From a virus, in IMG/VR virus record IMGVR_UViG_3300021602_000007, positions 3,179 to 67,178 of that record: a DNA stretch of 64,000 bases; one strand, given 5' to 3'. Positions 1 through 64,000 of the stretch are shown one piece after another. The notes under the pieces are model-generated. The model was not told where the DNA came from. It ran no database searches and was given only the letters and a program-made list of their open reading frames with translations. How positions within the stretch are numbered: the first letter of the stretch is position 1; each line of letters begins with the position of its first letter. The position numbers and the translations under genes are program-made.

Positions 1-3000
1 TTCTGCTAGCTTCTTATATTGAGTAACATCCATATTATCTAAGAAGAACTGTTTATCTTTTGACTCTCTGGCATCTTTAACTTCTTCTAAATATTCATCA
101 CTAAGTTTTCTTATAAGAGATAACTTTCCATTACGTACATTACCAATTAAGTCAAATGCTTTTTTTCCTCTAGCACTAGCCTCTTTTTCTAATGGCAATA
201 ATATCTTTTCAAATCTTTTTATCTCTTTAGCAATTTTCCTAGATGTAGCACTTGTTGCAACCAAAATCATATTAGTAGCAAGCTTTACAATTTTAGCTCC
301 TAATTTTGTTCCTTCTAAAAATGTTTTAGCCATTCCTCCCACTGCAACTTCAGCTTCTACAACTGACATTTTACTTTGTTCAGTGGTAATTTTCCGTTTA
401 AGTGTCCAATGTACAACAATCTCTCCCTGGATTTCTTTTACCCTATTGAGCATACGTTGTATTTCAGCGGAGTTATGTTCTAGATTTTTTAATAATTTCT
501 GTTGTTCTGCATCAAGTCCTTCTTTAGGAAATTGAGAAAGGAATATAGTATCTAATGCTGTAAATTTTTCAGCACCTACTTGGTATCCTAGTAACTGTCT
601 TAGTTGATCATTTAATTCAGCCTCACTTAATGTTGATAAATCAATTTTGTTAATAGCATCAAAAGAAGCATTTGCATTATTTATAAATGTAGTTCCAACA
701 TTAAGCAAAGGTTTGAAATCTAGTTTTAAATGTAGAAGTCTTATAGCTTTACCTAACTCTGCAATTTGTTGAAGTTTTTCCTCTCTCCCAGCTCCAGAAA
801 CACGCTTCTTATATAATTTTTCTAACTGATGTCTTAATGCCTCAAGTAGTTTATCTACTGCTACATTACCTGTAGACTCTGCAATACTAGGTACAGGAAG
901 TAAATATAAATTTGTTTCTTGTAATACATCTAATTTACCTATCTCTACAGAAGTGGCAACCAAATCACTCTTCCTATCTCCAGGTACAGAATACTCATAG
1001 TTAGTTATAAATGGAACCATTCTAGCTTTTCTTAATTGCTCTGGTTTTAATCCATAATTATACAGCATCTTTGTGTACTCTCCCATTTGAGGTTTCCACT
1101 CTATTTGCTTATACCAAGGAATGTCCTCATCTTTAGTTTTATCTATACTAGTAAATTTCCAGTCTAGCACATCCACTTTAATTCCTGTTTTAGGATCTGG
1201 TTCAATTGCCATAAAGTCAATAGTGGAACCTAACATTCCTTTTACTTTTGTATTGATCACCATTCTTTCTATAAGAAAACGTGTATCTGGGTGATATGAA
1301 TTTATAAGTGCAGTGGCAAAATCCATTATTGATTTCTCTGTAATAGGATCAAAGTCAGACCTAATTTTGGTTTTTAAAGGAATAGCCCTTCTATATCCAT
1401 TTTCATCTAACAGACATTTTTTAATAAAGTCTTCTAAGAACTTATGTCCTTTAGATCCCCAAGTCTTTTTCATATCGTCAACAAGCTTCTGGGCATCAGT
1501 TCTATTGAACTTCTTCTTACCAAACTCTTTAACTTTCTGTGTTACAGATTTTGCTACTCTTCCTAAGTCAAATGTATAGTGACGATCATCTTCATTCTGA
1601 TCAAGTAACTTCATTCTATCAGAATAACTTACAACAGTGTTATAAAAATTATCCACTGCATCATTTGCCACACGTTGAAAGTATATATCCCCCTCATTAA
1701 ATATATCAGAAGTTGAAACTAGTCTCCCTTCTTGTCTATTTATTTCATTTTCATTAGGAGTGAATCTATTATAATCCCATATATCTTTATATCTAGCATA
1801 ATTTAATTTAGCTTTAAATGTATCTTTCCAGTTCGCTAATTGAATCTTTTCACCATCCTTAGAGACAAATGTAAAAGGAGTATTAATATCTCCAGCTGAA
1901 GGAGTATTATAACTAAAGAAGTCAATTACTTTTCCCCTCACTCCAGTTTCAACTTCTTTACTTTTATTTTTTTCATCTCTTTCAAGTCTGTATGTACCAA
2001 CAACTTCACCTTTATTATTTACTATATCATAGCTCTTAATAATGATTTTACCATTATAGTTAGTTGCTTCATAATTTAAAACTTTATATCCAGTAGGAGC
2101 TATTAAATAACTATCAGTAACATATCCATCACCATAGATATCCCTCACTCTTATTGCATCAGGATATGCATCTAGGAATTTCTCTTCTGTTTCTTTTCTA
2201 GTAAATGGAGATACCCAATCAATATCATGTAACGGATTCTCATCAGGTCTAAGAATAGTTCCCTGTTCAGAAAGAGCTGTAGAACCTGTTAATATAAATC
2301 CATATTTACTAAGTTTGTATACAATAGATTTACCAAAAGAGTCTTTTGATAAGGCCATTTCCATTGATACAGAAGATACTGGCTTTCCTTCTGCTCCAGG
2401 TTTAAAAGGACTTACAGTAATTAAATCTCTATTATTTGCTAAGATTCCATCTACTATTGTTGCTATATTTTTATTAATCTTATCAACAGCCTCCCTATTA
2501 GTTTTAAATGTTGCAAAGAACTCTTTTATAATATCTTTAATTTTATCTAATAAGGATTTACTAATTTGTACATTAACTCGTTCAGTTAATTCATCAGCAA
2601 TTAAATTACCAATTCTTTCAAAATATTCATCCTTATCCAAATCTTTATAATTATCTGAACTAGTATAATCACGTTTAGATAAATATTCAGAAACATTTTC
2701 TTTGGAATCATTTAAATCACTAAACTCATCTGAAATATATCCATTAACTTCAACTATGTTTCCTTTAGTTTCATATGGAGTGATGTATCTAGCTACATAT
2801 TCTTCATCGGTGATATTATATGGATTAGTAGTTCTTCTAGAAATACCTTCTATTATACTCTCTTTGTTTGATTCTCCAGGAATATAATATTTTGAATAAT
2901 TAAATCCTAACTGTTGTAATTTAGGGGAGCTAATAGGACTTAATATAATATGTGTTTCTTTTACTTCTTTAATTAATTTTACTAATTCTTCTGCAACTTT

Positions 3001-4395
3001 CTCATCCTTTCCAACTAATAGGGATGCATCATTTGTATCAAGTACTTTACCAGTGATGTTCTTAACTGCTTTTGCAATAAGATCATCCATGTCAACAAAC
3101 TTATTAGGATTTATTTTTGAAAGTTCTGTCTTACCTAATCCAGGAGCAACATAATAAATTGCACTAGTTTCAGTTTTTAATGCCTTATCTTCTTTTGCAT
3201 ATTGTACCACTGCATTTTTTATAAGTGCATTATATTGCATCATATATGCAATAAACTTTCCAGCAATAGGTGGGAGATTTTTCTTATCTTTTGTGTAGGC
3301 AATCTTTGATAATAAATCTGCAAACCCTACTTCATCTATTCCTAACTTATCTTTTATCTCATTAATATCTTTAACTTGTATACCAAAGTTACTTAGATAT
3401 TTTTCTAAGATTTTAGAAGCATCACTACTTGATTCATATGCAAATTTTAAATATGTCTTATCATCTATTCTTTCGTATTTAGCTCCTACATTACCTTCAA
3501 TAACTTGCTTAGCAACTTTATTAAATGATTCAAGAAGATCAACATCTGATTTTCTATACACACTTCTTATATAATCAAGAATAGTATCCCACCAGCTTTT
3601 AACTTGTTCACGAGTAGCTTCTTGCATTAGTTCAGGAAATTCTGTACTTCCTTCAGACTGATTAATTATGAGCTCTGAGATTAGCTTATCTACAGCTTCT
3701 TTTTTAATCTTACGAATATCTGGTTTACCATTAGCTAGTTGATAGTTCTTATCATTCTTATATGCTTCTAATGTTATACCATAGATTTTAAACTTCTCTA
3801 TTTTACTTATAAGATCTGTGATAAGCTTTGGATTTGTTTGCTCTAGAATAGCTGTAGCAATGTGTACCATCTCCTCTGTAAGTGCAGCATCTTCCATATT
3901 ATTTGCCACTGCTATAACTCCTTTAACAAGATCTGCAACACCATTAATACCTTTAGTATTAAGTTTTGTTTTCTTAGCATAATCTACAAGAGCCTGGATA
4001 CTAATACCCATTTTTTCAGCAGCCTTTTTTACTTTCTCAAGGGTTTCAGCAGAAGCTTTTGATGCTGCCATTTCCTCTTTTTGAAACAAGTAATCATCTT
4101 CAAAATCTTCTTCCATGCGATCAGCATCTTCTTGCTGTACAGCAGCTGCTTCTATCCTTTCAAGATTAGTAAAATGTGCATGATATTTATCAACTAATTC
4201 AGAAGGAACATCAACTCTCACTGTATTGACATAATCATTCTCTCCTTCATGGACAGACACTACATCAAAATTATAAGACTTATTAATATTCTTAGCCTCT
4301 TGTTGAGCAAATTTCCAATTAGCAGTTTTTAAAATCTCAGCTTTTTTACCAATCTCTTTTTCAAGATTATGTCTTATTTCAATCTTACATGCCAT
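1..4395 (-). CDS. giant polyvalent virion (ejected) protein, 3'-truncated at window edge (>1465 aa)
   Basis: Absent from the ORF track because it has no stop in the window. ATG at 4395 (MACKIEIRHNLEKEIG...), just after the vRNAP stop; frame open at all positions checked down to base 1. Motifs: EEMVH (zincin-like), VAPGLGKT (P-loop), GS..HDID..RYKD (nucleotidyltransferase), IDF..VLDWK..QMGEY (PD-(D/E)XK). Confidence 0.88.
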   Translation of the reverse strand, partial: MACKIEIRHNLEKEIGKKAEILKTANWKFAQQEAKNINKSYNFDVVSVHEGENDYVNTVRVDVPSELVDKYHAHFTNLERIEAAAVQQEDADRMEEDFEDDYLFQKEEMAASKASAETLEKVKKAAEKMGISIQALVDYAKKTKLNTKGINGVADLVKGVIAVANNMEDAALTEEMVHIATAILEQTNPKLITDLISKIEKFKIYGITLEAYKNDKNYQLANGKPDIRKIKKEAVDKLISELIINQSEGSTEFPELMQEATREQVKSWWDTILDYIRSVYRKSDVDLLESFNKVAKQVIEGNVGAKYERIDDKTYLKFAYESSSDASKILEKYLSNFGIQVKDINEIKDKLGIDEVGFADLLSKIAYTKDKKNLPPIAGKFIAYMMQYNALIKNAVVQYAKEDKALKTETSAIYYVAPGLGKTELSKINPNKFVDMDDLIAKAVKNITGKVLDTNDASLLVGKDEKVAEELVKLIKEVKETHIILSPISSPKLQQLGFNYSKYYIPGESNKESIIEGISRRTTNPYNITDEEYVARYITPYETKGNIVEVNGYISDEFSDLNDSKENVSEYLSKRDYTSSDNYKDLDKDEYFERIGNLIADELTERVNVQISKSLLDKIKDIIKEFFATFKTNREAVDKINKNIATIVDGILANNRDLITVSPFKPGAEGKPVSSVSMEMALSKDSFGKSIVYKLSKYGFILTGSTALSEQGTILRPDENPLHDIDWVSPFTRKETEEKFLDAYPDAIRVRDIYGDGYVTDSYLIAPTGYKVLNYEATNYNGKIIIKSYDIVNNKGEVVGTYRLERDEKNKSKEVETGVRGKVIDFFSYNTPSAGDINTPFTFVSKDGEKIQLANWKDTFKAKLNYARYKDIWDYNRFTPNENEINRQEGRLVSTSDIFNEGDIYFQRVANDAVDNFYNTVVSYSDRMKLLDQNEDDRHYTFDLGRVAKSVTQKVKEFGKKKFNRTDAQKLVDDMKKTWGSKGHKFLEDFIKKCLLDENGYRRAIPLKTKIRSDFDPITEKSIMDFATALINSYHPDTRFLIERMVINTKVKGMLGSTIDFMAIEPDPKTGIKVDVLDWKFTSIDKTKDEDIPWYKQIEWKPQMGEYTKMLYNYGLKPEQLRKARMVPFITNYEYSVPGDRKSDLVATSVEIGKLDVLQETNLYLLPVPSIAESTGNVAVDKLLEALRHQLEKLYKKRVSGAGREEKLQQIAELGKAIRLLHLKLDFKPLLNVGTTFINNANASFDAINKIDLSTLSEAELNDQLRQLLGYQVGAEKFTALDTIFLSQFPKEGLDAEQQKLLKNLEHNSAEIQRMLNRVKEIQGEIVVHWTLKRKITTEQSKMSVVEAEVAVGGMAKTFLEGTKLGAKIVKLATNMILVATSATSRKIAKEIKRFEKILLPLEKEASARGKKAFDLIGNVRNGKLSLIRKLSDEYLEEVKDARESKDKQFFLDNMDVTQYKKLAE

Positions 4396-4398
4396 ATA

Positions 4399-7300
4399 TT
4401 ATCCTCCACAGTTTTCATTAGGTCTTTTTGTTTCGGGAAATCCTTTAGGAGCGTTTCTAGATTCTGTTCCAAGAGTTTCTCCTGTAGTTTGTGAGTAGTC
4501 TTCTAGCAATTCACCCTTTGTTATAAAATAATCATCTGATGCATACTTCTCATTTTTATCTACTTGTTCAACACCAACAACTTCTAAAATATCAGCATCT
4601 TCTACTTCTTTAACTTTATCATAATCATTATCAAGAACAGAAGCTTGAATTTTATCATAGAACTCATTTGCTCTATAAGAATCTCCCCAAGCATTAATAG
4701 CTTTATATAAATATTTTTTATATATTTTTACTTCTCCTGTTGTCTTATCTTCAGATTCAGAATATTCTATGAAAGGTTTTCTAATTCCTTTAGCATCAAA
4801 GTAATACACCTTCTTCATTAACACCTTATGTACATGAGACTTATCTCCAATTTTTCTTCTTTGGATACGTGTAGCATTACCTATAGAAGATTCCCATTGA
4901 TATGTCATGAAGTCAGATTTTCCTTCTTGAGAATAAACACTAATATTTACCACCTTAGGAATAGTTCCTTTATCTTGTGCAGATTTTAATCTTTCATCAA
5001 GAAATGCTATGTCTGGATTATAATAAGGATCACCCCATGAGCGTTTACTTTCAAGAAGTTTTGCTCTTTTGAATGCTACAACATTTGAATCATTTGCATT
5101 AGTTCTTTCAAATACATTTAGGTTGTAAAAGTCATCTAAGTTAGGTATATTTTCTAATACAGACAACACATCATTGTATTCTTCTCTAAAATCTTCATAA
5201 GGAAGAAGTGTAGTGAATGCAATAGGGGAGTTAGTTAATCCTGATTGAATCATTGAAAGACTAACTAATTTTCTATAGAGATCTTTATTCTCACTAATCA
5301 GTACTTGTTTTAATTCTTCAAAGCCACTGATTATTAAATTCTGATCATAGATTTTGTTATCTCTTCCTGTTAATTCTAAGTTATTAACCTTTCCTTTTTT
5401 GTATCCTGGATATGCATATTGTTCTATAGAATTAAGAATGATGTTATGGTATAATTCATGCTCTGGTTTTCCAGGTATACCCTTAGTTTCATTACCTAAT
5501 ATGCTATCTCTATATGCAATAATTTGTTCAGCTGCACTTTTTTCATCTTCATTTCCTAGTAATATACTTGCTATTTTAGAGTTTAACCCTTCTGGTTTAG
5601 TTTGTACAGCCCAATCAAAGAGTGTATTAACTGCCTTCTGAGCAAGTTTTACAAATTCTCTATCATTAAGATCTACGTAAGGTGTTATAACTTGTTCCAT
5701 TACATTCCTTACATTCGGTTTATCTGATAGTAGTATCTCTGCAAAAGCATCTCTGAAATCATATATGAAATCTTTAAGCTTTCCAATGTATGACTTTTCT
5801 AATAGATTATCTACAGATGATATAATAGTATTTTGTGCTCTCTCAAGTTGTAATCTTTTCTTAGTTATTAAATATGGATCATTGATAGTTGCTGTATCAA
5901 AGTTAGATCCTTGTGTTACTAAGAATAATTGTTCAGCCATCTTAGCATATTTCAAGAACTCTTTCAACATATACTGTTGTTGAGATTTTTGAAGATCTGT
6001 TAATTTATCACCTTCTTCTAAATCAGTATTTGATTTATTATACTTTAACATTTTAAATAAATCACCATCAGAAGGAATTGAACTTACTGACACCTTACTC
6101 TTTGGTTTATATGATTCCAATGTATCATTAATCATATCCTCAATAAATAACCAAGAGTATCCTCTGTTTTCTACTGATTTTAAATAATCATTAATGATAG
6201 GTTGATTCATGAAATATCCAATGGTCTTAATTGGTACACCAATCTTAGTTAAGAACAACCAAGTGGATGCAACATTAGGAGCAGCACCAATATCCATAAC
6301 CCAGGCACCTGCAGCAATATCAACATACCCATCAATAAACATTCCTATGATATCTGATATATATTCTCCAGCAGCATTTTTAATCATAGAAAGACTTGGC
6401 ATAATCTTTCCACCGATCTTCACTTTATTATATTCCTTGAAGTTAACATTAGGATCATTAGCAAATGTTATTGCTTTAGAATCACCTCCCAATATAGTTC
6501 TATCAACAGGATCTATACTATTACTCCGTGACTTATCAGTGTTAACATATGTAAGACTACGTTGATTATTAGCATGATTAGTTTGTGCTGTAGCAGCAAT
6601 ACCAATTGCATACTTACCACTTACAAATGCATATCTTAACTTAGACATGAATGTTCTGCTCATCATATTACCTACAGAAGAATAATCTACTTCAGGTATT
6701 CCCATCTCATCATTGATATCAATAGAGAGTTGTTTTAATGACTCAGCAGAGTTAGGTTTAATTAAACTCTTAAAGTTTAATGGATGAGATATAAGGTTTT
6801 GTAATGACTGAATATATGCATTCTCTAAAGCCTTTATACTATTCTGTTGATACTCACTTTGAGTAGAAAACTTTTCTATTGGCATTAGATCTAGTACCCT
6901 TGCAAGCTCAGTGATATATTCACTATCATAAAAGGCAGTTTCTTCACCTTTCATTTTAGAGAGTATAGGCTCTTTCATTATACTAGTAAGTTTAGCCACT
7001 CCTTCAATTGCTCCAGATTTACTCTTTCTGAATTTAACTAATGCTTCTTTCTTTGCATTATTTATATACTCTTCATTAGCTCCTAGTATTCTAAGCTCTT
7101 GTTTATAATTAGAAATTAAATCACCAAGAACAACATTTGTTTCATCACCAAACTCATTATCATCTAGCATATCTTCTGCCATAGCTAAATATTTTCTGAT
7201 CTCTTCAGTACCTTGAATATTATTTTTAGCCATGTAATCTCTTAGCATAAAGAATTCAGATTGTGGAGAATCTCCAAGTTTTCTAAATATCTTCTTTCCT

Positions 7301-10300
7301 AATTTAAATAATTTAGCTATCTCATCATCTTGTTCAGTGAATTCATTTTTAATATCATCATAGTCTTCTAATAATTCACTATATGCAATACCTTTTATAT
7401 CTGCAATAGTAGCTTTGTATTCTCTAGTAAGCCTATCAAACTCTGGCTTAAACTTATCTCTTATAGCAAGAATTTTATCCTTAGATAAAAACTTAACATA
7501 CTTTCTACTATCTTTAGTACTATTGCCTAATACCCACTCAGCATATCTTTCTTGTAGTGTTGAATTCTCTTTAGTAAGATATTTAATCACTGTAGGATAA
7601 CCATTCGCACCAGTTTTTAGATTCTTTAAGTATATAGAAAGTTTATCAATGTCAAAGTCACTTCCCACTTTATTTACAATAGCAGAAGGAACAACAACAG
7701 AATCACCAAAGTCTTCAGGAAGGAACTTAGCTATCTTGAATACATCAATTGAGTTCTGTTTCTGTGTAGGAATACGATATGCTACACCAAATAATGCAGC
7801 CATTTCTGCTTTACCTTCTTCTGTTTCATTGAAGTAACGAATAAGTTCTTCATCAGTTTTATCTGACTTAAACCAACGTCCAACCATTATTTCACAATAA
7901 CGCTTACCATCTTCATCTTCATAAAATTTAAGAATCTTAGATGAATATACTGTTTTTTTATTTCCAGTTTTCTTATCAGTAATCTCAGTAGTCTTTATTC
8001 TATTCTTAGATTCAAATAGTGCAGAGGTTATTTGCACTTTCATTCCTCCAGAAATTTTAGGAGAAGTAATATTTGTATCAGCAATAGAATATAATATATT
8101 TCTGATTTGTTGATATGAAGGAGTTGCTTCTAGTATAGTGTCCCCACTTGCAAATCCTGCAAAACTATCAATGATATTGTTATTAATTTCTCTCTTTTCA
8201 ATCTCTTCTCCTAGAGTAGTAATTAATTTTTCTCTATCTATTATTCTAAATTCTTTTCTATTATTTTTGTTTATAGTTTCCTTAATACCAAGTTTTCTAA
8301 GAAGAGTGTAATACCCTTGCTCAAGTTTAGCTTCTAGTAACTTTTGATTATTTTGAATTTCTTTATATAGAGGAGATGCTTCTTCCCTTTTTGCATCCGT
8401 ATCTAAAGCAATCCATTCTATGAGTCTTTCATCAAAGTCAGTAATGATGTTACCTTCTGCATCTTTCACTTCAAAATCAATAGGCATACCTCCTTCTAAG
8501 AAGTCCATAGTTACTAGTTTAGTAACTTGTGAACCCTGTGTAACTTTTGGTGAGTCTTTAGAAGGTACATCTGCTTGTAGAGCAATAATAGAGAATGGTA
8601 TTTTTGAAACTCCTTGTGGTAAATCAGAATTATTTTTTTCTTCTTCTGTTTCAAATGGATCAGTATTAAATATACCATCTTTATATAATTCAAACACTGC
8701 TTCTGTTCCCACTTTACTACCTGATTCAAATACAGCATAGTCAACATCCTCTGCTTGCATTTTATTATACAACTTAATTGCATTTGAATTAGGGTCCATT
8801 TCATGAAGAATTCTAAATGAATATGGCACCAATGCAAGTTTATGTAACACTACATCATTATAGTTTCTGCCATTCACTTTACTTCCTCTTATAATAGGTT
8901 TCCTAGGAGTGTATGTACTTCTTACATTAGGATTATTTCCTATATATCTCACTCTACCATCTTCATCTTCAACTCGTTTAATATCAAATGCTATTTCCTC
9001 ATCATTAAGAACTAGTCCTTTTTCTTGTTTTTCTTCATCTGATAGACCTTCACCCTTAACAACTTTTTCATATGCTACATCATATCTAACTTGTTTATCG
9101 TTAGAATCATTCCAGTTTCCTGTACGTATACCAAATATACGATTAGCTTTGAGTGTAATTATACCTGCACCATCTGTTTCTTTCCAAGCATTATTATATC
9201 CATCAAGATCATTTGTGCTAAGTACATCACCAACACTAATAGATCTATAATAGTTTCTATCCATATCTGTCCATCCTATGTCCCCCTCTGAATAGCCTCT
9301 ATTGTAAGCTTTATCATAAGCTTCATTAACTGATCCAGTTATAAGAGCTTGTCCTGGAGAGGTAAAGTTTCTAACACGCTTTAACTCATCAGCATATTGA
9401 TAAGGATCTGAATATAGTAATTTATGATATTCAATATTTGCAATCATGTAATTAACAGTTATCAACTTGAGTTGTTCTCTTAATGTTGCTTCAGTTAACT
9501 TCATACCTTCAGCAAATAATAAATCTTTAGCAACTAATCCTGTTTCATCGTAGTATACAATACCAAATGTTCTAAGTAATCTATCTGTGTTTGTTGCTTC
9601 TTTATTAATGAAGATTCTTACAGCATTATCAATTTGTGTTTTGAATTCTTTATATAGTTCTTCTGAAGTTGCTTCTTCTCCATTGTCCTTTTTAAAATTC
9701 ATTATATCATTATGTAACTTATTTATTTCATTATCTTTCTTTTTGGTATCATCAGCAAAGATTGCTTTAAAGAAACGAAGATCTTTAGCTTTCTTTCCTT
9801 TTACTACTGTACGTCCATCTCTAGCAAGCCCCACTTCAGACATGAAATAGTTCTTGAATATATTAATAAATGAGTTGTTTCTAAATGTAGCAGCTGTTAC
9901 AAATGGAGAACCATCATTATGCATTCTACTTGCATGTTCAATAGTTGCATCTCCAGGAACAAGATTTAAATAAATACCCACTGCATTAAGATTAAGCTCC
10001 TGTATAATCCTTTGTACCAATGATTGTTTTGCAGATGCTTTTTTCTTTCCAGTGGCTTCGTTGATTGTTCCATCAACAAAGATAGGATGCAATAGATTTT
10101 CACTATCTTCAATACGATTTCCTGTTGCATCATCATGACCAATATCAAACATGCTCTGTAGCACTACACTACCTTGACTAAACTTATCTGTAAGAAGATA
10201 TGCATAAGGTGTTTCTTCCAGCTCTTTAATATTTTTTAGTTTTGAAAGAACTGTATATAGATTACTTATTGCATTTGTACCAACAAATGCTTGTGAGCGT

Positions 10301-13300
10301 TCACCATTAATGTTAAAATATGTACTCTCAAAATCGGTATCACTATCAACAATTGCTTTAAGTATACTAAGATTTGTAAGTTGCTTAACAATATCTAATG
10401 TTTTATTACTAAATGTTTTAATACTATTGTCTATAGGTTCTCCTGTTTCTTCATCAATAACAGCTTTATTATTTTTATACACTGGACCTTTTTCAGCAAA
10501 ACTTGTTCTAATTCCATCTACAGCTTTTCTAAATACGCCAAGTTGTTTCTTATCTAATTTTTTAAGATCATTTGAAGTGAAACTGATTCCTATATTCTTT
10601 AAGAATGTTGTATACTGCTCTAGCTTGTCACTTTCTAATGTTAGTTTTTTTAATATATCTGTAGCAGAATATTTACCTGTTTTAGAATCATAACTAAAAT
10701 ATGGAGATTCATCTTCCTTAATTGTATTTACTATACTATTGAATAATTTACGTTTAGCTTGATTAGCTGCAGAACTTAACGTAGAATTAGTAACTACAAC
10801 TTCTCCTGAAGGAAGAACAAATACAGAAATAACATCTGCATTTTGTTTTTTCATGGTCTTCCAGAATTCAGAAATTAATTCAAGATCGTAATCTTTTAAA
10901 CCAGTGAATATAGATGTTTTATTTGCATCTGTAGTTACTGACTTCTTTGTAAGACGATTATACAGAGCAGCATAATTAGGATTACCTTGTGCCATTAGTT
11001 GTAATCTATTAAACATTTCATCTATATCTACAGAGTCATGCAGTTTATTCAATAGTTGAATATACACTTGATCTGCTGGTATTAACATAACACCACCTAT
11101 AGATGACTCTTCAAAGTCTAGTCCATTACTTCCTGATTCTATTTGTGGTAATGTAGCAAACAATAATTTAATAGTACTATTTGCTTTTCTAAATGAATCT
11201 ATTTTAGTAGCATCTCCATACTCACCTTTACCTGAATTATCTTCATCTCTAAGAACTGTTTCATCATTCTCATCAAATTCAACATTATAAGACTTAAGCT
11301 TCTGTTCATGTAATGCTACAATATTATCCCATTCTAATTTAACATTGTTAAATAAATCTTTCATAAGACTTATTTTTCTTTTAGATTCTGCATCTGATAT
11401 TTTTCCAATAGCTTTTTGTTTAGCATATTGTTCACTTACATATTTAATACTATCTAAAACATTAGCTCTAAGATCATTATATAACCTACTCTTAGGAATT
11501 TTATTTATTGCAAAAACACTATCATTGTTATCCATTAATCCAGCCACTGTAGCAAATGTCATTTGCTGAATTATATCATGCACTTGGGCAGATGGTATAG
11601 TTATAATCTTAGGAGTAAGTCTAAATGTAGAATCCTCATCAGCTGTAGCATAATCTCTATCTATAACCCCTCTCTTAGCATATGATAATTTAGATTCATA
11701 TGGATTATATTCTGCATAATATCCATTGCCTATTTTACTAAATAAGTTTGCTGTGTTAGTTCTAGCATTTTTACCTGTAAAGAATGTTCTAATAAAATCA
11801 ACTAACTCAGCAAACATTCTGCTAATCAATGATTTACCATATGTAGGATTAGCCACATTCTTATTAGTAATAACAAAATCTCTAAACTCCTCTGCTAGTT
11901 CTTCTCTTATTTGATCTTCACTAGCAGTTTTATATTGAATTATTTCTCCTGTGAATCTATCTTTATAGGTTCCTTCTCTGTTTCTAAATTCATCAATGAT
12001 TGCTTGTCTTTCTTTTGGACTAGTGAACATACTCCATATAGCTTCAAACACCTCATGATATGCTGTACCCACCTCTGCATTTTCATATACATAAACACCA
12101 CCTTTATGAAGCATACCCCAAGCTTGTCTGCCATTGGTAGCCTTAATCATATTCTTTAATCTATATAAAGGAATTGTTGGAAGAACTTTTTTGAAAAACT
12201 CTTCTATCTTTTCCCAATCTTCTTTTTCAAACTTTTCAGCTGGAGTGTTAAGTTTTAATCTAAATGGTTTGAATCTTTTGCTTTGTCTATTTGTGGGAGT
12301 ATTAAAGTCTTCAGAATCTGGTTCTGTTGGAAGTTCTTCTTTCTGTTCATTTAGTTTAGCTAGTTCTTTTTCATATTTAGCATTAATTTTATCAGAATCA
12401 AAATAATCTTTATATGCTTTAATTTCATCAGAATTTTCTATTTGATCATACGTTACAGAAGTAAATTTATTTTTCATATATAAATCTTGAATTAATTTAT
12501 ATATGTTATTCATTATAACTTTTAATTCTTTAAAAGGTACTGCATGAAGTAGTAGTTCATGCATATTTCCTAATCCTTCTACAGTAGCTAGTCCAAGTTG
12601 AGTAAGACTTGTACCTTTACCTAAACCAGTTAAATAAAAATTTGCAAGTTTTAATTCCTCTTTCCATTCTTTTTCTAATTTAGCTTTCTTAGCTTCTATA
12701 TCAGAAGAAGCTTGTTTTTTAGTAGTTTTCTTTACTTCTGGCTTACTGACTTCTATGCCTTCTTCAGCTAAATCTTCATTGCTTATAAAGCTCTTAGTAC
12801 CAGTGGCTAGATTTGTTACATCAACTCCTTTAGCAGTTATCTTTATCACTTGATAATCACCACCTTGAAATCTTAAGTCATCACCTTTATTAATAAGTGA
12901 TGTGGTAACTTCTTCTCCTCCCATGAAGGATTCTGTACCAATTAGTTCCTTATTATAGTTTAGAATTGAAGGAATTGATTCTTTAAATATTGTTCCATAT
13001 ATAAACTGAAGAGCAAATTGATTATCTTTTGATTCACCACTTAGCTGTGATAAGACACTACTAAGTGCATTTAGATTTTCCTCAGTGACACCAGTAACTA
13101 AAAGAATACCTTCATCTCGTAATAATTTTATAAAGGCACTGAACTCAACACTTTGAGGATCATCAAGAATGTCTTCCTTCTGTGATTTTAATTCATCAAG
13201 TACTCTCTTTCTATCAATAGTATACTTAGCAACTCCTCCACTTTTCAATGGTCTCTCTCCTTCTACAATTCCTGTAGGAGTAGTTATTAATGGTTTAACT

Positions 13301-16300
13301 ACTTGTTTTGTAGGAGTTACTTGTTTTTTAGGAGCTAGTACAGGAGTCTTTAATGCAAAGTTATCCACTGTACCAGTGAGTGTAAAATATGTTCCTGTTC
13401 TATTAACATCATCCTCATCTTTAAGAGCTCTGAATTGTGTTGTCAAAGGAATCTCATCACCACTTCTTTCAATTGTTAAATTTCCCGATTCATCAGGAGC
13501 TTTATCAGAAAGTTTATATGTTTGATAGTTAGGCCATACTCTTTCAATAAGATTACCATCAGCACCCTTACCTAATTGTTCAGTGTAAGGATTTTTCCAA
13601 TTACTACCATTAACTTTATTAGCATCTGTATGATTATATAATTGTTGTATTAGGTATATAATAGCTGTTTTTTCTTGTTCTAATCCATTAGGTGTAAATG
13701 AAAAACCTTTTGTTGCATCCACTTTACGGTCAGCATCTGATGATAATCCAGATATAAATAATTTTGTATCACCATTAACTTTTTGAAACCACATGTTATT
13801 GTATCCTGCAGGTTTTGGTTTACCATCTGAATCTTTTACAATACCCCAGTATGCTACTGATTGTAGCCACTCAAATAATGGTGCTGATTTAGATTCTTTT
13901 CCAACAGTACCTTCTTCAGCAGCATTCTTTGTAATCTGATGTAATACATCATATATAGCAGTGGCTTCTTTTTCACTAAACTTTCTATTGAATAATTTAG
14001 CTAATCCAACATTAGGAATTCTTAATACAACTCTTCCAAATGGTGTATTGAATGTTGATGAATTTTCTGTTACAGATTGATTTGTTGTAGGTACAGTTAT
14101 CACTCTAGCTGTCTTGAGTGTACCTTTTTGAAGTAGACCAGCTTTTTCTGCTGATACACGTTTATTATAATCTCTAACAAAACTTTTTGATTTATCATCC
14201 CATTTCTCAGAATACTCAGGACTACCAAAAGATGCATCAAATGGTTGAGGCTCATCTAATTGTGTATTACTTAATTGATCATCTCTCCACTCTTTATATT
14301 GTTTTTCAAGATCTTTCTTAAGAGCATCATTATTAACAATGTCCTCCCTAAACATGGACTCATATTTATTTGATCCAGATTTTTGTGGATAATCTCCTTT
14401 AAGTTCTTCACTAGGAAGAGATTGATATACAGCACGCTCTAAAACATTTGTATCTTTTGATTTAATTACTTCACCATTCTGATCAACAAGTTCACCCTTT
14501 TCATTAACTATTACAAGGACAATTGATTTCTTTGGATTATTTTCTTCTTTTGCTTTTTCTTTTACTGAAAGATCTTTCAGCATATATGATGTAAGCCCAA
14601 GAAGTCCTGCTTTTTCTTCAGTATTACTTGTAACAATTATTACTTTAAACTTCTTTTTATCTTCTTCATTTAAAGAATTATATTTCTTTGTAAATTTGTC
14701 TATTCTTTTTTGAGCAGGTTTATTTTTATCTATAGGACGACCTGATCTAAGTACAGCCAATGCATTCTTTTTTCCAGCCACTTCAAAAGATCCCTTACCA
14801 AACATATTTGGTGAGCCAGTAGATTTTGTTCCAATGAGTTGTTTTGCAAGAGCCTCATTTGATTGTAGTTTTCTTTCTTCTATTAATCGTTCTTTATATG
14901 TTTCTACAAATTTTTCAAATGTTGATATTATTTTTTCTTTTGCAGTTTGTTCAGCAATTGCTGCATCAATTTCAGATTGAATACTTTTAACTTGTTCCTC
15001 TAACTTATCTACACTAGCAGTTAGTTTAACAATCTTTAGTCCTTTTTCAAAATCACTAATGTCAGATTCTAGTTGTACAACTAAAGCAGTGAATGCAGTT
15101 TTGTCAAAGTTTTCCACTCCTTCTGAATACTGATCAAGATTAGCCTCAAGCTCAGCAATAGAAAGGGGAATGCCTGGATTTGCTTCCTTTATTTTTTGTA
15201 TATGTTCATTAAGTAGATTTAGGGAATCTTTTAAAATTGCCTTTGCTTTATCTAATAAAGTTTGATGTTTAATAAGTGCCTTAGTTGTTGTTTCTAAAAG
15301 ATCATCTAGTTTGTATATATCATCTTTTATCTGATCTTTAATTTCAGCTCCAGAAACAGGAAGAGAATCTAAACTATCAAGGAACTCTTTAAAAAATGGA
15401 ATACTATTTTCAAGATTTGATTTTTCTTCTGATAGTTCGTTAACTTCTTTTTCTACAATAACACGTAAAGACTCTATATCAAGAATTTGTTTTTTCAATG
15501 CATTAACAGTTTTTTTATTAGTAACTGTTTCCGCTTTATTTCTAAGATCTTCTAAAGTTTTAGTATGTTCTTCAAGTTTCTCTTTACTCTTTTCTAATTT
15601 TTCACTTATCTGTTTTACACGATTGACACTATTCTCATATAATTCTGTGATTATATTTTGTCTTATCTGTTGACCTCTAGAAATAGTTATAGGGGCATCT
15701 GCAAACTTTCTTGCTGCTGTAGTTGCTTCATTTGATATTTTACCCACTGGTCTAACCATTGCATCTTTGAACCCTGGTTTAGCTTTGAAATGGGTATTCC
15801 AAACTTCTGATTTTTTAACTACACCATTTTCATCCTTATACTCAAAAGTTAATCTATCCTTGGTAGGATTATATGCTAATTTACCTTTGACAGGATTACC
15901 ATCTTTATCTTTTATACCATAGTGTTCATATGTAGTGTCCCTGTTCTCATATAGGAAATTTGATTTTGGATCTGCTTTTATGGCATCATAACTTTGTATA
16001 TTTAATCCTAACAACGTTTCCTTGCTTATATCAGTTGTTGTCTTTGTTGTAGGATTAAATATTTTAATTGTACCATTATCATTCTCCTGAACAATTTTAA
16101 TCACTGGGGCATGTGCCACCTCATTATTATTTTTATCATATCTAGTTATTTTTCCTATTACATATTGTTGTCCAATAGTAATAGTCTTGTCTCCAGATTT
16201 TGTTTTTATAATAATGTTTTTCTTAGGAATAGGTTTTCCAGAAGTATCAGTTTCAGCAACTTCTTCTTCATCTTCTATAGTTTGGTAATTACTTGGATTC

Positions 16301-18534
16301 TTTTTAATATCATTATACTCTTCTAAGAACTTATTTCTACGAAGACTCATTTTAGCAACATCTTCAAGATTTTCTTTAAGTGATATAATTTCTTCAGGAA
16401 GAACTGTTTTACTTGATGCATCAACAACTTTACCTAAACTATTAAGTTTTGTCATTGCTTCATTATAGCTCTTATCATCACCTTCTAATAAGTCATTAAT
16501 AACAGTATTAACTTCAATATCAGCATTGACTAATCCAGGAGTTAACCCAGGTATACGACTATCATAATTTGAAATTTTAGAAGATGCATATACAAGTTTA
16601 TCCATTACCTCTGGTGGGTAGATGGGAGTCTTTTTATCATTAACCATTCCACCATAACGTAAGTGTAATGATTGGTATAAAGATTTTGCATTCTCTGCAG
16701 TCTGTTCAAACTTATTAAGTCTTTCAAGATATGCTTCTTTTTTATCTGTAGTGAGTGCTTTTCCTTCAGATTGTAATTGGGAAAAACCTTCATCTGTCAT
16801 TGCTAGTCTTCTATAATCCTCTATCTCAGATTTAACAAGATCATATCTGCCATATTTAATACGTGGAGTTAAATAGTTAATTATATAATCATGTTCTATA
16901 TCTTTACTGTCTGTTATATTGCCTTGTTTTAAAAGTGCTTCTCTTTCTTCTTGAAGAGCTGTTCCTCTATTAACAGAATCTATTGTATCCTTAGTAAAGT
17001 CAGAAAGTCTATATTTAGTAAAACTATTAATAGCAGCTTCAGTGTTTTCTCTTAATTCTTTTCCTTCTGTATATCTCCCATGAGCCATCATAAGTGATCC
17101 AGATAAACCACCCATAAGAACATTACTCATACCCTCATTAGTACCAAGAGTTTGTTGAATACCAACACCAATACTATCTAGAAAACTAGTATCTTTATTA
17201 TTATACCTCTTGTTATAATAATCTTGTGTACCTGTTTGAATAGCATATTGAGCACCCTCTTCAAATGCCTCAGATGCAGAGAATGTATATGGTGCAACTT
17301 TCTTTAGAGTGGATAGTATACCTTTTTGTTGTGTGGCTGTTTTACTAACGTACTTACCCTCTTGTTCAGTAATATCTTCAACTCCTTTAACTAAGTCATT
17401 AACAATCCCTTTTTCAGCTCTGTATGAAGATCCTAATATTTTAGGAAACTGAATATAATTTGTTGCAGATAATAAACCTACGTTTGCTAAAAATGAAGCA
17501 TTACCAACAGCATCAGCATTCTCATTAATTTTAGCTAATGCTTCACCCATTGGCTCCATTCCACCATGAGTAGTTTTATACTCATTAATTCTATCAGTTC
17601 TAAACTGATTAAGATTTTGGTATGCTTCAAATCCAGCTTCACCTGTTGTAGAAAGACCAGCAACAAGTGCCCTACTACCAGGATTTAAAACATTATATTG
17701 ATTTAAAAATTTATCAGATAGAGATTTTATCTTGCCATAAGTTTCAGCAGCTTTATCAGCGGCCAACAATCCTTCTTCTGTTACAGCCAATGCTTCAGCA
17801 GCTCTTCCTAAAGAAAATAATTTTCCAGCTTTAGGAAGTGAAGAGAGTGCTTTACTTGCTGCCCCTATTCCCCCTGCAAAGACATTCCCAGCTAATGCAG
17901 CACCAGCAGAGAATCCTAAATTTTTTATTATACCGTCCCAAAAGAAATTAGCAGTGAGTAGTTTTGTTGGAGAATACCAAGAAGCATTTGTTTCAACATC
18001 TTTATAATAATTAGGAAGATAGTTTTCAGCTTTCTTATTTATTTCATCAACCCATTTATTTAAATCATTATCATAAAAGGATGCAGCTCTTCCATCACTG
18101 GCTGCTTTTACTAAACCATTAACTAATCCTACAGTGGATTGCAAAAATGTTGTACCAGTTAGTAGAAGTCCTTTACCAACACCATTTATCATTTTAGATG
18201 ACCAGCTCTGTCCTTGAGCATATGCATCTTCATTGTTGTAGGCCCCAGGCATAAAGTTCTGGTATCTATCAGAACTAATATCTTTTATACTTCTTAAGAC
18301 ACTTCCTCCGCTTAACTTATCATCATTACGTATAGATAAAAGAGAATTCTCTAATGCTTCAAGTGACTGTGGAGCAGGTGTTCTCTCTCCCTGAGAAGAA
18401 GAAGGCATAGGTATAGACATGTCTAGTCCTTCAAATGGAATAGAAGGAGAAGCTTGAGGAGCCTCTGGTGGAGTGTATCCACCAAATTGTTCTTGTAATG
18501 CTAATTGATCTAACAATGGTTTATTATCTGCCAT
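4399..18534 (-). CDS. giant virion-packaged DNA-dependent RNA polymerase polyprotein (crAss-like, phi14:2 gp66-type), 4711 aa
   Basis: Catalytic GSDFDIDK at 7645-7659, preceded by YRIPTQ; TDG motif near 9170; zincin-like HEVFE...EELAEEF at ~11890-12057; Gly/Ala-rich hydrophobic N-terminal region; position next to tail genes as in crAss-like phages. Confidence 0.92.
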   Translation of the reverse strand: MADNKPLLDQLALQEQFGGYTPPEAPQASPSIPFEGLDMSIPMPSSSQGERTPAPQSLEALENSLLSIRNDDKLSGGSVLRSIKDISSDRYQNFMPGAYNNEDAYAQGQSWSSKMINGVGKGLLLTGTTFLQSTVGLVNGLVKAASDGRAASFYDNDLNKWVDEINKKAENYLPNYYKDVETNASWYSPTKLLTANFFWDGIIKNLGFSAGAALAGNVFAGGIGAASKALSSLPKAGKLFSLGRAAEALAVTEEGLLAADKAAETYGKIKSLSDKFLNQYNVLNPGSRALVAGLSTTGEAGFEAYQNLNQFRTDRINEYKTTHGGMEPMGEALAKINENADAVGNASFLANVGLLSATNYIQFPKILGSSYRAEKGIVNDLVKGVEDITEQEGKYVSKTATQQKGILSTLKKVAPYTFSASEAFEEGAQYAIQTGTQDYYNKRYNNKDTSFLDSIGVGIQQTLGTNEGMSNVLMGGLSGSLMMAHGRYTEGKELRENTEAAINSFTKYRLSDFTKDTIDSVNRGTALQEEREALLKQGNITDSKDIEHDYIINYLTPRIKYGRYDLVKSEIEDYRRLAMTDEGFSQLQSEGKALTTDKKEAYLERLNKFEQTAENAKSLYQSLHLRYGGMVNDKKTPIYPPEVMDKLVYASSKISNYDSRIPGLTPGLVNADIEVNTVINDLLEGDDKSYNEAMTKLNSLGKVVDASSKTVLPEEIISLKENLEDVAKMSLRRNKFLEEYNDIKKNPSNYQTIEDEEEVAETDTSGKPIPKKNIIIKTKSGDKTITIGQQYVIGKITRYDKNNNEVAHAPVIKIVQENDNGTIKIFNPTTKTTTDISKETLLGLNIQSYDAIKADPKSNFLYENRDTTYEHYGIKDKDGNPVKGKLAYNPTKDRLTFEYKDENGVVKKSEVWNTHFKAKPGFKDAMVRPVGKISNEATTAARKFADAPITISRGQQIRQNIITELYENSVNRVKQISEKLEKSKEKLEEHTKTLEDLRNKAETVTNKKTVNALKKQILDIESLRVIVEKEVNELSEEKSNLENSIPFFKEFLDSLDSLPVSGAEIKDQIKDDIYKLDDLLETTTKALIKHQTLLDKAKAILKDSLNLLNEHIQKIKEANPGIPLSIAELEANLDQYSEGVENFDKTAFTALVVQLESDISDFEKGLKIVKLTASVDKLEEQVKSIQSEIDAAIAEQTAKEKIISTFEKFVETYKERLIEERKLQSNEALAKQLIGTKSTGSPNMFGKGSFEVAGKKNALAVLRSGRPIDKNKPAQKRIDKFTKKYNSLNEEDKKKFKVIIVTSNTEEKAGLLGLTSYMLKDLSVKEKAKEENNPKKSIVLVIVNEKGELVDQNGEVIKSKDTNVLERAVYQSLPSEELKGDYPQKSGSNKYESMFREDIVNNDALKKDLEKQYKEWRDDQLSNTQLDEPQPFDASFGSPEYSEKWDDKSKSFVRDYNKRVSAEKAGLLQKGTLKTARVITVPTTNQSVTENSSTFNTPFGRVVLRIPNVGLAKLFNRKFSEKEATAIYDVLHQITKNAAEEGTVGKESKSAPLFEWLQSVAYWGIVKDSDGKPKPAGYNNMWFQKVNGDTKLFISGLSSDADRKVDATKGFSFTPNGLEQEKTAIIYLIQQLYNHTDANKVNGSNWKNPYTEQLGKGADGNLIERVWPNYQTYKLSDKAPDESGNLTIERSGDEIPLTTQFRALKDEDDVNRTGTYFTLTGTVDNFALKTPVLAPKKQVTPTKQVVKPLITTPTGIVEGERPLKSGGVAKYTIDRKRVLDELKSQKEDILDDPQSVEFSAFIKLLRDEGILLVTGVTEENLNALSSVLSQLSGESKDNQFALQFIYGTIFKESIPSILNYNKELIGTESFMGGEEVTTSLINKGDDLRFQGGDYQVIKITAKGVDVTNLATGTKSFISNEDLAEEGIEVSKPEVKKTTKKQASSDIEAKKAKLEKEWKEELKLANFYLTGLGKGTSLTQLGLATVEGLGNMHELLLHAVPFKELKVIMNNIYKLIQDLYMKNKFTSVTYDQIENSDEIKAYKDYFDSDKINAKYEKELAKLNEQKEELPTEPDSEDFNTPTNRQSKRFKPFRLKLNTPAEKFEKEDWEKIEEFFKKVLPTIPLYRLKNMIKATNGRQAWGMLHKGGVYVYENAEVGTAYHEVFEAIWSMFTSPKERQAIIDEFRNREGTYKDRFTGEIIQYKTASEDQIREELAEEFRDFVITNKNVANPTYGKSLISRMFAELVDFIRTFFTGKNARTNTANLFSKIGNGYYAEYNPYESKLSYAKRGVIDRDYATADEDSTFRLTPKIITIPSAQVHDIIQQMTFATVAGLMDNNDSVFAINKIPKSRLYNDLRANVLDSIKYVSEQYAKQKAIGKISDAESKRKISLMKDLFNNVKLEWDNIVALHEQKLKSYNVEFDENDETVLRDEDNSGKGEYGDATKIDSFRKANSTIKLLFATLPQIESGSNGLDFEESSIGGVMLIPADQVYIQLLNKLHDSVDIDEMFNRLQLMAQGNPNYAALYNRLTKKSVTTDANKTSIFTGLKDYDLELISEFWKTMKKQNADVISVFVLPSGEVVVTNSTLSSAANQAKRKLFNSIVNTIKEDESPYFSYDSKTGKYSATDILKKLTLESDKLEQYTTFLKNIGISFTSNDLKKLDKKQLGVFRKAVDGIRTSFAEKGPVYKNNKAVIDEETGEPIDNSIKTFSNKTLDIVKQLTNLSILKAIVDSDTDFESTYFNINGERSQAFVGTNAISNLYTVLSKLKNIKELEETPYAYLLTDKFSQGSVVLQSMFDIGHDDATGNRIEDSENLLHPIFVDGTINEATGKKKASAKQSLVQRIIQELNLNAVGIYLNLVPGDATIEHASRMHNDGSPFVTAATFRNNSFINIFKNYFMSEVGLARDGRTVVKGKKAKDLRFFKAIFADDTKKKDNEINKLHNDIMNFKKDNGEEATSEELYKEFKTQIDNAVRIFINKEATNTDRLLRTFGIVYYDETGLVAKDLLFAEGMKLTEATLREQLKLITVNYMIANIEYHKLLYSDPYQYADELKRVRNFTSPGQALITGSVNEAYDKAYNRGYSEGDIGWTDMDRNYYRSISVGDVLSTNDLDGYNNAWKETDGAGIITLKANRIFGIRTGNWNDSNDKQVRYDVAYEKVVKGEGLSDEEKQEKGLVLNDEEIAFDIKRVEDEDGRVRYIGNNPNVRSTYTPRKPIIRGSKVNGRNYNDVVLHKLALVPYSFRILHEMDPNSNAIKLYNKMQAEDVDYAVFESGSKVGTEAVFELYKDGIFNTDPFETEEEKNNSDLPQGVSKIPFSIIALQADVPSKDSPKVTQGSQVTKLVTMDFLEGGMPIDFEVKDAEGNIITDFDERLIEWIALDTDAKREEASPLYKEIQNNQKLLEAKLEQGYYTLLRKLGIKETINKNNRKEFRIIDREKLITTLGEEIEKREINNNIIDSFAGFASGDTILEATPSYQQIRNILYSIADTNITSPKISGGMKVQITSALFESKNRIKTTEITDKKTGNKKTVYSSKILKFYEDEDGKRYCEIMVGRWFKSDKTDEELIRYFNETEEGKAEMAALFGVAYRIPTQKQNSIDVFKIAKFLPEDFGDSVVVPSAIVNKVGSDFDIDKLSIYLKNLKTGANGYPTVIKYLTKENSTLQERYAEWVLGNSTKDSRKYVKFLSKDKILAIRDKFKPEFDRLTREYKATIADIKGIAYSELLEDYDDIKNEFTEQDDEIAKLFKLGKKIFRKLGDSPQSEFFMLRDYMAKNNIQGTEEIRKYLAMAEDMLDDNEFGDETNVVLGDLISNYKQELRILGANEEYINNAKKEALVKFRKSKSGAIEGVAKLTSIMKEPILSKMKGEETAFYDSEYITELARVLDLMPIEKFSTQSEYQQNSIKALENAYIQSLQNLISHPLNFKSLIKPNSAESLKQLSIDINDEMGIPEVDYSSVGNMMSRTFMSKLRYAFVSGKYAIGIAATAQTNHANNQRSLTYVNTDKSRSNSIDPVDRTILGGDSKAITFANDPNVNFKEYNKVKIGGKIMPSLSMIKNAAGEYISDIIGMFIDGYVDIAAGAWVMDIGAAPNVASTWLFLTKIGVPIKTIGYFMNQPIINDYLKSVENRGYSWLFIEDMINDTLESYKPKSKVSVSSIPSDGDLFKMLKYNKSNTDLEEGDKLTDLQKSQQQYMLKEFLKYAKMAEQLFLVTQGSNFDTATINDPYLITKKRLQLERAQNTIISSVDNLLEKSYIGKLKDFIYDFRDAFAEILLSDKPNVRNVMEQVITPYVDLNDREFVKLAQKAVNTLFDWAVQTKPEGLNSKIASILLGNEDEKSAAEQIIAYRDSILGNETKGIPGKPEHELYHNIILNSIEQYAYPGYKKGKVNNLELTGRDNKIYDQNLIISGFEELKQVLISENKDLYRKLVSLSMIQSGLTNSPIAFTTLLPYEDFREEYNDVLSVLENIPNLDDFYNLNVFERTNANDSNVVAFKRAKLLESKRSWGDPYYNPDIAFLDERLKSAQDKGTIPKVVNISVYSQEGKSDFMTYQWESSIGNATRIQRRKIGDKSHVHKVLMKKVYYFDAKGIRKPFIEYSESEDKTTGEVKIYKKYLYKAINAWGDSYRANEFYDKIQASVLDNDYDKVKEVEDADILEVVGVEQVDKNEKYASDDYFITKGELLEDYSQTTGETLGTESRNAPKGFPETKRPNENCGG

Positions 18535-21181
18535 AAGAAGGATTTTGTGTAGCTTGTTGTATTTTATCTATATCGTTTGCTGTAGGATAGCGTTTATAAA
18601 TAAGTTTAAATACTTGATAGTCATTTAAATCTCTAAGAGCTGGAGCTATTGCATTTTCTACTATAAGACCTGATTGAGGGTAGGGAATATCTTCATGCCA
18701 TTTACCAGTTATAGGATCATGTAAGTTAAGTCGTATAGAATAAGATCCTCCATGATTTTCAATATTTCCTGATAAACCAAATAACTTCACACTTTGAAAA
18801 TCTGAATTATTCAAAAAGGAATTACTTAAATTAGTTGCCTTGCCATCATATGCTGTTGAGTACTCACCAGGAGTTCTCATGATTTGCTCTAAATAAGGTC
18901 TAGCTACTTTTGCAGCTGGATTTGCCTCATACATACTTCCAAATGTCTCATGATATTGTTGAGCAGAAAGTCTAAAAGTAGTTTCAACAGGTTTTTTGCC
19001 ACTACCGCCACTCACTGTAATTTCATACATTGAAGGTTGAAATTGTGTGCCCTCTACAACTTTAATGTTAGAAGTTTCTGGCTTTGTTATTATTTCTCTT
19101 AAGTTATTTATATCAAACTTTGGAGAATTTGCTAATCCTCCTTCCATGCTTTCTGCAACACTAGCAAATCTAGCAAGTGTATTTTTCCACTGAGATCTAG
19201 CATCTTCATCTGATAAATTAATTCCATACTCTACTCCTTGAGTGGCACTTAATTTAGTCTTTAAGATTTCTCCCACCTCATCATTTACATTTTTAAGAAT
19301 GCTTCTATAAGGACCATTGACTAATTTCTTATATACATCACAGCCTTTTACCAGTGCCTTTTCATTTTCTGTTAATGATCCAGGACTTGCATATGCTTTT
19401 TTCTGTATATCATATAGTAACTTTTGTTTATCTGTAAGTTCTTTCTTTGCTTGTTCATCTGCAAATACTATCCCACGATTAACTGATGACCCAGGAAATG
19501 CCCCAGTTTCTTTTTCAGAACTTGTATATTTTTCAACTACATTATTAAAATCTACAATATCTTTAGGACTGAATGTAACATTTCCTGAAGATGTTTTATA
19601 AACTAATGAAGGAGAATTTTTTGGAATATGTGCATATATACTACCACCATGCTTAGCCTCCACTTCAGAGGTAACTTGATTAAATACATTTAAAAGAGAT
19701 TCATTATTTCTTCTTGCTTCATCTGTCTTTTGAAAATAATCTCTAATAACAGGATCTACCCCACTAGGATTCTTTACATATGCAGCTTTTTGTTGATCAA
19801 GCCATGCTTGATCTTTTCCACGTTGCTTCATAAAAGTTTGGTCAGAAGCAGCAAGATCTTTTGTGGTTTGTTCAATAGTAAGTGCTACTTTTTGTGCAGC
19901 AACTATAGGAACATCATCTTGATTCACTGTAAAACTAGTACCTCCATAGAGTCCTGATCCTTTAGTCCCTTTTGTTTTTCCTGCTGCCCTATCTTCAGCA
20001 GCTCTGTCTATTTCAAGTTTTTGTCGTGCTAATTCACTAGTAATTCCAAAGTGTCTATCATCTTGCTCTAACTTTGCTTTAGCTAATTGAAAATCTTGAT
20101 TATTCCTTGATCTTGTCATTGCCATCACAGCACTTGGATTTGTCTCCTGTGTTTGAGAAGTCTGTGTATAACCAAATGCTTTGGAAAATGAGTTCATGAA
20201 ATTTGATGTACTTAATCTTGCCTTAGCACTTTCAACATCACCAGCAGCAAATGTCTTTGATATATTTTCATATTCACCAGTTATGCGTGATAATGATTTA
20301 TCTATAGAACCAATTTGTTCATCTAGTTTTGCTTTTTCTTGAGCAGATGTTGTAGTAGTTTTTGCATTTTCAAGAATAGCTTTTTGATCTTCTAATGCAT
20401 CACGATGCCCATTATATGATGAGTTTACATTATCTATAAATGTTTTACTATCCATATTAGAATATTGATATCTACCATCTATCTCCATCTGTTTAAAATC
20501 AGCAGGGGTTAATGTTGCCATTAATGCTTCTTGAATTTTTTCAGGAGGTACACCAGCAAGTTTTGTACGAGTAGTAGCATCAGTAGGTACCCATGATACT
20601 TTTCCTTTTGAATCTGTTACTTGTGCAAATGAAGCATCAGTTATTGTTTCATCCTTTGTAACAGATTTAAGAGCTTCTAGTGCATTTTTCTTATAGTTAG
20701 TATAAGGATTATATTTACCATTAAATGAATGTTTTAAATCTCCACTTAGCCATCTATTGGCTTCAGTTTTGAAATCCCAATCATTAGAAGGAGAGCCTTT
20801 ACCTTCTTTGGTAAAGTCATTCATATCCTTAATACCAGCCCTATATGCTTGAGTAGAAGCTACTGCATTTATTATATCAGAGTCTTTAGCAATTTGATTA
20901 GTCATACCACCAACAGAGTTAACTAATTGGAAGTTAGAAAAGTCTCCAGCAGCTACAGTTTTTAGTTTACTACCTAATGCATTTAGTTTAGATTGCAGAT
21001 ATTGTTTATCTACATCTCGTATCACGTCAAGACCAGCAACATTATCTATCTGAGTTTGTATTTTTTGTACACCCTCTTCATATTGTTTCTGTTTCTGCAT
21101 ACCAACCTCAACCATTGCCTCTACAGGCAATTGTTGAATATATGGATTAAACTGTGGTATTTTATCTGCGAATGAAGCCAT
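18524..21181 (-). CDS. putative internal virion/ejection (cargo) protein, 885 aa
   Basis: Helical N-terminus (FNPYIQQLPVEAM...); directly upstream of and overlapping the vRNAP gene; synteny with crAss-like cargo genes. Confidence 0.6.
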   Translation of the reverse strand: MASFADKIPQFNPYIQQLPVEAMVEVGMQKQKQYEEGVQKIQTQIDNVAGLDVIRDVDKQYLQSKLNALGSKLKTVAAGDFSNFQLVNSVGGMTNQIAKDSDIINAVASTQAYRAGIKDMNDFTKEGKGSPSNDWDFKTEANRWLSGDLKHSFNGKYNPYTNYKKNALEALKSVTKDETITDASFAQVTDSKGKVSWVPTDATTRTKLAGVPPEKIQEALMATLTPADFKQMEIDGRYQYSNMDSKTFIDNVNSSYNGHRDALEDQKAILENAKTTTTSAQEKAKLDEQIGSIDKSLSRITGEYENISKTFAAGDVESAKARLSTSNFMNSFSKAFGYTQTSQTQETNPSAVMAMTRSRNNQDFQLAKAKLEQDDRHFGITSELARQKLEIDRAAEDRAAGKTKGTKGSGLYGGTSFTVNQDDVPIVAAQKVALTIEQTTKDLAASDQTFMKQRGKDQAWLDQQKAAYVKNPSGVDPVIRDYFQKTDEARRNNESLLNVFNQVTSEVEAKHGGSIYAHIPKNSPSLVYKTSSGNVTFSPKDIVDFNNVVEKYTSSEKETGAFPGSSVNRGIVFADEQAKKELTDKQKLLYDIQKKAYASPGSLTENEKALVKGCDVYKKLVNGPYRSILKNVNDEVGEILKTKLSATQGVEYGINLSDEDARSQWKNTLARFASVAESMEGGLANSPKFDINNLREIITKPETSNIKVVEGTQFQPSMYEITVSGGSGKKPVETTFRLSAQQYHETFGSMYEANPAAKVARPYLEQIMRTPGEYSTAYDGKATNLSNSFLNNSDFQSVKLFGLSGNIENHGGSYSIRLNLHDPITGKWHEDIPYPQSGLIVENAIAPALRDLNDYQVFKLIYKRYPTANDIDKIQQATQNPSYGR

Positions 21182-21195
21182 AGTATTTTAAATTT

Positions 21196-21226
21196 CAAAT
21201 GTAATAGAAATCATTATATTACACAA
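21196..21226 (-). promoter_or_regulatory. Bacteroidota sigmaA-type promoter for the cargo/vRNAP genes
   Basis: Minus strand TTG-N20-TACATTTG matches the -33 TTTG / -7 TAnnTTTG consensus, 14 nt upstream of the ATG at 21181. Confidence 0.65.
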
Positions 21227-21267
21227 TAGATATAATGAGTTTCAGTAAATTGGTATAATCAAACTTG

Positions 21268-24200
21268 TTATAAATTTTTTAGGGCTTTTACAATTGAGCC
21301 ATTTCTTTTCTTAAGTTTTCCAGCAGCTTCTTTTAATCTAGCTGTTTCTGCATCTCTATATGCTTTAAGTTCTGCTTTATCTGCTTCAATTCTATTTTGT
21401 GCGGAGTTTGCAGTAGTATTAACATTAGTGTTAAATTGTTCAGGAGCATTCATATTTACAAGATGTCCATTCTCATCATATCTATAATTATATAGATTCT
21501 CGTAGGTCTTAAGTTGTCTGTTCTCCAGTTTATTTTTAGCAAACTTATCAGCAATAGAATTAAGAGCAGCCTGTGTTACAGCTTTTGTATTAGCTTTAGC
21601 TTCAGCTTGTCTTGAATATTGTTTATCAAGAATGTCCATATTGATTAGTTTAGCTTTATTAACATCCTCAATATTCTTACCGTACACTTGTGCCTTTTGA
21701 GATTGGTTCATTCTGAACTGTTCTCCTAAGATTTTATTCTTAGCATCATTTGCTTGTGCCATAATCTGAGCTTGTGCTGCAGGATTACTACCAGCAGCTC
21801 TAATGGCAGCTCTTGATTGTGCATCTACACTAGCTATTTGATCCTGTAAAGATATATCATATGGAGTAGTTAACTGTGGTTGATATCCCATTGCTTGTAC
21901 AGGTTCTAATTGATTAGTAGACATAGCATACATTTCTCCTGCTAATTGTTTAGGATCTAATTGTTCAGTATCACTAGGTCTTACATATGGAAGAATTTCT
22001 CTTCCAACCATCATTGCATCATCAGCCCAGTTAGATTTAGGTTTATTATAACTATACTTATGTATAGGTGCTAACTCATTTGATAGAGGTTTATTCTCAA
22101 TAGGAATTAATCCTGGATCATGAGGTGCCATAAGTTGTAGAGGTGCATTTGGATTAGTTGTGTTATGATAGTCAGACTTATTTACAATGCCTTGTAACTC
22201 TTCAAGAGATATTCCTTTTTGAGCTTTGTAATATGATCCAATCATATCTCCATTTCTTTTTTGTGGGTATTGTGTTACTATAGAATCCTGTGCAGTTGGA
22301 GTGGTAAATCTAGAATCAATATCTTCTAGTCTAGCAGGAGGTGTAGTCCAATCATGTAAAAGTCCTGCAAGTCCCATCATTCCTGATGCTCCTGTTGCAA
22401 TTCCTGCTGCTGTTCCCCAACCAATTCTATTTTTTTCAGCAATCTTTGTATCTTCCTGAGTTTTAATAGCAGCTTTTTCTGCATCAGCAACTGTTTTAGC
22501 ATCCACTGCAGCTTGTTGTGCCTTTGTTAATTTCTTTACTTTTGAAGCTGCTGCTTTAGCTGCTTCTCCTTCTGCTACAAGAGCAGCTTCTCTTTCTGCC
22601 ATTGTAGCAATTCTTTTTGTTGCAGCTTTATCTAATCCTTTAGCAAGCCATGTTCCAATCCCAGCTTGTTCAAAATTACCACCAAACTTAGCATATTGTT
22701 TTTGTGCTTCTTTATCTATTGTTATTTTATTTCTAGCAAGATCATCTGCTATTATTCCATGCTCTTCAGCTGTATCATTAATAGCTTGTTGTAAATGAGC
22801 TGCATCTTGTTTTTTATCTGCAATATTTTTAAGATGCATATTTCCTCCCATAAGATTAGCATGAAGAGCTGAGAGTTTAAGTTGATCTATTGGTGTACGT
22901 ACATCAAGATCCTTTAAGTTACCAGAAGACTTATCAAGTATTTTATTATATTTAACTTCGCTCTTAGAAAGATCAGCCACATAGTTTTTAAATTTCTTAT
23001 TTTTAGCTTTAGGATCATTTAACATCTCTGCACCATACTTAGGAATTTGTAAATTACCATATACAACAAGACTGCTATCTCCTCCTGATCCACCATCTTG
23101 TAATTTGACAGCAGGTTCTCCTCTTTCTACTTCTACAGGATTATTACCATATGTTACACCTATTCCTGTTTCTCCATTAGGAGAGCGTTCTTCATGACTA
23201 TTACCTCTGAACATAACTGTTTCTCCACCATCAGGAAGATAGGGATTCTGAGAGATAGGTTGTGCATGTCCTCCCCAATGTGTTTGAAGTTCACCACCCA
23301 TTGCATATGTTTCCATAGCTTGCTCACTAGGAGGTGTATATGATTGTAAATGTCCACCAGCTCTTAATGATTGCATTCCTTCATGAGCAAAATCATATAC
23401 ATCTTGTGGGGAGTGATCTCCAAACTTAGCTATCACTTGTGGATTATACTCAGGATTCATCCATCCACCATTTTCCATATATGATTGATTTTGAGTTTGT
23501 AATGCTTGAGCATTTTGATTAAATGCCATATTACCTACATTTCTCTTTGTTGCATCTTGTGCTTTCTTAATTTTTTGTGGATTCTTATCAAGTAAACTAC
23601 CAATTAACTTGCCACCAACTTTACCAACTAATCCTCCTACTGGTCCACCAATAGCAGATCCAAGTGCTCCTCCAATACTACCACCAATATCTCCACCAGC
23701 ATTTTCTCCAGTGGCACCAGTAACTAAACTACTTGTAATATCTCCACCACTATTACCAGCAAATTTACCAAGTTCTGTATTAGCCATCCAATCAGTATTT
23801 CCACCAAATAAACCTTTTCCATTTTGAGCTTGTACTAGTCCACCAGTTCTATATTGTTTTACTATTTCAGAATCACTTAATGGTTCATATCCACCATCAT
23901 CATATATAGAATGTCCTGTACCATATGTATTTTGTATCTCTGTAGGAGTACCTCCCACTGGTCCGCCATTTTGTAACATTACACCATTTCTAGCAAGAAC
24001 GTTTGTTCCTACACCATATATAGGAAAGAATTCTTCTCCTGTATTTTTTATATCTTCAGGACGCACTTTAAGTTGTTGGTTCATTCTATTAGCATCTACA
24101 TCTCTTGTTCTAGATGCAGCTAATGAAACATCACTAACTCCTTGCCATTGTCTTGCTGATTTTACTTTTTGCTTTTCAGCTTTTAATGCACTTAATCCTT

Positions 24201-24498
24201 TTGCAATTCCTCCAACAGTACCAGCAACTCCTGCTATTCCACCTAAATTACCTAAAATATCTGGAGAAGCACTTCCCATTTTTGACAAAGCATTATCTAC
24301 AACAGGATTACTTGTAGGAGCATCTGCTTCAAAATCTGGAAGAGTTGTTCCAACTTGAGCAGTGTCTATCTTAGTACCCATCTGAGCTTTCTTAAAAGCT
24401 TTTCCATGCATCTTCATAAAGGCTTCCTCTGAAGGAAACTTTTTATAGAACTGTTTCTCAGTCTTAACTCCTGCAATTTTTAGAATCTTATCTTTCAT
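21268..24498 (-). CDS. putative internal virion cargo/ejection protein with glycine zipper, 1076 aa
   Basis: Glycine zipper GGDIGGSIGGALGSAIGGPVGGLVG; hydrophobic GWGTAAGIATGASGMMGLAGLL; recurrent xxxGG motifs; EVERGE motif; synteny. Confidence 0.65.
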   Translation of the reverse strand: MKDKILKIAGVKTEKQFYKKFPSEEAFMKMHGKAFKKAQMGTKIDTAQVGTTLPDFEADAPTSNPVVDNALSKMGSASPDILGNLGGIAGVAGTVGGIAKGLSALKAEKQKVKSARQWQGVSDVSLAASRTRDVDANRMNQQLKVRPEDIKNTGEEFFPIYGVGTNVLARNGVMLQNGGPVGGTPTEIQNTYGTGHSIYDDGGYEPLSDSEIVKQYRTGGLVQAQNGKGLFGGNTDWMANTELGKFAGNSGGDITSSLVTGATGENAGGDIGGSIGGALGSAIGGPVGGLVGKVGGKLIGSLLDKNPQKIKKAQDATKRNVGNMAFNQNAQALQTQNQSYMENGGWMNPEYNPQVIAKFGDHSPQDVYDFAHEGMQSLRAGGHLQSYTPPSEQAMETYAMGGELQTHWGGHAQPISQNPYLPDGGETVMFRGNSHEERSPNGETGIGVTYGNNPVEVERGEPAVKLQDGGSGGDSSLVVYGNLQIPKYGAEMLNDPKAKNKKFKNYVADLSKSEVKYNKILDKSSGNLKDLDVRTPIDQLKLSALHANLMGGNMHLKNIADKKQDAAHLQQAINDTAEEHGIIADDLARNKITIDKEAQKQYAKFGGNFEQAGIGTWLAKGLDKAATKRIATMAEREAALVAEGEAAKAAASKVKKLTKAQQAAVDAKTVADAEKAAIKTQEDTKIAEKNRIGWGTAAGIATGASGMMGLAGLLHDWTTPPARLEDIDSRFTTPTAQDSIVTQYPQKRNGDMIGSYYKAQKGISLEELQGIVNKSDYHNTTNPNAPLQLMAPHDPGLIPIENKPLSNELAPIHKYSYNKPKSNWADDAMMVGREILPYVRPSDTEQLDPKQLAGEMYAMSTNQLEPVQAMGYQPQLTTPYDISLQDQIASVDAQSRAAIRAAGSNPAAQAQIMAQANDAKNKILGEQFRMNQSQKAQVYGKNIEDVNKAKLINMDILDKQYSRQAEAKANTKAVTQAALNSIADKFAKNKLENRQLKTYENLYNYRYDENGHLVNMNAPEQFNTNVNTTANSAQNRIEADKAELKAYRDAETARLKEAAGKLKKRNGSIVKALKNL

Positions 24499-24506
24499 GA
24501 TGATAA

Positions 24507-26408
24507 TTATTTAGAATATTTTTGTAACCATCCACCTTTCTGTGGAGTGTTATAGTTTGTAAAATTAGTTAGATTATCTAGATTCTGTAAACTTTTTTGT
24601 TCTTGTCTTAATCCATTTTTTCCTATAGGATATTCTCTTACCTTCTTACCCTTAAATTTGTAGTCTTTTCCTGGGACCATGTATTGTGTATCTCCTGTAT
24701 CAGAGATGCCTAAAAGAGGCTGATTTACCCCTTGCATTGTAATATTATTACTACCTATCTCTACAGGCTTTCCCCAGTTGTCAGGATTCCAATATCCAGC
24801 ATCATCTTTTGTAATACCACCATCTTTTTGTTGACTAGCTGCTACTCCTACAGCAGGAACTACTGCAGGTAGTAGTTTAACTAAACGTCTTTTCTCTTCT
24901 TGTGTTGTAGATGGTTTGAAAAACTTTCTATGATCAACCATTTTAATTAAACGATCAATAGTTTTATCTGAAGGATTTACAATCATGTCCATAGCATCTT
25001 CATGTGATAATCCTTTAGCCATAGCTTTACGATAAATCTTTTCTTTAGAAGGTAATATCTCAGAATGTAATTCATCAGGAGATGCATTCCATACATATTT
25101 ATTTTTAACAGGACTAGCCATACCTTCTGCAAACTCTCTACCTAAATCTGTATAAGGATTAGCATGAAAGTAATCAGTAACATTAGGATCATAATTTGTT
25201 AACTCTGCACTATATGGAAGACCATTACGTTCTCCAAGTCTTTGTGCAGAGTGAGTTAATTCATGTATACCTGTATGCTTTGCTCTTTCTGGAGGTAAAC
25301 TGTAAAATCCATGATTTCTAAAAGTTATACTCTCATTAGTTTCAGGATTATTATATCCTCTTGCTGATCCTCTATTATTTAAAATTTCTTCTTTTGTACT
25401 AAGTGGTAATCCAGTTTTTTCAAGATCTTTTGTTCTTGTAGATAATAATATATTTCTAGCTTTAGAAATTGGATTGTTTTCTGCAGTCTTTAAAAAATTG
25501 TTATCATCACTAATAAAAGGATCTATGTTTCTAATTCTTTGTTCTATCTCAGGTCGTAAGTTTATATCATTTCCATAAAAGTAATCTTTTGTAAAATCAA
25601 TTCCTTCAGCATAAGCTTTATTTTGTGCAGTAACTGCAGCATCTCTTTGTGCTTTTGTTATAGGAAACTTTTCAAAGAAAGGTCTAGGATCATCTAATGA
25701 TGCTATTACCCCTGCTAAATGATCTTTTGCTTTTACAGATGAATGTTTTATTAACTGATTAAGTTTTCCAACTCCTTCACTATTTTTAATAGTTTTAGCC
25801 ATGTTACTAGCAGCCTCAGCTCCCTTACCAAGCCATTTACCTCCAATAAGATTAACAGGATCTAATAAAAAATCTGCAGCAAACGCACCGTATGGGTTTT
25901 CTATTCCCATTGCCTCAGAAGGAGTTTGATATTTTCCTGAAGCTAAATATGTTGCAGCTTTTTGAGGAGCAGATATTCCTTCTCCCATTGCTTCTAATGT
26001 TCCTGCTGCTACAGGAAGTTGTTGTTCAGAAGGAACAAATAACATTCCTCCTGGCTGAAACTTCTCTAGCCATCCACCATTCTTACTAATAGTCTTTGGT
26101 TTCCAATCTAATCCTTCTTGCCAGTATTTCATCTCTTCACCATTCTGTGCAGAAGGCATTGTCTTCTTTGCATAAGGACCTTCTGAAGGAGCTGGGTTTA
26201 TTGTTCTTGCATATGTAAATCCTACACTTCCTGGAATAGATCCTCCCATAGCAAACTGTCCTCCCCATGCTGGGCTGTAGTTTCTACCAGAAATATCATT
26301 ACCCATTCCTACAAATCCTGGAGGAAGAGATGTTTGAGAATCATTATAGTTCTCTTGATACTCTTGCATCGTTCCACCATCTGCATATTTATCTAACCAA
26401 TTCTTCAT
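24507..26408 (-). CDS. putative virion cargo protein with HExxH zinc-metallopeptidase-like domain, 633 aa
   Basis: IHELTH motif with downstream ELHSE; repeated (GG)WLxKY/F motifs at the N-terminus, internally and at the C-terminus. Confidence 0.6.
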   Translation of the reverse strand: MKNWLDKYADGGTMQEYQENYNDSQTSLPPGFVGMGNDISGRNYSPAWGGQFAMGGSIPGSVGFTYARTINPAPSEGPYAKKTMPSAQNGEEMKYWQEGLDWKPKTISKNGGWLEKFQPGGMLFVPSEQQLPVAAGTLEAMGEGISAPQKAATYLASGKYQTPSEAMGIENPYGAFAADFLLDPVNLIGGKWLGKGAEAASNMAKTIKNSEGVGKLNQLIKHSSVKAKDHLAGVIASLDDPRPFFEKFPITKAQRDAAVTAQNKAYAEGIDFTKDYFYGNDINLRPEIEQRIRNIDPFISDDNNFLKTAENNPISKARNILLSTRTKDLEKTGLPLSTKEEILNNRGSARGYNNPETNESITFRNHGFYSLPPERAKHTGIHELTHSAQRLGERNGLPYSAELTNYDPNVTDYFHANPYTDLGREFAEGMASPVKNKYVWNASPDELHSEILPSKEKIYRKAMAKGLSHEDAMDMIVNPSDKTIDRLIKMVDHRKFFKPSTTQEEKRRLVKLLPAVVPAVGVAASQQKDGGITKDDAGYWNPDNWGKPVEIGSNNITMQGVNQPLLGISDTGDTQYMVPGKDYKFKGKKVREYPIGKNGLRQEQKSLQNLDNLTNFTNYNTPQKGGWLQKYSK

Positions 26409-27274
26409 TATTTATAAGAGATTTGAGCAGGTGTATATATAAATTGACTCACTAGGCTTACATCAGATTTGTCATCAAGAATATGTCTCACCTTAAGTTC
26501 TTTTGCTCTTAATGGTTCTTTCTTGAATGAGCGTAAGCCATAATCCATATTAGCTTGATTAACTAATTTATCAATTGATAAACTCTCACAACTTGTAATG
26601 AATAATGGAATAGCTTTGTTTTTAACAAGACTCCAGAATGTATTATATTGATAGAAGTTATCACTCTTAGTATATATAATAGTTTTGCTATCTGTGTTGA
26701 ATATAGGATAGCTTAAATAGGCTTTTAGATTATGGAGAGGCTTTGGTACCAGTTCTAATATTCCAGAGCTTTGTTGGCCATTATATACAACTGCTTTATT
26801 AAACCATTCATTGATTTCCACTTTATCATTATAACTGAACACTCCTGTACCATCTTCAATGTATCTATATGCTTTTGTATAGTCTTTTACATTCTGAAGA
26901 ATCTGGTCGAAGTATTGATATGCAAATGGATATTCAATTATATATGGTTCTATGTTTCCATAGAAATTATTATATGTTGTATTTACATTAGTTAAGTGTC
27001 TCCACAAACATGCTGTTTTAGTTTCTGTATATTTAGTATTAGCAAGTTCTGGTGTACTAATTATACCAACAGTCACTGTCTTCTTTATAATGCATTTTCC
27101 TACAGATTCAATTGTAACCATATTAACACTATCATCCACTTCATAAGTCACTCCTGCAATAAGCTGAGCTTTGGTAACATCACTTGCTATGATGTTATCA
27201 TATAGATCAGTTATTGTAAATGGTCCAGCATTAGGACTAGCACTTGTTAATTTTATGATTATTATTTTTGACAT
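26408..27274 (-). CDS. tail protein; probable C-terminal part of split nozzle/muzzle protein with N-terminal shared module
   Basis: LWRH..YNNFYG..PYIIE resembles the continuation of phage tail-stabilisation proteins; aa 1-62 resemble the N-termini of ORFs 27280-29334 and 37697-38761. Confidence 0.6.
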   Translation of the reverse strand: MSKIIIIKLTSASPNAGPFTITDLYDNIIASDVTKAQLIAGVTYEVDDSVNMVTIESVGKCIIKKTVTVGIISTPELANTKYTETKTACLWRHLTNVNTTYNNFYGNIEPYIIEYPFAYQYFDQILQNVKDYTKAYRYIEDGTGVFSYNDKVEINEWFNKAVVYNGQQSSGILELVPKPLHNLKAYLSYPIFNTDSKTIIYTKSDNFYQYNTFWSLVKNKAIPLFITSCESLSIDKLVNQANMDYGLRSFKKEPLRAKELKVRHILDDKSDVSLVSQFIYTPAQISYK

Positions 27275-27279
27275 ATTAA

Positions 27280-29334
27280 TTATTGATTAGCAATATCATT
27301 ATTATAATAACACCAAGCCCCTGTTGTTAGCCCTGCCCATGTTGTACCATTAGTAACATTTGGAATAACATCACCATTATTATAATGTTTAACAATCAAA
27401 CTTGATGCCATCCATACCTGTGTTCCAATTGTAACTGTTGAATATATATTACCATCATAATCAGTTACGGTACCAGTATTTATAGAATCATCTTTTATTA
27501 ATCTAATACTTTGTCCAGATGCTAAAGGTTCTACATATTGATTTGCAGTTAGATCATTATTATTTAAATGAAGTAACCATGCTGTAGGAGTGGTATATAA
27601 TGTAGATGCCCATATTCTAAATTGTGTTTTTAAACCACTAAATCCTCCACTGTAAATATATCCTCCACCTCTAGCTAAGAATCCAGATGTAAATGTTCCA
27701 GAATTAGGTGTATTCCAATATACAAGTCCTGATTGTTTTAACACTCCTCCTGCTACTGTTGCTCCACCTAAATATGTGGTCAATGTTGTAAATTCAGTAT
27801 GTGTTGGAACATGCCAACCAGCAGGTGCTATACTTCTACCTCCTGTATTATCAACAGCAGCATAATAGTTATACAAAATACCATAATTGATTGGTGTAAG
27901 TGTAGTGGTAGTTGTAGTGGTACTACTTGTTGTACTTGTTGACGTACTGGTACTTGTGCTAGTAGATGTACTAGTGGATGTAGTTGTTGGTGGAATAGTA
28001 GTAGTAGATGTTGATGTACTAGTTGTAGTAGGAGGATGTGTAGTAGTGGTAGTCGTAGTACTACTAGTGCTAGTTGATGTAGTTGTATGAGTTGTACTAC
28101 TAGTAGTTGTAGTAGTGGTAGGTGGTTGTGTTGTAGTACTTGTAGTTGTGCTACTACTAGTGGATGTACTTGTAGAAGTAGTTGTTGGTGGATGTGTGGT
28201 GGTGGTTGTAGTTGTGCTACTACTACTTGTTGATGTGGAAGTTGATGTACTACTACTTGTTGTTGTTGTAGTTGGACTAGCAGTAGTTGTGGTAGTAGTA
28301 GTTGTAATATCACAATTAGCATTTGTCCAATCATTATTATATGCACACAGTGCACCTGTGGTCAATATTGACCAAGCAGTATTATCAGTAACTTCAGGAA
28401 TAGTAGATAGATCTCTATACTTAGTTTCTCTCAGATTTTCTGACATCCACCACTGTGATCCAATTAATACACAAGTATACTGTGTACCATCATTTCCTAT
28501 ATATACACCAGTGGTTCCTCCAATATTAATTATATTAGGAACAGTATTCATTATCAATCGAATAGCACACCCTCCAGTAAATCCTAAACCACCTCCAGGA
28601 TTAAAATTAGCATTAGCATAACTAAGTTCAGCAACTGATGCATTTAAGCTATCATATAAATCTGTTGACCATATAAGTAAAATTCTATCTATATATTGGA
28701 AAGTTCCATAAGGTTGTCTTATTCCAGTTCCTTTTCCTGAAAATCCTGAAGTGTTATCAGCTCCTACATTTGGGGAATTCCAATATATTAATCCAGGTTC
28801 TTTCATATGTCCACCAGCTAAAGGTATTCCACCTAATGTAGTTGCAAGTGTTGTATATTCAGAATTATTAGGAATATGAGCATTATTAGCATAGACAGGA
28901 CTAGTATTAGTTACAACATACCAATTATATAATAATCCATAACATTTATTTGGTACTGCTGTTGTTGTACTAGTGGATGTAGAAGAAGAAGTTGATGTAC
29001 TTGTACTAGTTGAGGATGTAGAGGTGCTAGTTGATGTACTTGTAGAAGATGTAGAAGAAGAAGTTGTTGTACTGGTAGAACTTGTACTACTACTAGTAGT
29101 TGTTGATGTAGTGGTAACAGGAGTACAAGAAAGTTCAACTATAGTTCGACAACTACTAAGATCTCTAATTTGATAGGCAGTAGCATTTGCTCTAGGTACA
29201 AAAGTGTACCCAGGACTTTCCAATAATGATTTTGATACATAATTAAATACTGACCAAGAGGCAGTAGAATTATCATATATCGCTAATACATCACTAATAT
29301 TAGGACCTGCTTCAGTAATTGTTATAGTAGTCAT
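27280..29334 (-). CDS. putative adhesin/decoration protein with two circularly permuted FISUMP (Fibrobacter succinogenes major paralogous) domains on Thr/Ser stalks
   Basis: YGxLYNxY, (W)HxP..E..L...LGG, WNxPN, SGF, IGxQxWM, GAxCxYNND motifs each present twice; two long Thr/Ser tracts. Confidence 0.8.
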   Translation of the reverse strand: MTTITITEAGPNISDVLAIYDNSTASWSVFNYVSKSLLESPGYTFVPRANATAYQIRDLSSCRTIVELSCTPVTTTSTTTSSSTSSTSTTTSSSTSSTSTSTSTSTSSTSTSTSTSSSTSTSTTTAVPNKCYGLLYNWYVVTNTSPVYANNAHIPNNSEYTTLATTLGGIPLAGGHMKEPGLIYWNSPNVGADNTSGFSGKGTGIRQPYGTFQYIDRILLIWSTDLYDSLNASVAELSYANANFNPGGGLGFTGGCAIRLIMNTVPNIINIGGTTGVYIGNDGTQYTCVLIGSQWWMSENLRETKYRDLSTIPEVTDNTAWSILTTGALCAYNNDWTNANCDITTTTTTTTASPTTTTTSSSTSTSTSTSSSSTTTTTTTHPPTTTSTSTSTSSSTTTSTTTQPPTTTTTTSSTTHTTTSTSTSSTTTTTTTHPPTTTSTSTSTTTIPPTTTSTSTSTSTSTSTSTSTTSSTTTTTTTLTPINYGILYNYYAAVDNTGGRSIAPAGWHVPTHTEFTTLTTYLGGATVAGGVLKQSGLVYWNTPNSGTFTSGFLARGGGYIYSGGFSGLKTQFRIWASTLYTTPTAWLLHLNNNDLTANQYVEPLASGQSIRLIKDDSINTGTVTDYDGNIYSTVTIGTQVWMASSLIVKHYNNGDVIPNVTNGTTWAGLTTGAWCYYNNDIANQ
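27900..28305. repeat. low-complexity ACN/TCN/AGT tract encoding a ~135-aa Thr/Ser/Pro stalk
   Basis: gtagtagtt/gttgatgta-type repeats. Similar tracts at ~28960-29118, 29380-29500, 30720-30770, 38063-38084, 38350-38530, 38852-38880, 40348-40372 and 41455-41505. Confidence 0.9.
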
Positions 29335-29337
29335 AAT

Positions 29338-32300
29338 TTATGCATTACAAATTATTCCTCCTGTTAACGTACAGGGATCTATTGTTGTGGTGGTGGTAGT
29401 TGTTGAACTACTAGTGGTTGATGTACTTGTAGAAGTTGATGTACTTGTAGATGTGCTTGTAGTAGTAATGGGAGCAGTGGTAGTTGTGGTTGTTGTTATT
29501 ATAATATTACAATCAATTGTTCCATCTAATAAACAAGGATCTGCAGCTGTTGCCACTATCACTTCAAAATCATCACAACATCCATTCAAGCCAGAATAGA
29601 AGAAATTATTCTCAGCTATATACCAATTAGGAATATAACTGTGGAATGATATCCATGCTTTAAGATTCATGTGATATGATAATGTCCAACTCTTATTACA
29701 GAAATAGTTTCTATCTGATAGATAAACTTGAGTTCTTATAATAAAACCATTAACTGTTTCTTCTAAGAAGAAGTCACGAGTGGCAGCATCATATTTAATA
29801 TCTTTACTTAATGGGATATAATCTAACTTAGATATTATCACCCTATCGAATTTAGAATCATATACACCATGAAGTCCTATTCCTGCAAAGTTGTTATCAA
29901 CATCTACTTCTGGAAAATATCTAAGGATTTCAAATGCTAAATGGTCTGTAAAGAATCTATTCATTCCAGAACCAAATCCTGTTAAATCATTTGCTTTTGG
30001 TCTTCCATACATATCTGTATCTAGTAGAAATATCTGTCCCCTCTTAGCATCTATTGTTACCTGCCCTTGAGGAATCTTTAATAAGAATTTATTCTGACTT
30101 CCTACATATCCAAGATCTGTTTCTGCAAAGTCAATTGGTGGATTCTCAAACATCCTAGGATTGCCCACATAAGCCGCTTGAGGGTTACTTGTATCTATAG
30201 TGAGTAGATTGTTATACATTAAACTTTTGTTCTCAAAACGAGCTAATATAGCCTTATTCTGAATACCATCTAATGATGTAAGCTTGCCATAGTTTTGAGG
30301 AAAGTCATAATAAGAAATTGGTAAATAAGTTAACCAATTATTCACTCTATTACTTGCATCAGTTACTTGCTTCTCAGAATATATTGTTCTGAATGGAAAG
30401 TTTGTAAAGCAATGATTACTTTCCCAATCTGGAGGAAGATGTGAAAAACTATTTTCTTTATTCTGCTTAGAGAATGTTGTATTATAATTATATGTATTGT
30501 CTTGAGCAATAGGTACAAAATGTTGTTGTACCCAATCATCAGGAATACTACTACTAACATGAGGCCAGAAGTCTCCTGCTCTATTATCAATTGCTTGACG
30601 AAGATCTAGATTATATGAACTTTCACAATAAAAACTTGGCACTCCATATGCAAACATATAGAAATAGCCATCATAATACATTAGTGTATTACTTGATGTT
30701 GCTGTTCCTGGTGCAGCAGTAGTAGTGGTAGATGTAGTAAGACTAGTAGTAGTTGTACCAGTGGTTATTATTCCATCATTAGGACAATCAAAATTATGTG
30801 CCTTATATGAAATGATATTTGATAAAAGTCCTCCACTAGATGTATAATCTTTAAGAATACTTCTTGCAGAGTGCCAGTATTTAGGATAGGCAACATTACC
30901 TATTTCATCATAAAATATATCACTATCATCTGGGGCATCCACTCTATTATCAATAAAGAAAGGAAGTTTAGTTTTAAATGCAAACCTACTAATAAATGTA
31001 TCTCCACCAAATATTGTAGTAGATGTACCACTATTTAAAGTTTTTTGAAATCCTGTATCAACTGTTTGATATGAATAAATTTGTCCCCATTGATTTACTA
31101 CTTGATTCTTTAATGAAGCATAGTATGACACAACTTGAATAGGTGTTTCTCTTGCAGGAGTTCCACAGTTGTCTGATCCAGAAATAGTAAATCTAGAATG
31201 ATCACTAACAATAGAAGTTCCACCAGGAGCTAAACTAATAGTTTTATCAGGAAATGGTAAATATGGTTTATCAGAATCTGTTTTTAAATATATAGAAGAT
31301 TCTCTTTGATAATTATTAACTACAAGGTCATCACCAACAGCCTCCATTGAGGGAATCAAATATCTAGCTAATTCAAGATTACGTTGTTTAATTCCAAGAT
31401 CATTTGGAATCTCTGCCCCATAATTATAATCAGCAATAGAGTTAAATGAATATGCAAAGTTCTTTCTTGTTATACCATTTATATAAATAGTTAAATAAGA
31501 TTGATATGCTGCAAACATTGCTTGTGCACTAAAATTAGGAGAAGTAATATTTCCTAATGTATTAGAACTATCAAGAGCTAATCTTTGTGCTTTTTCTGTA
31601 AGAAGTCTATACTTAGCATTATTTCTAACTTCTGTAAAATGTGCTTTACCAGTACCAAACATTACACTTTCAAGTTTGAGAATAGTTCCAAGGAATGGTT
31701 GCCCAAAAGATGTTTCAGGAGAATTAAATATTTGTCTATTTCTTAAATCATTACTAACAGGTTGTAGTGGTATAGTAACATTACAAGTTTTATTGGATGT
31801 TACTAAATTAAGATATTCCTTGTGTAATCCATTAGAACTACTAATTTCAGTAGGAATTGATCCTACTATTGCCTTTACAGTTTCACTTATAAATCCTGCA
31901 TCAGGAATTTGAGGAATAACAGGTATTTCTACATACCCAAGTACTGGATCTATAAATGCTACTGTGATAGTATTTTCTGTATAATCATTCCAAATTAACC
32001 AATTAACATAATCAGCATAGCTAACTACTCCTGTAGCAGGATCTAATATAATTGGTTTAGTAATAGAACATATTTCTGTTACTCCTAATTCATATAACTT
32101 AAGTGTTGTTGATTTATTTGTATTACAATTTGTGTATTGAACAATTGCATAATCTTTTCCTCCTGAAAAATCTTGTACTAATTTTGTTATATCAATATTA
32201 AATACAATGCACTGATCAATATATGCATTATTAGTTTGTGTTAAGAAAGGATCTGCATTAAGATCATTATATGGATAATTGGGGAAATAAAATTCTTGAT

Positions 32301-34068
32301 CATCTCTATTATATTTATTTACATTTCTAAGAATTCCCTTTCCAACAATAGAACTATTTGTACTTCTATTTCCTCTTATAATTTTAAATCCTACAACATC
32401 ATCCTTCTGCTCGGTAGTAAGTAATGAAGAATTGATAAGAGATGCAACTTGTGCTATATCAATATTTACACCAATAGGAAATATAGCATCATTACCCATC
32501 ACCATAGAACTAGGAGATGAGAATATCTTTGATTCATATATAGGACTTACAAGAACATCTGGAAACTTATGATGTCTAATTTTCTGTCCTGCTAAATCTC
32601 CCCACAAAGTTTCATTACAGGGATATTCTTCTGTTGATTCCCAATATGCAAATTGTCCATATTGATAAGGTCCTTTGTATGTTGGATCAGTTGAATATTC
32701 TGGAGAAGTTCCTGTTACAGAAGCTGTATTATATATTTCCCAATAAGGACTATATCCTATACCACCTTGAGTATATGAAGGAGCTCCAATAAAATCAGGA
32801 TCTGCTTCTGCAATAGGAAGTCTATTTTCAGATTGACCCATCACTCTTCCTGGAATATGAAAACCATCTGTCTGCTTACCATTCTTTAATAAGAATACTA
32901 TCTCAAATGCATACACTTCATCTCGTAGATATCCTCTAAGATTTGTAGCATTTAATTCATTTGAATAATTCTCTGTTGCAGGTATTCTCCAACTTTCCCA
33001 TTGAAAAGTAATTTGACTAGCAATACTTTGATAGTTAAGTCTATCTATAGATGTAAGTTGATCCCATACAAGAATATCTTGCACTGCTGTTAAATCTTGT
33101 GCAATATCGTAATAAGGATACTTTTCAAATATATCAGCCATTGCCAATGATATAGTGGCAACATTTTGTCCTGTGTATGTTATTTGTCTTTGTGCAGATT
33201 CAATTGAATATGTTCCCAATAGTTCTACAGAACTTGCACCATTGATTGTTTTTATTACAGCAATATTAAAATACTGAAAGTATCCTGAAACATCAAGATT
33301 ACTTACATCAATAATAATAGACCTTCCAACAGGATAATTAAAATTAACTGATGTAATAAAAGGATCTGCAATAGGAGTGGGATTGGTAACAGAATAGAAT
33401 GATGTATATGCATTACCTGCAGCATCAGAATACTGTACAGCAAACTGATAAGTACCAGCAATTAAATCACCAACATTAACAACATCAGCTATTGTTAATT
33501 CAGGAATTGGAAAATTAGGTTGTAGTTTAAGAGCATTACAATTAAGATCGTCTGTATATACAGGACTACATAATGCACTTCCTGATCTTAACACCTTTGG
33601 AATATTATCTATATCTAAATATCTTCTTGGATTACATCCATCTGTCCAATATATCTCTGTAGTGCAATTGGTTATTTTATGTACAGCTTTATGTATTGGA
33701 TGGTTAATATTGAAATTTAAACATGGAGCATTGATCAGCACTCTATATATACAATCATTATTATCCATATATCCAATCTGACTATCTCCTGTTGTAGAAC
33801 TAGTAATAAAGAATATATGTTTATTTTTTTCAACAATAAAATGTGTACCAATTAAAACATATCCCTGTGGAAAATTAACACATAGTTCATTACCCACCTC
33901 ATTCTGGTAGTTAATAGAACTAGCATCAAAGTTTTCAACAGCAGCATTTAATGCATATGTCAAGGCACCCTTCTTAATTTGATTAAGAGTTTGGTCTTGA
34001 TTTAATCCAACTGTAGCATTATTATACTCTTGTTTTATATTGCCTTGTTGTTGTTCCTGATCAGCCAT
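29338..34068 (-). CDS. tail nozzle/muzzle (tail stabilisation, P22 gp10-like) protein, N-terminal part, 1576 aa
   Basis: Beta-rich sequence; YWTDG.N.RR, RGYLRDEVY, GGDTFI, WISFHSY motifs recalled from crAss-like tail stabilisation proteins; position after the ring and IHF-like genes. Confidence 0.75.
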   Translation of the reverse strand: MADQEQQQGNIKQEYNNATVGLNQDQTLNQIKKGALTYALNAAVENFDASSINYQNEVGNELCVNFPQGYVLIGTHFIVEKNKHIFFITSSTTGDSQIGYMDNNDCIYRVLINAPCLNFNINHPIHKAVHKITNCTTEIYWTDGCNPRRYLDIDNIPKVLRSGSALCSPVYTDDLNCNALKLQPNFPIPELTIADVVNVGDLIAGTYQFAVQYSDAAGNAYTSFYSVTNPTPIADPFITSVNFNYPVGRSIIIDVSNLDVSGYFQYFNIAVIKTINGASSVELLGTYSIESAQRQITYTGQNVATISLAMADIFEKYPYYDIAQDLTAVQDILVWDQLTSIDRLNYQSIASQITFQWESWRIPATENYSNELNATNLRGYLRDEVYAFEIVFLLKNGKQTDGFHIPGRVMGQSENRLPIAEADPDFIGAPSYTQGGIGYSPYWEIYNTASVTGTSPEYSTDPTYKGPYQYGQFAYWESTEEYPCNETLWGDLAGQKIRHHKFPDVLVSPIYESKIFSSPSSMVMGNDAIFPIGVNIDIAQVASLINSSLLTTEQKDDVVGFKIIRGNRSTNSSIVGKGILRNVNKYNRDDQEFYFPNYPYNDLNADPFLTQTNNAYIDQCIVFNIDITKLVQDFSGGKDYAIVQYTNCNTNKSTTLKLYELGVTEICSITKPIILDPATGVVSYADYVNWLIWNDYTENTITVAFIDPVLGYVEIPVIPQIPDAGFISETVKAIVGSIPTEISSSNGLHKEYLNLVTSNKTCNVTIPLQPVSNDLRNRQIFNSPETSFGQPFLGTILKLESVMFGTGKAHFTEVRNNAKYRLLTEKAQRLALDSSNTLGNITSPNFSAQAMFAAYQSYLTIYINGITRKNFAYSFNSIADYNYGAEIPNDLGIKQRNLELARYLIPSMEAVGDDLVVNNYQRESSIYLKTDSDKPYLPFPDKTISLAPGGTSIVSDHSRFTISGSDNCGTPARETPIQVVSYYASLKNQVVNQWGQIYSYQTVDTGFQKTLNSGTSTTIFGGDTFISRFAFKTKLPFFIDNRVDAPDDSDIFYDEIGNVAYPKYWHSARSILKDYTSSGGLLSNIISYKAHNFDCPNDGIITTGTTTTSLTTSTTTTAAPGTATSSNTLMYYDGYFYMFAYGVPSFYCESSYNLDLRQAIDNRAGDFWPHVSSSIPDDWVQQHFVPIAQDNTYNYNTTFSKQNKENSFSHLPPDWESNHCFTNFPFRTIYSEKQVTDASNRVNNWLTYLPISYYDFPQNYGKLTSLDGIQNKAILARFENKSLMYNNLLTIDTSNPQAAYVGNPRMFENPPIDFAETDLGYVGSQNKFLLKIPQGQVTIDAKRGQIFLLDTDMYGRPKANDLTGFGSGMNRFFTDHLAFEILRYFPEVDVDNNFAGIGLHGVYDSKFDRVIISKLDYIPLSKDIKYDAATRDFFLEETVNGFIIRTQVYLSDRNYFCNKSWTLSYHMNLKAWISFHSYIPNWYIAENNFFYSGLNGCCDDFEVIVATAADPCLLDGTIDCNIIITTTTTTTAPITTTSTSTSTSTSTSTSTTSSSTTTTTTTIDPCTLTGGIICNA

Positions 34069-34073
34069 AATTA

Positions 34074-35054
34074 TTAGTTATTACGTCTTCTACCATATCT
34101 ATTGGTATAGTTTGGCAATTCGTACATATTAAATCTATTTAGATCTTTTATGATTCTTCTTTGTTTAGCATACTGATCTTGTTTCTTTATCTCAATAGAT
34201 GCCATAATAAATGCCTCATCAGTGAGTTGCTTATAGTAAACAAGTTTCTGCTGTAACTGTTGAAAAGTTTCATCATTAGTTTGATTGGTTAATGTTTCAA
34301 ACACTTTATACTTAATGAATGATTCAACAAATTCTCTAATACGATAATTATCAGGAATCATTTGATTACCTGCAGCATCATAATCTGTAGAATAAAATAT
34401 TAAATGCACTGCTGCATTTCTAAAATTAGTTACAAACTTATTGTCCCTAATGTCAAATGAATCATATCCAGAATCTCCAGGAGCAAAGTTGTTTAATCCG
34501 TTGCCATTAGCACCAGAATATGCTTCCCAGTTATTAGTATAACTTACATCACAGTTTTGTTTTGCAGAGATGTTTCCTGGTTTAAGTAGATATTCTCTTT
34601 TATAAGACTTTACTAGATTTCTATTCGTCTTGTATACAGCTTGTATAAGATTAGGAAAACAACTACCATCACAATCAGGATTATGACATTCAGGATTACT
34701 ACAACCAGGACCATCTGTTGTGATAGGAGCAATTAGTATTGTTGTAGGATCATCAGTCTGTGAATAGAATGAGTTTGCAGATTGATATGGAAGAGAACTT
34801 ATTTCTGTACACATCCATGCTTCTCTTACAGCAAAGAAGTTATCAGGAAGTCTAGCTTGAAAATCTTCTATATTTAAAGTTTCTTCACTTATAACATATG
34901 AAGATCTTCCAAGTTTTCTAAGACATTTATCAACATATGTAGGAAACATAAGATCATCAACAGCACCTGTGTCAAAATAGCTCTTCAGCTCTTCCTTCAC
35001 TGTAGAGTATACAATCTCTGGTGATGTAAAATTATATTTATAATAGTATGCCAT
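34074..35054 (-). CDS. tail ring/connector-type structural protein
   Basis: Synteny between the IHF-like gene and the nozzle gene; GNQMIPDN motif; Cys-rich insert CSNPECHNPDCDGSC. Confidence 0.55.
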   Translation of the reverse strand: MAYYYKYNFTSPEIVYSTVKEELKSYFDTGAVDDLMFPTYVDKCLRKLGRSSYVISEETLNIEDFQARLPDNFFAVREAWMCTEISSLPYQSANSFYSQTDDPTTILIAPITTDGPGCSNPECHNPDCDGSCFPNLIQAVYKTNRNLVKSYKREYLLKPGNISAKQNCDVSYTNNWEAYSGANGNGLNNFAPGDSGYDSFDIRDNKFVTNFRNAAVHLIFYSTDYDAAGNQMIPDNYRIREFVESFIKYKVFETLTNQTNDETFQQLQQKLVYYKQLTDEAFIMASIEIKKQDQYAKQRRIIKDLNRFNMYELPNYTNRYGRRRNN

Positions 35055-35060
35055 AATTAT

Positions 35061-35537
35061 TTATTTTTGCCATTCGTTATAGATATGCTGATATTGGTCG
35101 TTAGTTGTTAGATAGTGCTTCAATAATCTAGAGGTTGTACGTGAAGCCTTGAAATAAAAAAGATCAGATTGTTTAAATCTAGCAGTCTTTTTAAACCATG
35201 TCCATCCAAAGAAGTATCCTTCTGTGTGGAAATTAAAATTATATATAATCTTTCCTTTTGCTTTTGTCTTCTGCCAATCAATAGGAAGGTTTACAAATTC
35301 CTTACCATCTATAAGCTTCATCTTTTTTCTCTTCTTCTTATTAATGGAAAACTCACCAAATCCAAAAGGTAGTTTTGCTTTTTCTCCAGTTTCAAGAATA
35401 TACTCCCTAAATGATTCATTAAAGGAATATATAATATTCTTCCACTGGTCAAATGTAACTGATATACTAGGATGACTTTTGCAGAAGTTATTGTAGTTAT
35501 CTTTACTAGAGGATCTCCAATCAACTGCTACTCTCAT
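35061..35537 (-). CDS. IHF/HU-like DNA-binding protein
   Basis: KLPFGFGEFSI signature; basic; PIDWQKT motif; conserved position in the crAss-like tail module. Confidence 0.7.
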   Translation of the reverse strand: MRVAVDWRSSSKDNYNNFCKSHPSISVTFDQWKNIIYSFNESFREYILETGEKAKLPFGFGEFSINKKKRKKMKLIDGKEFVNLPIDWQKTKAKGKIIYNFNFHTEGYFFGWTWFKKTARFKQSDLFYFKASRTTSRLLKHYLTTNDQYQHIYNEWQK

Positions 35538-36266
35538 CTATTTTAAGTTTGGTGCATTTGGTGCTTGACCATCAATACCATCTTCTGTTATATCTGTTTT
35601 AAGTCGGAAGTATGTAGCTAATAGTTTTTGAGAGGTAAGTTCCAACACTTGCTTTTCTAGGTACCCAGGAAGGGCAAATTCCTTGTCTAAAGGATTCTTG
35701 CACCATTCTTCATCTGTTACCTCTGCAGTGCCACAACCACAGTCAGGATACATAATACTATTTGGAATATCCTCTTCAAAGAATGCTACAAATCTTACAG
35801 CTTGTAAGAGAGGATTACTAACATATAAATAGCCATTTGATATCCAGAAATATTCTTCTTTTCTTATGATGGGAAGTTTTAGAAGATTAGCATAACGATT
35901 TACTGTTATCTCTTTTATCTTCTTTCCTCTACCACTCATTGCATTGATAGAATATACTCCTTGAATAACATATTGATAATTACCTTCAGATACACGAGGA
36001 AGCTTTTCTTTGCTTCTTGCAACACTACATGGATCTACATAATCACAACATTCTGATATAGAAACTTCCATCATTTCTAAACATGGAATAGTCGTAAATA
36101 ATGTATCAGTAGCCCAGAGCTTTCTGAGATTAGTCTCCCTCTTTATAAGAAGGAGAGAATCATTCCGTATCTCAGAAGCTATTGCTCTATCTGTGATAAG
36201 ACTATCCGTAGATAATATCTTATGCATAGAACGTACATCTGAAACTAATTTTCTTAATGTTGACAT
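35538..36266 (-). CDS. tail tubular/ring protein
   Basis: 242 aa; synteny in the crAss-like tail module; C..RSK..LP and NGYLY motifs. Confidence 0.6.
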   Translation of the reverse strand: MSTLRKLVSDVRSMHKILSTDSLITDRAIASEIRNDSLLLIKRETNLRKLWATDTLFTTIPCLEMMEVSISECCDYVDPCSVARSKEKLPRVSEGNYQYVIQGVYSINAMSGRGKKIKEITVNRYANLLKLPIIRKEEYFWISNGYLYVSNPLLQAVRFVAFFEEDIPNSIMYPDCGCGTAEVTDEEWCKNPLDKEFALPGYLEKQVLELTSQKLLATYFRLKTDITEDGIDGQAPNAPNLK

Positions 36267-37519
36267 TATAAATATTGTTTGAATATATTTGTTATCCCAT
36301 CAACCTTATCTATTAAAAATCCTGTCACTTCTGCTCTTGAGCATGTATAACCATTTTTGTCATCCCAAAGACTCTTTGCATTAGATAGAGCAGGAAGCTG
36401 ATAGAATTTAATTCCATTTAAATCAAGACTCACTTCGTGATGTCTGTCTCCTGTGAATATATAGAAGTTAGTATGCTTGGACCAACCTTCTCTAAATTCC
36501 ATAGGAAAGATAGATGCTAGTTTAGCTGGTTTTAGAACATCTCCATGATTAAACATTAATGCACTATTACCATATGATATATATTTTCTGTATTTAGGAC
36601 TTACGTTAAATGTGATTCTATCTGTAAATCTAAAATAACTCTCTAACCATTTGATCATATACCATCCTGCAAACTCATCATGATTACCTGAAATATATAC
36701 AACATCTACATTTTTTGCATTCTGTAGTAACATTGTAATTATTGCCACTTCATGATCACATATAAATTCAAAAGATTCATGATGTGAGTGAGTATTCTGT
36801 TGAGGAGTTCCTTTGGTAGTCATGTTTGTGAATTCACTATTGAACTCATCACTACCAATGATATATGTAATATTATCTAAGTTGTTTGATAGTCTTGCTT
36901 GGTTAACTATGATTTCTGTTTTATTTAGAATGTTAGCAAGTCTATCGTCTATATTATTATTACCATCTACATCAAATTTATTTAGATGGGAGTCTTGTTT
37001 ATTGATAACTAAATTACCAAATGCATTCTTAGTAAAGATTTTAGGACTTTCAACATCTTGAGATGTAGGAATATATACATTTAAAAATTCTATAAAACTA
37101 TTTTGAAAGAGTTGTTCTTCTTTCTTTGCTCCTAGCCAAGCTTTAACTTGCCAATGAGGAGTGCTTTTATTCCCCCAATAATTCTGTACATACTTTGTTA
37201 TTTCCCACTTCTCTGTATCTATCTTACACTTTATAATTAGCTCATCCAGAGATCTAATCTCTTCATTAGTATTAACTACTATTTCTCCTGTTCCTTTTTC
37301 AAGATCTTCAAAAAACTTTATTACACTAATTTCTAATTCATTAATATAATCTTCATCATCACTCTCAACATATTCTTTAGAGTCTTTATTTCTTAACTCA
37401 TTAAGTAGTTCTTCAACTTCAACTTCTGTGATTCCTAGCTTGTTAGCATAAAACTTTTTACTTTGTTTCCAACTAAGTAACTGCTCTAGCCGATTTAATA
37501 AATCTTGGTTTTCACTCAT
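36266..37519 (-). CDS. calcineurin-like metallophosphoesterase with N-terminal HTH-like region
   Basis: DSH, GSD, GNHD, HGD and GDRHH metal-binding motifs in canonical order. Confidence 0.8.
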   Translation of the reverse strand: MSENQDLLNRLEQLLSWKQSKKFYANKLGITEVEVEELLNELRNKDSKEYVESDDEDYINELEISVIKFFEDLEKGTGEIVVNTNEEIRSLDELIIKCKIDTEKWEITKYVQNYWGNKSTPHWQVKAWLGAKKEEQLFQNSFIEFLNVYIPTSQDVESPKIFTKNAFGNLVINKQDSHLNKFDVDGNNNIDDRLANILNKTEIIVNQARLSNNLDNITYIIGSDEFNSEFTNMTTKGTPQQNTHSHHESFEFICDHEVAIITMLLQNAKNVDVVYISGNHDEFAGWYMIKWLESYFRFTDRITFNVSPKYRKYISYGNSALMFNHGDVLKPAKLASIFPMEFREGWSKHTNFYIFTGDRHHEVSLDLNGIKFYQLPALSNAKSLWDDKNGYTCSRAEVTGFLIDKVDGITNIFKQYL

Positions 37520-37547
37520 ATTAAATGGAGTTAGTTAAAATTGAAGG

Positions 37548-37578
37548 TAAAGATATATTATCTTTTTATAATTTCAAA
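37548..37578 (-). promoter_or_regulatory. Bacteroidota sigmaA-type promoter
   Basis: Minus strand TTTG-N19-TATCTTTA, downstream of a terminator and upstream of the phosphoesterase/tail operon. Confidence 0.65.
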
Positions 37579-37602
37579 ATATTTTTAATTATCTACGTTA
37601 TC

Positions 37603-37627
37603 TATTATAACTAAATTAGTTATAATA
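37603..37627. promoter_or_regulatory. perfect 25-bp palindrome, candidate operator
   Basis: TATTATAACTAA-A-TTAGTTATAATA, between the terminator and the promoter. Confidence 0.5.
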
Positions 37628-37656
37628 AAAACTCCCCAGACTTTTGATCTGGGGAG
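37627..37656 (-). terminator. intrinsic terminator
   Basis: CTCCCCAGA-7nt-TCTGGGGAG followed by TTTTT on the minus strand. Confidence 0.8.
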
Positions 37657-37696
37657 ACATCTTAGGAAAACCAACAAACCTAAGACATTTTAATTA

Positions 37697-38761
37697 TTAA
37701 CATGGACCATCAAGAACTGTAAATGCAAGAGGGGTACTATCTATATATAGAGCTGAGAATGATTTTGTTCCACTTAGAATTACTTGTTCATTAACTGGAT
37801 ACCCATGACTATCCGTAATCGTTAAACATTTAGTACCTGAACTAACCAGAATATCATTTACTACTATTGTATAAGTTCCTGGAGGATTAGGAATAGTTAC
37901 TTCATATGTAGCAGATTCGCCTCCACTTATAGGAGAAGGATCCCCTCCCGTTTGAACAAATGTATATCCATTAACTGTCATACCTGATCCAAGTATTCCT
38001 CCAATTGAAATACCTGTTGCACCATTTGTAAGATTCATAGTAACTAAAGTACCTCCTGCAAATGTAGTAGTAGTAGTAGTAGTAATACAACTTGTATTAG
38101 AAGATAGATTACCAGTAGTGACTGCTATAGCTGCACTATAAGAAGCAATTCCACCAGATACTGCATTATATCCAATATATCCATCTCCTGGAGCATATGC
38201 AATTGTTAATGATGGATCTGTATAAAATCTAGGTATAGTTCCAATTGAATATATTCCACTATAGTAAGGAGTTACTCCTGGAGATGCTGCACAAGCTGCT
38301 CCTGAACTAAGTTGTAATGAAGTTAGATACCAAGTAAAATGTACTGGAATTGTAGTTGTTGTAGTTGTTGTAATTCCAGAACTAGTTGTTGTAGTACTAG
38401 TTGTACTACTAGTAGATGTACTGGTACTAGTAGATGTTGATGTACTTGTTGTACTTGTAGTGGTAGGACCAGGAGGAGCAGTGGTACTAGTAGTAGTAGA
38501 ACTACTTGTAGAAGTAGTAGTGGTAGTAGTGAGACACTGAAGAGCCAGAATTCCTCCTGGTGCACATGTATCATTTTGGGATCTCACTTCAAAATATTGA
38601 GTACCTACTGGTGGTGTAAATAAATAACCACCATGTGTTAATTCATATTTAGTTGGGGGATATCCCCACAATGTCCATGTTGAATTATCAGGACTTGTAT
38701 ATATATTTAAAGGATCACTTATACTAGATCCCACTGCTGTTAGTGTTATTATGACGGCCAT
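37697..38761 (-). CDS. putative virion decoration/adhesin protein (shared N-terminal module, Thr stalks, beta-rich domains)
   Basis: N-terminal module similar to ORFs at 27274 and 29334; two Thr/Ser tracts separating Cys-bounded beta-rich domains. Confidence 0.6.
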   Translation of the reverse strand: MAVIITLTAVGSSISDPLNIYTSPDNSTWTLWGYPPTKYELTHGGYLFTPPVGTQYFEVRSQNDTCAPGGILALQCLTTTTTTSTSSSTTTSTTAPPGPTTTSTTSTSTSTSTSTSTSSTTSTTTTSSGITTTTTTTIPVHFTWYLTSLQLSSGAACAASPGVTPYYSGIYSIGTIPRFYTDPSLTIAYAPGDGYIGYNAVSGGIASYSAAIAVTTGNLSSNTSCITTTTTTTFAGGTLVTMNLTNGATGISIGGILGSGMTVNGYTFVQTGGDPSPISGGESATYEVTIPNPPGTYTIVVNDILVSSGTKCLTITDSHGYPVNEQVILSGTKSFSALYIDSTPLAFTVLDGPC

Positions 38762-38779
38762 ATTTTTAGTTTTATATTG

Positions 38780-39121
38780 TTAACATATTATTCCAGCTGT
38801 AATTATACAATCTGGACAAACTATTTCACCTAGTAAAGTACATGGTGCTATTGTAGTGGTAGTAGTGGTTGTAGTGGAAGTTAAGTTAAATATTTCTTGT
38901 ATTAACTCACAAATCTGAGCATCTATCTTTTTTAGAGCTTCAGTTAATGTAGTACACGTAGTTACACCAGTACAAGGTAGATTAGGACCACTGTATATAA
39001 CAGCATCCGATTGTATTGGATCAGCAGAACATGAGTTAGAACCACACCCACATCCACAATTACTTGTTTTACCCAAATGAGCAAAGCTTCCAATAACATT
39101 ATATGTTCCTTGACAAGACAT
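38780..39121 (-). CDS. small Cys-rich fibre-associated protein with Thr stalk and two C-terminal Cys tags
   Basis: VIYSGPNLPCTGV module shared with the next ORF; ends TTTTTTTTIAPCTLLGEIVCPDCIITAGIIC. Confidence 0.6.
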   Translation of the reverse strand: MSCQGTYNVIGSFAHLGKTSNCGCGCGSNSCSADPIQSDAVIYSGPNLPCTGVTTCTTLTEALKKIDAQICELIQEIFNLTSTTTTTTTTIAPCTLLGEIVCPDCIITAGIIC

Positions 39122-39133
39122 AAATTATTTTAA

Positions 39134-40264
39134 TTAAGGAATATAGATAATATAATAACAAGCAATTACTGGTTGAATATTTGAATGTGACTCACTAGAT
39201 CCAGCATTAGCATTTATTGTATTTAAAGTAATAGTAACATCACTAGTTAGCCCTAGTGTAGATGGAGTATAACTACCCATTATTCTATATGAAGAATTGT
39301 CATTTGATTCATCTCTATATACAGGATATGTAGTATTAGTTAGGTATGGACTATTTCCTGTAATAACATCACTATTAAAAGAATAATGAGAATGTGTAAA
39401 AGGTGCAGTGGTAGCAGTATGTGTGTGAGTAGGCATTTGTGCAGGTTGCAATGTAATAGTATTAGCACCTGATATTCCAAATGAACTATATGTAGGATTT
39501 CCAGGAGTTGCTGGATTCACTATTGCATTAAATGTATTTGCACCCATGTCAGTTCTTCCAACAGGAACAACGCCTCTTAAGTCAGGAACTCCAGGATTAT
39601 TACCATTACATAAATATATATTCTTCCAAATAGTAGTATCAATTCCTTTACCTGTACTATCAAACTTTCCAGCAATATCTGGATCAAAGAATGGTACAGC
39701 TACATATGGAACCATTTTATTACTAATTAATGAATTAGGCTGATTTGCTAAAAACCAATCATTAATAATACTATCAATATCATCAAGTTTTACATATGTA
39801 CTAGGAAGACTATTACTAAGAGCACAAAAATCACTAATCACTGCTTGTAATACAGAATGTGTGCTATTAGCATCTATTGTTCCTGTAAGACATCCTGGTA
39901 GTGCATATATTGAATTTAATTCTGCTAGTGTATTATTAATTGTAGCCACATCTATTACAATAGCACTCACTTGCTCTTGAAGATCACAAGCTGATTTAAT
40001 AAGAGCTGTTGTATAATCTACAATAGTAAAATCTCCACAAGTGGGGAGATTATTTCTTACAAGATCACATATAGGAATATCAATGTGTGGTTTGATTCCT
40101 GTGCCATCTAATGCAGATTGTAAAAAAGTTATTAAAGATTGTTCAATTCTAGAAAGAGGATCACCATTCTGAATTCCCAAACTGGGAACATCTATCCCTG
40201 TATATCGAACACATTGATCTGAAACTATATCAACGCATCCATTAAAGCAATTAGAACATGCCAT
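39134..40264 (-). CDS. tail fibre protein with tail-collar-like domain
   Basis: LCNG..PDLRG..PVG, ITL...QMPTHTH and HSNIQPVIACYYII are phage tail collar/short fibre motifs; coiled-coil N-half. Confidence 0.75.
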   Translation of the reverse strand: MACSNCFNGCVDIVSDQCVRYTGIDVPSLGIQNGDPLSRIEQSLITFLQSALDGTGIKPHIDIPICDLVRNNLPTCGDFTIVDYTTALIKSACDLQEQVSAIVIDVATINNTLAELNSIYALPGCLTGTIDANSTHSVLQAVISDFCALSNSLPSTYVKLDDIDSIINDWFLANQPNSLISNKMVPYVAVPFFDPDIAGKFDSTGKGIDTTIWKNIYLCNGNNPGVPDLRGVVPVGRTDMGANTFNAIVNPATPGNPTYSSFGISGANTITLQPAQMPTHTHTATTAPFTHSHYSFNSDVITGNSPYLTNTTYPVYRDESNDNSSYRIMGSYTPSTLGLTSDVTITLNTINANAGSSESHSNIQPVIACYYIIYIP

Positions 40265-40295
40265 GATTTTTTTATTTTAATATATTGTATATAAA

Positions 40296-40676
40296 TTAAG
40301 TCACTGGAGTACAATCTATGTCCCCACATATAAAACATGGAGGAAGCGTTGTAGTGGTAGAAGTACTTGTATATCTAACTGTCATACAATCTGGATCACA
40401 TCCAGGAATACAGCCCACTGTAAGAAGGATCACCCTACTTGCAATTGCATTTAATGAATAGCAACCAGCATAATTAGGATTACAAACCCTATATGTTAAG
40501 ATTCTTTTATAATTTAATAGATCAAGTATAACAGTACCTGATATTGGTTGATTGAGTGAGAATATCGTATTGTTATAAAGATTCCTTGCCAGCTGATTCA
40601 GACTGCAGTCAATCCTTCTTAATAAAGAAGGAATAGAGGCACATTCTGGACAGTTTGTAAGTCTAGGTAATAACAT
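40296..40676 (-). CDS. Cys-rich structural protein (tail hub-like) with Thr stalk and Cys tag
   Basis: 126 aa within the structural operon; ends TSTSTTTTTLPPCFICGDIDC. Confidence 0.55.
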   Translation of the reverse strand: MLLPRLTNCPECASIPSLLRRIDCSLNQLARNLYNNTIFSLNQPISGTVILDLLNYKRILTYRVCNPNYAGCYSLNAIASRVILLTVGCIPGCDPDCMTVRYTSTSTTTTLPPCFICGDIDCTPVT

Positions 40677-40686
40677 TGCTTATATT

Positions 40687-40776
40687 TTATTTTGATGCGT
40701 TACACGTGGGGCATAGTCCATTTATCAATTGACATCCACATCCGAAAGTTGCTTTGCAGTTACTACAAGTTGCCAT
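40687..40776 (-). CDS. 29-aa Cys-rich microprotein (not in ORF track)
   Basis: MATCSNCKATFGCGCQLINGLCPTCNASK*; fills the gap between two structural genes and overlaps the upstream stop by 14 nt; CxxC, CxC and CxxC motifs. Confidence 0.7.
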   Translation of the reverse strand: MATCSNCKATFGCGCQLINGLCPTCNASK

Positions 40777-41350
40777 AAGTATTGAAATTTATTACATAAT
40801 TATTACCAGAGCATCCACAGTTATTTCTAATAAAATTGTCAAGCATTCTATCTGCTTGTATATACAACCTGTTAGCTTCTGTTGTTGCACAATTATTAGC
40901 TGCTGCAATTGCCCCTTGAATGAAAAAATAAACTGTATTGAGATCTACCTTTGCTTGTGTCTTAATTGCTCTATCACATTCCATCATATCTAGTTTCATG
41001 AATGCTTCATCAAACTTTTCTTGAAGTCTTTCTACACGTATGATTGATCTTTCTATTTCATTCCATGTAAAATCAGCATTATTATATACAATATACTTTA
41101 AGAAGTACACTCCATCTGGGAGAGGAATATCAGGACTACCAACTGGTGTTAATCCTAATGTACTAGAAGTATATACATTAAAGCTATTAACATTAAAGTT
41201 AAGACTCTTTATTGCAAATCCAGGAATAGTTATATTAAGAGTTGCACTGACATTAGGTGGATCAGTAGGATATATTGACGCATCAGCAATACCAAGAGTT
41301 CTTGTATTATACGTAGGGATTACTAATATGTCTAATTTAAGATCTGCCAT
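40763..41350 (-). CDS. structural protein (putative tail hub/fibre attachment)
   Basis: Ig-like N-half ending LPDGVY, helical C-half; located in the structural operon. Confidence 0.5.
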   Translation of the reverse strand: MADLKLDILVIPTYNTRTLGIADASIYPTDPPNVSATLNITIPGFAIKSLNFNVNSFNVYTSSTLGLTPVGSPDIPLPDGVYFLKYIVYNNADFTWNEIERSIIRVERLQEKFDEAFMKLDMMECDRAIKTQAKVDLNTVYFFIQGAIAAANNCATTEANRLYIQADRMLDNFIRNNCGCSGNNYVINFNTYGNL

Positions 41351-41358
41351 ATGATTTA

Positions 41359-41407
41359 AAATAAATATGCCAGAGGATGTTGAGTTATCCTCTCTTCCTC
41401 TGGCATA
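41359..41407 (-). terminator. hairpin/partial terminator after the auxiliary capsid gene
   Basis: TATGCCAGAGGA-18nt-TCCTCTGGCATA followed by TTTATTT on the minus strand. Confidence 0.55.
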
Positions 41408-41438
41408 GGTTATATGAAATTAATCGCCTTTGTTATCC

Positions 41439-42620
41439 TTATGGGATCAAGGTGCTAGTAGTAGTAGTAGTTGAACGAGGAGCAGTAGATGTAGTGGTAG
41501 TAGTAATAACACAATTGTTATCATCTACAACAGCACCAATACCTGCTACTAATACAGCTTCAATATCTGCACCAATTGAGTTAGGAGCACCATTACCATC
41601 AGTCTGAGGAGTAGCAATAATTACTGTTGCATCTTCTGGAATATAATCACCCCAAACATATGCTGATTTATTTAACTCATTAAACTTAATGTAGTAGGTG
41701 TCATAAGTTGTACCAGCAGATACCCAGCTTTCAAAGTTCTCATTGTATCCAACCATCCGATATAGATGTTTAAGATAACCAGCTTGGTAGCTATAGAAGT
41801 TCTTTTCTAACTGTTGAATCTCAGCAGAAGTTCCACTTGGATAAGAAGAACGCTGTTGTACAACTGCTTCAGCTACAAAGTTACAAGCATCAGCAACAAT
41901 AAAGTCAGCTGTAGTTGCAGGACCACTGTAGACAAATGTACGGAACCACATCCTATCATATTCCCAAGGGAATGCAGCAACGTCACATGGTTGACCATAT
42001 TTAGTAAGAGGTTTACCAGTGATACGTAAAATAGTTCCACCTACATTTTCAAAAGTGTAGAATGTGTTAAAGCTAATGTTGTCAGGGTTGTTACCTGGAG
42101 CTTGTTGTCTAAGCTTAACAATGAATTGGTCAATCAATGCAGAAGTGTCAACAGTGTCACAAGGATCACCACCACAATCACAACAAGGAGCATTAACAGT
42201 CACTGAACGAGTGAAACCATTGAAATAAAGAGTATCAATGTAGCTAGCATGAGCACGTAATGTAAGAGTGACAATATCACCACATTTTACATTCCATCCA
42301 GTTACATCAGTAATCTGATTAGCAGGAGTAGGACATCCAGTTACTTTGTACCACTCAGTTACATTAGAATTGCAACCTACACCAGCAGGACAGCCCTTGA
42401 TTTTGTCAGAGCGTTTAGAACCTTGTAGGTAAGTGTTTACACGACCTTGTGCAATGTAGAAATAAGGGAAATCAGCAATGTCCGTTGAATCAACGGTAGC
42501 ATAACTGTTGTTAAAAATTCCAACGATTCCTGGAGCTAGGTCTTGCGTAGATCCAGCACTAGGGAGTGCAGCTTGCCCCACTGGTACTACGAATAGCGTT
42601 GTTAGAGAAAAATCAGCCAT
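41439..42620 (-). CDS. auxiliary capsid/decoration protein (crAss-like), Thr-rich C-terminal tail
   Basis: Position in the capsid module; codon bias like the MCP gene; Cys clusters; C-terminal TTTTTSTAPRSTTTTTST. Confidence 0.55.
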   Translation of the reverse strand: MADFSLTTLFVVPVGQAALPSAGSTQDLAPGIVGIFNNSYATVDSTDIADFPYFYIAQGRVNTYLQGSKRSDKIKGCPAGVGCNSNVTEWYKVTGCPTPANQITDVTGWNVKCGDIVTLTLRAHASYIDTLYFNGFTRSVTVNAPCCDCGGDPCDTVDTSALIDQFIVKLRQQAPGNNPDNISFNTFYTFENVGGTILRITGKPLTKYGQPCDVAAFPWEYDRMWFRTFVYSGPATTADFIVADACNFVAEAVVQQRSSYPSGTSAEIQQLEKNFYSYQAGYLKHLYRMVGYNENFESWVSAGTTYDTYYIKFNELNKSAYVWGDYIPEDATVIIATPQTDGNGAPNSIGADIEAVLVAGIGAVVDDNNCVITTTTTSTAPRSTTTTTSTLIP

Positions 42621-42651
42621 TTTGTTTATTTATTAAATTAAGAAAAAAAAG

Positions 42652-43383
42652 TTATTCGTTTGTTTGTATTCTGAATTGAGCACTCTGAACAGCAGAAGCA
42701 TTTTCTGTATACATTGCTAAATTCTGCACTGTAAGATCTACGAGCTCATCTTCAAGATATGTTTCAAGCTCACAGTTTTGATCATATGATGGTTCACCAT
42801 CTAATTGTATATATCCTGTTTTATTTATATATTGAGGATATCTCATATACATTATGTAGATCTTATCTGGAGTGAATGTGCCATCTGTGAAAATACTTAT
42901 TTCATCAGATGATAGGAAGTTAAAAGTCTCTTGGTATTCAAAAGATGGTTTGTAATGATCATTATTCAGAATGAATTGTAAATCACCATGTTTAGCTAAA
43001 TCTCGATTAATCCAGATCTTTCTATTTTTACATCTTCCTTTATGTGCTAATACATAACTATCAACATAAAACATATATCTAGGATTAAGTAGATGTATGT
43101 TTGCTGCCCATTGGTTTAGTTCAAGATTCTTCAAAGCTAGTGACAGAGCTCCATCATTGTAGGATATCACTAAACTTTGTAGATCTTCATATCGCTTTTT
43201 AAAGGCATCTAAGCCCATTCCACTTACAACGCTAATACCATCCACCTTTTGTTTGATAAGCTTAATTTGAGCCTCATTTAGGGCAAGAATCTTATCCTCA
43301 AGCTGGATCTGTTGGTGATCGTTTGTAGATAGCTTATTTAGTTTTTGATCAATCTTATATAATAAACTATCTACTGGTATCAT
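42652..43383 (-). CDS. head-tail connector/ring protein
   Basis: LNEAQ, YMRYP and CEL...L.DELVDL motifs recalled from crAss-like ring proteins. Confidence 0.6.
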   Translation of the reverse strand: MIPVDSLLYKIDQKLNKLSTNDHQQIQLEDKILALNEAQIKLIKQKVDGISVVSGMGLDAFKKRYEDLQSLVISYNDGALSLALKNLELNQWAANIHLLNPRYMFYVDSYVLAHKGRCKNRKIWINRDLAKHGDLQFILNNDHYKPSFEYQETFNFLSSDEISIFTDGTFTPDKIYIMYMRYPQYINKTGYIQLDGEPSYDQNCELETYLEDELVDLTVQNLAMYTENASAVQSAQFRIQTNE

Positions 43384-44348
43384 ATCGAAGCGAGTTTCTT
43401 AGTTTTTAACTTTCCTTCTAGTGTCAATAACTCATCTTGGTTATCATCATCTACAAGGAACTTAATTAAATCATCTTCGTCTTTAGCCACTTCAAACTCT
43501 CCTTCATAAACTTTACCATTTGGTTTCACTCTATAAACGGAATGTGTAATAGCTTGTTTGACAAGATCTTTAATATGGAGTAAGTTTTCTTTCATATCAG
43601 CAAACCTGTTAAAGACTTCCACTGTAGATAATCCTTGATATTTGCCACTTGCAAATTCAGTTTGTTTCAATACGTTATCAACTTGATTATATACAACATC
43701 TTCTTTAGAATCTTCTGTAACTGGCAATCCTAATAGTCTGGCCACCTTACGCTTCTTATCAGGACTCATTGAATCAAATTTAGAAATAGCCTTATTAATT
43801 AACTGCTTTTTCTTATATATGATTGCTGTTTCGATTTCATCATCTGCAACATAGAATTGTGTATCTGCAGGATATTCTCCACGTTCCCAAGCTTGATAGC
43901 TAGAAGCAATTGTAGGATGTACTCTCAACCATGAAAATGCTAGTTCTTGAAAAGCAATTGATAGATCAAATAAATTATCTCCATCTAATAGTTTAACAGG
44001 TTGAACATGTCTTTGATCATCACTAGATGTTGATAATCCGTAGTTCCAAAACTGTGAACGAGATCCAAGATCAATATCACCTAACTCATATTCAAGCTTT
44101 TCTTTCAATGCTATTACACGTTCAATCTCTAATTCTTTTTCTAGAGGATCTTGAATTCGTTTAATGTATGAAGCATCTTTGTCTAGTCCTGTTCTATATT
44201 TACCATCTAGCTCTTTGTAAGGATATTTAAATACTCCTGTTCCAGGAATCCTTGTCATGCCTTGAAGTGCAAGTCCACCTTGCATTGTTTGTAATTGAGC
44301 ATTATTATACTCTCTTTTCAATACTGAAATCTTTCCTAACTTACCCAT
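43380..44348 (-). CDS. conserved crAss-like structural/assembly protein downstream of MCP
   Basis: 322 aa; YRTGLD motif; synteny. Confidence 0.5.
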   Translation of the reverse strand: MGKLGKISVLKREYNNAQLQTMQGGLALQGMTRIPGTGVFKYPYKELDGKYRTGLDKDASYIKRIQDPLEKELEIERVIALKEKLEYELGDIDLGSRSQFWNYGLSTSSDDQRHVQPVKLLDGDNLFDLSIAFQELAFSWLRVHPTIASSYQAWERGEYPADTQFYVADDEIETAIIYKKKQLINKAISKFDSMSPDKKRKVARLLGLPVTEDSKEDVVYNQVDNVLKQTEFASGKYQGLSTVEVFNRFADMKENLLHIKDLVKQAITHSVYRVKPNGKVYEGEFEVAKDEDDLIKFLVDDDNQDELLTLEGKLKTKKLASI

Positions 44349-44382
44349 ATTTAGTTATTTTTAATTTATTGGTTTTAATCGT

Positions 44383-44488
44383 GAGATGTGATGATCGAAC
44401 ATCATAGCAATTGGGAAGACCCAATTCTCATCTCTATAGTTTGAAAAGGTCCTCCCCCAAGTGGAACTTAGGAGAGGATGATCTTTTC
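44383..44488 (-). other. structured intergenic RNA element after MCP
   Basis: Long G-U-containing hairpin (44443-44488) plus a three-way junction (44383-44434) with a T-loop-like TGATG-TTCGAT-CATCA arm. Confidence 0.5.
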
Positions 44489-44497
44489 GGGAGGGGT

Positions 44498-46051
44498 CTA
44501 GAACTGTGGAATTTCTTCGATGAGCACTGTACGTGATAAGTCCTCAATGAACACATCACAACGGTCTTTCATCCAAATTTCATATCCTGGGAACTTGTTA
44601 GCACTTGACATACCTTGAGATTTTGCAAATCCTAAGTGGTGACGAGTACCATCAATATATCCCCATGTCATAGAAGGAGCACCCTTCATACGCACTTCAC
44701 GCATGTTGTTAATCATAGAGCCATCGCTCATTGGGCTAACATCAAATACCATGAATACAGGAGTGCTTTTCTTGTTCTGTCCAAACTCTAAGTTAGACTG
44801 TGGAAGATCAAGTTCTTTCAAGTGAATAAGTTCAACACGACCAGTCTCACGAGTTACCATTGCATCAAATGCAAAGTTATAAGTGATGTGCTGTCCTTCT
44901 CCTTGCATATAGCGATTGCCTGAATCAGCCATGAAGGTAAGTCCACTATTAAGTGCATCTGTTTTAAGAGCCTGTTGGAATACATCAAATCCAGCTTCGT
45001 TAGTGTACATTTTAACCCTACGGTCTTTAACATCCACACGACGATAGAATAAATCTCCAAACACTGAACGAATCAAGTTAGCAGAGAACTCACCACGATT
45101 GTACTGAACAAGGTTACCATTGTTACGCATACGGTGGTATACACCAGCAGAAGTACGTTTCAATTCTTGTTTAGAACCATTAGTTTTAACAGTACCTGGC
45201 TTAGACCAAATCATACGTTTAACCTTAAGTTCTAACATAGATTTACGCATCCAGAATTCGATAAACGGTTCCCATTTAACATCATTACGAGTTAATGGTA
45301 ATTGGTTCCTACGCTGTGGAGCATATACCAAAATGTCAAGAGCTTTACCAGAAGCATCACGCATCATTTTGTCATCAGCCCATTCTGTGATTTTGTGTTC
45401 AAAACCATAACCAGAACCAAGAGATTCAAACATAGTGATCTGCTCACCCAAACGTGGAAGACCTAATAGATCTTGGTCAAACTCACCGATAGCAGCATCA
45501 ACTAATTCTAGTTCAATACCAATCTGTAGGAATGTAGAAGATACATAATCAACAGTAGGATTGTCACTGATAAGAGTGAAGCTGTACAAGTAACCCACGT
45601 TCCAAGGTTGAGGATCTTTGATCACATAGAAACGAGGACCATACTGACGAGAACCTACAGAAATGATTGCATTCTTAGAGAATTCGTTAGTATCAAGAAT
45701 GAGTTGAAATTCTTGACCATCAATACCTGGCTTGCTTAATTGAGCAGTAGTTTCAGGAACGTCAATAATTTTAGGGAATTTGTAAGGTACTGCTACCTGC
45801 CATTTCCAAGCATCACTATTATTATCAATATAATAAGGTGTGCTTTTGTTAATCATGTCAAGGAAGTCATTACTGTACAGTGAGCTCTGTGTGTAAAGAC
45901 TGATGATTTTTTTATCATAGTCTGCAGGCTCAGTGCTGTGAAATGATTCCAAGTGATTAGCATCGGTAAGTTTACCTACAGCACGTTTGTCCATTGAAGC
46001 GATACGTGCATAAGTAAAACCAGTTAGACCTGGGATTGTTTGAATTGCCAT
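44498..46051 (-). CDS. major capsid protein (HK97 fold, crAss-like)
   Basis: 517 aa after portal and scaffold; LTDANHL motif; strong highly-expressed codon bias. Confidence 0.85.
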   Translation of the reverse strand: MAIQTIPGLTGFTYARIASMDKRAVGKLTDANHLESFHSTEPADYDKKIISLYTQSSLYSNDFLDMINKSTPYYIDNNSDAWKWQVAVPYKFPKIIDVPETTAQLSKPGIDGQEFQLILDTNEFSKNAIISVGSRQYGPRFYVIKDPQPWNVGYLYSFTLISDNPTVDYVSSTFLQIGIELELVDAAIGEFDQDLLGLPRLGEQITMFESLGSGYGFEHKITEWADDKMMRDASGKALDILVYAPQRRNQLPLTRNDVKWEPFIEFWMRKSMLELKVKRMIWSKPGTVKTNGSKQELKRTSAGVYHRMRNNGNLVQYNRGEFSANLIRSVFGDLFYRRVDVKDRRVKMYTNEAGFDVFQQALKTDALNSGLTFMADSGNRYMQGEGQHITYNFAFDAMVTRETGRVELIHLKELDLPQSNLEFGQNKKSTPVFMVFDVSPMSDGSMINNMREVRMKGAPSMTWGYIDGTRHHLGFAKSQGMSSANKFPGYEIWMKDRCDVFIEDLSRTVLIEEIPQF

Positions 46052-46078
46052 TTTGTTATCTATTTAATATTAAAAAAA

Positions 46079-47308
46079 TTATTCGAACCATGAATTAGGT
46101 TTCTTTTGTTGAGTGACAGATTTTACTTTTGTCACTTGTCTTGCTACTTCTCCAAATAATTGATCAGACTTCTTTGAGACTCCTGATCGTTGTATTGTTG
46201 ATAATGTAGGATCTTTTTCTAAGATCTTAAGAAGTAGTGCAACCTTAACTTTCATTGCATGATTCTCAGGTCGTTTCATTTCTAAGATGGCTTTATCAAA
46301 ATCTGTTAATGTTTCACCAGAGTTTGTTTTATACTTATCCACCAGGAGGAAGTCTTGTAGTTCGTTAGCCAATTTTGGATTGATGGGAATACCATCAAAC
46401 TCTTTTGTTTTTAGTTTATCCTGAACGATCTGTTGAACATTCTGTATATACTGATTTTTAATTGCAGCTTTTTGTTGTAACTCTTGTTCAGATTTCTGTT
46501 CTAGTTGTTGAAGTTTTATAGCTTCTCGTTTGACTAACACCTTATGATGTTTAGCAGCTACTGTTTCAAGATCACCGTAGTTTCTAAGCCTATCAATTTC
46601 TGTGATTACATCTTCTGGCTCAAAACCTTGATCAGTCAATGCTTGCTTTATAACTCTCACTTGATTATCTTCGTCAGCTAGATCAAGTTCTGCAAAGTTT
46701 GCAATTGTATTATATGTATTGAAATAATCTTTTGGATTAACTCCTTTTACAAATATGGCTTCAAATGCATTTTGATAGTCTTCTCCAAATTGACCAATGA
46801 AATTATTTACAACTTCAATAGCACCTTTCTTTTTTTCTGCAGTGAATCTTTCAAGAAATTCTTCAGGAGTTGTTACAGGAACATCTTCCTCATCTTCATC
46901 CTTTGTAAATACACCTAGTTTATATAGGTCTTTTGAAAGTGCTGTGAATTGTGAAACTTCTTCTTCTTCTTCAGATTCAGGTTCTTCACTAGTAACAGTC
47001 TTTTTTGGAGCAACATATTCATCATCATCTTCATCAGTGTCATCATCTCCTAAGAAATTAGAAATAAGGTCTTGATCAGTGGTTTCTTCTCCTTCAAGTT
47101 TTTGAACAATTTCTTTTCCTTTTGAAGGAGCTTTTGTTGGAGCAGGATCTTCAACCTGTGCAATGATCTCTTTGAGTTCATTAGGATCTGAAGTGGATGT
47201 TTCTGGAGATAACAGATCATTTAAAAGTTCTGCATTTCCCATTCCCATTTCCATAGTATTTTCAATACTAAAATTTCCGAAAGACGGAGTCTCTAGATTT
47301 TCAGCCAT
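46079..47308 (-). CDS. capsid scaffolding-type protein
   Basis: Very acidic N-half, helical C-half; located between portal and MCP. Confidence 0.65.
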   Translation of the reverse strand: MAENLETPSFGNFSIENTMEMGMGNAELLNDLLSPETSTSDPNELKEIIAQVEDPAPTKAPSKGKEIVQKLEGEETTDQDLISNFLGDDDTDEDDDEYVAPKKTVTSEEPESEEEEEVSQFTALSKDLYKLGVFTKDEDEEDVPVTTPEEFLERFTAEKKKGAIEVVNNFIGQFGEDYQNAFEAIFVKGVNPKDYFNTYNTIANFAELDLADEDNQVRVIKQALTDQGFEPEDVITEIDRLRNYGDLETVAAKHHKVLVKREAIKLQQLEQKSEQELQQKAAIKNQYIQNVQQIVQDKLKTKEFDGIPINPKLANELQDFLLVDKYKTNSGETLTDFDKAILEMKRPENHAMKVKVALLLKILEKDPTLSTIQRSGVSKKSDQLFGEVARQVTKVKSVTQQKKPNSWFE

Positions 47309-47343
47309 ATGTAGTTTATTTTATTTTTGGTTTTTATTACACG

Positions 47344-47374
47344 TAAAAGTAGAATAAAGGTATTTAATATCAAA
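47344..47374 (-). promoter_or_regulatory. Bacteroidota sigmaA-type promoter for scaffold/MCP
   Basis: Minus strand TTTG-N19-TACTTTTA; the -33 element overlaps a second TACCTTTG. Confidence 0.65.
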
Positions 47375-47445
47375 GGTATATCGTTCTATAGTTATAACTT
47401 TTGTGGATAATATAGCATTAATATTTTTTTTTCTAACTAAATTTA

Positions 47446-50022
47446 TTATTTTTTATTACGACCTTTAGCATTTTCTCTAGCAACTGCTAGATCATTTGCT
47501 TGATTTTCCCTTGCAACCTGCAGCTTTTCTCTTTCCACTTGAAGCTTTTGCATATTCTGCATATTCTTACTTTGAATATCTGCCATCTTAAGTTGATAAT
47601 CTTTAGCAGCTTTAGTTTGTTCATGTGTTAATTTATTAATTTCTAGGACATCAGGTACAGCATTAGCATCTGCATCAGGAAGAGCACCCCCTTTTGCTTC
47701 AGCAGCAATGAGTGCTATCTCTTTCTTATTGATTCTATCTAGTTCATTCTGATAGTCTTCATGAGCAAGATCAGCATCATGTTGTTGTTGTGCTTGTGCA
47801 AGGTTTGCTTGAGCTTGTTGATTCTGTTGATCAAGCTGTTGCTGTTGTTGTTGAGCTTGTTGCTCTTGCATTTGTTGTTGTTTATCTCTAAGATCTTTAA
47901 ATGTTTTCTTCATTGCTCTCATACTCTTAGTAGAATATAGTTCAATTATATCATATAATGATCCACCATTTTGTATAACAGCTTGTGCTAATTGACGTAG
48001 TTCATTAAACATCTGAGTATCTTCAGGACGATTGGTGAGGAACACCTTCAAATCTCTAAACTTAAGATCATCACCATTCACTTGTACAAATGCAGATTCT
48101 CCTTCTGATGTTATATATGATAGGGTAGATTGTGGTTTAGCACTTTCTACATATAATGATGCATCAATAATAGCTTGATACAATTGACCAATTACATACT
48201 CGTGAGCAACGAATAGAGGCTCTGTTTGCGAATAACTTTGTTGCATAGCAGTGTTGGTACCTGTAGCAGTTTCACTAGCTGAAATAGTTCCCATACGCTG
48301 TCTAGACATACCTATAAGTTCCCAACATTCATTCTTCACTTGTTGAGCAAGAGTGTACCTAGATTGTATTTCTTGTGTACGTGTAAGATCAAGAGCTGTA
48401 AATTGATTGAATGAACTTGGACTCTTTAAGTTTTCTGGAGAGTCATCAATAAATACCACTCCTCTTCTACGTGCTTCCATTTCCCATATATCTAATGCAT
48501 CTTGTGCATCTCCATCTTTAGGGATTGGAATATGTCTTAAGGACATTAATTGCACCTTACCCACTTCTTTTTCAAGAAGCTGATAAAGCTGGTTCATACA
48601 TACATTATATAACACTTGGAAAGGCTTCATTAAATCAACTAAGCTTCTTGCCTCTGTATTCTTCACTTCATATGTAGTACCAATAATAGGGCAATAGCTA
48701 AGAAGTTTAAAAGGTTTAATATGATAGATGTCTGGACCAATCTTTGTTCCTTGATACCATTCATTAATCCATCCCCACTCTAATGATTGTTGTGTAGGAA
48801 TAGTTCCTGATTTATAATTTTCATCAACAAGCATTGATTGCTCATTGCCCATTTCATCTATAAATATAAGTTTGCCTATTTTCTTTTTAGATATCCAATA
48901 GCTTCTAACAACAACATACTTATATCCAAATGAAGACACATTGTTTGTAAGTCCTAAGAAGTCTTTTAGTCCATCATTATTTTCTTTCATCTCACTCTCT
49001 ATCATCATTCTTGTCTGAAGAACGAGAGGATCAAATGTGTCATATTGCACTGAGTCTATACCTTCTGGGGCATTAGGATTACCAAGGTTTGATTCACGAA
49101 CATTGATTAAGCCATAATCCTGTAGAGAAGAACGTAAGTGATCTATCTCTTCTTTTGTAATATCTGGAATACTTTCAATGATTTCTGATAGTTCCATAAC
49201 TGTCACTGTACCAGCAGCATATGCACCCTGTGCTCTACCTGTTGGATCAGAAACCCACTTTCTATCTGGTGTTGTAAGGAACCATACGTTCTTTGGATTA
49301 GCCACTTCTATATTATATCCCACCTTAGAGTTGTCTTCATATATATGATAGAACTCCCTTGCTGAGATTAACATATCCCTAAATGCATCCTCACTCTTTT
49401 CTTTTAGATTAAATTCAGCTTTCTCACATGTTAATACATGATTGGCCCATTTCTCTGCAATAGATGTATAAGAGTCTAATTGATCCTGCACTTGTTCCAT
49501 TGTCATCTTTTGAACATCTTCATCAGATACTTCTTGACCAGCCATTGCAACTTTTTGTAGAATCTTTTCTTTAGCTTGATTGACAATAAACTCTTGAAGA
49601 ATACCAGTTTTAAATTCTAGTTCTTCAGACTTACTATCATCATCAAATGCTTTCACTCTAAATGTATCAGGGCGTTTGGAGATCTCTCCAACTAGCTCAT
49701 TGATAGGAGTGGTGATAATACTATAATGTTTTACATATGCAGGAAGTTGTAAATCTGCTTCTAACATATCTGTAAAACTTTTAACCTGAGGCTCTTGATA
49801 GAAATCTTCCATACGAAGAATACCTTTCATCAAATCATAGTTCTTTACAAAGGTGTCTCGGTTCTTTACATATTCAGCATAGGCTTTGTTAGCAAAATAG
49901 TCCATTGTGTTCTTCACCCAACTCTCATCTTGCTTTTCTTTATCTGTCTTGAATTGATCAGGAAAGATGTTAAGATATGCATACCTAATAGTAGCATCTT
50001 TTGTATACCTTATAATTGCCAT
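47446..50022 (-). CDS. portal protein
   Basis: 858 aa directly after TerL; INELVGE..KRP and SLVDLMKPFQ motifs; Gln-rich C-terminal coiled-coil barrel. Confidence 0.85.
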   Translation of the reverse strand: MAIIRYTKDATIRYAYLNIFPDQFKTDKEKQDESWVKNTMDYFANKAYAEYVKNRDTFVKNYDLMKGILRMEDFYQEPQVKSFTDMLEADLQLPAYVKHYSIITTPINELVGEISKRPDTFRVKAFDDDSKSEELEFKTGILQEFIVNQAKEKILQKVAMAGQEVSDEDVQKMTMEQVQDQLDSYTSIAEKWANHVLTCEKAEFNLKEKSEDAFRDMLISAREFYHIYEDNSKVGYNIEVANPKNVWFLTTPDRKWVSDPTGRAQGAYAAGTVTVMELSEIIESIPDITKEEIDHLRSSLQDYGLINVRESNLGNPNAPEGIDSVQYDTFDPLVLQTRMMIESEMKENNDGLKDFLGLTNNVSSFGYKYVVVRSYWISKKKIGKLIFIDEMGNEQSMLVDENYKSGTIPTQQSLEWGWINEWYQGTKIGPDIYHIKPFKLLSYCPIIGTTYEVKNTEARSLVDLMKPFQVLYNVCMNQLYQLLEKEVGKVQLMSLRHIPIPKDGDAQDALDIWEMEARRRGVVFIDDSPENLKSPSSFNQFTALDLTRTQEIQSRYTLAQQVKNECWELIGMSRQRMGTISASETATGTNTAMQQSYSQTEPLFVAHEYVIGQLYQAIIDASLYVESAKPQSTLSYITSEGESAFVQVNGDDLKFRDLKVFLTNRPEDTQMFNELRQLAQAVIQNGGSLYDIIELYSTKSMRAMKKTFKDLRDKQQQMQEQQAQQQQQQLDQQNQQAQANLAQAQQQHDADLAHEDYQNELDRINKKEIALIAAEAKGGALPDADANAVPDVLEINKLTHEQTKAAKDYQLKMADIQSKNMQNMQKLQVEREKLQVARENQANDLAVARENAKGRNKK

Positions 50023-52043
50023 TATATAAACAGTTTATGTTTCTTTATATTAAACATTCCCCTTGATTCGGAGAATAATACATTTTTAATTTTTGGTTTG
50101 AACATTGAATTTACTCTAGGGTCTCCTGATCCTCCCACCTTACCCATAATAGGATCCATCTTAATTGCTTGAGCTATAGCTAGCTCTGCTGCAACAATAC
50201 GGTCAAAGTTACCAGAATCATTGTATTGTATAATCTCCTCAAGAAGAACAGGATCAAATATCTTGCTCACTCCTAAGAACTCTTTTGTCACATCTCCATC
50301 ATCATTTGTTTCCTTATATATAGATTCTTCCATATACTTCTTCAAACAATTATGAAGATAATCAATAATCTTTCTAGAACTACGATGCACCCCATACTCA
50401 CGTTTAACGGTAGTGTTAGGTACAACTTCTAACAACCATTGTGGTTGTTTCTCTAGATAGTGTGCATCTCCCTTTGCTTTCATATATTCTATAAAAGAGA
50501 TGTCATCATTCTCACATAGGGTACGAGCATTATAATACTTAATCAAAAGTCTTGCCTGTTCTTCCCATGTTTCTTTTTTATCAGGACGAGCACAATAACT
50601 AGCTACAAACATATCCTGATACTTCTCTCCCATAATATCATGCATCCTCTTATATATGTATACACTTCCTAGAGAGGAACTATATGCAGACTGTCCTTGT
50701 CTGTAAGGGTCAACTCCTGCAACATATAAACCATATGGAGGATTCTCTACAGGAAACTCATATATAACAACAGGGGCATCCTTTAAATCGGAGCTCTTAA
50801 GAGGGAAGTTTGTAATTGGCTGTTTATCTGTAAACTCATGTGAAGTTTTTTCTCCATCGTGAAACAGAATAACAGGTGTTCCTGTACGTTCTTGATTTAA
50901 TAGTCTAGTCTTCTGACGCTTAGCTGCCTCAATATCAAATATGTTTGTATCCTCATTTAAGAATATATCATCCACTTCAACAGGATAATACATCTTCTCT
51001 TTTAGATATGCAATTCTATCGCCAGCTTTCTTTAACCGTTCAAGGTTTGTGTTGGTAATTTCTGTTGCCTTTTCTTCATTAGATACAAGCATTGGTATAT
51101 CGTGCAGCTCGCTAGTGGATGGTTTCCCAAGGAATGCCCCAAGTGTTGAGGACTCCTTTGCTTCCATCCTATACTTGTACGAGATGAATAACCCATGAAC
51201 TCGGTTGGTGTCTTTTTCATTATTATATGTTAGGAAGTTATAGTTGTCTACATCAAACATGAGACTTTTAGCATCCATAAACTTCTTCATATCTCCACCA
51301 GTTCCTGTAAGAATTGGAGAACATCCCCAACCAAAAGGAGTGGTAAATCCAGGAACTGCTGCCTGGAATCCTCTGAGAAAATTACCTTTACCTATCTCAT
51401 CAATAATAAGCTTTCTAGGCTTTGTACCTGCAATAGCCTCTTCATTATTACCTTCATCAAGATTCCTGATGAGGATCTGGGAGAATGGAATACGTTCTCC
51501 TGCTTTTGTTTTAATTCCTAATGTCACTTGATTCTTCCAATTGTCCTCCACTCTCTGCCATCTCCACGCTTCAGGAAGAAAGTTTAATCCCTTATCAAGC
51601 TTATCTGTAATAAGTTTTATATCCGCTGAGTTAAGACCAGCAATAATATTCTGTGAGTTCTCATCAAACGTAGCTCCCCAACCAATATAACTTGCCTCTA
51701 TAACTGATTTAGCAAAACGTCTAATTCCTAGAATAACAAGTCCTCTCTTCTCTTGATGAGCCTTTTCTATTTCATTAGTTACAATCCACTCATTGTCTCT
51801 AAGATATGGATTAGCATACTTCTGGTTAATCCTTCCACGCTCATCTATTATATCTACCTCTGTGTGCCATATATTTAAATGCCAATATAAGAAAGGATTG
51901 ATATACTCTCCATTCATCATACAGCCTGTGAGGCATATCTCTTTGTGAAAATCAAAGAATGCTTTATACTCCTCTGATTGTCTATCTGGAACTCTAGGCT
52001 GATTAATGAACCAATCCTTATAATCTATTGTAGGGATTATCAT
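50022..52043 (-). CDS. terL: terminase large subunit
   Basis: Walker A-like RRFAKS, Walker B LIIDEIG, coupling motif TGTGG, RNase H nuclease YVAGVDPY and C-terminal NFDR. Confidence 0.9.
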   Translation of the reverse strand: MIIPTIDYKDWFINQPRVPDRQSEEYKAFFDFHKEICLTGCMMNGEYINPFLYWHLNIWHTEVDIIDERGRINQKYANPYLRDNEWIVTNEIEKAHQEKRGLVILGIRRFAKSVIEASYIGWGATFDENSQNIIAGLNSADIKLITDKLDKGLNFLPEAWRWQRVEDNWKNQVTLGIKTKAGERIPFSQILIRNLDEGNNEEAIAGTKPRKLIIDEIGKGNFLRGFQAAVPGFTTPFGWGCSPILTGTGGDMKKFMDAKSLMFDVDNYNFLTYNNEKDTNRVHGLFISYKYRMEAKESSTLGAFLGKPSTSELHDIPMLVSNEEKATEITNTNLERLKKAGDRIAYLKEKMYYPVEVDDIFLNEDTNIFDIEAAKRQKTRLLNQERTGTPVILFHDGEKTSHEFTDKQPITNFPLKSSDLKDAPVVIYEFPVENPPYGLYVAGVDPYRQGQSAYSSSLGSVYIYKRMHDIMGEKYQDMFVASYCARPDKKETWEEQARLLIKYYNARTLCENDDISFIEYMKAKGDAHYLEKQPQWLLEVVPNTTVKREYGVHRSSRKIIDYLHNCLKKYMEESIYKETNDDGDVTKEFLGVSKIFDPVLLEEIIQYNDSGNFDRIVAAELAIAQAIKMDPIMGKVGGSGDPRVNSMFKPKIKNVLFSESRGMFNIKKHKLFI

Positions 52044-52369
52044 CCTCTATTTTTTAAGAAGTCTTCAGCCATTGTGCCTAGTCCTACATTACCTCTCACT
52101 TCCACCTTTGCTTCTTCTCTTTCACGTAGCTTTTCAACCACTTCTAGAAGGGCAAGATAGTTCTTCATTGTTTCCTGAATAAACTTACCTTGAGCTTCAA
52201 TAGAAGCAATCACCATAGGAAGCATTCCTCCTTTAGCTGTAGGCTTCCATTCAATCCTATCAACAAGCTTATGCAAAGGATTAGCATCAACATATTGCTT
52301 CCAAGAAGACAATTGTACTTCTGCCCAAATGAGTTCCGTATTTATATATGTAGTTTTCTTTAATGCCAT
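52040..52369 (-). CDS. hypothetical protein, possible terminase small subunit
   Basis: 109-aa helical protein overlapping the TerL start; C-terminal VRG motif. Confidence 0.4.
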   Translation of the reverse strand: MALKKTTYINTELIWAEVQLSSWKQYVDANPLHKLVDRIEWKPTAKGGMLPMVIASIEAQGKFIQETMKNYLALLEVVEKLREREEAKVEVRGNVGLGTMAEDFLKNRG

Positions 52370-52650
52370 TACACTAGTTTTAATTTTTTTTGTATCCTAT
52401 TTAAAATAGAATATATTTCTTTAATATCTTTTTTAATTTCCTCTTCTGTAGAAGAAAGTATAACATCTAAGATATCTTCTTCATCAAATGACTGTCTGCT
52501 TTTTAATTGTAATTTAATCTCTTTATTTTCTGATCTATTTAAAAGATTATTAACCATTTCGCATGCATCATCAGAACCACAAGCTGGTAAATCGTCATTC
52601 CTATGTGATATATCATTTAAATAACTATCTATTAAATCTTGAATTTCCAT
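52369..52650 (-). CDS. hypothetical protein
   Basis: 93-aa ORF with AACTACATATG leader, translationally coupled. Confidence 0.6.
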   Translation of the reverse strand: MEIQDLIDSYLNDISHRNDDLPACGSDDACEMVNNLLNRSENKEIKLQLKSRQSFDEEDILDVILSSTEEEIKKDIKEIYSILNRIQKKLKLV

Positions 52651-52672
52651 ATGTAGTTGGTTTTTGTTGTTG

Positions 52673-52945
52673 TTAATATGCGTCTTCTGGATCTGCTAAG
52701 AGAAAGAAACTATCCAGATTCATCCCCTCCTTTATTATAACATCTATATCCTCATCTATGTGAGTGTCTAGATCAAGCTGCTTTGCATATTTATCAATTG
52801 CATAATACAACTCTTTATCTTTCATACTCCAGAGATCATAGTCATCTATAACAGTGGCTAAATGCTTCCCCATATTCTGTGCTGGATGAAGCTCCTTCAA
52901 TGTTTGTAGAACACCTAATATCTCCTTATAATAATTTATTCTCAT
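52673..52945 (-). CDS. hypothetical protein
   Basis: 90-aa ORF in the operon. Confidence 0.65.
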   Translation of the reverse strand: MRINYYKEILGVLQTLKELHPAQNMGKHLATVIDDYDLWSMKDKELYYAIDKYAKQLDLDTHIDEDIDVIIKEGMNLDSFFLLADPEDAY

Positions 52946-53121
52946 ACAAACAATCCTGCTGATGTTGCTGACAGTTTACTAATAGCTCCTTTCACAACAG
53001 ACGTTAGAATAGTCTGTATATGATCATTTGCAATCTTTTGTGTATCTTCATTAACTCCTGGTGTGGCAACTAATGCAGCTAGCCTCTCCATAATCATAAA
53101 TGCATCTTGTGTGTCTTTCAT
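52942..53121 (-). CDS. hypothetical protein, 59 aa (not in ORF track)
   Basis: MKDTQDAFMIMERLAALVATPGV...SAGLFV*; ATGA overlaps with both neighbours. Confidence 0.7.
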   Translation of the reverse strand: MKDTQDAFMIMERLAALVATPGVNEDTQKIANDHIQTILTSVVKGAISKLSATSAGLFV

Positions 53122-53336
53122 ATCAATTGGTTTAATTCGTCTTCTGATAATTTCTCTACATCCTCTGTAGGTTCTTCTGAATAATACTCCTCTCGTACCA
53201 TTAGCCCTATCTCATCCTGATTGGGATCTGTTGTTCCCATAATATCAATAAAGTCTGCACCATCATCATATATCTCAATAAGTGACGTAATGAAATTATG
53301 CAATGCAATCTTTCTAATTAGTATTTTACTTTTCAT
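53118..53336 (-). CDS. hypothetical acidic protein
   Basis: 72 aa; coupled overlaps with neighbours. Confidence 0.65.
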   Translation of the reverse strand: MKSKILIRKIALHNFITSLIEIYDDGADFIDIMGTTDPNQDEIGLMVREEYYSEEPTEDVEKLSEDELNQLI

Positions 53337-53619
53337 TTATTCTATCCTCCTCTTCTTTAGAAACAACTGATGTCCAATAATCCATAGGACAACAACATGA
53401 CAAACATTTAGTTTTTGCTGACAACGTACATCCACAATCTGTGCAATGCTCATCAATACGTACAGAATGATAATCCTTCTTATTCCTAGAATTAAACTCG
53501 CATCCCTTACATATCATCATCCGTTCCCTACTCACCAACTTAATAGCCTTCTTCAAATGTGCTGGAGGAATAATATGATTTCTCCATCCCTCATATATAT
53601 GTGCAAATTCAATGTTCAT
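53326..53619 (-). CDS. Cys-rich putative Zn-binding protein
   Basis: R..IC..C, C..CGC.L.AKT, CP..W pattern common in phages. Confidence 0.65.
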   Translation of the reverse strand: MNIEFAHIYEGWRNHIIPPAHLKKAIKLVSRERMMICKGCEFNSRNKKDYHSVRIDEHCTDCGCTLSAKTKCLSCCCPMDYWTSVVSKEEEDRINEK

Positions 53620-53960
53620 GAAATCCTCTTATTTAAAGCATTGATATTATTCTCCACCGTATTCATTGTAGCTGTCACTTGCTTTCTCTTCTGTTCTGTA
53701 ACATCCTCTTTAGCCAGCTCATTATTCAACACCTCCATCTGTGAAGAATACTTCTTCATTGCCCTATCAACTCTCTTCTGTGTAAGAACAAACTTCCCAA
53801 ACCCAGAAAGCTCCACTGTCCTATATTTTGAAAGAGCATCAAGAGCAGAACCAAATTGATGATTAATAACAATCTCAAGCGTCTTCTCAGAAATCATCAT
53901 ATCAACAGCCATCTTCCTAATAAGGAAATTCTTTACAGAAAGACTAATTGGTTTGTCCAT
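53616..53960 (-). CDS. HU/IHF-like DNA-binding protein
   Basis: VELSGFGKF signature; likely start at ATG 53960 (MDKP). Confidence 0.65.
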   Translation of the reverse strand: MDKPISLSVKNFLIRKMAVDMMISEKTLEIVINHQFGSALDALSKYRTVELSGFGKFVLTQKRVDRAMKKYSSQMEVLNNELAKEDVTEQKRKQVTATMNTVENNINALNKRIS

Positions 53961-54306
53961 GAACAAGCTTTATTTCCAATGTAACATCCTTATTGAAATC
54001 CAACAGAATAATTGGATTCACCTTTATCTTCCCCTTATCCTTAATTAAAACATGTATTCTCTTAAGCTTACTAATAATATTATTAATCGTAGGAGACGTT
54101 GTATTATACTTCTTACAAAAATCTTCTCTCACATTAGCATATGACATATTACCCCTAATAGCTGTAAAAGCTATGAGCTGTATTTCCCTTGTCGTAAGCT
54201 TCAAATCATTAATAGCAGAAAGGAGAGAATAATATCTCTCAGCCAATAATAAACTATTATCAACAGACTTCTTAAGACTCTGAACTATTATTTTGGTTTC
54301 CATCAT
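53944..54306 (-). CDS. winged-helix DNA-binding protein
   Basis: LTTREIQL...TSPTINNIISKLKR..VL..KIKVNP HTH/wing pattern; first gene of the late operon. Confidence 0.6.
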   Translation of the reverse strand: MMETKIIVQSLKKSVDNSLLLAERYYSLLSAINDLKLTTREIQLIAFTAIRGNMSYANVREDFCKKYNTTSPTINNIISKLKRIHVLIKDKGKIKVNPIILLDFNKDVTLEIKLVHGQTN

Positions 54307-54320
54307 TTAGTTTATATGTA

Positions 54321-54351
54321 CAAAGATAAACCTAATTATAACAATTCCAAT
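54321..54351 (-). promoter_or_regulatory. Bacteroidota sigmaA-type promoter heading the late/structural operon
   Basis: Minus strand ATTG-N19-TATCTTTG, 14 nt upstream of the ATG at 54306. Confidence 0.7.
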
Positions 54352-54646
54352 TGTTTCAATATTGTATATTGCTATATTATCCCTTAAATTGTTTTGATGT
54401 ATGTAGACCAAGCCCTACCACCGCCCCAAAGGTCAAACTAAAAAATCACATTTCCAAATCTTTTTAAATTTTTTTTTCTATAGGGCCAGAGAGGCATCTT
54501 GTGAGTGTGCTTGTCATAATTTTTTTCTACCCCCCCATAGTGATGTGTATATGGGAGGAGAGCCTACTACCAATTACAACCCCACCTATTTTTTAGCCTT
54601 CAGGGGGTGGGCTCCCTACATTAATAAACTTTAATACTATTCGATT

Positions 54647-55057
54647 ATGGCAAATGTTACAGAATTATTAGCAAAGGTTGATCGTCGCGAAGATCAGCAA
54701 TCAGAAAACACAAGTGTTGGTACTCTTCCAGAGATTTTTAAGGGCTACTCAACGTTGCTTGTTCGCAGGAGCAAAACTAAAGCAGAGCGTGCCACGATCT
54801 TGTACAAGAAATTGAACGAGACTACAAACAAGGTGGAAGTAATTACTGTGATTTGCAGTAAAGATCTGACTCAATTAGTACGTTCCTACAGAGTGGGAAT
54901 GGGAGAGATCAGTGGATTTCCAGTATTCCACAATGACAAACAAAATCAGTTCTATGTGGGAATGCCTGGCCAAGGATGGACAGAGCAAGATGATATCATT
55001 GTAAAGGAATGGTCTCCTGAGGCCATTGATTACAATAATCTCGCAGGAGCGATGTAG
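54647..55057 (+). CDS. hypothetical protein, first gene of the early module
   Basis: 136-aa ORF with A/T-rich leader, divergent from the structural operon. Confidence 0.75.
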   Translation: MANVTELLAKVDRREDQQSENTSVGTLPEIFKGYSTLLVRRSKTKAERATILYKKLNETTNKVEVITVICSKDLTQLVRSYRVGMGEISGFPVFHNDKQNQFYVGMPGQGWTEQDDIIVKEWSPEAIDYNNLAGAM

Positions 55058-55064
55058 TCTGTGC

Positions 55065-55370
55065 AGAGAGAGAGCTTGCCCTTCGGGGCTCTCTCTTGAA
55101 GCATATATAAGGGTGGGTGAACAACGAATTCATTCGTACAGTTGGGTGGGTTAATTCACAACAAATGTTCATTCATCCTTATATATCTTCTACACTAATG
55201 GTATATTACCTTCTCTTTAAATTTTTACGAGAGAGCAATGGTAATTTAGCATTAGTTTGTTAGTGTTTGTTGGGTGAGAATGTAGTGCTGTAGCACCTCT
55301 CAATGGTAATAACCGTTAATATTTGATACGGAATTATCAAAATACAAACATTACATATAGCATTAGTGAT
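55065..55370 (+). ncRNA. candidate structured non-coding RNA
   Basis: C(UUCG)G hairpin; 21-bp stem 55103-55123/55166-55186 with 3 G-U pairs enclosing two hairpins; further stems 55194-55256 and 55261-55353. Confidence 0.5.
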
Positions 55371-55430
55371 ATATTATTATCATATATAGAATAAATATTT
55401 TCTTCTTATATGTATTGATATATATTTATA

Positions 55431-55490
55431 TTCTGTTCTTGGACTATTGTTCAAGCTGATGATGACCTAATAGAAGGTCGAAACAAAAAA
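55431..55490 (+). ncRNA. type III hammerhead ribozyme (variant core)
   Basis: GUU triplet; stem I CUUGGAC-UAUU-GUUCAAG; CUGAUGA(U); stem II GACCU-AAUAGA-AGGUC; GAAA; stem III UUCUGU/ACAAAA; loops I and II are complementary. Confidence 0.72.
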
Positions 55491-55525
55491 GTATTTAATT
55501 ATATAAACTCAAATCTTATTTAATT

Positions 55526-55720
55526 ATGAAACCAATTTATTCAAGTAAACAAGTGCAGCGTGATGCTGACATACGTGTGTATACACGTGAGAGTGAAAAT
55601 TATATCAAACAGCAGAGATATGAAGCTGCTGTAATGATAGCTACTCAAAAGGAGAGATTCAATATTAGAACCTATCCAGAGACAGAACAAGATTATCATA
55701 ACTTAGTAAATCATATATAA
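55526..55720 (+). CDS. hypothetical protein
   Basis: 64 aa; AATTATG leader. Confidence 0.65.
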   Translation: MKPIYSSKQVQRDADIRVYTRESENYIKQQRYEAAVMIATQKERFNIRTYPETEQDYHNLVNHI

Positions 55721-55721
55721 T

Positions 55722-55847
55722 ATGAAAGTTATAATAATACTATTGTTAATGAGCATTATGTGCTCTTGTGGTGTTCAATATTATGGAACATCAGGTTCGT
55801 GGAAACAGAATAAATGTACTAAACCTTATAAATACAACAGACGATGA
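55722..55847 (+). CDS. small putative lipoprotein, 41 aa (not in ORF track)
   Basis: MKVIIILLLMSIMCSC-GVQYY...: basic N-terminus, hydrophobic core, xxSC lipobox. Confidence 0.55.
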   Translation: MKVIIILLLMSIMCSCGVQYYGTSGSWKQNKCTKPYKYNRR

Positions 55848-55945
55848 ATTTAAATTTTGACTTTGAGAGGATTACTAATGTACTAATTTTAATGTTATGT
55901 ACATTAATAACATATTACATTGTAGTAAAATTTATTATTAACTAA
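55844..55945 (+). CDS. small membrane protein, 33 aa (not in ORF track)
   Basis: MNLNFDFERITNVLILMLCTLITYYIVVKFIIN*; ATGA overlap with the previous ORF. Confidence 0.5.
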   Translation: MNLNFDFERITNVLILMLCTLITYYIVVKFIIN

Positions 55946-55948
55946 TTT

Positions 55949-55990
55949 GAGTTTCCGAAAGGCACATATGTGCTGAGTAGGAAGCTTTTT
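55949..55990 (+). other. hairpin with E-loop (GAAA/GAGUA) internal motif, followed by a U-tract
   Basis: GAGTTTCC-GAAA-GGCAC-ATAT-GTGCT-GAGTA-GGAAGCTT-TTT. Confidence 0.6.
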
Positions 55991-56013
55991 ATAAACTATT
56001 ATATAGCATTGTT

Positions 56014-56265
56014 ATGAAAAACATTAGTTGGAGTGAGAATATGAATGGTTATACAGAGGGAAGCACACTTGTCCTCACTACTAAACCAAAGGAAGAAGTT
56101 GTAACATTAGATGTTGCAATAGAAGTGCAAAAGGCTATTGATAGTCTCACTGATATCATATATAATATTAATGATGTGTATAATTATAAGGCACATAAAG
56201 AACTATATGATGTGCAAGTTTCATTAGTGCTGGCTAAAAGAGCATTGATGAGAATAATAAAATAG
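56014..56265 (+). CDS. hypothetical protein
   Basis: 83-aa ORF. Confidence 0.65.
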   Translation: MKNISWSENMNGYTEGSTLVLTTKPKEEVVTLDVAIEVQKAIDSLTDIIYNINDVYNYKAHKELYDVQVSLVLAKRALMRIIK

Positions 56266-56274
56266 TTATATTTG
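56244..56274 (+). promoter_or_regulatory. Bacteroidota sigmaA-type promoter
   Basis: ATTG-N19-TATATTTG, 20 nt before ATG 56295. Confidence 0.55.
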
Positions 56275-56294
56275 TATTTTAAATATATACGTAT

Positions 56295-56504
56295 ATGAGA
56301 AACATTTGGGATAAAATAATGGGATACCATTACATTGTGAATCTTCATACACATAAGGTTCATAAGTTAGATGATTTGCATCATTTATGTGGTGTAGATA
56401 AGATTACATCAGAGCATAGATGGAAGATATCAAAACATCAATTGCTAAGATATAGTCATGCATTAATTAAGTGTCACCTTTGCTTTAAACATGAGCGAGA
56501 CTAA
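56295..56504 (+). CDS. small His/Cys-rich hypothetical protein
   Basis: VH...C...CHLC; possible metal binding. Confidence 0.6.
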   Translation: MRNIWDKIMGYHYIVNLHTHKVHKLDDLHHLCGVDKITSEHRWKISKHQLLRYSHALIKCHLCFKHERD

Positions 56505-56589
56505 AGGAGGAATGTGTGCAGGATGTAACACATGGTATTATTTCTTATTATGTCCCAAGTGTGGAAGCGTAGTAATAATTAAAAATTAA
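56491..56589 (+). CDS. 32-aa zinc-ribbon microprotein (not in ORF track)
   Basis: MSETKGGMCAGCNTWYYFLLCPKCGSVVIIKN*; CxxC and CPKCG motifs. Confidence 0.55.
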   Translation: MSETKGGMCAGCNTWYYFLLCPKCGSVVIIKN

Positions 56590-56594
56590 AAATT

Positions 56595-57152
56595 ATGTAT
56601 TACAAATTCAATGAAGAACTGCTAACATTTACAGAAGTGAAGATGGTAAAGAAAGCATTTGCTATTGTAGGAATTATAGCAACTGCCATTACAATAATCA
56701 GCTGGTCAGCTGTTAAGATTGATAAAAAGCTCACAGAGAGGCAAGTATTGATCATAATGGCTCAACAGAATCAGTTTACTGAAGGTAAATTGGTGGATCA
56801 TATTAAGGAAATGAATTTTCAGTTTCCTTATATAGTATATGCACAAGCATTGTTAGAAACAAATAACTTTCATTCAAGGATATTTGTAGAGAATAATAAT
56901 CTATTTGGTATGAAAGAGGCTACACAACGTGTCACTCTTTCTAAAGGATCACAGAACAATCATGCTTATTATAAGAACTGGTCAGATTCTGTATATGATT
57001 ACGGATTCTATTGTGCAACATATTTATCTAAACTTAAGACAGAAGATGATTATTATAATTATCTTTCACAATCTTATGCTGAAGATGGAGAATATGTTAT
57101 TAAGCTAAAGAATATTATAGACAGAGAGAATTTAAAATCAAAATTTAACTAA
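56595..57152 (+). CDS. GH73 glucosaminidase-family peptidoglycan hydrolase with N-terminal membrane anchor
   Basis: AQALLET (catalytic Glu), NNLFGMK, W.DSV.DY and YAED..Y motifs; TM segment AFAIVGIIATAITIISW. Confidence 0.8.
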   Translation: MYYKFNEELLTFTEVKMVKKAFAIVGIIATAITIISWSAVKIDKKLTERQVLIIMAQQNQFTEGKLVDHIKEMNFQFPYIVYAQALLETNNFHSRIFVENNNLFGMKEATQRVTLSKGSQNNHAYYKNWSDSVYDYGFYCATYLSKLKTEDDYYNYLSQSYAEDGEYVIKLKNIIDRENLKSKFN

Positions 57153-57349
57153 TGATATTTACATGTAGAAGTTGTGGTGAAAATCACAATCTTGATGTTA
57201 CAGAGAGTCAATTGTTCCAACATAAACAGGGACAATTGGCTCAAGTTGCATTTAGTAATCTCACAGCAGATGAACGAGAAATAATTATCTCTCGTATATG
57301 TGGAAAATGTTATGATGAACTATTTAAACTAGAAGAAGATGAGGATTAA
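57152..57349 (+). CDS. zinc-finger hypothetical protein
   Basis: CRSCG...ADEREII...ICGKCY. Confidence 0.7.
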   Translation: MIFTCRSCGENHNLDVTESQLFQHKQGQLAQVAFSNLTADEREIIISRICGKCYDELFKLEEDED

Positions 57350-57563
57350 TAATATTAAATCACTAATCGAGAGATTCCTTAATGATTATTGTATTGAAGT
57401 TAGGGATGATGAAACTGACGACTATGTAGAACTTATGATGGATAATCACAAATGTGTAGATTATAATGGTCATTTATATTATTTACCAGAAGATTTATCA
57501 TTAGATGAATCAGATCAATTGTTAGAAGAAATGATTATAAATACTTTGCTATATGGGTCATAA
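57339..57563 (+). CDS. hypothetical acidic protein
   Basis: 74-aa coupled ORF. Confidence 0.6.
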   Translation: MRINNIKSLIERFLNDYCIEVRDDETDDYVELMMDNHKCVDYNGHLYYLPEDLSLDESDQLLEEMIINTLLYGS

Positions 57564-57601
57564 TTGAAATTATTGTAAGCTATTTATTAGCACATGAAGA
57601 C

Positions 57602-57630
57602 AAGCCACCCAAATAAGGGTGGCTTTTTTG
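57602..57630 (+). terminator. intrinsic terminator
   Basis: AAGCCACCC-AAATAA-GGGTGGCTT-TTTT. Confidence 0.85.
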
Positions 57631-57653
57631 TTAAACTCAAAATCAAATAAATT

Positions 57654-57833
57654 ATGAAACAAGTATTAAATTTTGCATTGTGGTTATTTTTTGTAGTGTG
57701 GAATCTACCATTTCTACTTATTTTATTAATGATGTCAATGGTTCATTGGGATCATAAGTATTTTAATATCATAAGCAATAAGTTTTGTGATATTCATCAT
57801 GCCATTAATGGTGTTAATAGCCATTTAGACTGA
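57654..57833 (+). CDS. small membrane protein, 59 aa (not in ORF track)
   Basis: MKQVLNFALWLFFVVWNLPFLLILLMMSMVHWD...; AATTATG leader. Confidence 0.6.
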   Translation: MKQVLNFALWLFFVVWNLPFLLILLMMSMVHWDHKYFNIISNKFCDIHHAINGVNSHLD

Positions 57834-57837
57834 TGTT

Positions 57838-58305
57838 ATGTATTATCCAGGTGAATTAGTAGTTAAAAACTACAAACCTCTTCATCTTGAGAAGGGAATG
57901 ATGTTTATTAGAATGCATCGTGCTGGTACAGAGAATGAATATCTAGAAGTATATCAACTAGATCGTTCATTTATGAATATGGATGACGAAGAAGATTATA
58001 TTAATAACAATGGTTATCCAATAGAATTATATATTCTTGATACAGATGAATCCATTCTCGCCACTCCTGAACAAATAGGGTGGTGGGATGAAGGAGAAGA
58101 TTCTGATGAGCTCAGAGATATAACAATCAAAGACATTAACTATATAATCCAAGAGTGTGATGGTATATTAGAAATAGATGTTGATGATGATGAGTATGAA
58201 TATGGAATAATTGATTCTACTATTGCAGAAGATAAAGTGATATTAAGACTATTTTCTGATAATGATGATGATGATGAAGAATTTATAGAATCATGGGACG
58301 ATTGA
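57838..58305 (+). CDS. hypothetical acidic protein
   Basis: 155 aa; ILATPEQIGWWD motif. Confidence 0.7.
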   Translation: MYYPGELVVKNYKPLHLEKGMMFIRMHRAGTENEYLEVYQLDRSFMNMDDEEDYINNNGYPIELYILDTDESILATPEQIGWWDEGEDSDELRDITIKDINYIIQECDGILEIDVDDDEYEYGIIDSTIAEDKVILRLFSDNDDDDEEFIESWDD

Positions 58306-58838
58306 AGCCCACATATACAGATGCTACAAATAAGCATGCTGTAAGGGAATTTCTATTACAGAGATTTCAATTTCAACAAGTTGTTGGACTAGCTGGACCA
58401 GATATCAATGAGTATATATCATTCTTGAAAGATAGAGGATGTAAAAGCTTTGAGATATATGAGAGAGATATGCCAACACTTGTTAAACAATTAAGCACAC
58501 TTAAAGAAAGTGCTGTTCATCTGAAGTATGATGATATACTTACAGCTGATGCTAATAAAGAGAATACATTATATGATCTTGATTTTTGCGTTACTGTTAG
58601 ATATATGAAAGAATATATCAGCAAATTCAAAAACAATTTCATAATGACATTCTCTACTAGAATAGGAGTTCAGGAAACAATTGATGAGTTCTTTAAAGCA
58701 AGGGACGAACAAGTTATTGAATATCAAGAATATGATTCTCCTATTAAACATATAATATTTAAAACTCAACAAGAAACAAGTTATTTATTCACCAGGTATC
58801 GTGATACATCAGGAATGTGTTGCTTTGCTAAAATCTAA
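58293..58838 (+). CDS. hypothetical protein, possible Rossmann-fold methyltransferase-like
   Basis: VVGLAGP..., IYERD and YDLDFC spaced like class I SAM-dependent methyltransferase motifs; weak. Confidence 0.35.
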   Translation: MGRLKPTYTDATNKHAVREFLLQRFQFQQVVGLAGPDINEYISFLKDRGCKSFEIYERDMPTLVKQLSTLKESAVHLKYDDILTADANKENTLYDLDFCVTVRYMKEYISKFKNNFIMTFSTRIGVQETIDEFFKARDEQVIEYQEYDSPIKHIIFKTQQETSYLFTRYRDTSGMCCFAKI

Positions 58839-58844
58839 AAAATT

Positions 58845-59159
58845 ATGAGAACTCTAAAATTTTACACAGAAAAAGAAAATGAAATTTTAAAAAATGAATT
58901 GCAATTGGGTAAAAGAACTAGTCATATTGCAAAAATCTATTCAATTAAATGGGATAGAGACTTTGACTCTTTACAAGTTAAAGTGGGTCTTATGCGTAGA
59001 AAATTAGGTATTCCTAATCCACTAAGTAAAAAAATGCAGAAACAAGCAATAATTACTCCTGTTCAAGAAGCTAAACTTACACTTCCTGAAGGAATGACAT
59101 TTGAAGGTGTTGCTAAGAAGGTGGAATTACATTCAAATCACTTTAGAGTTTACTTTTAA
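58845..59159 (+). CDS. putative DNA-binding (Myb/HTH-like) protein
   Basis: FYTEKENEILK...R...SL..K...R.KLGI pattern. Confidence 0.45.
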   Translation: MRTLKFYTEKENEILKNELQLGKRTSHIAKIYSIKWDRDFDSLQVKVGLMRRKLGIPNPLSKKMQKQAIITPVQEAKLTLPEGMTFEGVAKKVELHSNHFRVYF

Positions 59160-59161
59160 TT

Positions 59162-59362
59162 ATGGTACTAGAATATAAATCATCGTGGTGTCACGCAACT
59201 CCCTCAATATATTCACCTAATAGTGATGAGGATGTAGATAGGCTAATAGGCAAAGTATTTGCTAAGAAAGTGGACAGACTTGTTTTAAAGAATGGTAAAT
59301 ATTACTATTCTCCTTCAGAAGAATATCATCAACATGTTGCAAAACTGAGGAAAATAAAGTAA
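59162..59362 (+). CDS. hypothetical protein
   Basis: 66-aa ORF. Confidence 0.6.
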   Translation: MVLEYKSSWCHATPSIYSPNSDEDVDRLIGKVFAKKVDRLVLKNGKYYYSPSEEYHQHVAKLRKIK

Positions 59363-59367
59363 CTTTG
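59337..59367 (+). promoter_or_regulatory. Bacteroidota sigmaA-type promoter
   Basis: TTG-N20-TAACTTTG. Confidence 0.5.
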
Positions 59368-59408
59368 GGAAAAGAATTAATTATGTATCCAGTTTTCCCT
59401 GTCCCCAG

Positions 59409-59450
59409 TCCCTGCTCTTGCTATTATAGTGAGAGTGGGGATTTTTATTT
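59409..59450 (+). terminator. intrinsic terminator-like hairpin
   Basis: 15-bp stem TCCCTGCTCTTGCTA/TAGTGAGAGTGGGGA with 4 G-U pairs, followed by TTTTTATTT. Confidence 0.65.
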
Positions 59451-59514
59451 AAAATATATGCAATAGCATATGATTTATCACAAATTGACAATTTAATATG
59501 TAATAACGTATAAC

Positions 59515-59676
59515 ATGCCAGATATAACTAAATGTAGGGGTGAAGAATGCCCATTGAAAACAAAGTGTTACAGATATACATCAATAGCTGATGAATATTG
59601 GCAATCATATTTTATGGAAGTTCCTTATGATAAGGAAGCAAATGAATGTGACCATTATTGGGATAATATTAACTAA
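59515..59676 (+). CDS. 53-aa Cys-containing phage protein (not in ORF track)
   Basis: MPDITKCRGEECPLKTKCYRYT...QSYF...CDHYW, a pattern common in phages. Confidence 0.7.
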   Translation: MPDITKCRGEECPLKTKCYRYTSIADEYWQSYFMEVPYDKEANECDHYWDNIN

Positions 59677-59681
59677 CTGAT

Positions 59682-61631
59682 ATGAAAGTAGTTATTTATG
59701 ATATAGAAACCATGCAAGAATTGTTTCTTGTTGGTGTATATGATCCAAACACAGATTTGTATTTTGAGTTTGAGGTGAGTAAATGGAGAAATGATCTTGA
59801 TTCATTTATTAGATTCACTGAAGCTTGGAAAGATGATTATTGGGTGGGATATAATAATCTCAGATTTGATAGTCAAGTGTTAGAATGGATCTTTAAGACT
59901 CATGAACATTGGCAAGAGCACACAGGAATGGAAATATGTGCTATGATAGCTCAGAAAGCTGCTGATGTAATTCATGATGCTAACTATGATGTATTTCCTG
60001 AATATGGAGAACATCAGCTTGCATTAAAACAGCTAGACTTATTTAAAATACATCACTATGATAATAAAAATCGTATGGTGAGTTTAAAAAGACTAGAATT
60101 TGAAATGGATCTTGAGAATATTGAGGAAATGCCTATTCATCATACAAAGGTGAATATGACAGAGGAAGATGTTATTCTGACTAAAGATTATTGTAGGAAT
60201 GATGTTATGTCCACTTATGAATTCTATAAGATAACTATAGGTGAAACAAATCATCCATTGTATAAGGGTGATAATAGAATTGAATTGAGACAAGATATAG
60301 AAGAAGAGTTTGGTATTAGATGTCTCAACTTCTCTGATAGTAAGATTGGTGATGAAATGATTAAGAAGTTCTATTGCCAGGAGAAGAGAATAACATATAA
60401 AGAATTGCCTAAGAGAGGTACATTTAAGAATGAAGTGCTTGTAAAGAAGTGTATTGCATCATATGTAGAATTTAAAACTGCTCAATTACAGGATTTCCTG
60501 AAAGCAATGAGAAGAAGAAGAATGAAGCTTAAGGATGAATTTGTAGAGAGCATACATCTATTTGATAATGTATATACATTTGCTAGAGGAGGTCTTCATA
60601 CTGTTAATGGTCCTAAGGTGTTTGAAGCTACAGATGATGTAGAAATTATAGATTGGGATGTCTCCAGCTACTATCCAGCTATTATTATCAATAACAAGCG
60701 TTTTCCAGGTCATTTAGGCATTGAATTCCTTAGGGGATACCAACAGATGTTTGAGAAGAGATTAGAGCTTAAACCGCTTGCTAAGACAGATAAACGTATA
60801 GCAGGAATTGTAGGAGCATTAAAGCTTGCTGTTAATAGTGTATACGGAAAATCCTCTGATATGCAATCTTGGATATATGATAGAGAACTAACTATGTTTA
60901 CTACTATCACTGGTGAATTATCATTAATGATGTTAATTGAAGCATATGAACTAGAGGGAATTCATGTAATTAGTGCAAATACAGATGGTGTCACTATTAT
61001 GGTGAATAAGAATAAGCTTGACAAAATGAATGAAATTAATCAATGGTGGATGAACTTGACAAGTTATGAACTTGAAAGAACAGACTATAGTAAGATTATA
61101 TTCAGCACTGTTAATGATTATATTGCTATTAAGACAAATGGTGAGATAAAGAAGAAAGGTGATTTCCTGACAGATTTTGAATTACACAAGAATAAGTCTG
61201 CCAGAATTGTACCAATTGCTCTTGAGCAATATTATGTACATAACATTCCTATTGAAGATACAATTAAGAATCATAAGAACATATATGATTTTGCTTTAAG
61301 ACAGAAAGCCTCTAAGGACTTTCATTATGAAGGTATATCTGATGGTAAGAAGAGTGTATATAATAAGCTTATTCGTTATTATGTATCTAAGAAGGGTGAA
61401 AAGCTCTTAAAGATTAAGAATGCTGATTGTACAACTAATGCTGCAGCCATATCACAAGTGGAAGCTGGTGAATGGTTGATGACTGTATGTAATAAGTTAT
61501 ATAAAGATCATCCATTGGATAATATAAATCATAACTATTACATTGAGAAAGCCCTTCGTATTGTAAATAAAATAGCATATGAAGGAAGAAAATATAAACC
61601 AGTAGATTTAAATCAATTAACACTTTGGTGA
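59682..61631 (+). CDS. polB: family B DNA polymerase with 3'-5' exonuclease
   Basis: Exo I DIET, Exo II YNN..FD, Exo III YC.ND; polymerase motifs DVSSYYP, KLAVNSVYGK, SANTDG. Confidence 0.93.
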   Translation: MKVVIYDIETMQELFLVGVYDPNTDLYFEFEVSKWRNDLDSFIRFTEAWKDDYWVGYNNLRFDSQVLEWIFKTHEHWQEHTGMEICAMIAQKAADVIHDANYDVFPEYGEHQLALKQLDLFKIHHYDNKNRMVSLKRLEFEMDLENIEEMPIHHTKVNMTEEDVILTKDYCRNDVMSTYEFYKITIGETNHPLYKGDNRIELRQDIEEEFGIRCLNFSDSKIGDEMIKKFYCQEKRITYKELPKRGTFKNEVLVKKCIASYVEFKTAQLQDFLKAMRRRRMKLKDEFVESIHLFDNVYTFARGGLHTVNGPKVFEATDDVEIIDWDVSSYYPAIIINNKRFPGHLGIEFLRGYQQMFEKRLELKPLAKTDKRIAGIVGALKLAVNSVYGKSSDMQSWIYDRELTMFTTITGELSLMMLIEAYELEGIHVISANTDGVTIMVNKNKLDKMNEINQWWMNLTSYELERTDYSKIIFSTVNDYIAIKTNGEIKKKGDFLTDFELHKNKSARIVPIALEQYYVHNIPIEDTIKNHKNIYDFALRQKASKDFHYEGISDGKKSVYNKLIRYYVSKKGEKLLKIKNADCTTNAAAISQVEAGEWLMTVCNKLYKDHPLDNINHNYYIEKALRIVNKIAYEGRKYKPVDLNQLTLW

Positions 61632-61891
61632 TGTTAGTGGAGAAGGTAACTAGAGAAAATCTTGCTGAACATTTAGTGAAATATGAATTAGAAATGGTTG
61701 GTAAGACATTAATGGATGCAATGGATGATGACAAATGGTATTTTAACTTCACCATGACAAGGGAACAGAATGCTCAATTTAAGAGCTATGCTATTCCCTT
61801 AATAAAAAAGGTGAATAAATGCAATAAAGAACGTGCAGAAAACGCATATGCATGGTTTGATTTACAATTTGGATTAAGAATTAAAAACTAA
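61631..61891 (+). CDS. hypothetical protein
   Basis: TGATG overlap with polB; WFDLQFGL C-terminal motif. Confidence 0.7.
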   Translation: MLVEKVTRENLAEHLVKYELEMVGKTLMDAMDDDKWYFNFTMTREQNAQFKSYAIPLIKKVNKCNKERAENAYAWFDLQFGLRIKN

Positions 61892-61896
61892 AAATC

Positions 61897-62124
61897 ATGA
61901 TGGAAAATATTAGAATTAAAATATTGAAAGATACACCTTTCAATTTAGCTGGAGAAATATTAAAAATATATGAGTTTAGGCTAACATATGGATATATATG
62001 TACACATTCAACTAGTGATAAGGAATTAGTTGATTACATCTCAACATATAAATCATATCCTGCTTTAAAGCAAACTAGTAAGTATTGCATAAATGAATGG
62101 TTTGAACAATTTAAAAAGAAATAA
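61897..62124 (+). CDS. hypothetical protein
   Basis: 75-aa ORF. Confidence 0.6.
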   Translation: MMENIRIKILKDTPFNLAGEILKIYEFRLTYGYICTHSTSDKELVDYISTYKSYPALKQTSKYCINEWFEQFKKK

Positions 62125-62127
62125 GTT

Positions 62128-62676
62128 ATGGGAGCACAACAATTCAGAACAGTAGGAAGAGGACAAACAATTAGAGAAGCTTATAATGAAGCTGTAGAAG
62201 CTGCAACAGATGAATATGGTCATCAAGAAGGCTATTCAGGAGCAATCAATAGTACTAATGGATTTAGTGATATAACAAAGGATTTTATAAAGAGTGGTCT
62301 ATCTCGTGAGAAGTTTATAGATAAACAATATGACTTACTTCAAAAAGGAGAATGCTTAGGTATATGTATAGAAGAACCTAAAAGCAATACTAATAAGATT
62401 AAATCTCAAGTGGAGCATGTTATAGAACCAGGAACAAAGAAATGGATTCTTAAATATGCTGTATATGATTATGATAATTGCCTTAAAAGTTTTAATACAA
62501 AAGGTGATGCTGTTAAATATGCTAGAGAGTACACAGAAAAAACAACAAAGCGTACTAGCATAGAGATGAAGAAGACACTTGAAAAAGGATCTTCAAGAGT
62601 GGCAACTGTTACATATAAGCAATCAACACAAGAAAGATCTGGTAAATGGTTATTCTTTGGTTGGGCAGCATGTTAA
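62128..62676 (+). CDS. conserved phage hypothetical protein
   Basis: MGA..F....G....EAY..AV..A..EYGH.EGYSG.I ... FFGWAAC pattern. Confidence 0.7.
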   Translation: MGAQQFRTVGRGQTIREAYNEAVEAATDEYGHQEGYSGAINSTNGFSDITKDFIKSGLSREKFIDKQYDLLQKGECLGICIEEPKSNTNKIKSQVEHVIEPGTKKWILKYAVYDYDNCLKSFNTKGDAVKYAREYTEKTTKRTSIEMKKTLEKGSSRVATVTYKQSTQERSGKWLFFGWAAC

Positions 62677-62678
62677 TT

Positions 62679-62945
62679 ATGATAACAAAAGAATTTAACA
62701 TTACAGGACACGATGCAAATACTTTACCACAAGAATGTATCGGTAAAAATGAAAGTGGGTGGGAAATAAGTGGAGAAATTCACGAAGATTATTACTATTG
62801 GGTAAATGATTTTGAAGCGATACACCCAAAATACGGCAAAGTGTGGGGGAATTTTGAAGATAAAGTATTTGCTGATACAGAAGAAGGTTATAACCACTTT
62901 ATTGAAAATCATCCACCAGAAAGCTGGGACTATTGGGACATTTAA
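62679..62945 (+). CDS. hypothetical protein
   Basis: Likely start at ATG 62679; EDYYYWVNDFEA.HPKYG.VWG.FE. Confidence 0.65.
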   Translation: MITKEFNITGHDANTLPQECIGKNESGWEISGEIHEDYYYWVNDFEAIHPKYGKVWGNFEDKVFADTEEGYNHFIENHPPESWDYWDI

Positions 62946-63013
62946 TTGTGCCTAACTAATAAATAGGTCTATGTTTATCAGACCTATACAAATAAATTAT
63001 TTAAAAAAGAATT

Positions 63014-63493
63014 GGAGGAAATGAAATGAAAACAATTAATAATGAATTGATTAGAAGTTTTAATCCCTGTTATGATCCTATCGTAATTGTTACAGATGAC
63101 AATGAGACACTAACAGTAATTGATTGGGTAGCAAAGTATAGGGATGCAATTACAAACAAAAATGACATAATATGGCTGTTATGTCGTAATGAGTTTTTAT
63201 CAGGCAAAGACTTGAGGCTATTTGCTCTGTGGTGTGCAAGAGAAACGTTTAAATCGCAAGAATCAATAGATCAAAGAAGTATTGATGCAGTTAATTGTGC
63301 TGAAAGGTATGCTAATGGAGAAGCAACAGATGATGAGTTAATAGCAGCATGGTCAGCAGCATGGTTAGCAGCAGAGTTAGCAGCAAGGCCAGCAGGGTCA
63401 GCAGCATGGTTAGCAGCAGAGTTAGCAGAGTCAATAGCAGTAGAAACACGAATAGATCAATTATTAACTTATTTTAAGGAGGAAACGAAATGA
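63014..63493 (+). repeat. 16-bp near-perfect direct repeats flanking a gene
   Basis: GGAGGAAATGAAATGA (63014-63029) and GGAGGAAACGAAATGA (63478-63493). Confidence 0.6.
63026..63493 (+). CDS. phage protein with Ala-rich helical repeats (Imm5-like region)
   Basis: LRLFALWCAR...AERYANGEAT..EL.AAWSAAW; internal duplicated GCAGCATGGTTAGCAGCAGAGTTAGCAG. Confidence 0.65.
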   Translation: MKTINNELIRSFNPCYDPIVIVTDDNETLTVIDWVAKYRDAITNKNDIIWLLCRNEFLSGKDLRLFALWCARETFKSQESIDQRSIDAVNCAERYANGEATDDELIAAWSAAWLAAELAARPAGSAAWLAAELAESIAVETRIDQLLTYFKEETK

Positions 63494-63678
63494 TGGAAGA
63501 AGACTGGGACAGAGTTTATGATCTAGATAGAGCATATCTCTATGAGATGGAAAGACAAATGCAAGAAGAGTATTGGAGATGGTGTGATGAGCAAGAATCA
63601 GAATTAAGACTTCCTGCTAAAATAACAGTGTATAAACTAAAAGAAGATGAAGTTAACTCTAACAGCGTACCATTTTGA
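63490..63678 (+). CDS. hypothetical acidic protein
   Basis: 62 aa; RLPAKI motif. Confidence 0.6.
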   Translation: MMEEDWDRVYDLDRAYLYEMERQMQEEYWRWCDEQESELRLPAKITVYKLKEDEVNSNSVPF

Positions 63679-64000
63679 GGAGCTTGTTAAACGTGGATAT
63701 TCATTAGATGTTGTTTTCATACTAAGATTGGTACAAGAGGAATATGATGTTAATGCTCTCTGTAAGGATAGTGTTAAAATAGGAGCCTTGTATCAATCTT
63801 TAGTAAGAAAAGGATTGATAAATGAAAATGACACAATAACAACACTAGGTCAGGAACTCTTAAACTTTATGGAAACAAAAGAGTTTAAAAGGCTTCCTAA
63901 GAGAAAGAATACAAATGTAGAATTTGAAGAATGGTGGAAGCTTTATCCAGGAACTGATACATTTATACATAATGGTAAATCATTTAATGGAAGTAGGAGT
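63647..64000 (+). CDS. putative replication initiator/helicase-loader-like protein, 3'-truncated (not in ORF track)
   Basis: MKLTLTAYHF...; wHTH-like YQSLVRKGLI...ITTLG; FEEWWKLYP motif typical of phage replication organiser proteins; open to the window end. Confidence 0.55.
   Translation, partial: MKLTLTAYHFEELVKRGYSLDVVFILRLVQEEYDVNALCKDSVKIGALYQSLVRKGLINENDTITTLGQELLNFMETKEFKRLPKRKNTNVEFEEWWKLYPGTDTFIHNGKSFNGSRS

Follow-up and report, generated by a model that had tools for sequence, protein, structure and literature searches.

A tail-tip display apparatus in an uncultured crAss-like phage: a split muzzle gene, a shared FN3-like module, and Cys-flanked tags as candidate docking sites

Introduction

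Modular phage receptor-binding proteins join a conserved N-terminal virion anchor to an exchangeable C-terminal binder, and such proteins form branched tailspike complexes in phages CBA120 and G7C. Ig-like domains on other phages have been proposed to be weak glycan- or mucus-binding decorations. SpyTag/SpyCatcher is a split CnaB2 domain, and donor-strand complementation is known from chaperone-usher pili; both resemble in idea the mechanism considered below, in that a short beta-strand peptide joins an Ig-like domain and is then locked. The cellulosome offers a likeness of concept only, that of interchangeable modules clipped onto a scaffold with repeated sites: its scaffold repeats are folded cohesin domains and its cargo has the dockerin, whereas here the scaffold would contribute peptides and the cargo the folded domain.

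Here we describe an uncultured crAss-like phage and its tail-tip display apparatus, encoded in a 64,000-nucleotide stretch of IMG/VR record IMGVR_UViG_3300021602_000007 (the window; Table 1). Its central component resembles the muzzle gp44 of PhicrAss001 (PF25731, PDB 7qok), in which Ig-like domains inserted in propeller loops are an existing feature (PMC10172136). A 1576-aa protein from the window matches crAss_MUZ, and the C-terminal 190 residues of a 288-aa protein superpose on residues 1241-1371 of 7qok_A (Z 7.7, rmsd 2.9 A over 126 residues, VIA-align). Unlike gp44, the muzzle gene in the window is in two pieces, the cut is flanked by a Thr-linked appendage and, opposite it, an FN3-like module, and an entire gene, encoding a 684-aa protein, sits within the break.

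Table 1. Coordinates of the display apparatus features within the window
Feature	Coordinates	Strand	Remarks
288-aa protein, second piece of split muzzle	26408..27274	-	
C-terminal ~200 residues of 288-aa protein	26411..27010	-	Muzzle C-terminal end
Module of 288-aa protein, aa 1-75	27050..27274	-	Conserved C61; HMM E 2.5e-31
684-aa module protein	27280..29334	-	Inside muzzle gene break; Pfam PF09603 E 4.5e-37
Module of 684-aa protein, aa 1-72	29119..29334	-	HMM E 2.5e-12, hhalign 98.3%
First piece of split muzzle gene, 1576 aa	29338..34068	-	Pfam crAss_MUZ E 1.1e-38
Muzzle tag 2, PCTLTGGIIC, C-x7-C	29347..29376	-	11 residues from C-terminus; translated coordinates
Poly-Thr/Ser stalk of muzzle tail, aa 1525-1562	29383..29496	-	
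Muzzle tag 1, PCLLDGTIDC, C-x7-C	29509..29538	-	Translated coordinates
Junction segment after FFYSG, aa 1494-1506	29551..29589	-	First-piece side of split; adjacent C1497 and C1498
354-aa module protein	37697..38761	-	HMM E 9.2e-14
Module of 354-aa protein, aa 1-78	38528-38761	-	Thr stalks and payload downstream
113-aa Cys-rich protein	38780..39121	-	Conserved ~85-aa N-terminal part, poly-Thr, two C-terminal tags
Two tags of 113-aa protein, PCTLLGEIVCPDCIITAGIIC	38783-38845	-	Translated coordinates
376-aa tail-fibre-like protein	39134..40264	-	phrog_8763 tail protein E 1.9e-16; phrog_8469 tail fiber E 8.9e-13
126-aa Cys-rich protein	40296..40676	-	Conserved ~88-aa N-terminal part, poly-Thr, one tag
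Tag of 126-aa protein, PCFICGDIDC	40311-40340	-	Translated coordinates

Results and discussion

The muzzle gene is split near its C-terminal end

The muzzle gene is split within a short loop near the C-terminus of its product. We compared the region with 80, then 82, related viral loci. The 1576-aa first piece, which also matches phrog_37948 (E 5.8e-108) and phrog_15100 (E 2e-32), has relatives in 80 loci at 54-71% identity, most of which align only up to approximately residue 1506. Its core terminates at an FFYSG motif (aa 1489-1493), and the variable tail beyond carries tags and a poly-Thr stalk, joined in relatives by extra small domains; among relatives, these post-FFYSG tails are hypervariable mosaics. 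The second piece, the 288-aa protein, consists of an FN3/Ig-like module of ~75 residues followed by the C-terminal ~200 muzzle residues. Of 55 homologues, 45 match phrog_15100, at positions 1587-1777 of the 1783-position profile, and 111 longer proteins at 44-69% identity are mostly unsplit muzzles of 1438-1924 aa.

In the unsplit muzzle relatives, FFYSG is joined by just 4-21 residues to a W-R-H motif, which in the 288-aa protein is immediately preceded by C89; in one of them, a 21-residue loop is closed with one Cys per side. Because this joint is so short, the muzzle tail begins adjoining the linker and module of the 288-aa protein. In nearly all related loci, a relative of the 288-aa protein lies directly downstream of the muzzle or one inserted gene later. 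Where the window has the 684-aa gene, relatives have an equivalent variable gene of 167-353 aa. Across IMG/VR, a 288-aa relative is encoded in 451 of 511 candidate stretches.

A shared N-terminal module heads a large protein family

The initial annotation had proposed that the 288-aa, 684-aa, and 354-aa proteins begin with homologous modules. BLASTP aligns the 684-aa and 354-aa N-termini (E 7e-10, 27/74 identical), gives just E 0.052 for the 288-aa and 684-aa pair, and finds no alignment between the 288-aa and 354-aa N-termini; weak as it is for the 288-aa pairs, homology of all three is settled by profiles. An HMM built from the modules of 77 relatives detects the 354-aa and 684-aa modules (E values in Table 1), with hhalign probabilities of 90.8% and 98.3%, respectively, and the 288-aa module subfamily matches the other modules at 99.6% (E 2.1e-24). 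A profile search of the 67-kb source record returned exactly three module copies (E 1.3e-26, 2e-15, and 1.2e-14). As modelled, the module folds into an FN3/Ig-like domain of ~75 residues: AF2 predicts six strands and a short helix for the 684-aa copy (pLDDT 87.8, pTM 0.75), and its structural matches are FN3-like (Z 5.2-6.5).

In all, 2,323 protein clusters open with this module. Most members of this very large family have the layout module, poly-Thr stalk, and variable head, as do the 684-aa and 354-aa proteins in the window. Among the best 150 clusters, it starts at residue 1-8, with two exceptions at residue 23, and a poly-S/T run begins at residue 65-100 in 139; the N-terminal part is conserved and the C-terminal part variable in all 170 significant matches. 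Genomes encode one to four module proteins beyond the 288-aa protein. The earlier suggestion of interchangeable heads on Thr stalks, attached to the tail by a shared N-terminal module, survives in general form. The 684-aa protein, one of two ascribed an adhesin-like payload, combines a module with Thr stalks and a pair of Fib_succ_major domains; the 354-aa protein has no match in Pfam and PHROG scans, and its payload is only putatively adhesin-like. The constant N-terminal domain, variable C-terminal part, and several paralogues per genome recall modular receptor-binding proteins. Unlike these, the anchor here is an unannotated FN3-like domain connected by a poly-Thr stalk to the head, its proposed receptor is a short repeated peptide instead of a folded adaptor domain, and a disulfide lock is proposed.

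Given its FN3/Ig-like fold, and the occurrence of module-only proteins of 76-107 aa, the module might instead be a weak glycan- or mucus-binding decoration, with the variable C-terminal parts attaching to the virion. We consider this very unlikely, as a conserved N-terminal part with a variable C-terminal part in 170/170 significant matches is the pattern of an anchor plus binder, one copy of the module forms a single protein with a core piece of the muzzle, and the heads include Fib_succ_major domains.

Most modules have a single, conserved Cys: exactly one occurs within the first 85 residues of 194 of the 232 module proteins, and 173/232 have an odd total. Among the listed module proteins of up to 110 residues, 13/15 have exactly one Cys, the two exceptions being a cut-off 288-aa copy (L015) and P0133. 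The last strand is strongly conserved, polar residues included (C-T-N-Y-I-D; N in 207, Y/F in 183, and D in 178 of 228). In the 684-aa module it is bracketed by C62 and C70 (C-x7-C, aa 62-70), with poly-Thr right after, and the 354-aa module closes with C-x9-C ahead of poly-Thr.

Cys-flanked tags recur beside poly-Thr tracts

Five C-x7-C tags adjoining poly-Thr/Ser had been noted in the muzzle and the 113-aa and 126-aa proteins, and translation places all five as annotated (Table 1). The pattern C-x-[LIV]-x-[GA]-x-[IV]-x-C, devised after inspection of the data, has exactly these five matches in the 25 minus-strand ORF products considered, at residues 1512 and 1566 of 1576, 94 and 105 of 113, and 114 of 126, against a mean of 0.0105 in 2000 within-protein shuffles (21/2000 with one match). 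Every tag lies 3-14 residues from a poly-S/T run. The tags are not recent copies of one another, because at the DNA level they have just 14-23 of 30 bases in common. Their description as always near a C-terminus is accurate for the window and fails in relatives, where just 13 of the 105 tags in muzzle tails have a C-terminal position.

Across the clade, the tag is a repeat of the form [LP]-[DN]-C-x-L-x-G-[TE]-[AVI], commonly [DN]-C-x-L-x-G-T-A, with 254 occurrences versus 69.5 +/- 8.4 in shuffles. The first muzzle piece of relatives carries one to nine tags, mostly internal and mostly with one Cys. In 100 instances, L(+2) is conserved in 86, G(+4) in 97, and D/N(-1) in 79, and the C, L, G, and A map to one beta-strand face. 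Of these 105, 35 have a further tag 10-14 residues beyond them and 24 lead into another domain. A tag pair often resembles the beginning of a bigger conserved domain, and some single tags are islands flanked by two Thr tracts.

Poly-Thr borders are generally rich in Cys, which occurs within six residues ahead of 247/559 tracts (~71 expected) and after 241/445 (~56 expected), providing a generic reason for the tag Cys. This enrichment, the many ORFs that stop at poly-Thr plus 1-4 residues, resembling cut-off borders, and the mosaic muzzle tails would all suit tags without a binding role, that is, linker-end caps or leftovers of cassette exchange, each tag being the shortest Cys-flanked element between linkers or the first strand of a lost head. 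Such an origin is nonetheless unlikely in our judgment: the motif is conserved across muzzles that are just 54-71% identical overall, it is enriched over shuffled sequences, and a scar would not account for single tags between two Thr tracts.

Do tags and modules pair?

Our preferred reading, to which we give somewhat less than an even chance, is that the tags are docking sites of the module handles. Support for it is circumstantial and includes the lone Cys and the conserved last strand of the module; the mostly internal, tandem position of the tags and the general richness of poly-Thr borders in Cys weigh against it. The module would fix its proteins to the virion by binding tags on proteins that are themselves anchored, namely the muzzle tail and the 113-aa and 126-aa proteins. 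A tag would pair as an additional strand at the module edge, and a post-lysis disulfide from the tag Cys to the lone Cys of the module would lock the pairing. In the window lineage (the window, L023, and L085), the C-x7-C bracket is found in tags and in non-288 modules alike; as both sides carry two Cys, two disulfides are possible there. The founding pair may have been the post-FFYSG segment of the first piece and the 288-aa module, placed side by side because of the muzzle split, after which tag repetition and module copying could have multiplied sites and cargo.

In all 45 non-redundant complete loci, tags and extra module proteins are either both present or both absent: 42 combine single-Cys tags with one or more module proteins, two lack both, and the window has both, here of the two-Cys kind. 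The loci that lack a module protein are confined to one or two lineages. Numbers do not follow presence, as module-protein number is uncorrelated across 40 loci with the number of tags (rho 0.09, p 0.58) or muzzle tags (rho -0.14, p 0.39), and under the tag pattern of that count, 4/40 loci have fewer tags than module proteins. Tags beside poly-Thr are found in 0/81 module proteins versus 67/240 other poly-Thr proteins (Fisher p 2.6e-10). Genes preceding a module gene mostly lack a terminal tag, and tag-then-module order is no general rule.

Cys residues also covary across the muzzle split. FFYSG is followed by a second Cys if and only if a Cys precedes W-R-H in the 288-aa protein, both in a set of 62 loci (36 both, 26 neither, 0 discordant) and in a set of 55 (49 both, 6 neither, 0 discordant). 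The classes of muzzle segment versus 288-aa protein are (2,1,1), (1,1,0), (1,2,0), and (0,0,0), of which (1,2,0), in 11 loci, is unbalanced. L028 and L070 are the sole loci whose 288-aa protein is without the module Cys, and also the sole ones whose muzzle has no Cys after FFYSG; L028 retains Cys in its other module protein and in its tags. On a tree of the 288-aa C-terminal domain, the states require five changes, against a possible minimum of three, which counts in favour of pairing. On the other side, few independent events underlie the covariation. Moreover, the muzzle 3' end and the 288-aa gene 5' end are genomic neighbours, so joint exchange is possible, and in the window's own class the post-FFYSG segment lies outside the tag pattern.

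Alternatively, the module could be a handle for another conserved tail surface (muzzle body, ring, or hub), and the tags self-associating staples that form hairpins or zip six muzzle tails or fibre chains, with Cys-Cys links between tags stiffening the Thr stalks. Tags are mostly tandem pairs or arrays spaced by 10-14 residues; in the window, the muzzle and the 113-aa protein have two each, the equal C-x7-C spacing would permit two tags to pair in register, and in L025 and L027, loci devoid of module proteins, one tag has a second Cys of its own. The uncorrelated tag and module numbers point the same way. Precedents come from PhicrAss001, where inter-protein disulfides hold tail parts and a tail-hub C-terminal segment extends into the neighbouring hub (PMC10172136). 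Stapling, however, does not predict the absence of tags from 81/81 module proteins with the same linkers, nor the concerted loss of module and muzzle Cys in L028 and L070, and it leaves the lone module Cys partnerless; we hold it to be on the doubtful side.

If tags do dock modules, the one-faced arrangement of small and hydrophobic residues in the tag, including the conserved Gly, is like that of SpyTag and donor strands. In contrast to those systems, the lock would be a disulfide, and AF2 folds the module confidently alone, so nothing indicates a missing strand; matches to CnaB2 domains are weak (Z 4.3-4.5), and there is no homology. The dockerin/cohesin likeness drawn in the initial annotation survives as a functional analogy alone. 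True, divergent homology is almost certainly wrong: a Pfam scan of 10 window proteins (E <= 0.01) has no match to either family, the 10-residue tag is without the duplicated calcium-binding loop of dockerins, and the 75-residue module, whose best structural matches are FN3 domains, differs from cohesins in size and fold.

The other tag-bearing proteins are variable in relatives, where the 113-aa family spans 84-791 aa with a variable part beyond poly-Thr, and relatives of the 126-aa protein span 86-541 aa; the 113-aa homologue in the closest relative is without a tag. Tag-related elements additionally occur beyond those first annotated, as the brackets in the 684-aa and 354-aa modules and as an internal tag-like motif with a single Cys, at aa 125 of the 376-aa protein (39872-39892).

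The muzzle gene is split in two

The genes of interest are all on the minus strand of the window, which belongs to a 67-kb viral contig with an estimated completeness of 58%. ORFs were called from ATG starts only, and non-overlapping ORFs were picked greedily. The 1576-aa ORF matches the crassvirus muzzle family and two virion-protein PHROG families, phrog_37948 and phrog_15100, which places the window in a crAss-like phage. At E <= 0.01, the Pfam families found in 10 window proteins were crAss_MUZ, Fib_succ_major and a weak Gp10_C only.

Coordinates of features in the window and in related viral loci
Feature	Position	Strand	Family matches
1576-aa ORF, first muzzle piece	29338-34068	minus	PF25731 crAss_MUZ, E 1.1e-38; phrog_15100, E 2e-32; phrog_37948, E 5.8e-108
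One-Cys tag motif at aa 125 of the 376-aa fibre-like protein	39872-39892	minus	
393-aa protein	41439-42620	minus	
Small ORF between tail/cargo genes, locus L010	10971-11603		
Small ORF between tail/cargo genes, locus L011	13319-13939		
Small ORF between tail/cargo genes, locus L064	7318-7824		

Scanning viral contigs with the muzzle piece yielded 204 confirmed stretches, from which we kept 80 loci at 54-71% identity. In nearly every locus that reaches far enough, the muzzle gene is directly followed by a homologue (286-290 residues) of the window's 288-aa protein. Muzzle homology ends near residue 1506, right behind a conserved FFYSG, and past this point poly-Thr tracts, small Cys-rich domains, Fib_succ_major domains and the short Cys-bearing peptides that we call tags form a mosaic.

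The C-terminal end of the muzzle is on the separate 288-aa protein. The best Foldseek match of its AF2 model (pLDDT 77.8) is the PhicrAss001 muzzle (7qok_A; E 0.015, probability 0.98), and VIA-align places residues 95-284 on residues 1241-1371 of gp44 with Z 7.7 and an rmsd of 2.9 Å over 126 residues, the next matches scoring 4.5 or less. The family phrog_15100, which is matched by the N-terminus of the 1576-aa piece, is also matched by 45 of 55 homologues of the 288-aa protein, the window's own copy being without a match, and residues 89-284 of the homologue in locus L031 cover profile positions 1587-1777 of 1783. When residues 89-288 were used as a query, 111 longer proteins were retrieved that are 44-69% identical, most of them 1438-1924 aa long and some marked PF25731. 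Searches of PDB sequences by phmmer with the 288-aa, 1576-aa, 376-aa and 326-aa proteins returned chance-level rows only. In unsplit muzzles just 4-21 residues separate FFYSG from the W-R-H motif of the second piece, mostly with no Cys between them; in one such protein (P0151) a Cys stands at both ends of a 21-residue loop. According to PMC10172136, the part of gp44 beyond about residue 1021 makes up the later propeller blades; by this placement, the cut probably falls in a propeller loop.

A module family at the N-termini of tail proteins

Three window proteins, of 288, 684 and 354 aa, begin with a beta domain of about 75 residues, here called the module or handle. The initial annotation had proposed that the three are homologous, and they are: pairwise search shows one pair only (684-aa versus 354-aa, E 7e-10; 288-aa versus 684-aa, E 0.052; 288-aa versus 354-aa, no alignment), and the profile of relatives links the rest, with HMM E-values of 9.2e-14 and 2.5e-12 on the 354-aa and 684-aa modules and 98.3% by hhalign. 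The two large module subfamilies likewise match one another (hhalign 99.6%, E 2.1e-24). They differ in the last strand, which carries a strongly conserved S-T-G-x-C-T-N-Y-I-D in non-288 modules (L001-L080, P0001-P0150) and is replaced by a Lys-rich strand in the 288-aa subfamily.

By profile search the window's record holds exactly three module copies, and in the related loci all 170 significant hits start at residue 1-5. Among 1.84 billion representative proteins, 2,323 match the module at E <= 0.001 and 1,482 at E <= 1e-10. In the best 150 of the 2,323, which are 78-578 aa long, the module starts at residue 1-8, save two at residue 23; a poly-S/T run is present in 141 and starts at residue 65-100 in 139, and a Cys lies within the last six residues in 114. 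The module matches no Pfam or PHROG family, and an ESM Atlas look-up gave unnamed viral clusters only. There was no match to a phage collection by megablast of 26408-34068 or by tblastn of the 684-aa module, and none in a word-based search for longer proteins with the window's divergent modules; scans with a three-sequence module alignment found one viral and three metagenome loci, all of the lineage of the window's nearest relative (L023). The 76-residue AF2 model of the 684-aa module, built from 132 aligned sequences, has six strands and a short helix (pLDDT 87.8, pTM 0.75). Foldseek gave no match at E <= 0.001, and VIA-align gave many FN3 and other Ig-like sandwiches at Z 5.2-6.5 over 63-75 residues with an rmsd of 2.3-4.1 Å; Z values below 8 may reflect a common arrangement alone. 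Judged from the predicted fold, this likeness is a generic resemblance.

Module genes occur at two hot spots. In a subset of loci, one extra gene encoding a module, poly-Thr and a variable part lies between the muzzle and the 288-aa homologue; the window's 684-aa gene is of this kind, and its product matches Fib_succ_major (PF09603) in four stretches (E 4.5e-37), scoring 128.6 bits where the curated cut-off is 33.9. The second hot spot, flanked by the 376-aa fibre-like gene and the 417-aa gene, is occupied in the window by the 354-aa gene. Two window gaps before module genes, of 3 and 18 nt, are in frame; read-through from a tag-ending gene into a module gene was rejected, since gap lengths among the relatives range between -4 and 62 nt and follow no rule of three.

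Proteins that anchor a binder to a virion usually have a conserved N-terminal domain and a variable C-terminal part. The module family has both features and several paralogues, and one copy is fused to a muzzle piece, which indirectly makes the module a candidate for a virion-contacting anchor. Module-only proteins of 76-107 aa also occur, and it may be asked whether the module is itself the adhesin; beside the variable parts that follow it elsewhere, we consider this very improbable.

A conserved Cys-bearing tag

On translation, the five tags listed in the initial annotation (in the muzzle tail and in the 113-aa and 126-aa proteins) proved exact in sequence and position. In the 25 ORF products examined, the strict tag pattern has five matches, all of them the tags, against a mean of 0.0105 in shuffled sequences, the pattern having been picked with the tags already known. 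Each of them is 3-14 residues away from a poly-S/T run. The tag DNAs are identical at just 14-23 of 30 bases; their conservation is therefore at the protein level, and recent DNA duplication is ruled out. An internal copy of the motif with one Cys is present in the window's 376-aa fibre-like protein, whose family contains 28 matches to a looser pattern across the loci. The N-termini of the 113-aa and 376-aa proteins show marginal homology (E 0.012).

In the ORFs of the window plus the 80 related loci, this loose pattern, C-x-[LIFVM]-x-[GA]-x-[AIVL], has 254 matches, compared with 69.5 +/- 8.4 in shuffled sequences. Muzzle homologues hold 153 of them, and among those in the 59 listed unique muzzle tails only four do not come after FFYSG. 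Past the junction, at least one tag is present in 55 of these 59 complete tails. A logo built on 100 instances reads [LP]-[DN]-C-x-L-x-G-[TE]-[AVI]-x-x-[IT], in which positions 0, 2, 4 and 6 (C, L, G and A) share a single face of a strand. Most tags of the clade have one Cys; the C-x7-C form is found only in the window (five copies), its nearest relative L023/L085 (three) and one tag of L057/L059. Tags in arrays are mostly spaced 10-14 residues apart, and 105 tags are followed by another tag (35), poly-Thr (33), another domain (24) or the C-terminus (13). Thus, the earlier picture of tags as C-terminal plugs holds in that the element is real and conserved, as its sequence pattern indicates, but not in its placement, with only 13 of 105 at a C-terminus.

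Just 1-4 residues follow the last poly-Thr run of the window's 393-aa protein, and many ORFs of related loci likewise stop 1-4 residues past poly-Thr, resembling linker borders cut before the next domain. ORF ends of this kind would fit cassette exchange within Thr-coding repeats. Tags might then be mere caps and scars; set beside their conserved pattern and their excess over shuffled sequences, we regard this as improbable.

Pairing of tags and modules

The split muzzle, the module family and the tag repeat on self-anchored proteins are well supported as anatomy. For their function, we tentatively propose, at somewhat less than even confidence, that modules dock on tags: the module would pair with the tag as a strand, disulfides would then lock the docked module, and the founding tag-module pair would be the junction of the two muzzle pieces.

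Five large downstream proteins (window 1-26408, minus strand) have 0-2 Cys per 633-4711 residues. Cys is frequent in the tail proteins (26408-42620, minus strand): the muzzle piece has 23, the 113-aa protein 12 and the 126-aa protein 11. This suggests that disulfides are used by externally exposed parts only. Given how short the cut loop is when the muzzle is unsplit, the muzzle tail must begin near the linker and module of the 288-aa protein. We counted Cys at three sites of this junction: within the nine residues that follow FFYSG, at the 288-aa module's end, and just before W-R-H. The 62 of 81 sources with both an FFYSG muzzle ORF and a 280-292-aa second piece fall into classes (2,1,1) in 36, (1,1,0) in 13, (1,2,0) in 11 and (0,0,0) in 2; a second set, 55 non-redundant of 82 loci, gives (2,1,1) in 49 and (1,1,0) in 6, the two counts not being additive because at least 8 contigs are common to both. 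No locus in either set is discordant between the second muzzle Cys and the pre-W-R-H Cys. The module Cys is missing from the 288-aa protein in L028 and L070 only, and these are also the only loci whose muzzles have no Cys at the junction; L028 keeps the Cys of its other module protein and of its downstream tags. On a tree, the Cys classes need 5 changes, with a minimum of 3.

The Cys of the module tends to stand alone: exactly one lies in the first 85 residues of 194 of 232 module proteins, the total is odd in 173 of 232, and 13 of 15 listed module proteins of up to 110 residues have a single one, the exceptions being a cut-off 288-aa copy (L015) and P0133. Tags and modules also keep company. 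Counting unique or non-redundant rows only, as in all counts of tag and module numbers, co-occurrence and tag exclusivity, sensitive detection found module proteins with single-Cys tags in 42 loci, neither in two, and both in the window, in two-Cys form, no locus having one without the other. No module protein in the loci carries a tag of its own (0 of 81, versus 67 of 240 other proteins; p 2.6e-10), although 99 of the 116 tags are in muzzles. The last strand of the module is highly conserved, polar residues included, which counts for docking, and in the window's lineage this strand and the tags are both off the clade norm, both with C-x7-C. The only protein found with a module, poly-Thr and one C-terminal tag in one chain is P0133 (107 aa, from a large protein library), which could self-complement or make chains.

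Against docking, the numbers of tags and module proteins show no numerical relation, the tags are mostly internal and tandem, the gene upstream of a module gene usually has no tag end, and the module alone folds confidently by AF2. The covarying Cys sites are genomic neighbours with few independent events, and the junction segment of the window's own class is off the tag pattern. Borders of poly-Thr tracts are themselves enriched in Cys 3- to 4-fold (247 of 559 tracts, about 71 expected; 241 of 445, about 56 expected). A complex prediction, run without controls, that joined the 354-aa module (alignment of 132 rows) to the segment 78-113 of the 113-aa protein weighs neither for nor against docking, its scores being 0.10 and 0.01 against a mark of 0.32. 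The main rival keeps the handle and makes the tags self-pairing staples of Thr stalks; the tandem arrays and the missing relation between tag and module numbers can be set on its side, the absence of tags from module proteins and the lone module Cys on the other, and we hold it to be a little less likely than docking.

Docking may be extended to a fuller scheme, which we put forward with slightly more doubt: a natural pairing of peptide tag and Ig domain on a phage tail, in which one-Cys tags capture FN3-like handles. One-Cys beta-strand tags, up to nine per tail on six muzzle tails and also on hub or fibre proteins, would each capture one 75-residue handle, and the disulfide lock would form once the virion meets oxidising conditions. 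Binders would be changed or multiplied by swapping small handle-stalk-head genes or repeating the 12-residue tag, and the two edges of the muzzle-gene split would be the origin of the pair.

Comparison with known docking systems

The initial annotation had likened tag and module to dockerin and cohesin. Dockerins contain two calcium-binding loop-helix repeats in about 70 residues; cohesins are nine-stranded beta-sandwiches of about 140 residues. The tag is 10 residues long, and the module model has 76 residues in six strands and a short helix, its listed VIA-align matches being FN3-like. No dockerin profile (PF00404) matched among the 10 window proteins at E <= 0.01, and no cohesin profile (PF00963) matched the three module-bearing proteins; homology is excluded at the sequence level. 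Donor-strand-complemented pilins have an Ig fold without its last strand, the groove being filled from another chain. The AF2 model of the module by itself is confident (pLDDT 87.8), a score that is neutral as to an open edge or groove.

Implications for crAss-like phage tails

Crassvirales are among the most abundant phages, and how they attach to cells is poorly known. Hundreds of viral contigs represent the clade, and 2,323 protein clusters the module; full-text literature searches listed no paper on the module, the tag or the muzzle split. An unannotated handle, a muzzle split exactly at that handle and a tail repeat together suggest cassette rebuilding of the host-binding surface. If handles do dock on tags and are locked there by disulfides, phage appendages would be assembled on a principle that is new, and tag and handle could be used as a compact, genetically encodable coupling pair. 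Even without docking, recognizing the 288-aa protein as the missing muzzle end improves the annotation of many metagenomic crAss-like genomes, and the module is a marker of exchangeable tail decorations.

Further breaks in the tail genes

Nine loci (L029, L033, L036, L040, L046, L048, L051, L060 and L065) have a second cut in the muzzle region (about 10-17 kb in each locus), upstream of FCNKSW...FFYSG. In three of them (L033, L036 and L040), a Fib_succ_major-like domain closes the first piece, and an ORF of 279-525 aa holds the last core strands and the variable tail. Small ORFs lie between tail or cargo genes in three other loci (see table), and their N-termini resemble what we take to be the motif of GIY-YIG homing endonucleases.

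Follow-up and report, generated by a model that had tools for sequence, protein, structure and literature searches.

A predicted type III hammerhead ribozyme with an inserted core uridine, belonging to a conserved family of crAss-like and related phages, in the leader of a small early gene

Introduction

The cleavage chemistry of hammerhead ribozymes, which leaves a 2',3'-cyclic phosphate on one product and a 5'-OH on the other, is well established. Hammerheads have been known in phages since 2011, and their use there is still described as an open question (PMC6155905). In phages and prophages they cluster and flank genes, and it was proposed that they cut long transcripts into gene-length mRNAs (PMC3088659). 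They are intergenic and stand beside small, non-conserved ORFs, sometimes as two close copies (PMC3088659; PMC6155905), and the elements described here are likewise arranged.

The type III hammerheads of Rfam family RF00008, including those of bacteria and phages (PMC3088659), have in common with the present element a core of eleven bases, three helices of which stem III is open, and an H at position 17. Unlike RF00008, the new family carries a near-constant U at the A9/G10.1 junction, the loops UAUU and AAUUGA, and a syntenic site in crAss-like phages. One extra nucleotide at the same core position is found in the CChMVd(+) hammerhead, in which U at A9/G10.1 raised trans-cleavage 3-4 fold and was the best variant tested (De la Pena & Flores 2001, as cited in PMC3705267 and PMC1636495). 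CChMVd(+) belongs to a viroid, which is an RNA replicon, and carries A as its natural extra base, whereas here the carrier is a DNA phage and U occurs in 35 of 36 relatives' sites as well as in the element under study. The HHphage hammerhead, found in a halovirus, is likewise located at the head of early genes, where it precedes the first ORF of a polycistronic early transcript, and a transcript 5' end was mapped within three nucleotides of its cleavage site (PMC3088659). It differs in its insertions near C3 and stem I, its salt dependence and its archaeal host, and no sequence relation to the present element was seen. Another self-cleaving RNA, hatchet (RF02678), occurs in the same kind of phage with a different fold and a different position of the cleavage site, and is largely confined to Crassvirales (2026 preprint, 10.64898/2026.03.07.710320).

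Phage hammerheads, an extra base at A9/G10.1 and the occurrence of a ribozyme (hatchet) in Crassvirales have thus each been published. A literature search returned no paper that joins the hammerhead with crAss-like phages or crAssphage; the supplementary alignments of PMC3088659 may contain such sequences. Here we describe an element within a 64,000-nt stretch of phage DNA (the window, meaning the whole stretch analysed) that had been picked out in an initial annotation made from the sequence alone. We put at about 0.7 the probability that it is a type III hammerhead self-cleaving ribozyme of a conserved family, which lies in the leader of a small early gene and is predicted to cut.

Genomic setting

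The window makes up most of a 67-kb IMG/VR record that is estimated to be 58% complete and has a G+C content of about 32%. Its genes include one for a Crassvirus major capsid protein (PF23898, 95 bits) and one for a portal protein of the P22-like kind, along with an ORF of 4711 aa. The block of leftward structural genes stops at 54306 and the rightward block begins at 54647; the motif is found near the head of the latter, 373 nt past the 136-aa ORF and 36 nt ahead of the next ATG. The 136-aa protein has one homologue only, which is 77% identical and encoded on a 780-nt contig; neither this ORF nor the 64-aa ORF downstream belongs to a Pfam or PHROG family. Within the non-coding stretch that separates the 136-aa ORF from the motif, 55071-55303 is 71% identical to L082:5465-5694.

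Homologues of the 64-aa ORF were found in L002 (66%) and L005 (36%), with no ribozyme before either. The 185-aa glucosaminidase-like protein encoded further downstream retrieved 80 loci; synteny is limited to L002 and L005, and again neither has a ribozyme. L002 keeps 24 nt of the leader of the window's 64-aa ORF. In viral contigs, this 24-nt leader and a 24-nt conserved anchor were both found only in the L002/L082 contig, and in metagenome contigs the anchor recovered the same contig and a 4.8-kb contig that stops short of the ribozyme site. L002/L082 is a close syntenic relative with the same downstream gene and a conserved leader, and since no ribozyme was detected in it at E<=1, the element is dispensable.

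Nucleotide searches with the region itself gave little: blastn of 54300-56600 against GenBank phages returned no match, a 71-nt motif sequence found only short chance matches within coding genes of these phages, and the exact 29-nt core had 0 matches in IMG/VR viral contigs.

Architecture of the window hammerhead

The plus-strand sequence at 55431-55490 has the layout that the initial annotation gave it, a type III hammerhead with a complete core into which one more U is inserted, GUU as the cleavage triplet and a stem III that is weak (Table 1), and the distance of 88 nt that it gave from 55438 to the ATG at 55526 agrees with the ORF coordinates. All the required core bases, C3 U4 G5 A6 N7 G8 A9 and G12 A13 A14, are present, together with the A15.1-U16.1 pair (A55483-U55436) and a base at position 17 that is H and not G (U55437). 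Stems I and II are capped by loops and stem III is open, and the three helices have covariation support in the family. The core is interrupted by U55463, inserted between A9 and G10.1, and stem III contains a mismatch of C55433 opposite A55486 (16.4-15.4). The minimum-energy fold of the window copy (RNAfold, -13.7 kcal/mol) contains stems I and II and no stem III, and its z-score is -1.57 to -2.08.

Table 1. Features of the hammerhead element and of its surroundings (window coordinates)
Feature	Position	Strand	Basis
136-aa ORF upstream, the first of the rightward genes, presumably cotranscribed with the element	54647..55057	+	ORF list
Upstream non-coding stretch, which would remain on the 5' cleavage product	55065..55370	+	
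Stem III, 5' strand, positions 16.6-16.1, UUCUGU	55431..55436	+	sequence; family covariation with alignment columns 55-60
Position 17, U; predicted cut 3' of this U (55437/55438)	55437	+	sequence
Stem I, 7 bp (one G-U), CUUGGAC-UAUU-GUUCAAG, loop I UAUU	55438..55455	+	sequence, minimum-energy fold
Stem I strands	55438-55444 with 55449-55455	+	sequence
Core C3-U4-G5-A6-U7-G8-A9, CUGAUGA	55456..55462	+	sequence
Extra U, A9/G10.1 junction	55463	+	sequence
Stem II, 5 bp, GACCU-AAUAGA-AGGUC, loop II AAUAGA	55464..55479	+	sequence, minimum-energy fold
Stem II strands	55464-55468 with 55475-55479	+	sequence
Core G12-A13-A14, GAA	55480..55482	+	sequence
Stem III, 3' strand, positions 15.1-15.6, ACAAAA	55483..55488	+	sequence; family consensus ACAGAA
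Downstream 64-aa ORF, ribozyme in its leader	55526..55720	+	ORF list

A descriptor of our own, consisting of CUGANGA, zero or one inserted base, stem II, GAAA, stem I, UH, and a stem III with at most one mismatch, was applied to both strands of the 64-kb window, and 55431-55490 alone was matched as a type III hammerhead-like site. Some loose match was obtained in 22 of 400 dinucleotide-preserving shuffles of the window; three matches had stems of at least 5, 5 and 4 pairs, and stems of at least 7, 5 and 5 pairs were obtained in none of the 400 shuffles. The motif is better than chance for one window. This result alone is insufficient, since the scan spans about a quarter of a million windows, and the decision falls to the relatives.

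A hammerhead family in crAss-like and related phages

Relatives were collected from IMG/VR with two patterns. The first, CTGTHNNNGGACN{3,8}GTYCNNNCTGATGA, constrained nothing beyond CUGUH, CUGAUGA and the inner half of stem I. It found 12 loci, of which nine run on into a U, a 5-bp stem II, an AAUYGA loop and GAAACAG, two (identical to each other) have a split form, and one is unrelated. The second, CTGATGATGNNNTAATNGANNNNCGAAAC, specified the core with its U, most of loop II and the ends of stem II, and placed no constraint on stem I, position 17 or stem III; it found 35 sites of the same architecture in 33 phage contigs. Although the pattern did not demand these features, 34 of the 34 sites that retain their 5' part have a stem I of 7 bp, GUC at the cleavage site and a stem III, one of the 35 (L111) being cut at its 5' end. 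Collapsing identical repeats left 29 distinct 63-nt sequences, and L088b and L093b, whose 5-nt loop I was misaligned gaplessly, were left out of alignments A2 and A4.

Covariation was tested on an alignment of the window copy and 27 relatives (28 sequences), in which the invariance of CUGAUGA is imposed by the search patterns. Pairing was found in 97.8% of 504 cells, compared with 77.2% after shuffling and 35-49% when the partners were slid, and the observed covariation score was reached by none of 500 shuffles. Both sides change in 13 of the 18 pairs (106 cells). All seven pairs of stem I change on both sides, with 99.5% of cells paired, as do three of the five pairs of stem II (100% of cells paired) and three of the six pairs of stem III. 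The test is fair for stems I and III because the second pattern left both unconstrained.

A leave-one-out covariance model (R2), built from alignment A4 with the window excluded, matched the window copy at full length (1-63) with 72.1 bits and an E value of 1.1e-17, the next-best match within the window being 12 bits. With a model that includes the window (R1), full-length family members score 71-89 bits, and weaker second copies in L102, L099 and L112, which keep the extra U and the GUC, score 43-52 bits. Judged from these sequence comparisons, the window motif is a member of a conserved U-insertion hammerhead family of aquatic crAss-like and related phages, and the comparative data settle that it is no chance match of a wide scan.

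The family is not seen by Rfam. A search with the Rfam hammerhead models, which had been suggested as a check, gave no match to the window copy: at gathering score no hammerhead was reported in the window, in nine family loci or in ten further loci; at E<=10 only chance matches to unrelated families, and no hammerhead, were obtained in 55300-55620 (321 nt), and likewise only such chance matches around the relative L106; and RF00008 and RF02276 had no match at E<=10 in the whole window record. On the records of the relatives L106, L089 and L114, RF00008 missed the ribozymes at E<=10 and gave one 14-bit match elsewhere, its gathering score of 48.5 bits being reached neither by these three nor by the window copy. 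Because Rfam misses the tested relatives equally, the negative result reflects the models and not the RNA.

Beyond viral contigs, the family pattern CTGATGATGNNNTAATNGANNNNCGAAAC had 0 matches in 596 Gb of prokaryote genomes, which therefore provide no clue to the host. When contigs of four other metagenome runs were compared with 54300-56600, the ribozyme unit was found with unlike flanks. A 151-nt contig of run X3 fits only 55430-55489, with nine differences, and a 151-nt contig of run X5 fits only 55441-55490, with four differences, the flanks of both being unlike the window; at its loose end the X5 contig keeps CUGU and has C at position 17. In run X2, 55366-55554 is identical and is joined to unlike DNA on both sides. 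The 60-nt unit thus travels on its own.

The inserted U and the contact between loops I and II

The initial annotation had proposed both an extra U between A9 and G10.1 in a type III hammerhead and a Watson-Crick kissing interaction of the loops (UAUU with AAUA); the former stands and the latter is not supported. The U has turned out to be a feature of the family. It is found in nine of the nine full hammerheads retrieved by the first pattern, which left that position free, and in 35 sites against one site without it. A U-less version of the pattern matched only this site, a hammerhead of canonical form that has GUA as its cleavage triplet and shares a contig with L118.

In the window copy, UAUU and AAUA can indeed be written as four Watson-Crick pairs. 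Over the 28 aligned sequences, none of the four changes on both sides, and there is no excess of pairing, 67.9% of cells being paired as against 67.8% after shuffling and 69.6% with the partners slid by one column. The fourth pair, U55445-A55472, forms only in the window (1/28). Loop II, which was partly fixed by the second search pattern, reads AAUUGA in 26 of the 28 sequences, AAUCGA in one and AAUAGA in one, the window; among the sites of the first pattern, which left loop II free, it is AAUUGA in eight and AAUCGA in one. The sequence conservation of loops I and II would fit a specific tertiary contact. A contact in the form of a Watson-Crick helix is not supported by the alignment, as the proposed pairs have neither covariation nor excess pairing.

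Position and context across the family

In the syntenic loci L098, L101/L109, L110, L117, L092 and L096, the ribozyme is adjoined by homologues of window genes, including the portal (87% identity), a 673-aa protein (83-85%), the gene at 53944-54306 (58-70%) and several small leftward genes. Measured from the start of the divergent homologue of 53944-54306, the ribozyme is 1.16-2.01 kb away in the relatives; the corresponding distance is 1.12 kb in the window, where the copy therefore has the family's usual place, 1.1-2.0 kb from the divergent gene and in the leader of a small ORF. The syntenic position is held in at least six related crAss-like loci. When 54300-55800 of the window was compared by blastn (7-nt words) with L098, L110, L092 and L096, the shared DNA was 55430-55495 only, and L101/L109 share one additional 37-nt piece with this region. 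With similarity so nearly confined to it, the ribozyme is nearly the sole thing that selection kept there. Five complete or nearly complete genomes of 95-143 kb have one copy each, and one of them also has a weaker second copy.

The placement in a leader before the downstream gene, as first described for the window copy, is typical of the family: in 24 of 32 contexts an ATG-initiated ORF of at least 40 aa starts within 50 nt, the ribozyme ending 11-47 nt (about 20 nt) before the start codon. No ORF spans the element in 29 of the 32 contexts. Clustering the 29 distinct downstream proteins gives 25 groups, with 22 singletons among them, and this diversity matches the picture of small, non-conserved ORFs beside prokaryotic hammerheads that is drawn in PMC6155905. 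A strong hairpin (-8 to -22 kcal/mol) ends within a few bases of stem III in 11 of the 19 relatives folded (27 are distinct), and no such abutting upstream hairpin is present at the window copy. A Hatchet ribozyme (79.9 bits) lies 420 nt downstream of the family member L094; none was found in the window at the Rfam gathering score.

Is the window copy active?

The two weak points that had been noted for the window copy, the U at position 17 and the C-A mismatch in stem III, are real, and each occurs in only one of the 28 aligned sequences, the window copy itself. Four departures from the family consensus are found in it: C17 to U, G15.4 to A, loop II AAUUGA to AAUAGA, and U-A in place of U·G as the closing pair of stem II. 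Position 17 is C in 27 of 27 relatives of alignment A2, and the cleavage triplet is GUC in 34 of 34 relatives' sites in which the position is visible, GUU in the window and GUA in the one U-less relative. Position 15.4 is a G paired to C in 24 of the 28 sequences and A in the window, where C55433/A55486 is the sole unpaired cell at that pair. The window copy thus has neither the GUC nor the fully paired stem III (UCUGU/ACAGA) of the family. The full three-way junction was formed in five of five relatives folded by minimum free energy (-17.7 to -21.5 kcal/mol). Owing to U17, the C·A mismatch and a predicted fold without stem III, the activity of the window copy may be reduced.

This reduction may have gone so far that the copy is effectively dead, a real member of the family that lost useful activity through C17U and G15.4A and persists as a relic in an AT-rich genome; the chance of this is about one in four. 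Besides the two changes unique to the window and the missing stem III, such decay would account for the fact that three of the four departures are G-to-A or C-to-U transitions, and the close relative that does without the element altogether indicates that loss is tolerated. However, none of the eleven core bases is lost, both capped stems are whole, the copy still scores 72 bits against the family model, and the three core-proximal pairs of stem III (A-U, C-G, A-U) are kept. GUU is among the active NUH cleavage triplets (PMC3138052), active natural hammerheads often have a weak stem III (PMC3088659), and an additional base at A9/G10.1 is a natural variation that hammerheads tolerate (PMC3705267; PMC1636495). 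A second sample (run X2) yielded the same sequence, identical throughout 55366-55554, which likewise argues against decay. The window copy probably still cuts, and is predicted to do so more slowly than its relatives.

Proposed mechanism and use

In a rightward transcript running through the element, stems I, II and III would assemble around the CUGAUGA/GAA core, and the 2'-OH of U55437 would attack its own 3' phosphate. The upstream product would end in a 2',3'-cyclic phosphate and carry the 136-aa ORF and a non-coding stretch of about 370 nt. The downstream mRNA would start with a 5'-OH at C55438, followed by stems I and II in folded form and then by an A-rich leader and the coding sequence from the ATG at 55526. 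A likely use would be to make the fate of the downstream message independent of the upstream RNA, and also to provide this message with a structured 5' end that has no triphosphate.

The initial annotation had likewise proposed that the early transcript is processed and the downstream mRNA given a 5'-OH end, and it is reasonable to suppose so. We infer processing of a longer rightward transcript because the element lies between the 136-aa ORF and the ATG, with no terminator between them and no TANNTTTG nearby. In a scan of 54300-56100 for sigma-70 promoters and terminators, promoter-like sites were fewer than in shuffles and no terminator was found. On the plus strand, TANNTTTG does not occur from 54328 to 56267; this is no more than a weak hint, since the motif is unenriched in the window (92 found, 88 expected). 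Two other sequences considered as an early promoter, TAGCATTA and ATATAGCW, were dropped, as neither is enriched in the window.

A bolder version, argued by analogy and rather unlikely, is that the ribozyme, and not a promoter, defines the 5' end of the first early message, U17 and the loose stem III making the window copy a tuned slow cutter and not a decayed one. The ribozyme would then split the upstream non-coding RNA from the mRNA, and its rate would set the ratio of joined to released molecules. In the crAss-like phage phi14:2, according to a preprint (10.1101/2020.03.07.982082), the early transcripts of the virion RNA polymerase share no upstream motif, and there is an accumulation of long early non-coding RNAs. 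As phi14:2 has no member of the U-insertion family (nor any Rfam match in its first 12 kb), the parallel is by analogy only.

A self-cleaving ribozyme in the leader remains the preferred reading over a conserved structured leader that works without cutting, for instance as a protein- or ribosome-binding element or a 5' stabiliser, with the core kept for its fold. The short distance to the start codon in most contexts and the loops conserved in sequence without covariation would suit such a leader. It is nevertheless highly improbable, because all the catalytic bases are kept, including G12, G8 and the A15.1-U16.1 pair, which would be needless for plain structure; because position 17 is H and never G in 37 of 37 sites; and because a self-cleaving Hatchet ribozyme stands beside one family member. 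A chance resemblance, in which an AT-rich intergenic stretch happened to hold CUGAUGA and GAAA between two hairpins, could appeal to the silence of Rfam, the modest z-score of the fold and the roughly 250,000 windows scanned, among which rare chance matches are expected somewhere, but it is refuted as far as computation reaches by covariation, the leave-one-out score and a conserved syntenic position at which the motif is nearly the sole conserved DNA, with the shuffles pointing the same way, and its probability is practically negligible.

Significance for phage hammerheads

The useful additions made here are a defined hammerhead family that Rfam misses, its syntenic site in crAss-like phages, and a natural GUU variant with a weak stem III. 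As the family is invisible to the standard Rfam models, annotation pipelines will miss its members, and model R1 or R2, or the 29-nt pattern, can be used to annotate them. With usually a single copy per genome of about 95-120 kb at a syntenic site, often right behind a strong hairpin and some 20 nt ahead of a start codon, the family offers a clean case for studying how phages use hammerheads. The GUU copy of the window and the 34 visible GUC sites of its relatives form a ready pair for asking how much the speed of cleavage matters in vivo.

Variation of the hammerhead and neighboring RNA genes

The sole relative found without the extra U of this family of phage hammerheads lies in L123, on a contig shared with L118. 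This type III hammerhead is of canonical form: its site is GUA, its stem III (UUCGU/ACGAA) covaries, and a hairpin directly precedes it. A two-piece family hammerhead was observed in L086 and, in identical form, in L091. Its 5' half ends with CUGAUGA, its 3' half extends from stem II through GAAACAGAAAC, and the insertion of approximately 70-110 nt is located exactly at the extra-U position of other family members. Several phages carry two family hammerheads on the same strand, 0.45-1 kb apart, with one or two small ORFs between them.

Other RNA genes near family hammerheads were detected with Rfam. A Hatchet ribozyme (RF02678, 79.9 bits, E 8.8e-15) follows the L094 hammerhead on the same strand, approximately 420 nt downstream, and the L110 contig, from a related crAss-like phage, contains a tmRNA gene (RF00023, 67.9 bits) 4.6 kb downstream of its hammerhead.

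Coordinates of the hammerheads, neighboring RNA genes and window segments
Feature	Location	Strand
Hammerhead without extra U	L123:5802-5829	-
Split hammerhead	L086:11237-11411	-
Split hammerhead	L091:2745-2919	-
Paired hammerheads	L088:9313-9375 and 9763-9826	
Paired hammerheads	L093:12886-12948 and 12433-12496	
Paired hammerheads	L102:7375-7437 and 8422-8484	
Paired hammerheads	L099:4228-4290 and 4695-4753	
Family hammerhead	L094:6951-7013	+
Hatchet ribozyme	L094:7430-7583	+
tmRNA gene	L110:11609-11996	+
Leftward gene	window 53944-54306	-
Conserved non-coding stretch	window 54300-54594	
Counterpart of this stretch	L082:4752-5046	
Promoter-like motif	window 54321-54328	-
X2 match with ribozyme	window 55366-55554	
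Second X2 match	window 54300-55364	

Conserved stretch and probable mosaic exchange around the ribozyme

The non-coding stretch that borders the leftward gene at its start shares 92% identity with its counterpart in L082, a close syntenic relative without the ribozyme, although identity of the flanking proteins is just 60-70%. Within it are blocks rich in G/C, in contrast to the AT-rich genome, and it is also covered by contigs of metagenome runs X3 and X4. At a distance of 15 nt ahead of this gene's start, TATCTTTG matches TANNTTTG, the Bacteroidota -7 promoter element, and a motif scan found no TANNTTTG motif on the plus strand from window position 54328 to 56267.

In metagenome run X2, one contig is identical to the window across a segment that includes the ribozyme, and both flanks run into unlike DNA; a second X2 contig shows identity to the window over a neighboring segment and diverges thereafter. 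These matches to the window end at 55364-55366 and 55554, a pattern suggesting that the cassette with the ribozyme lies in a region of mosaic exchange.
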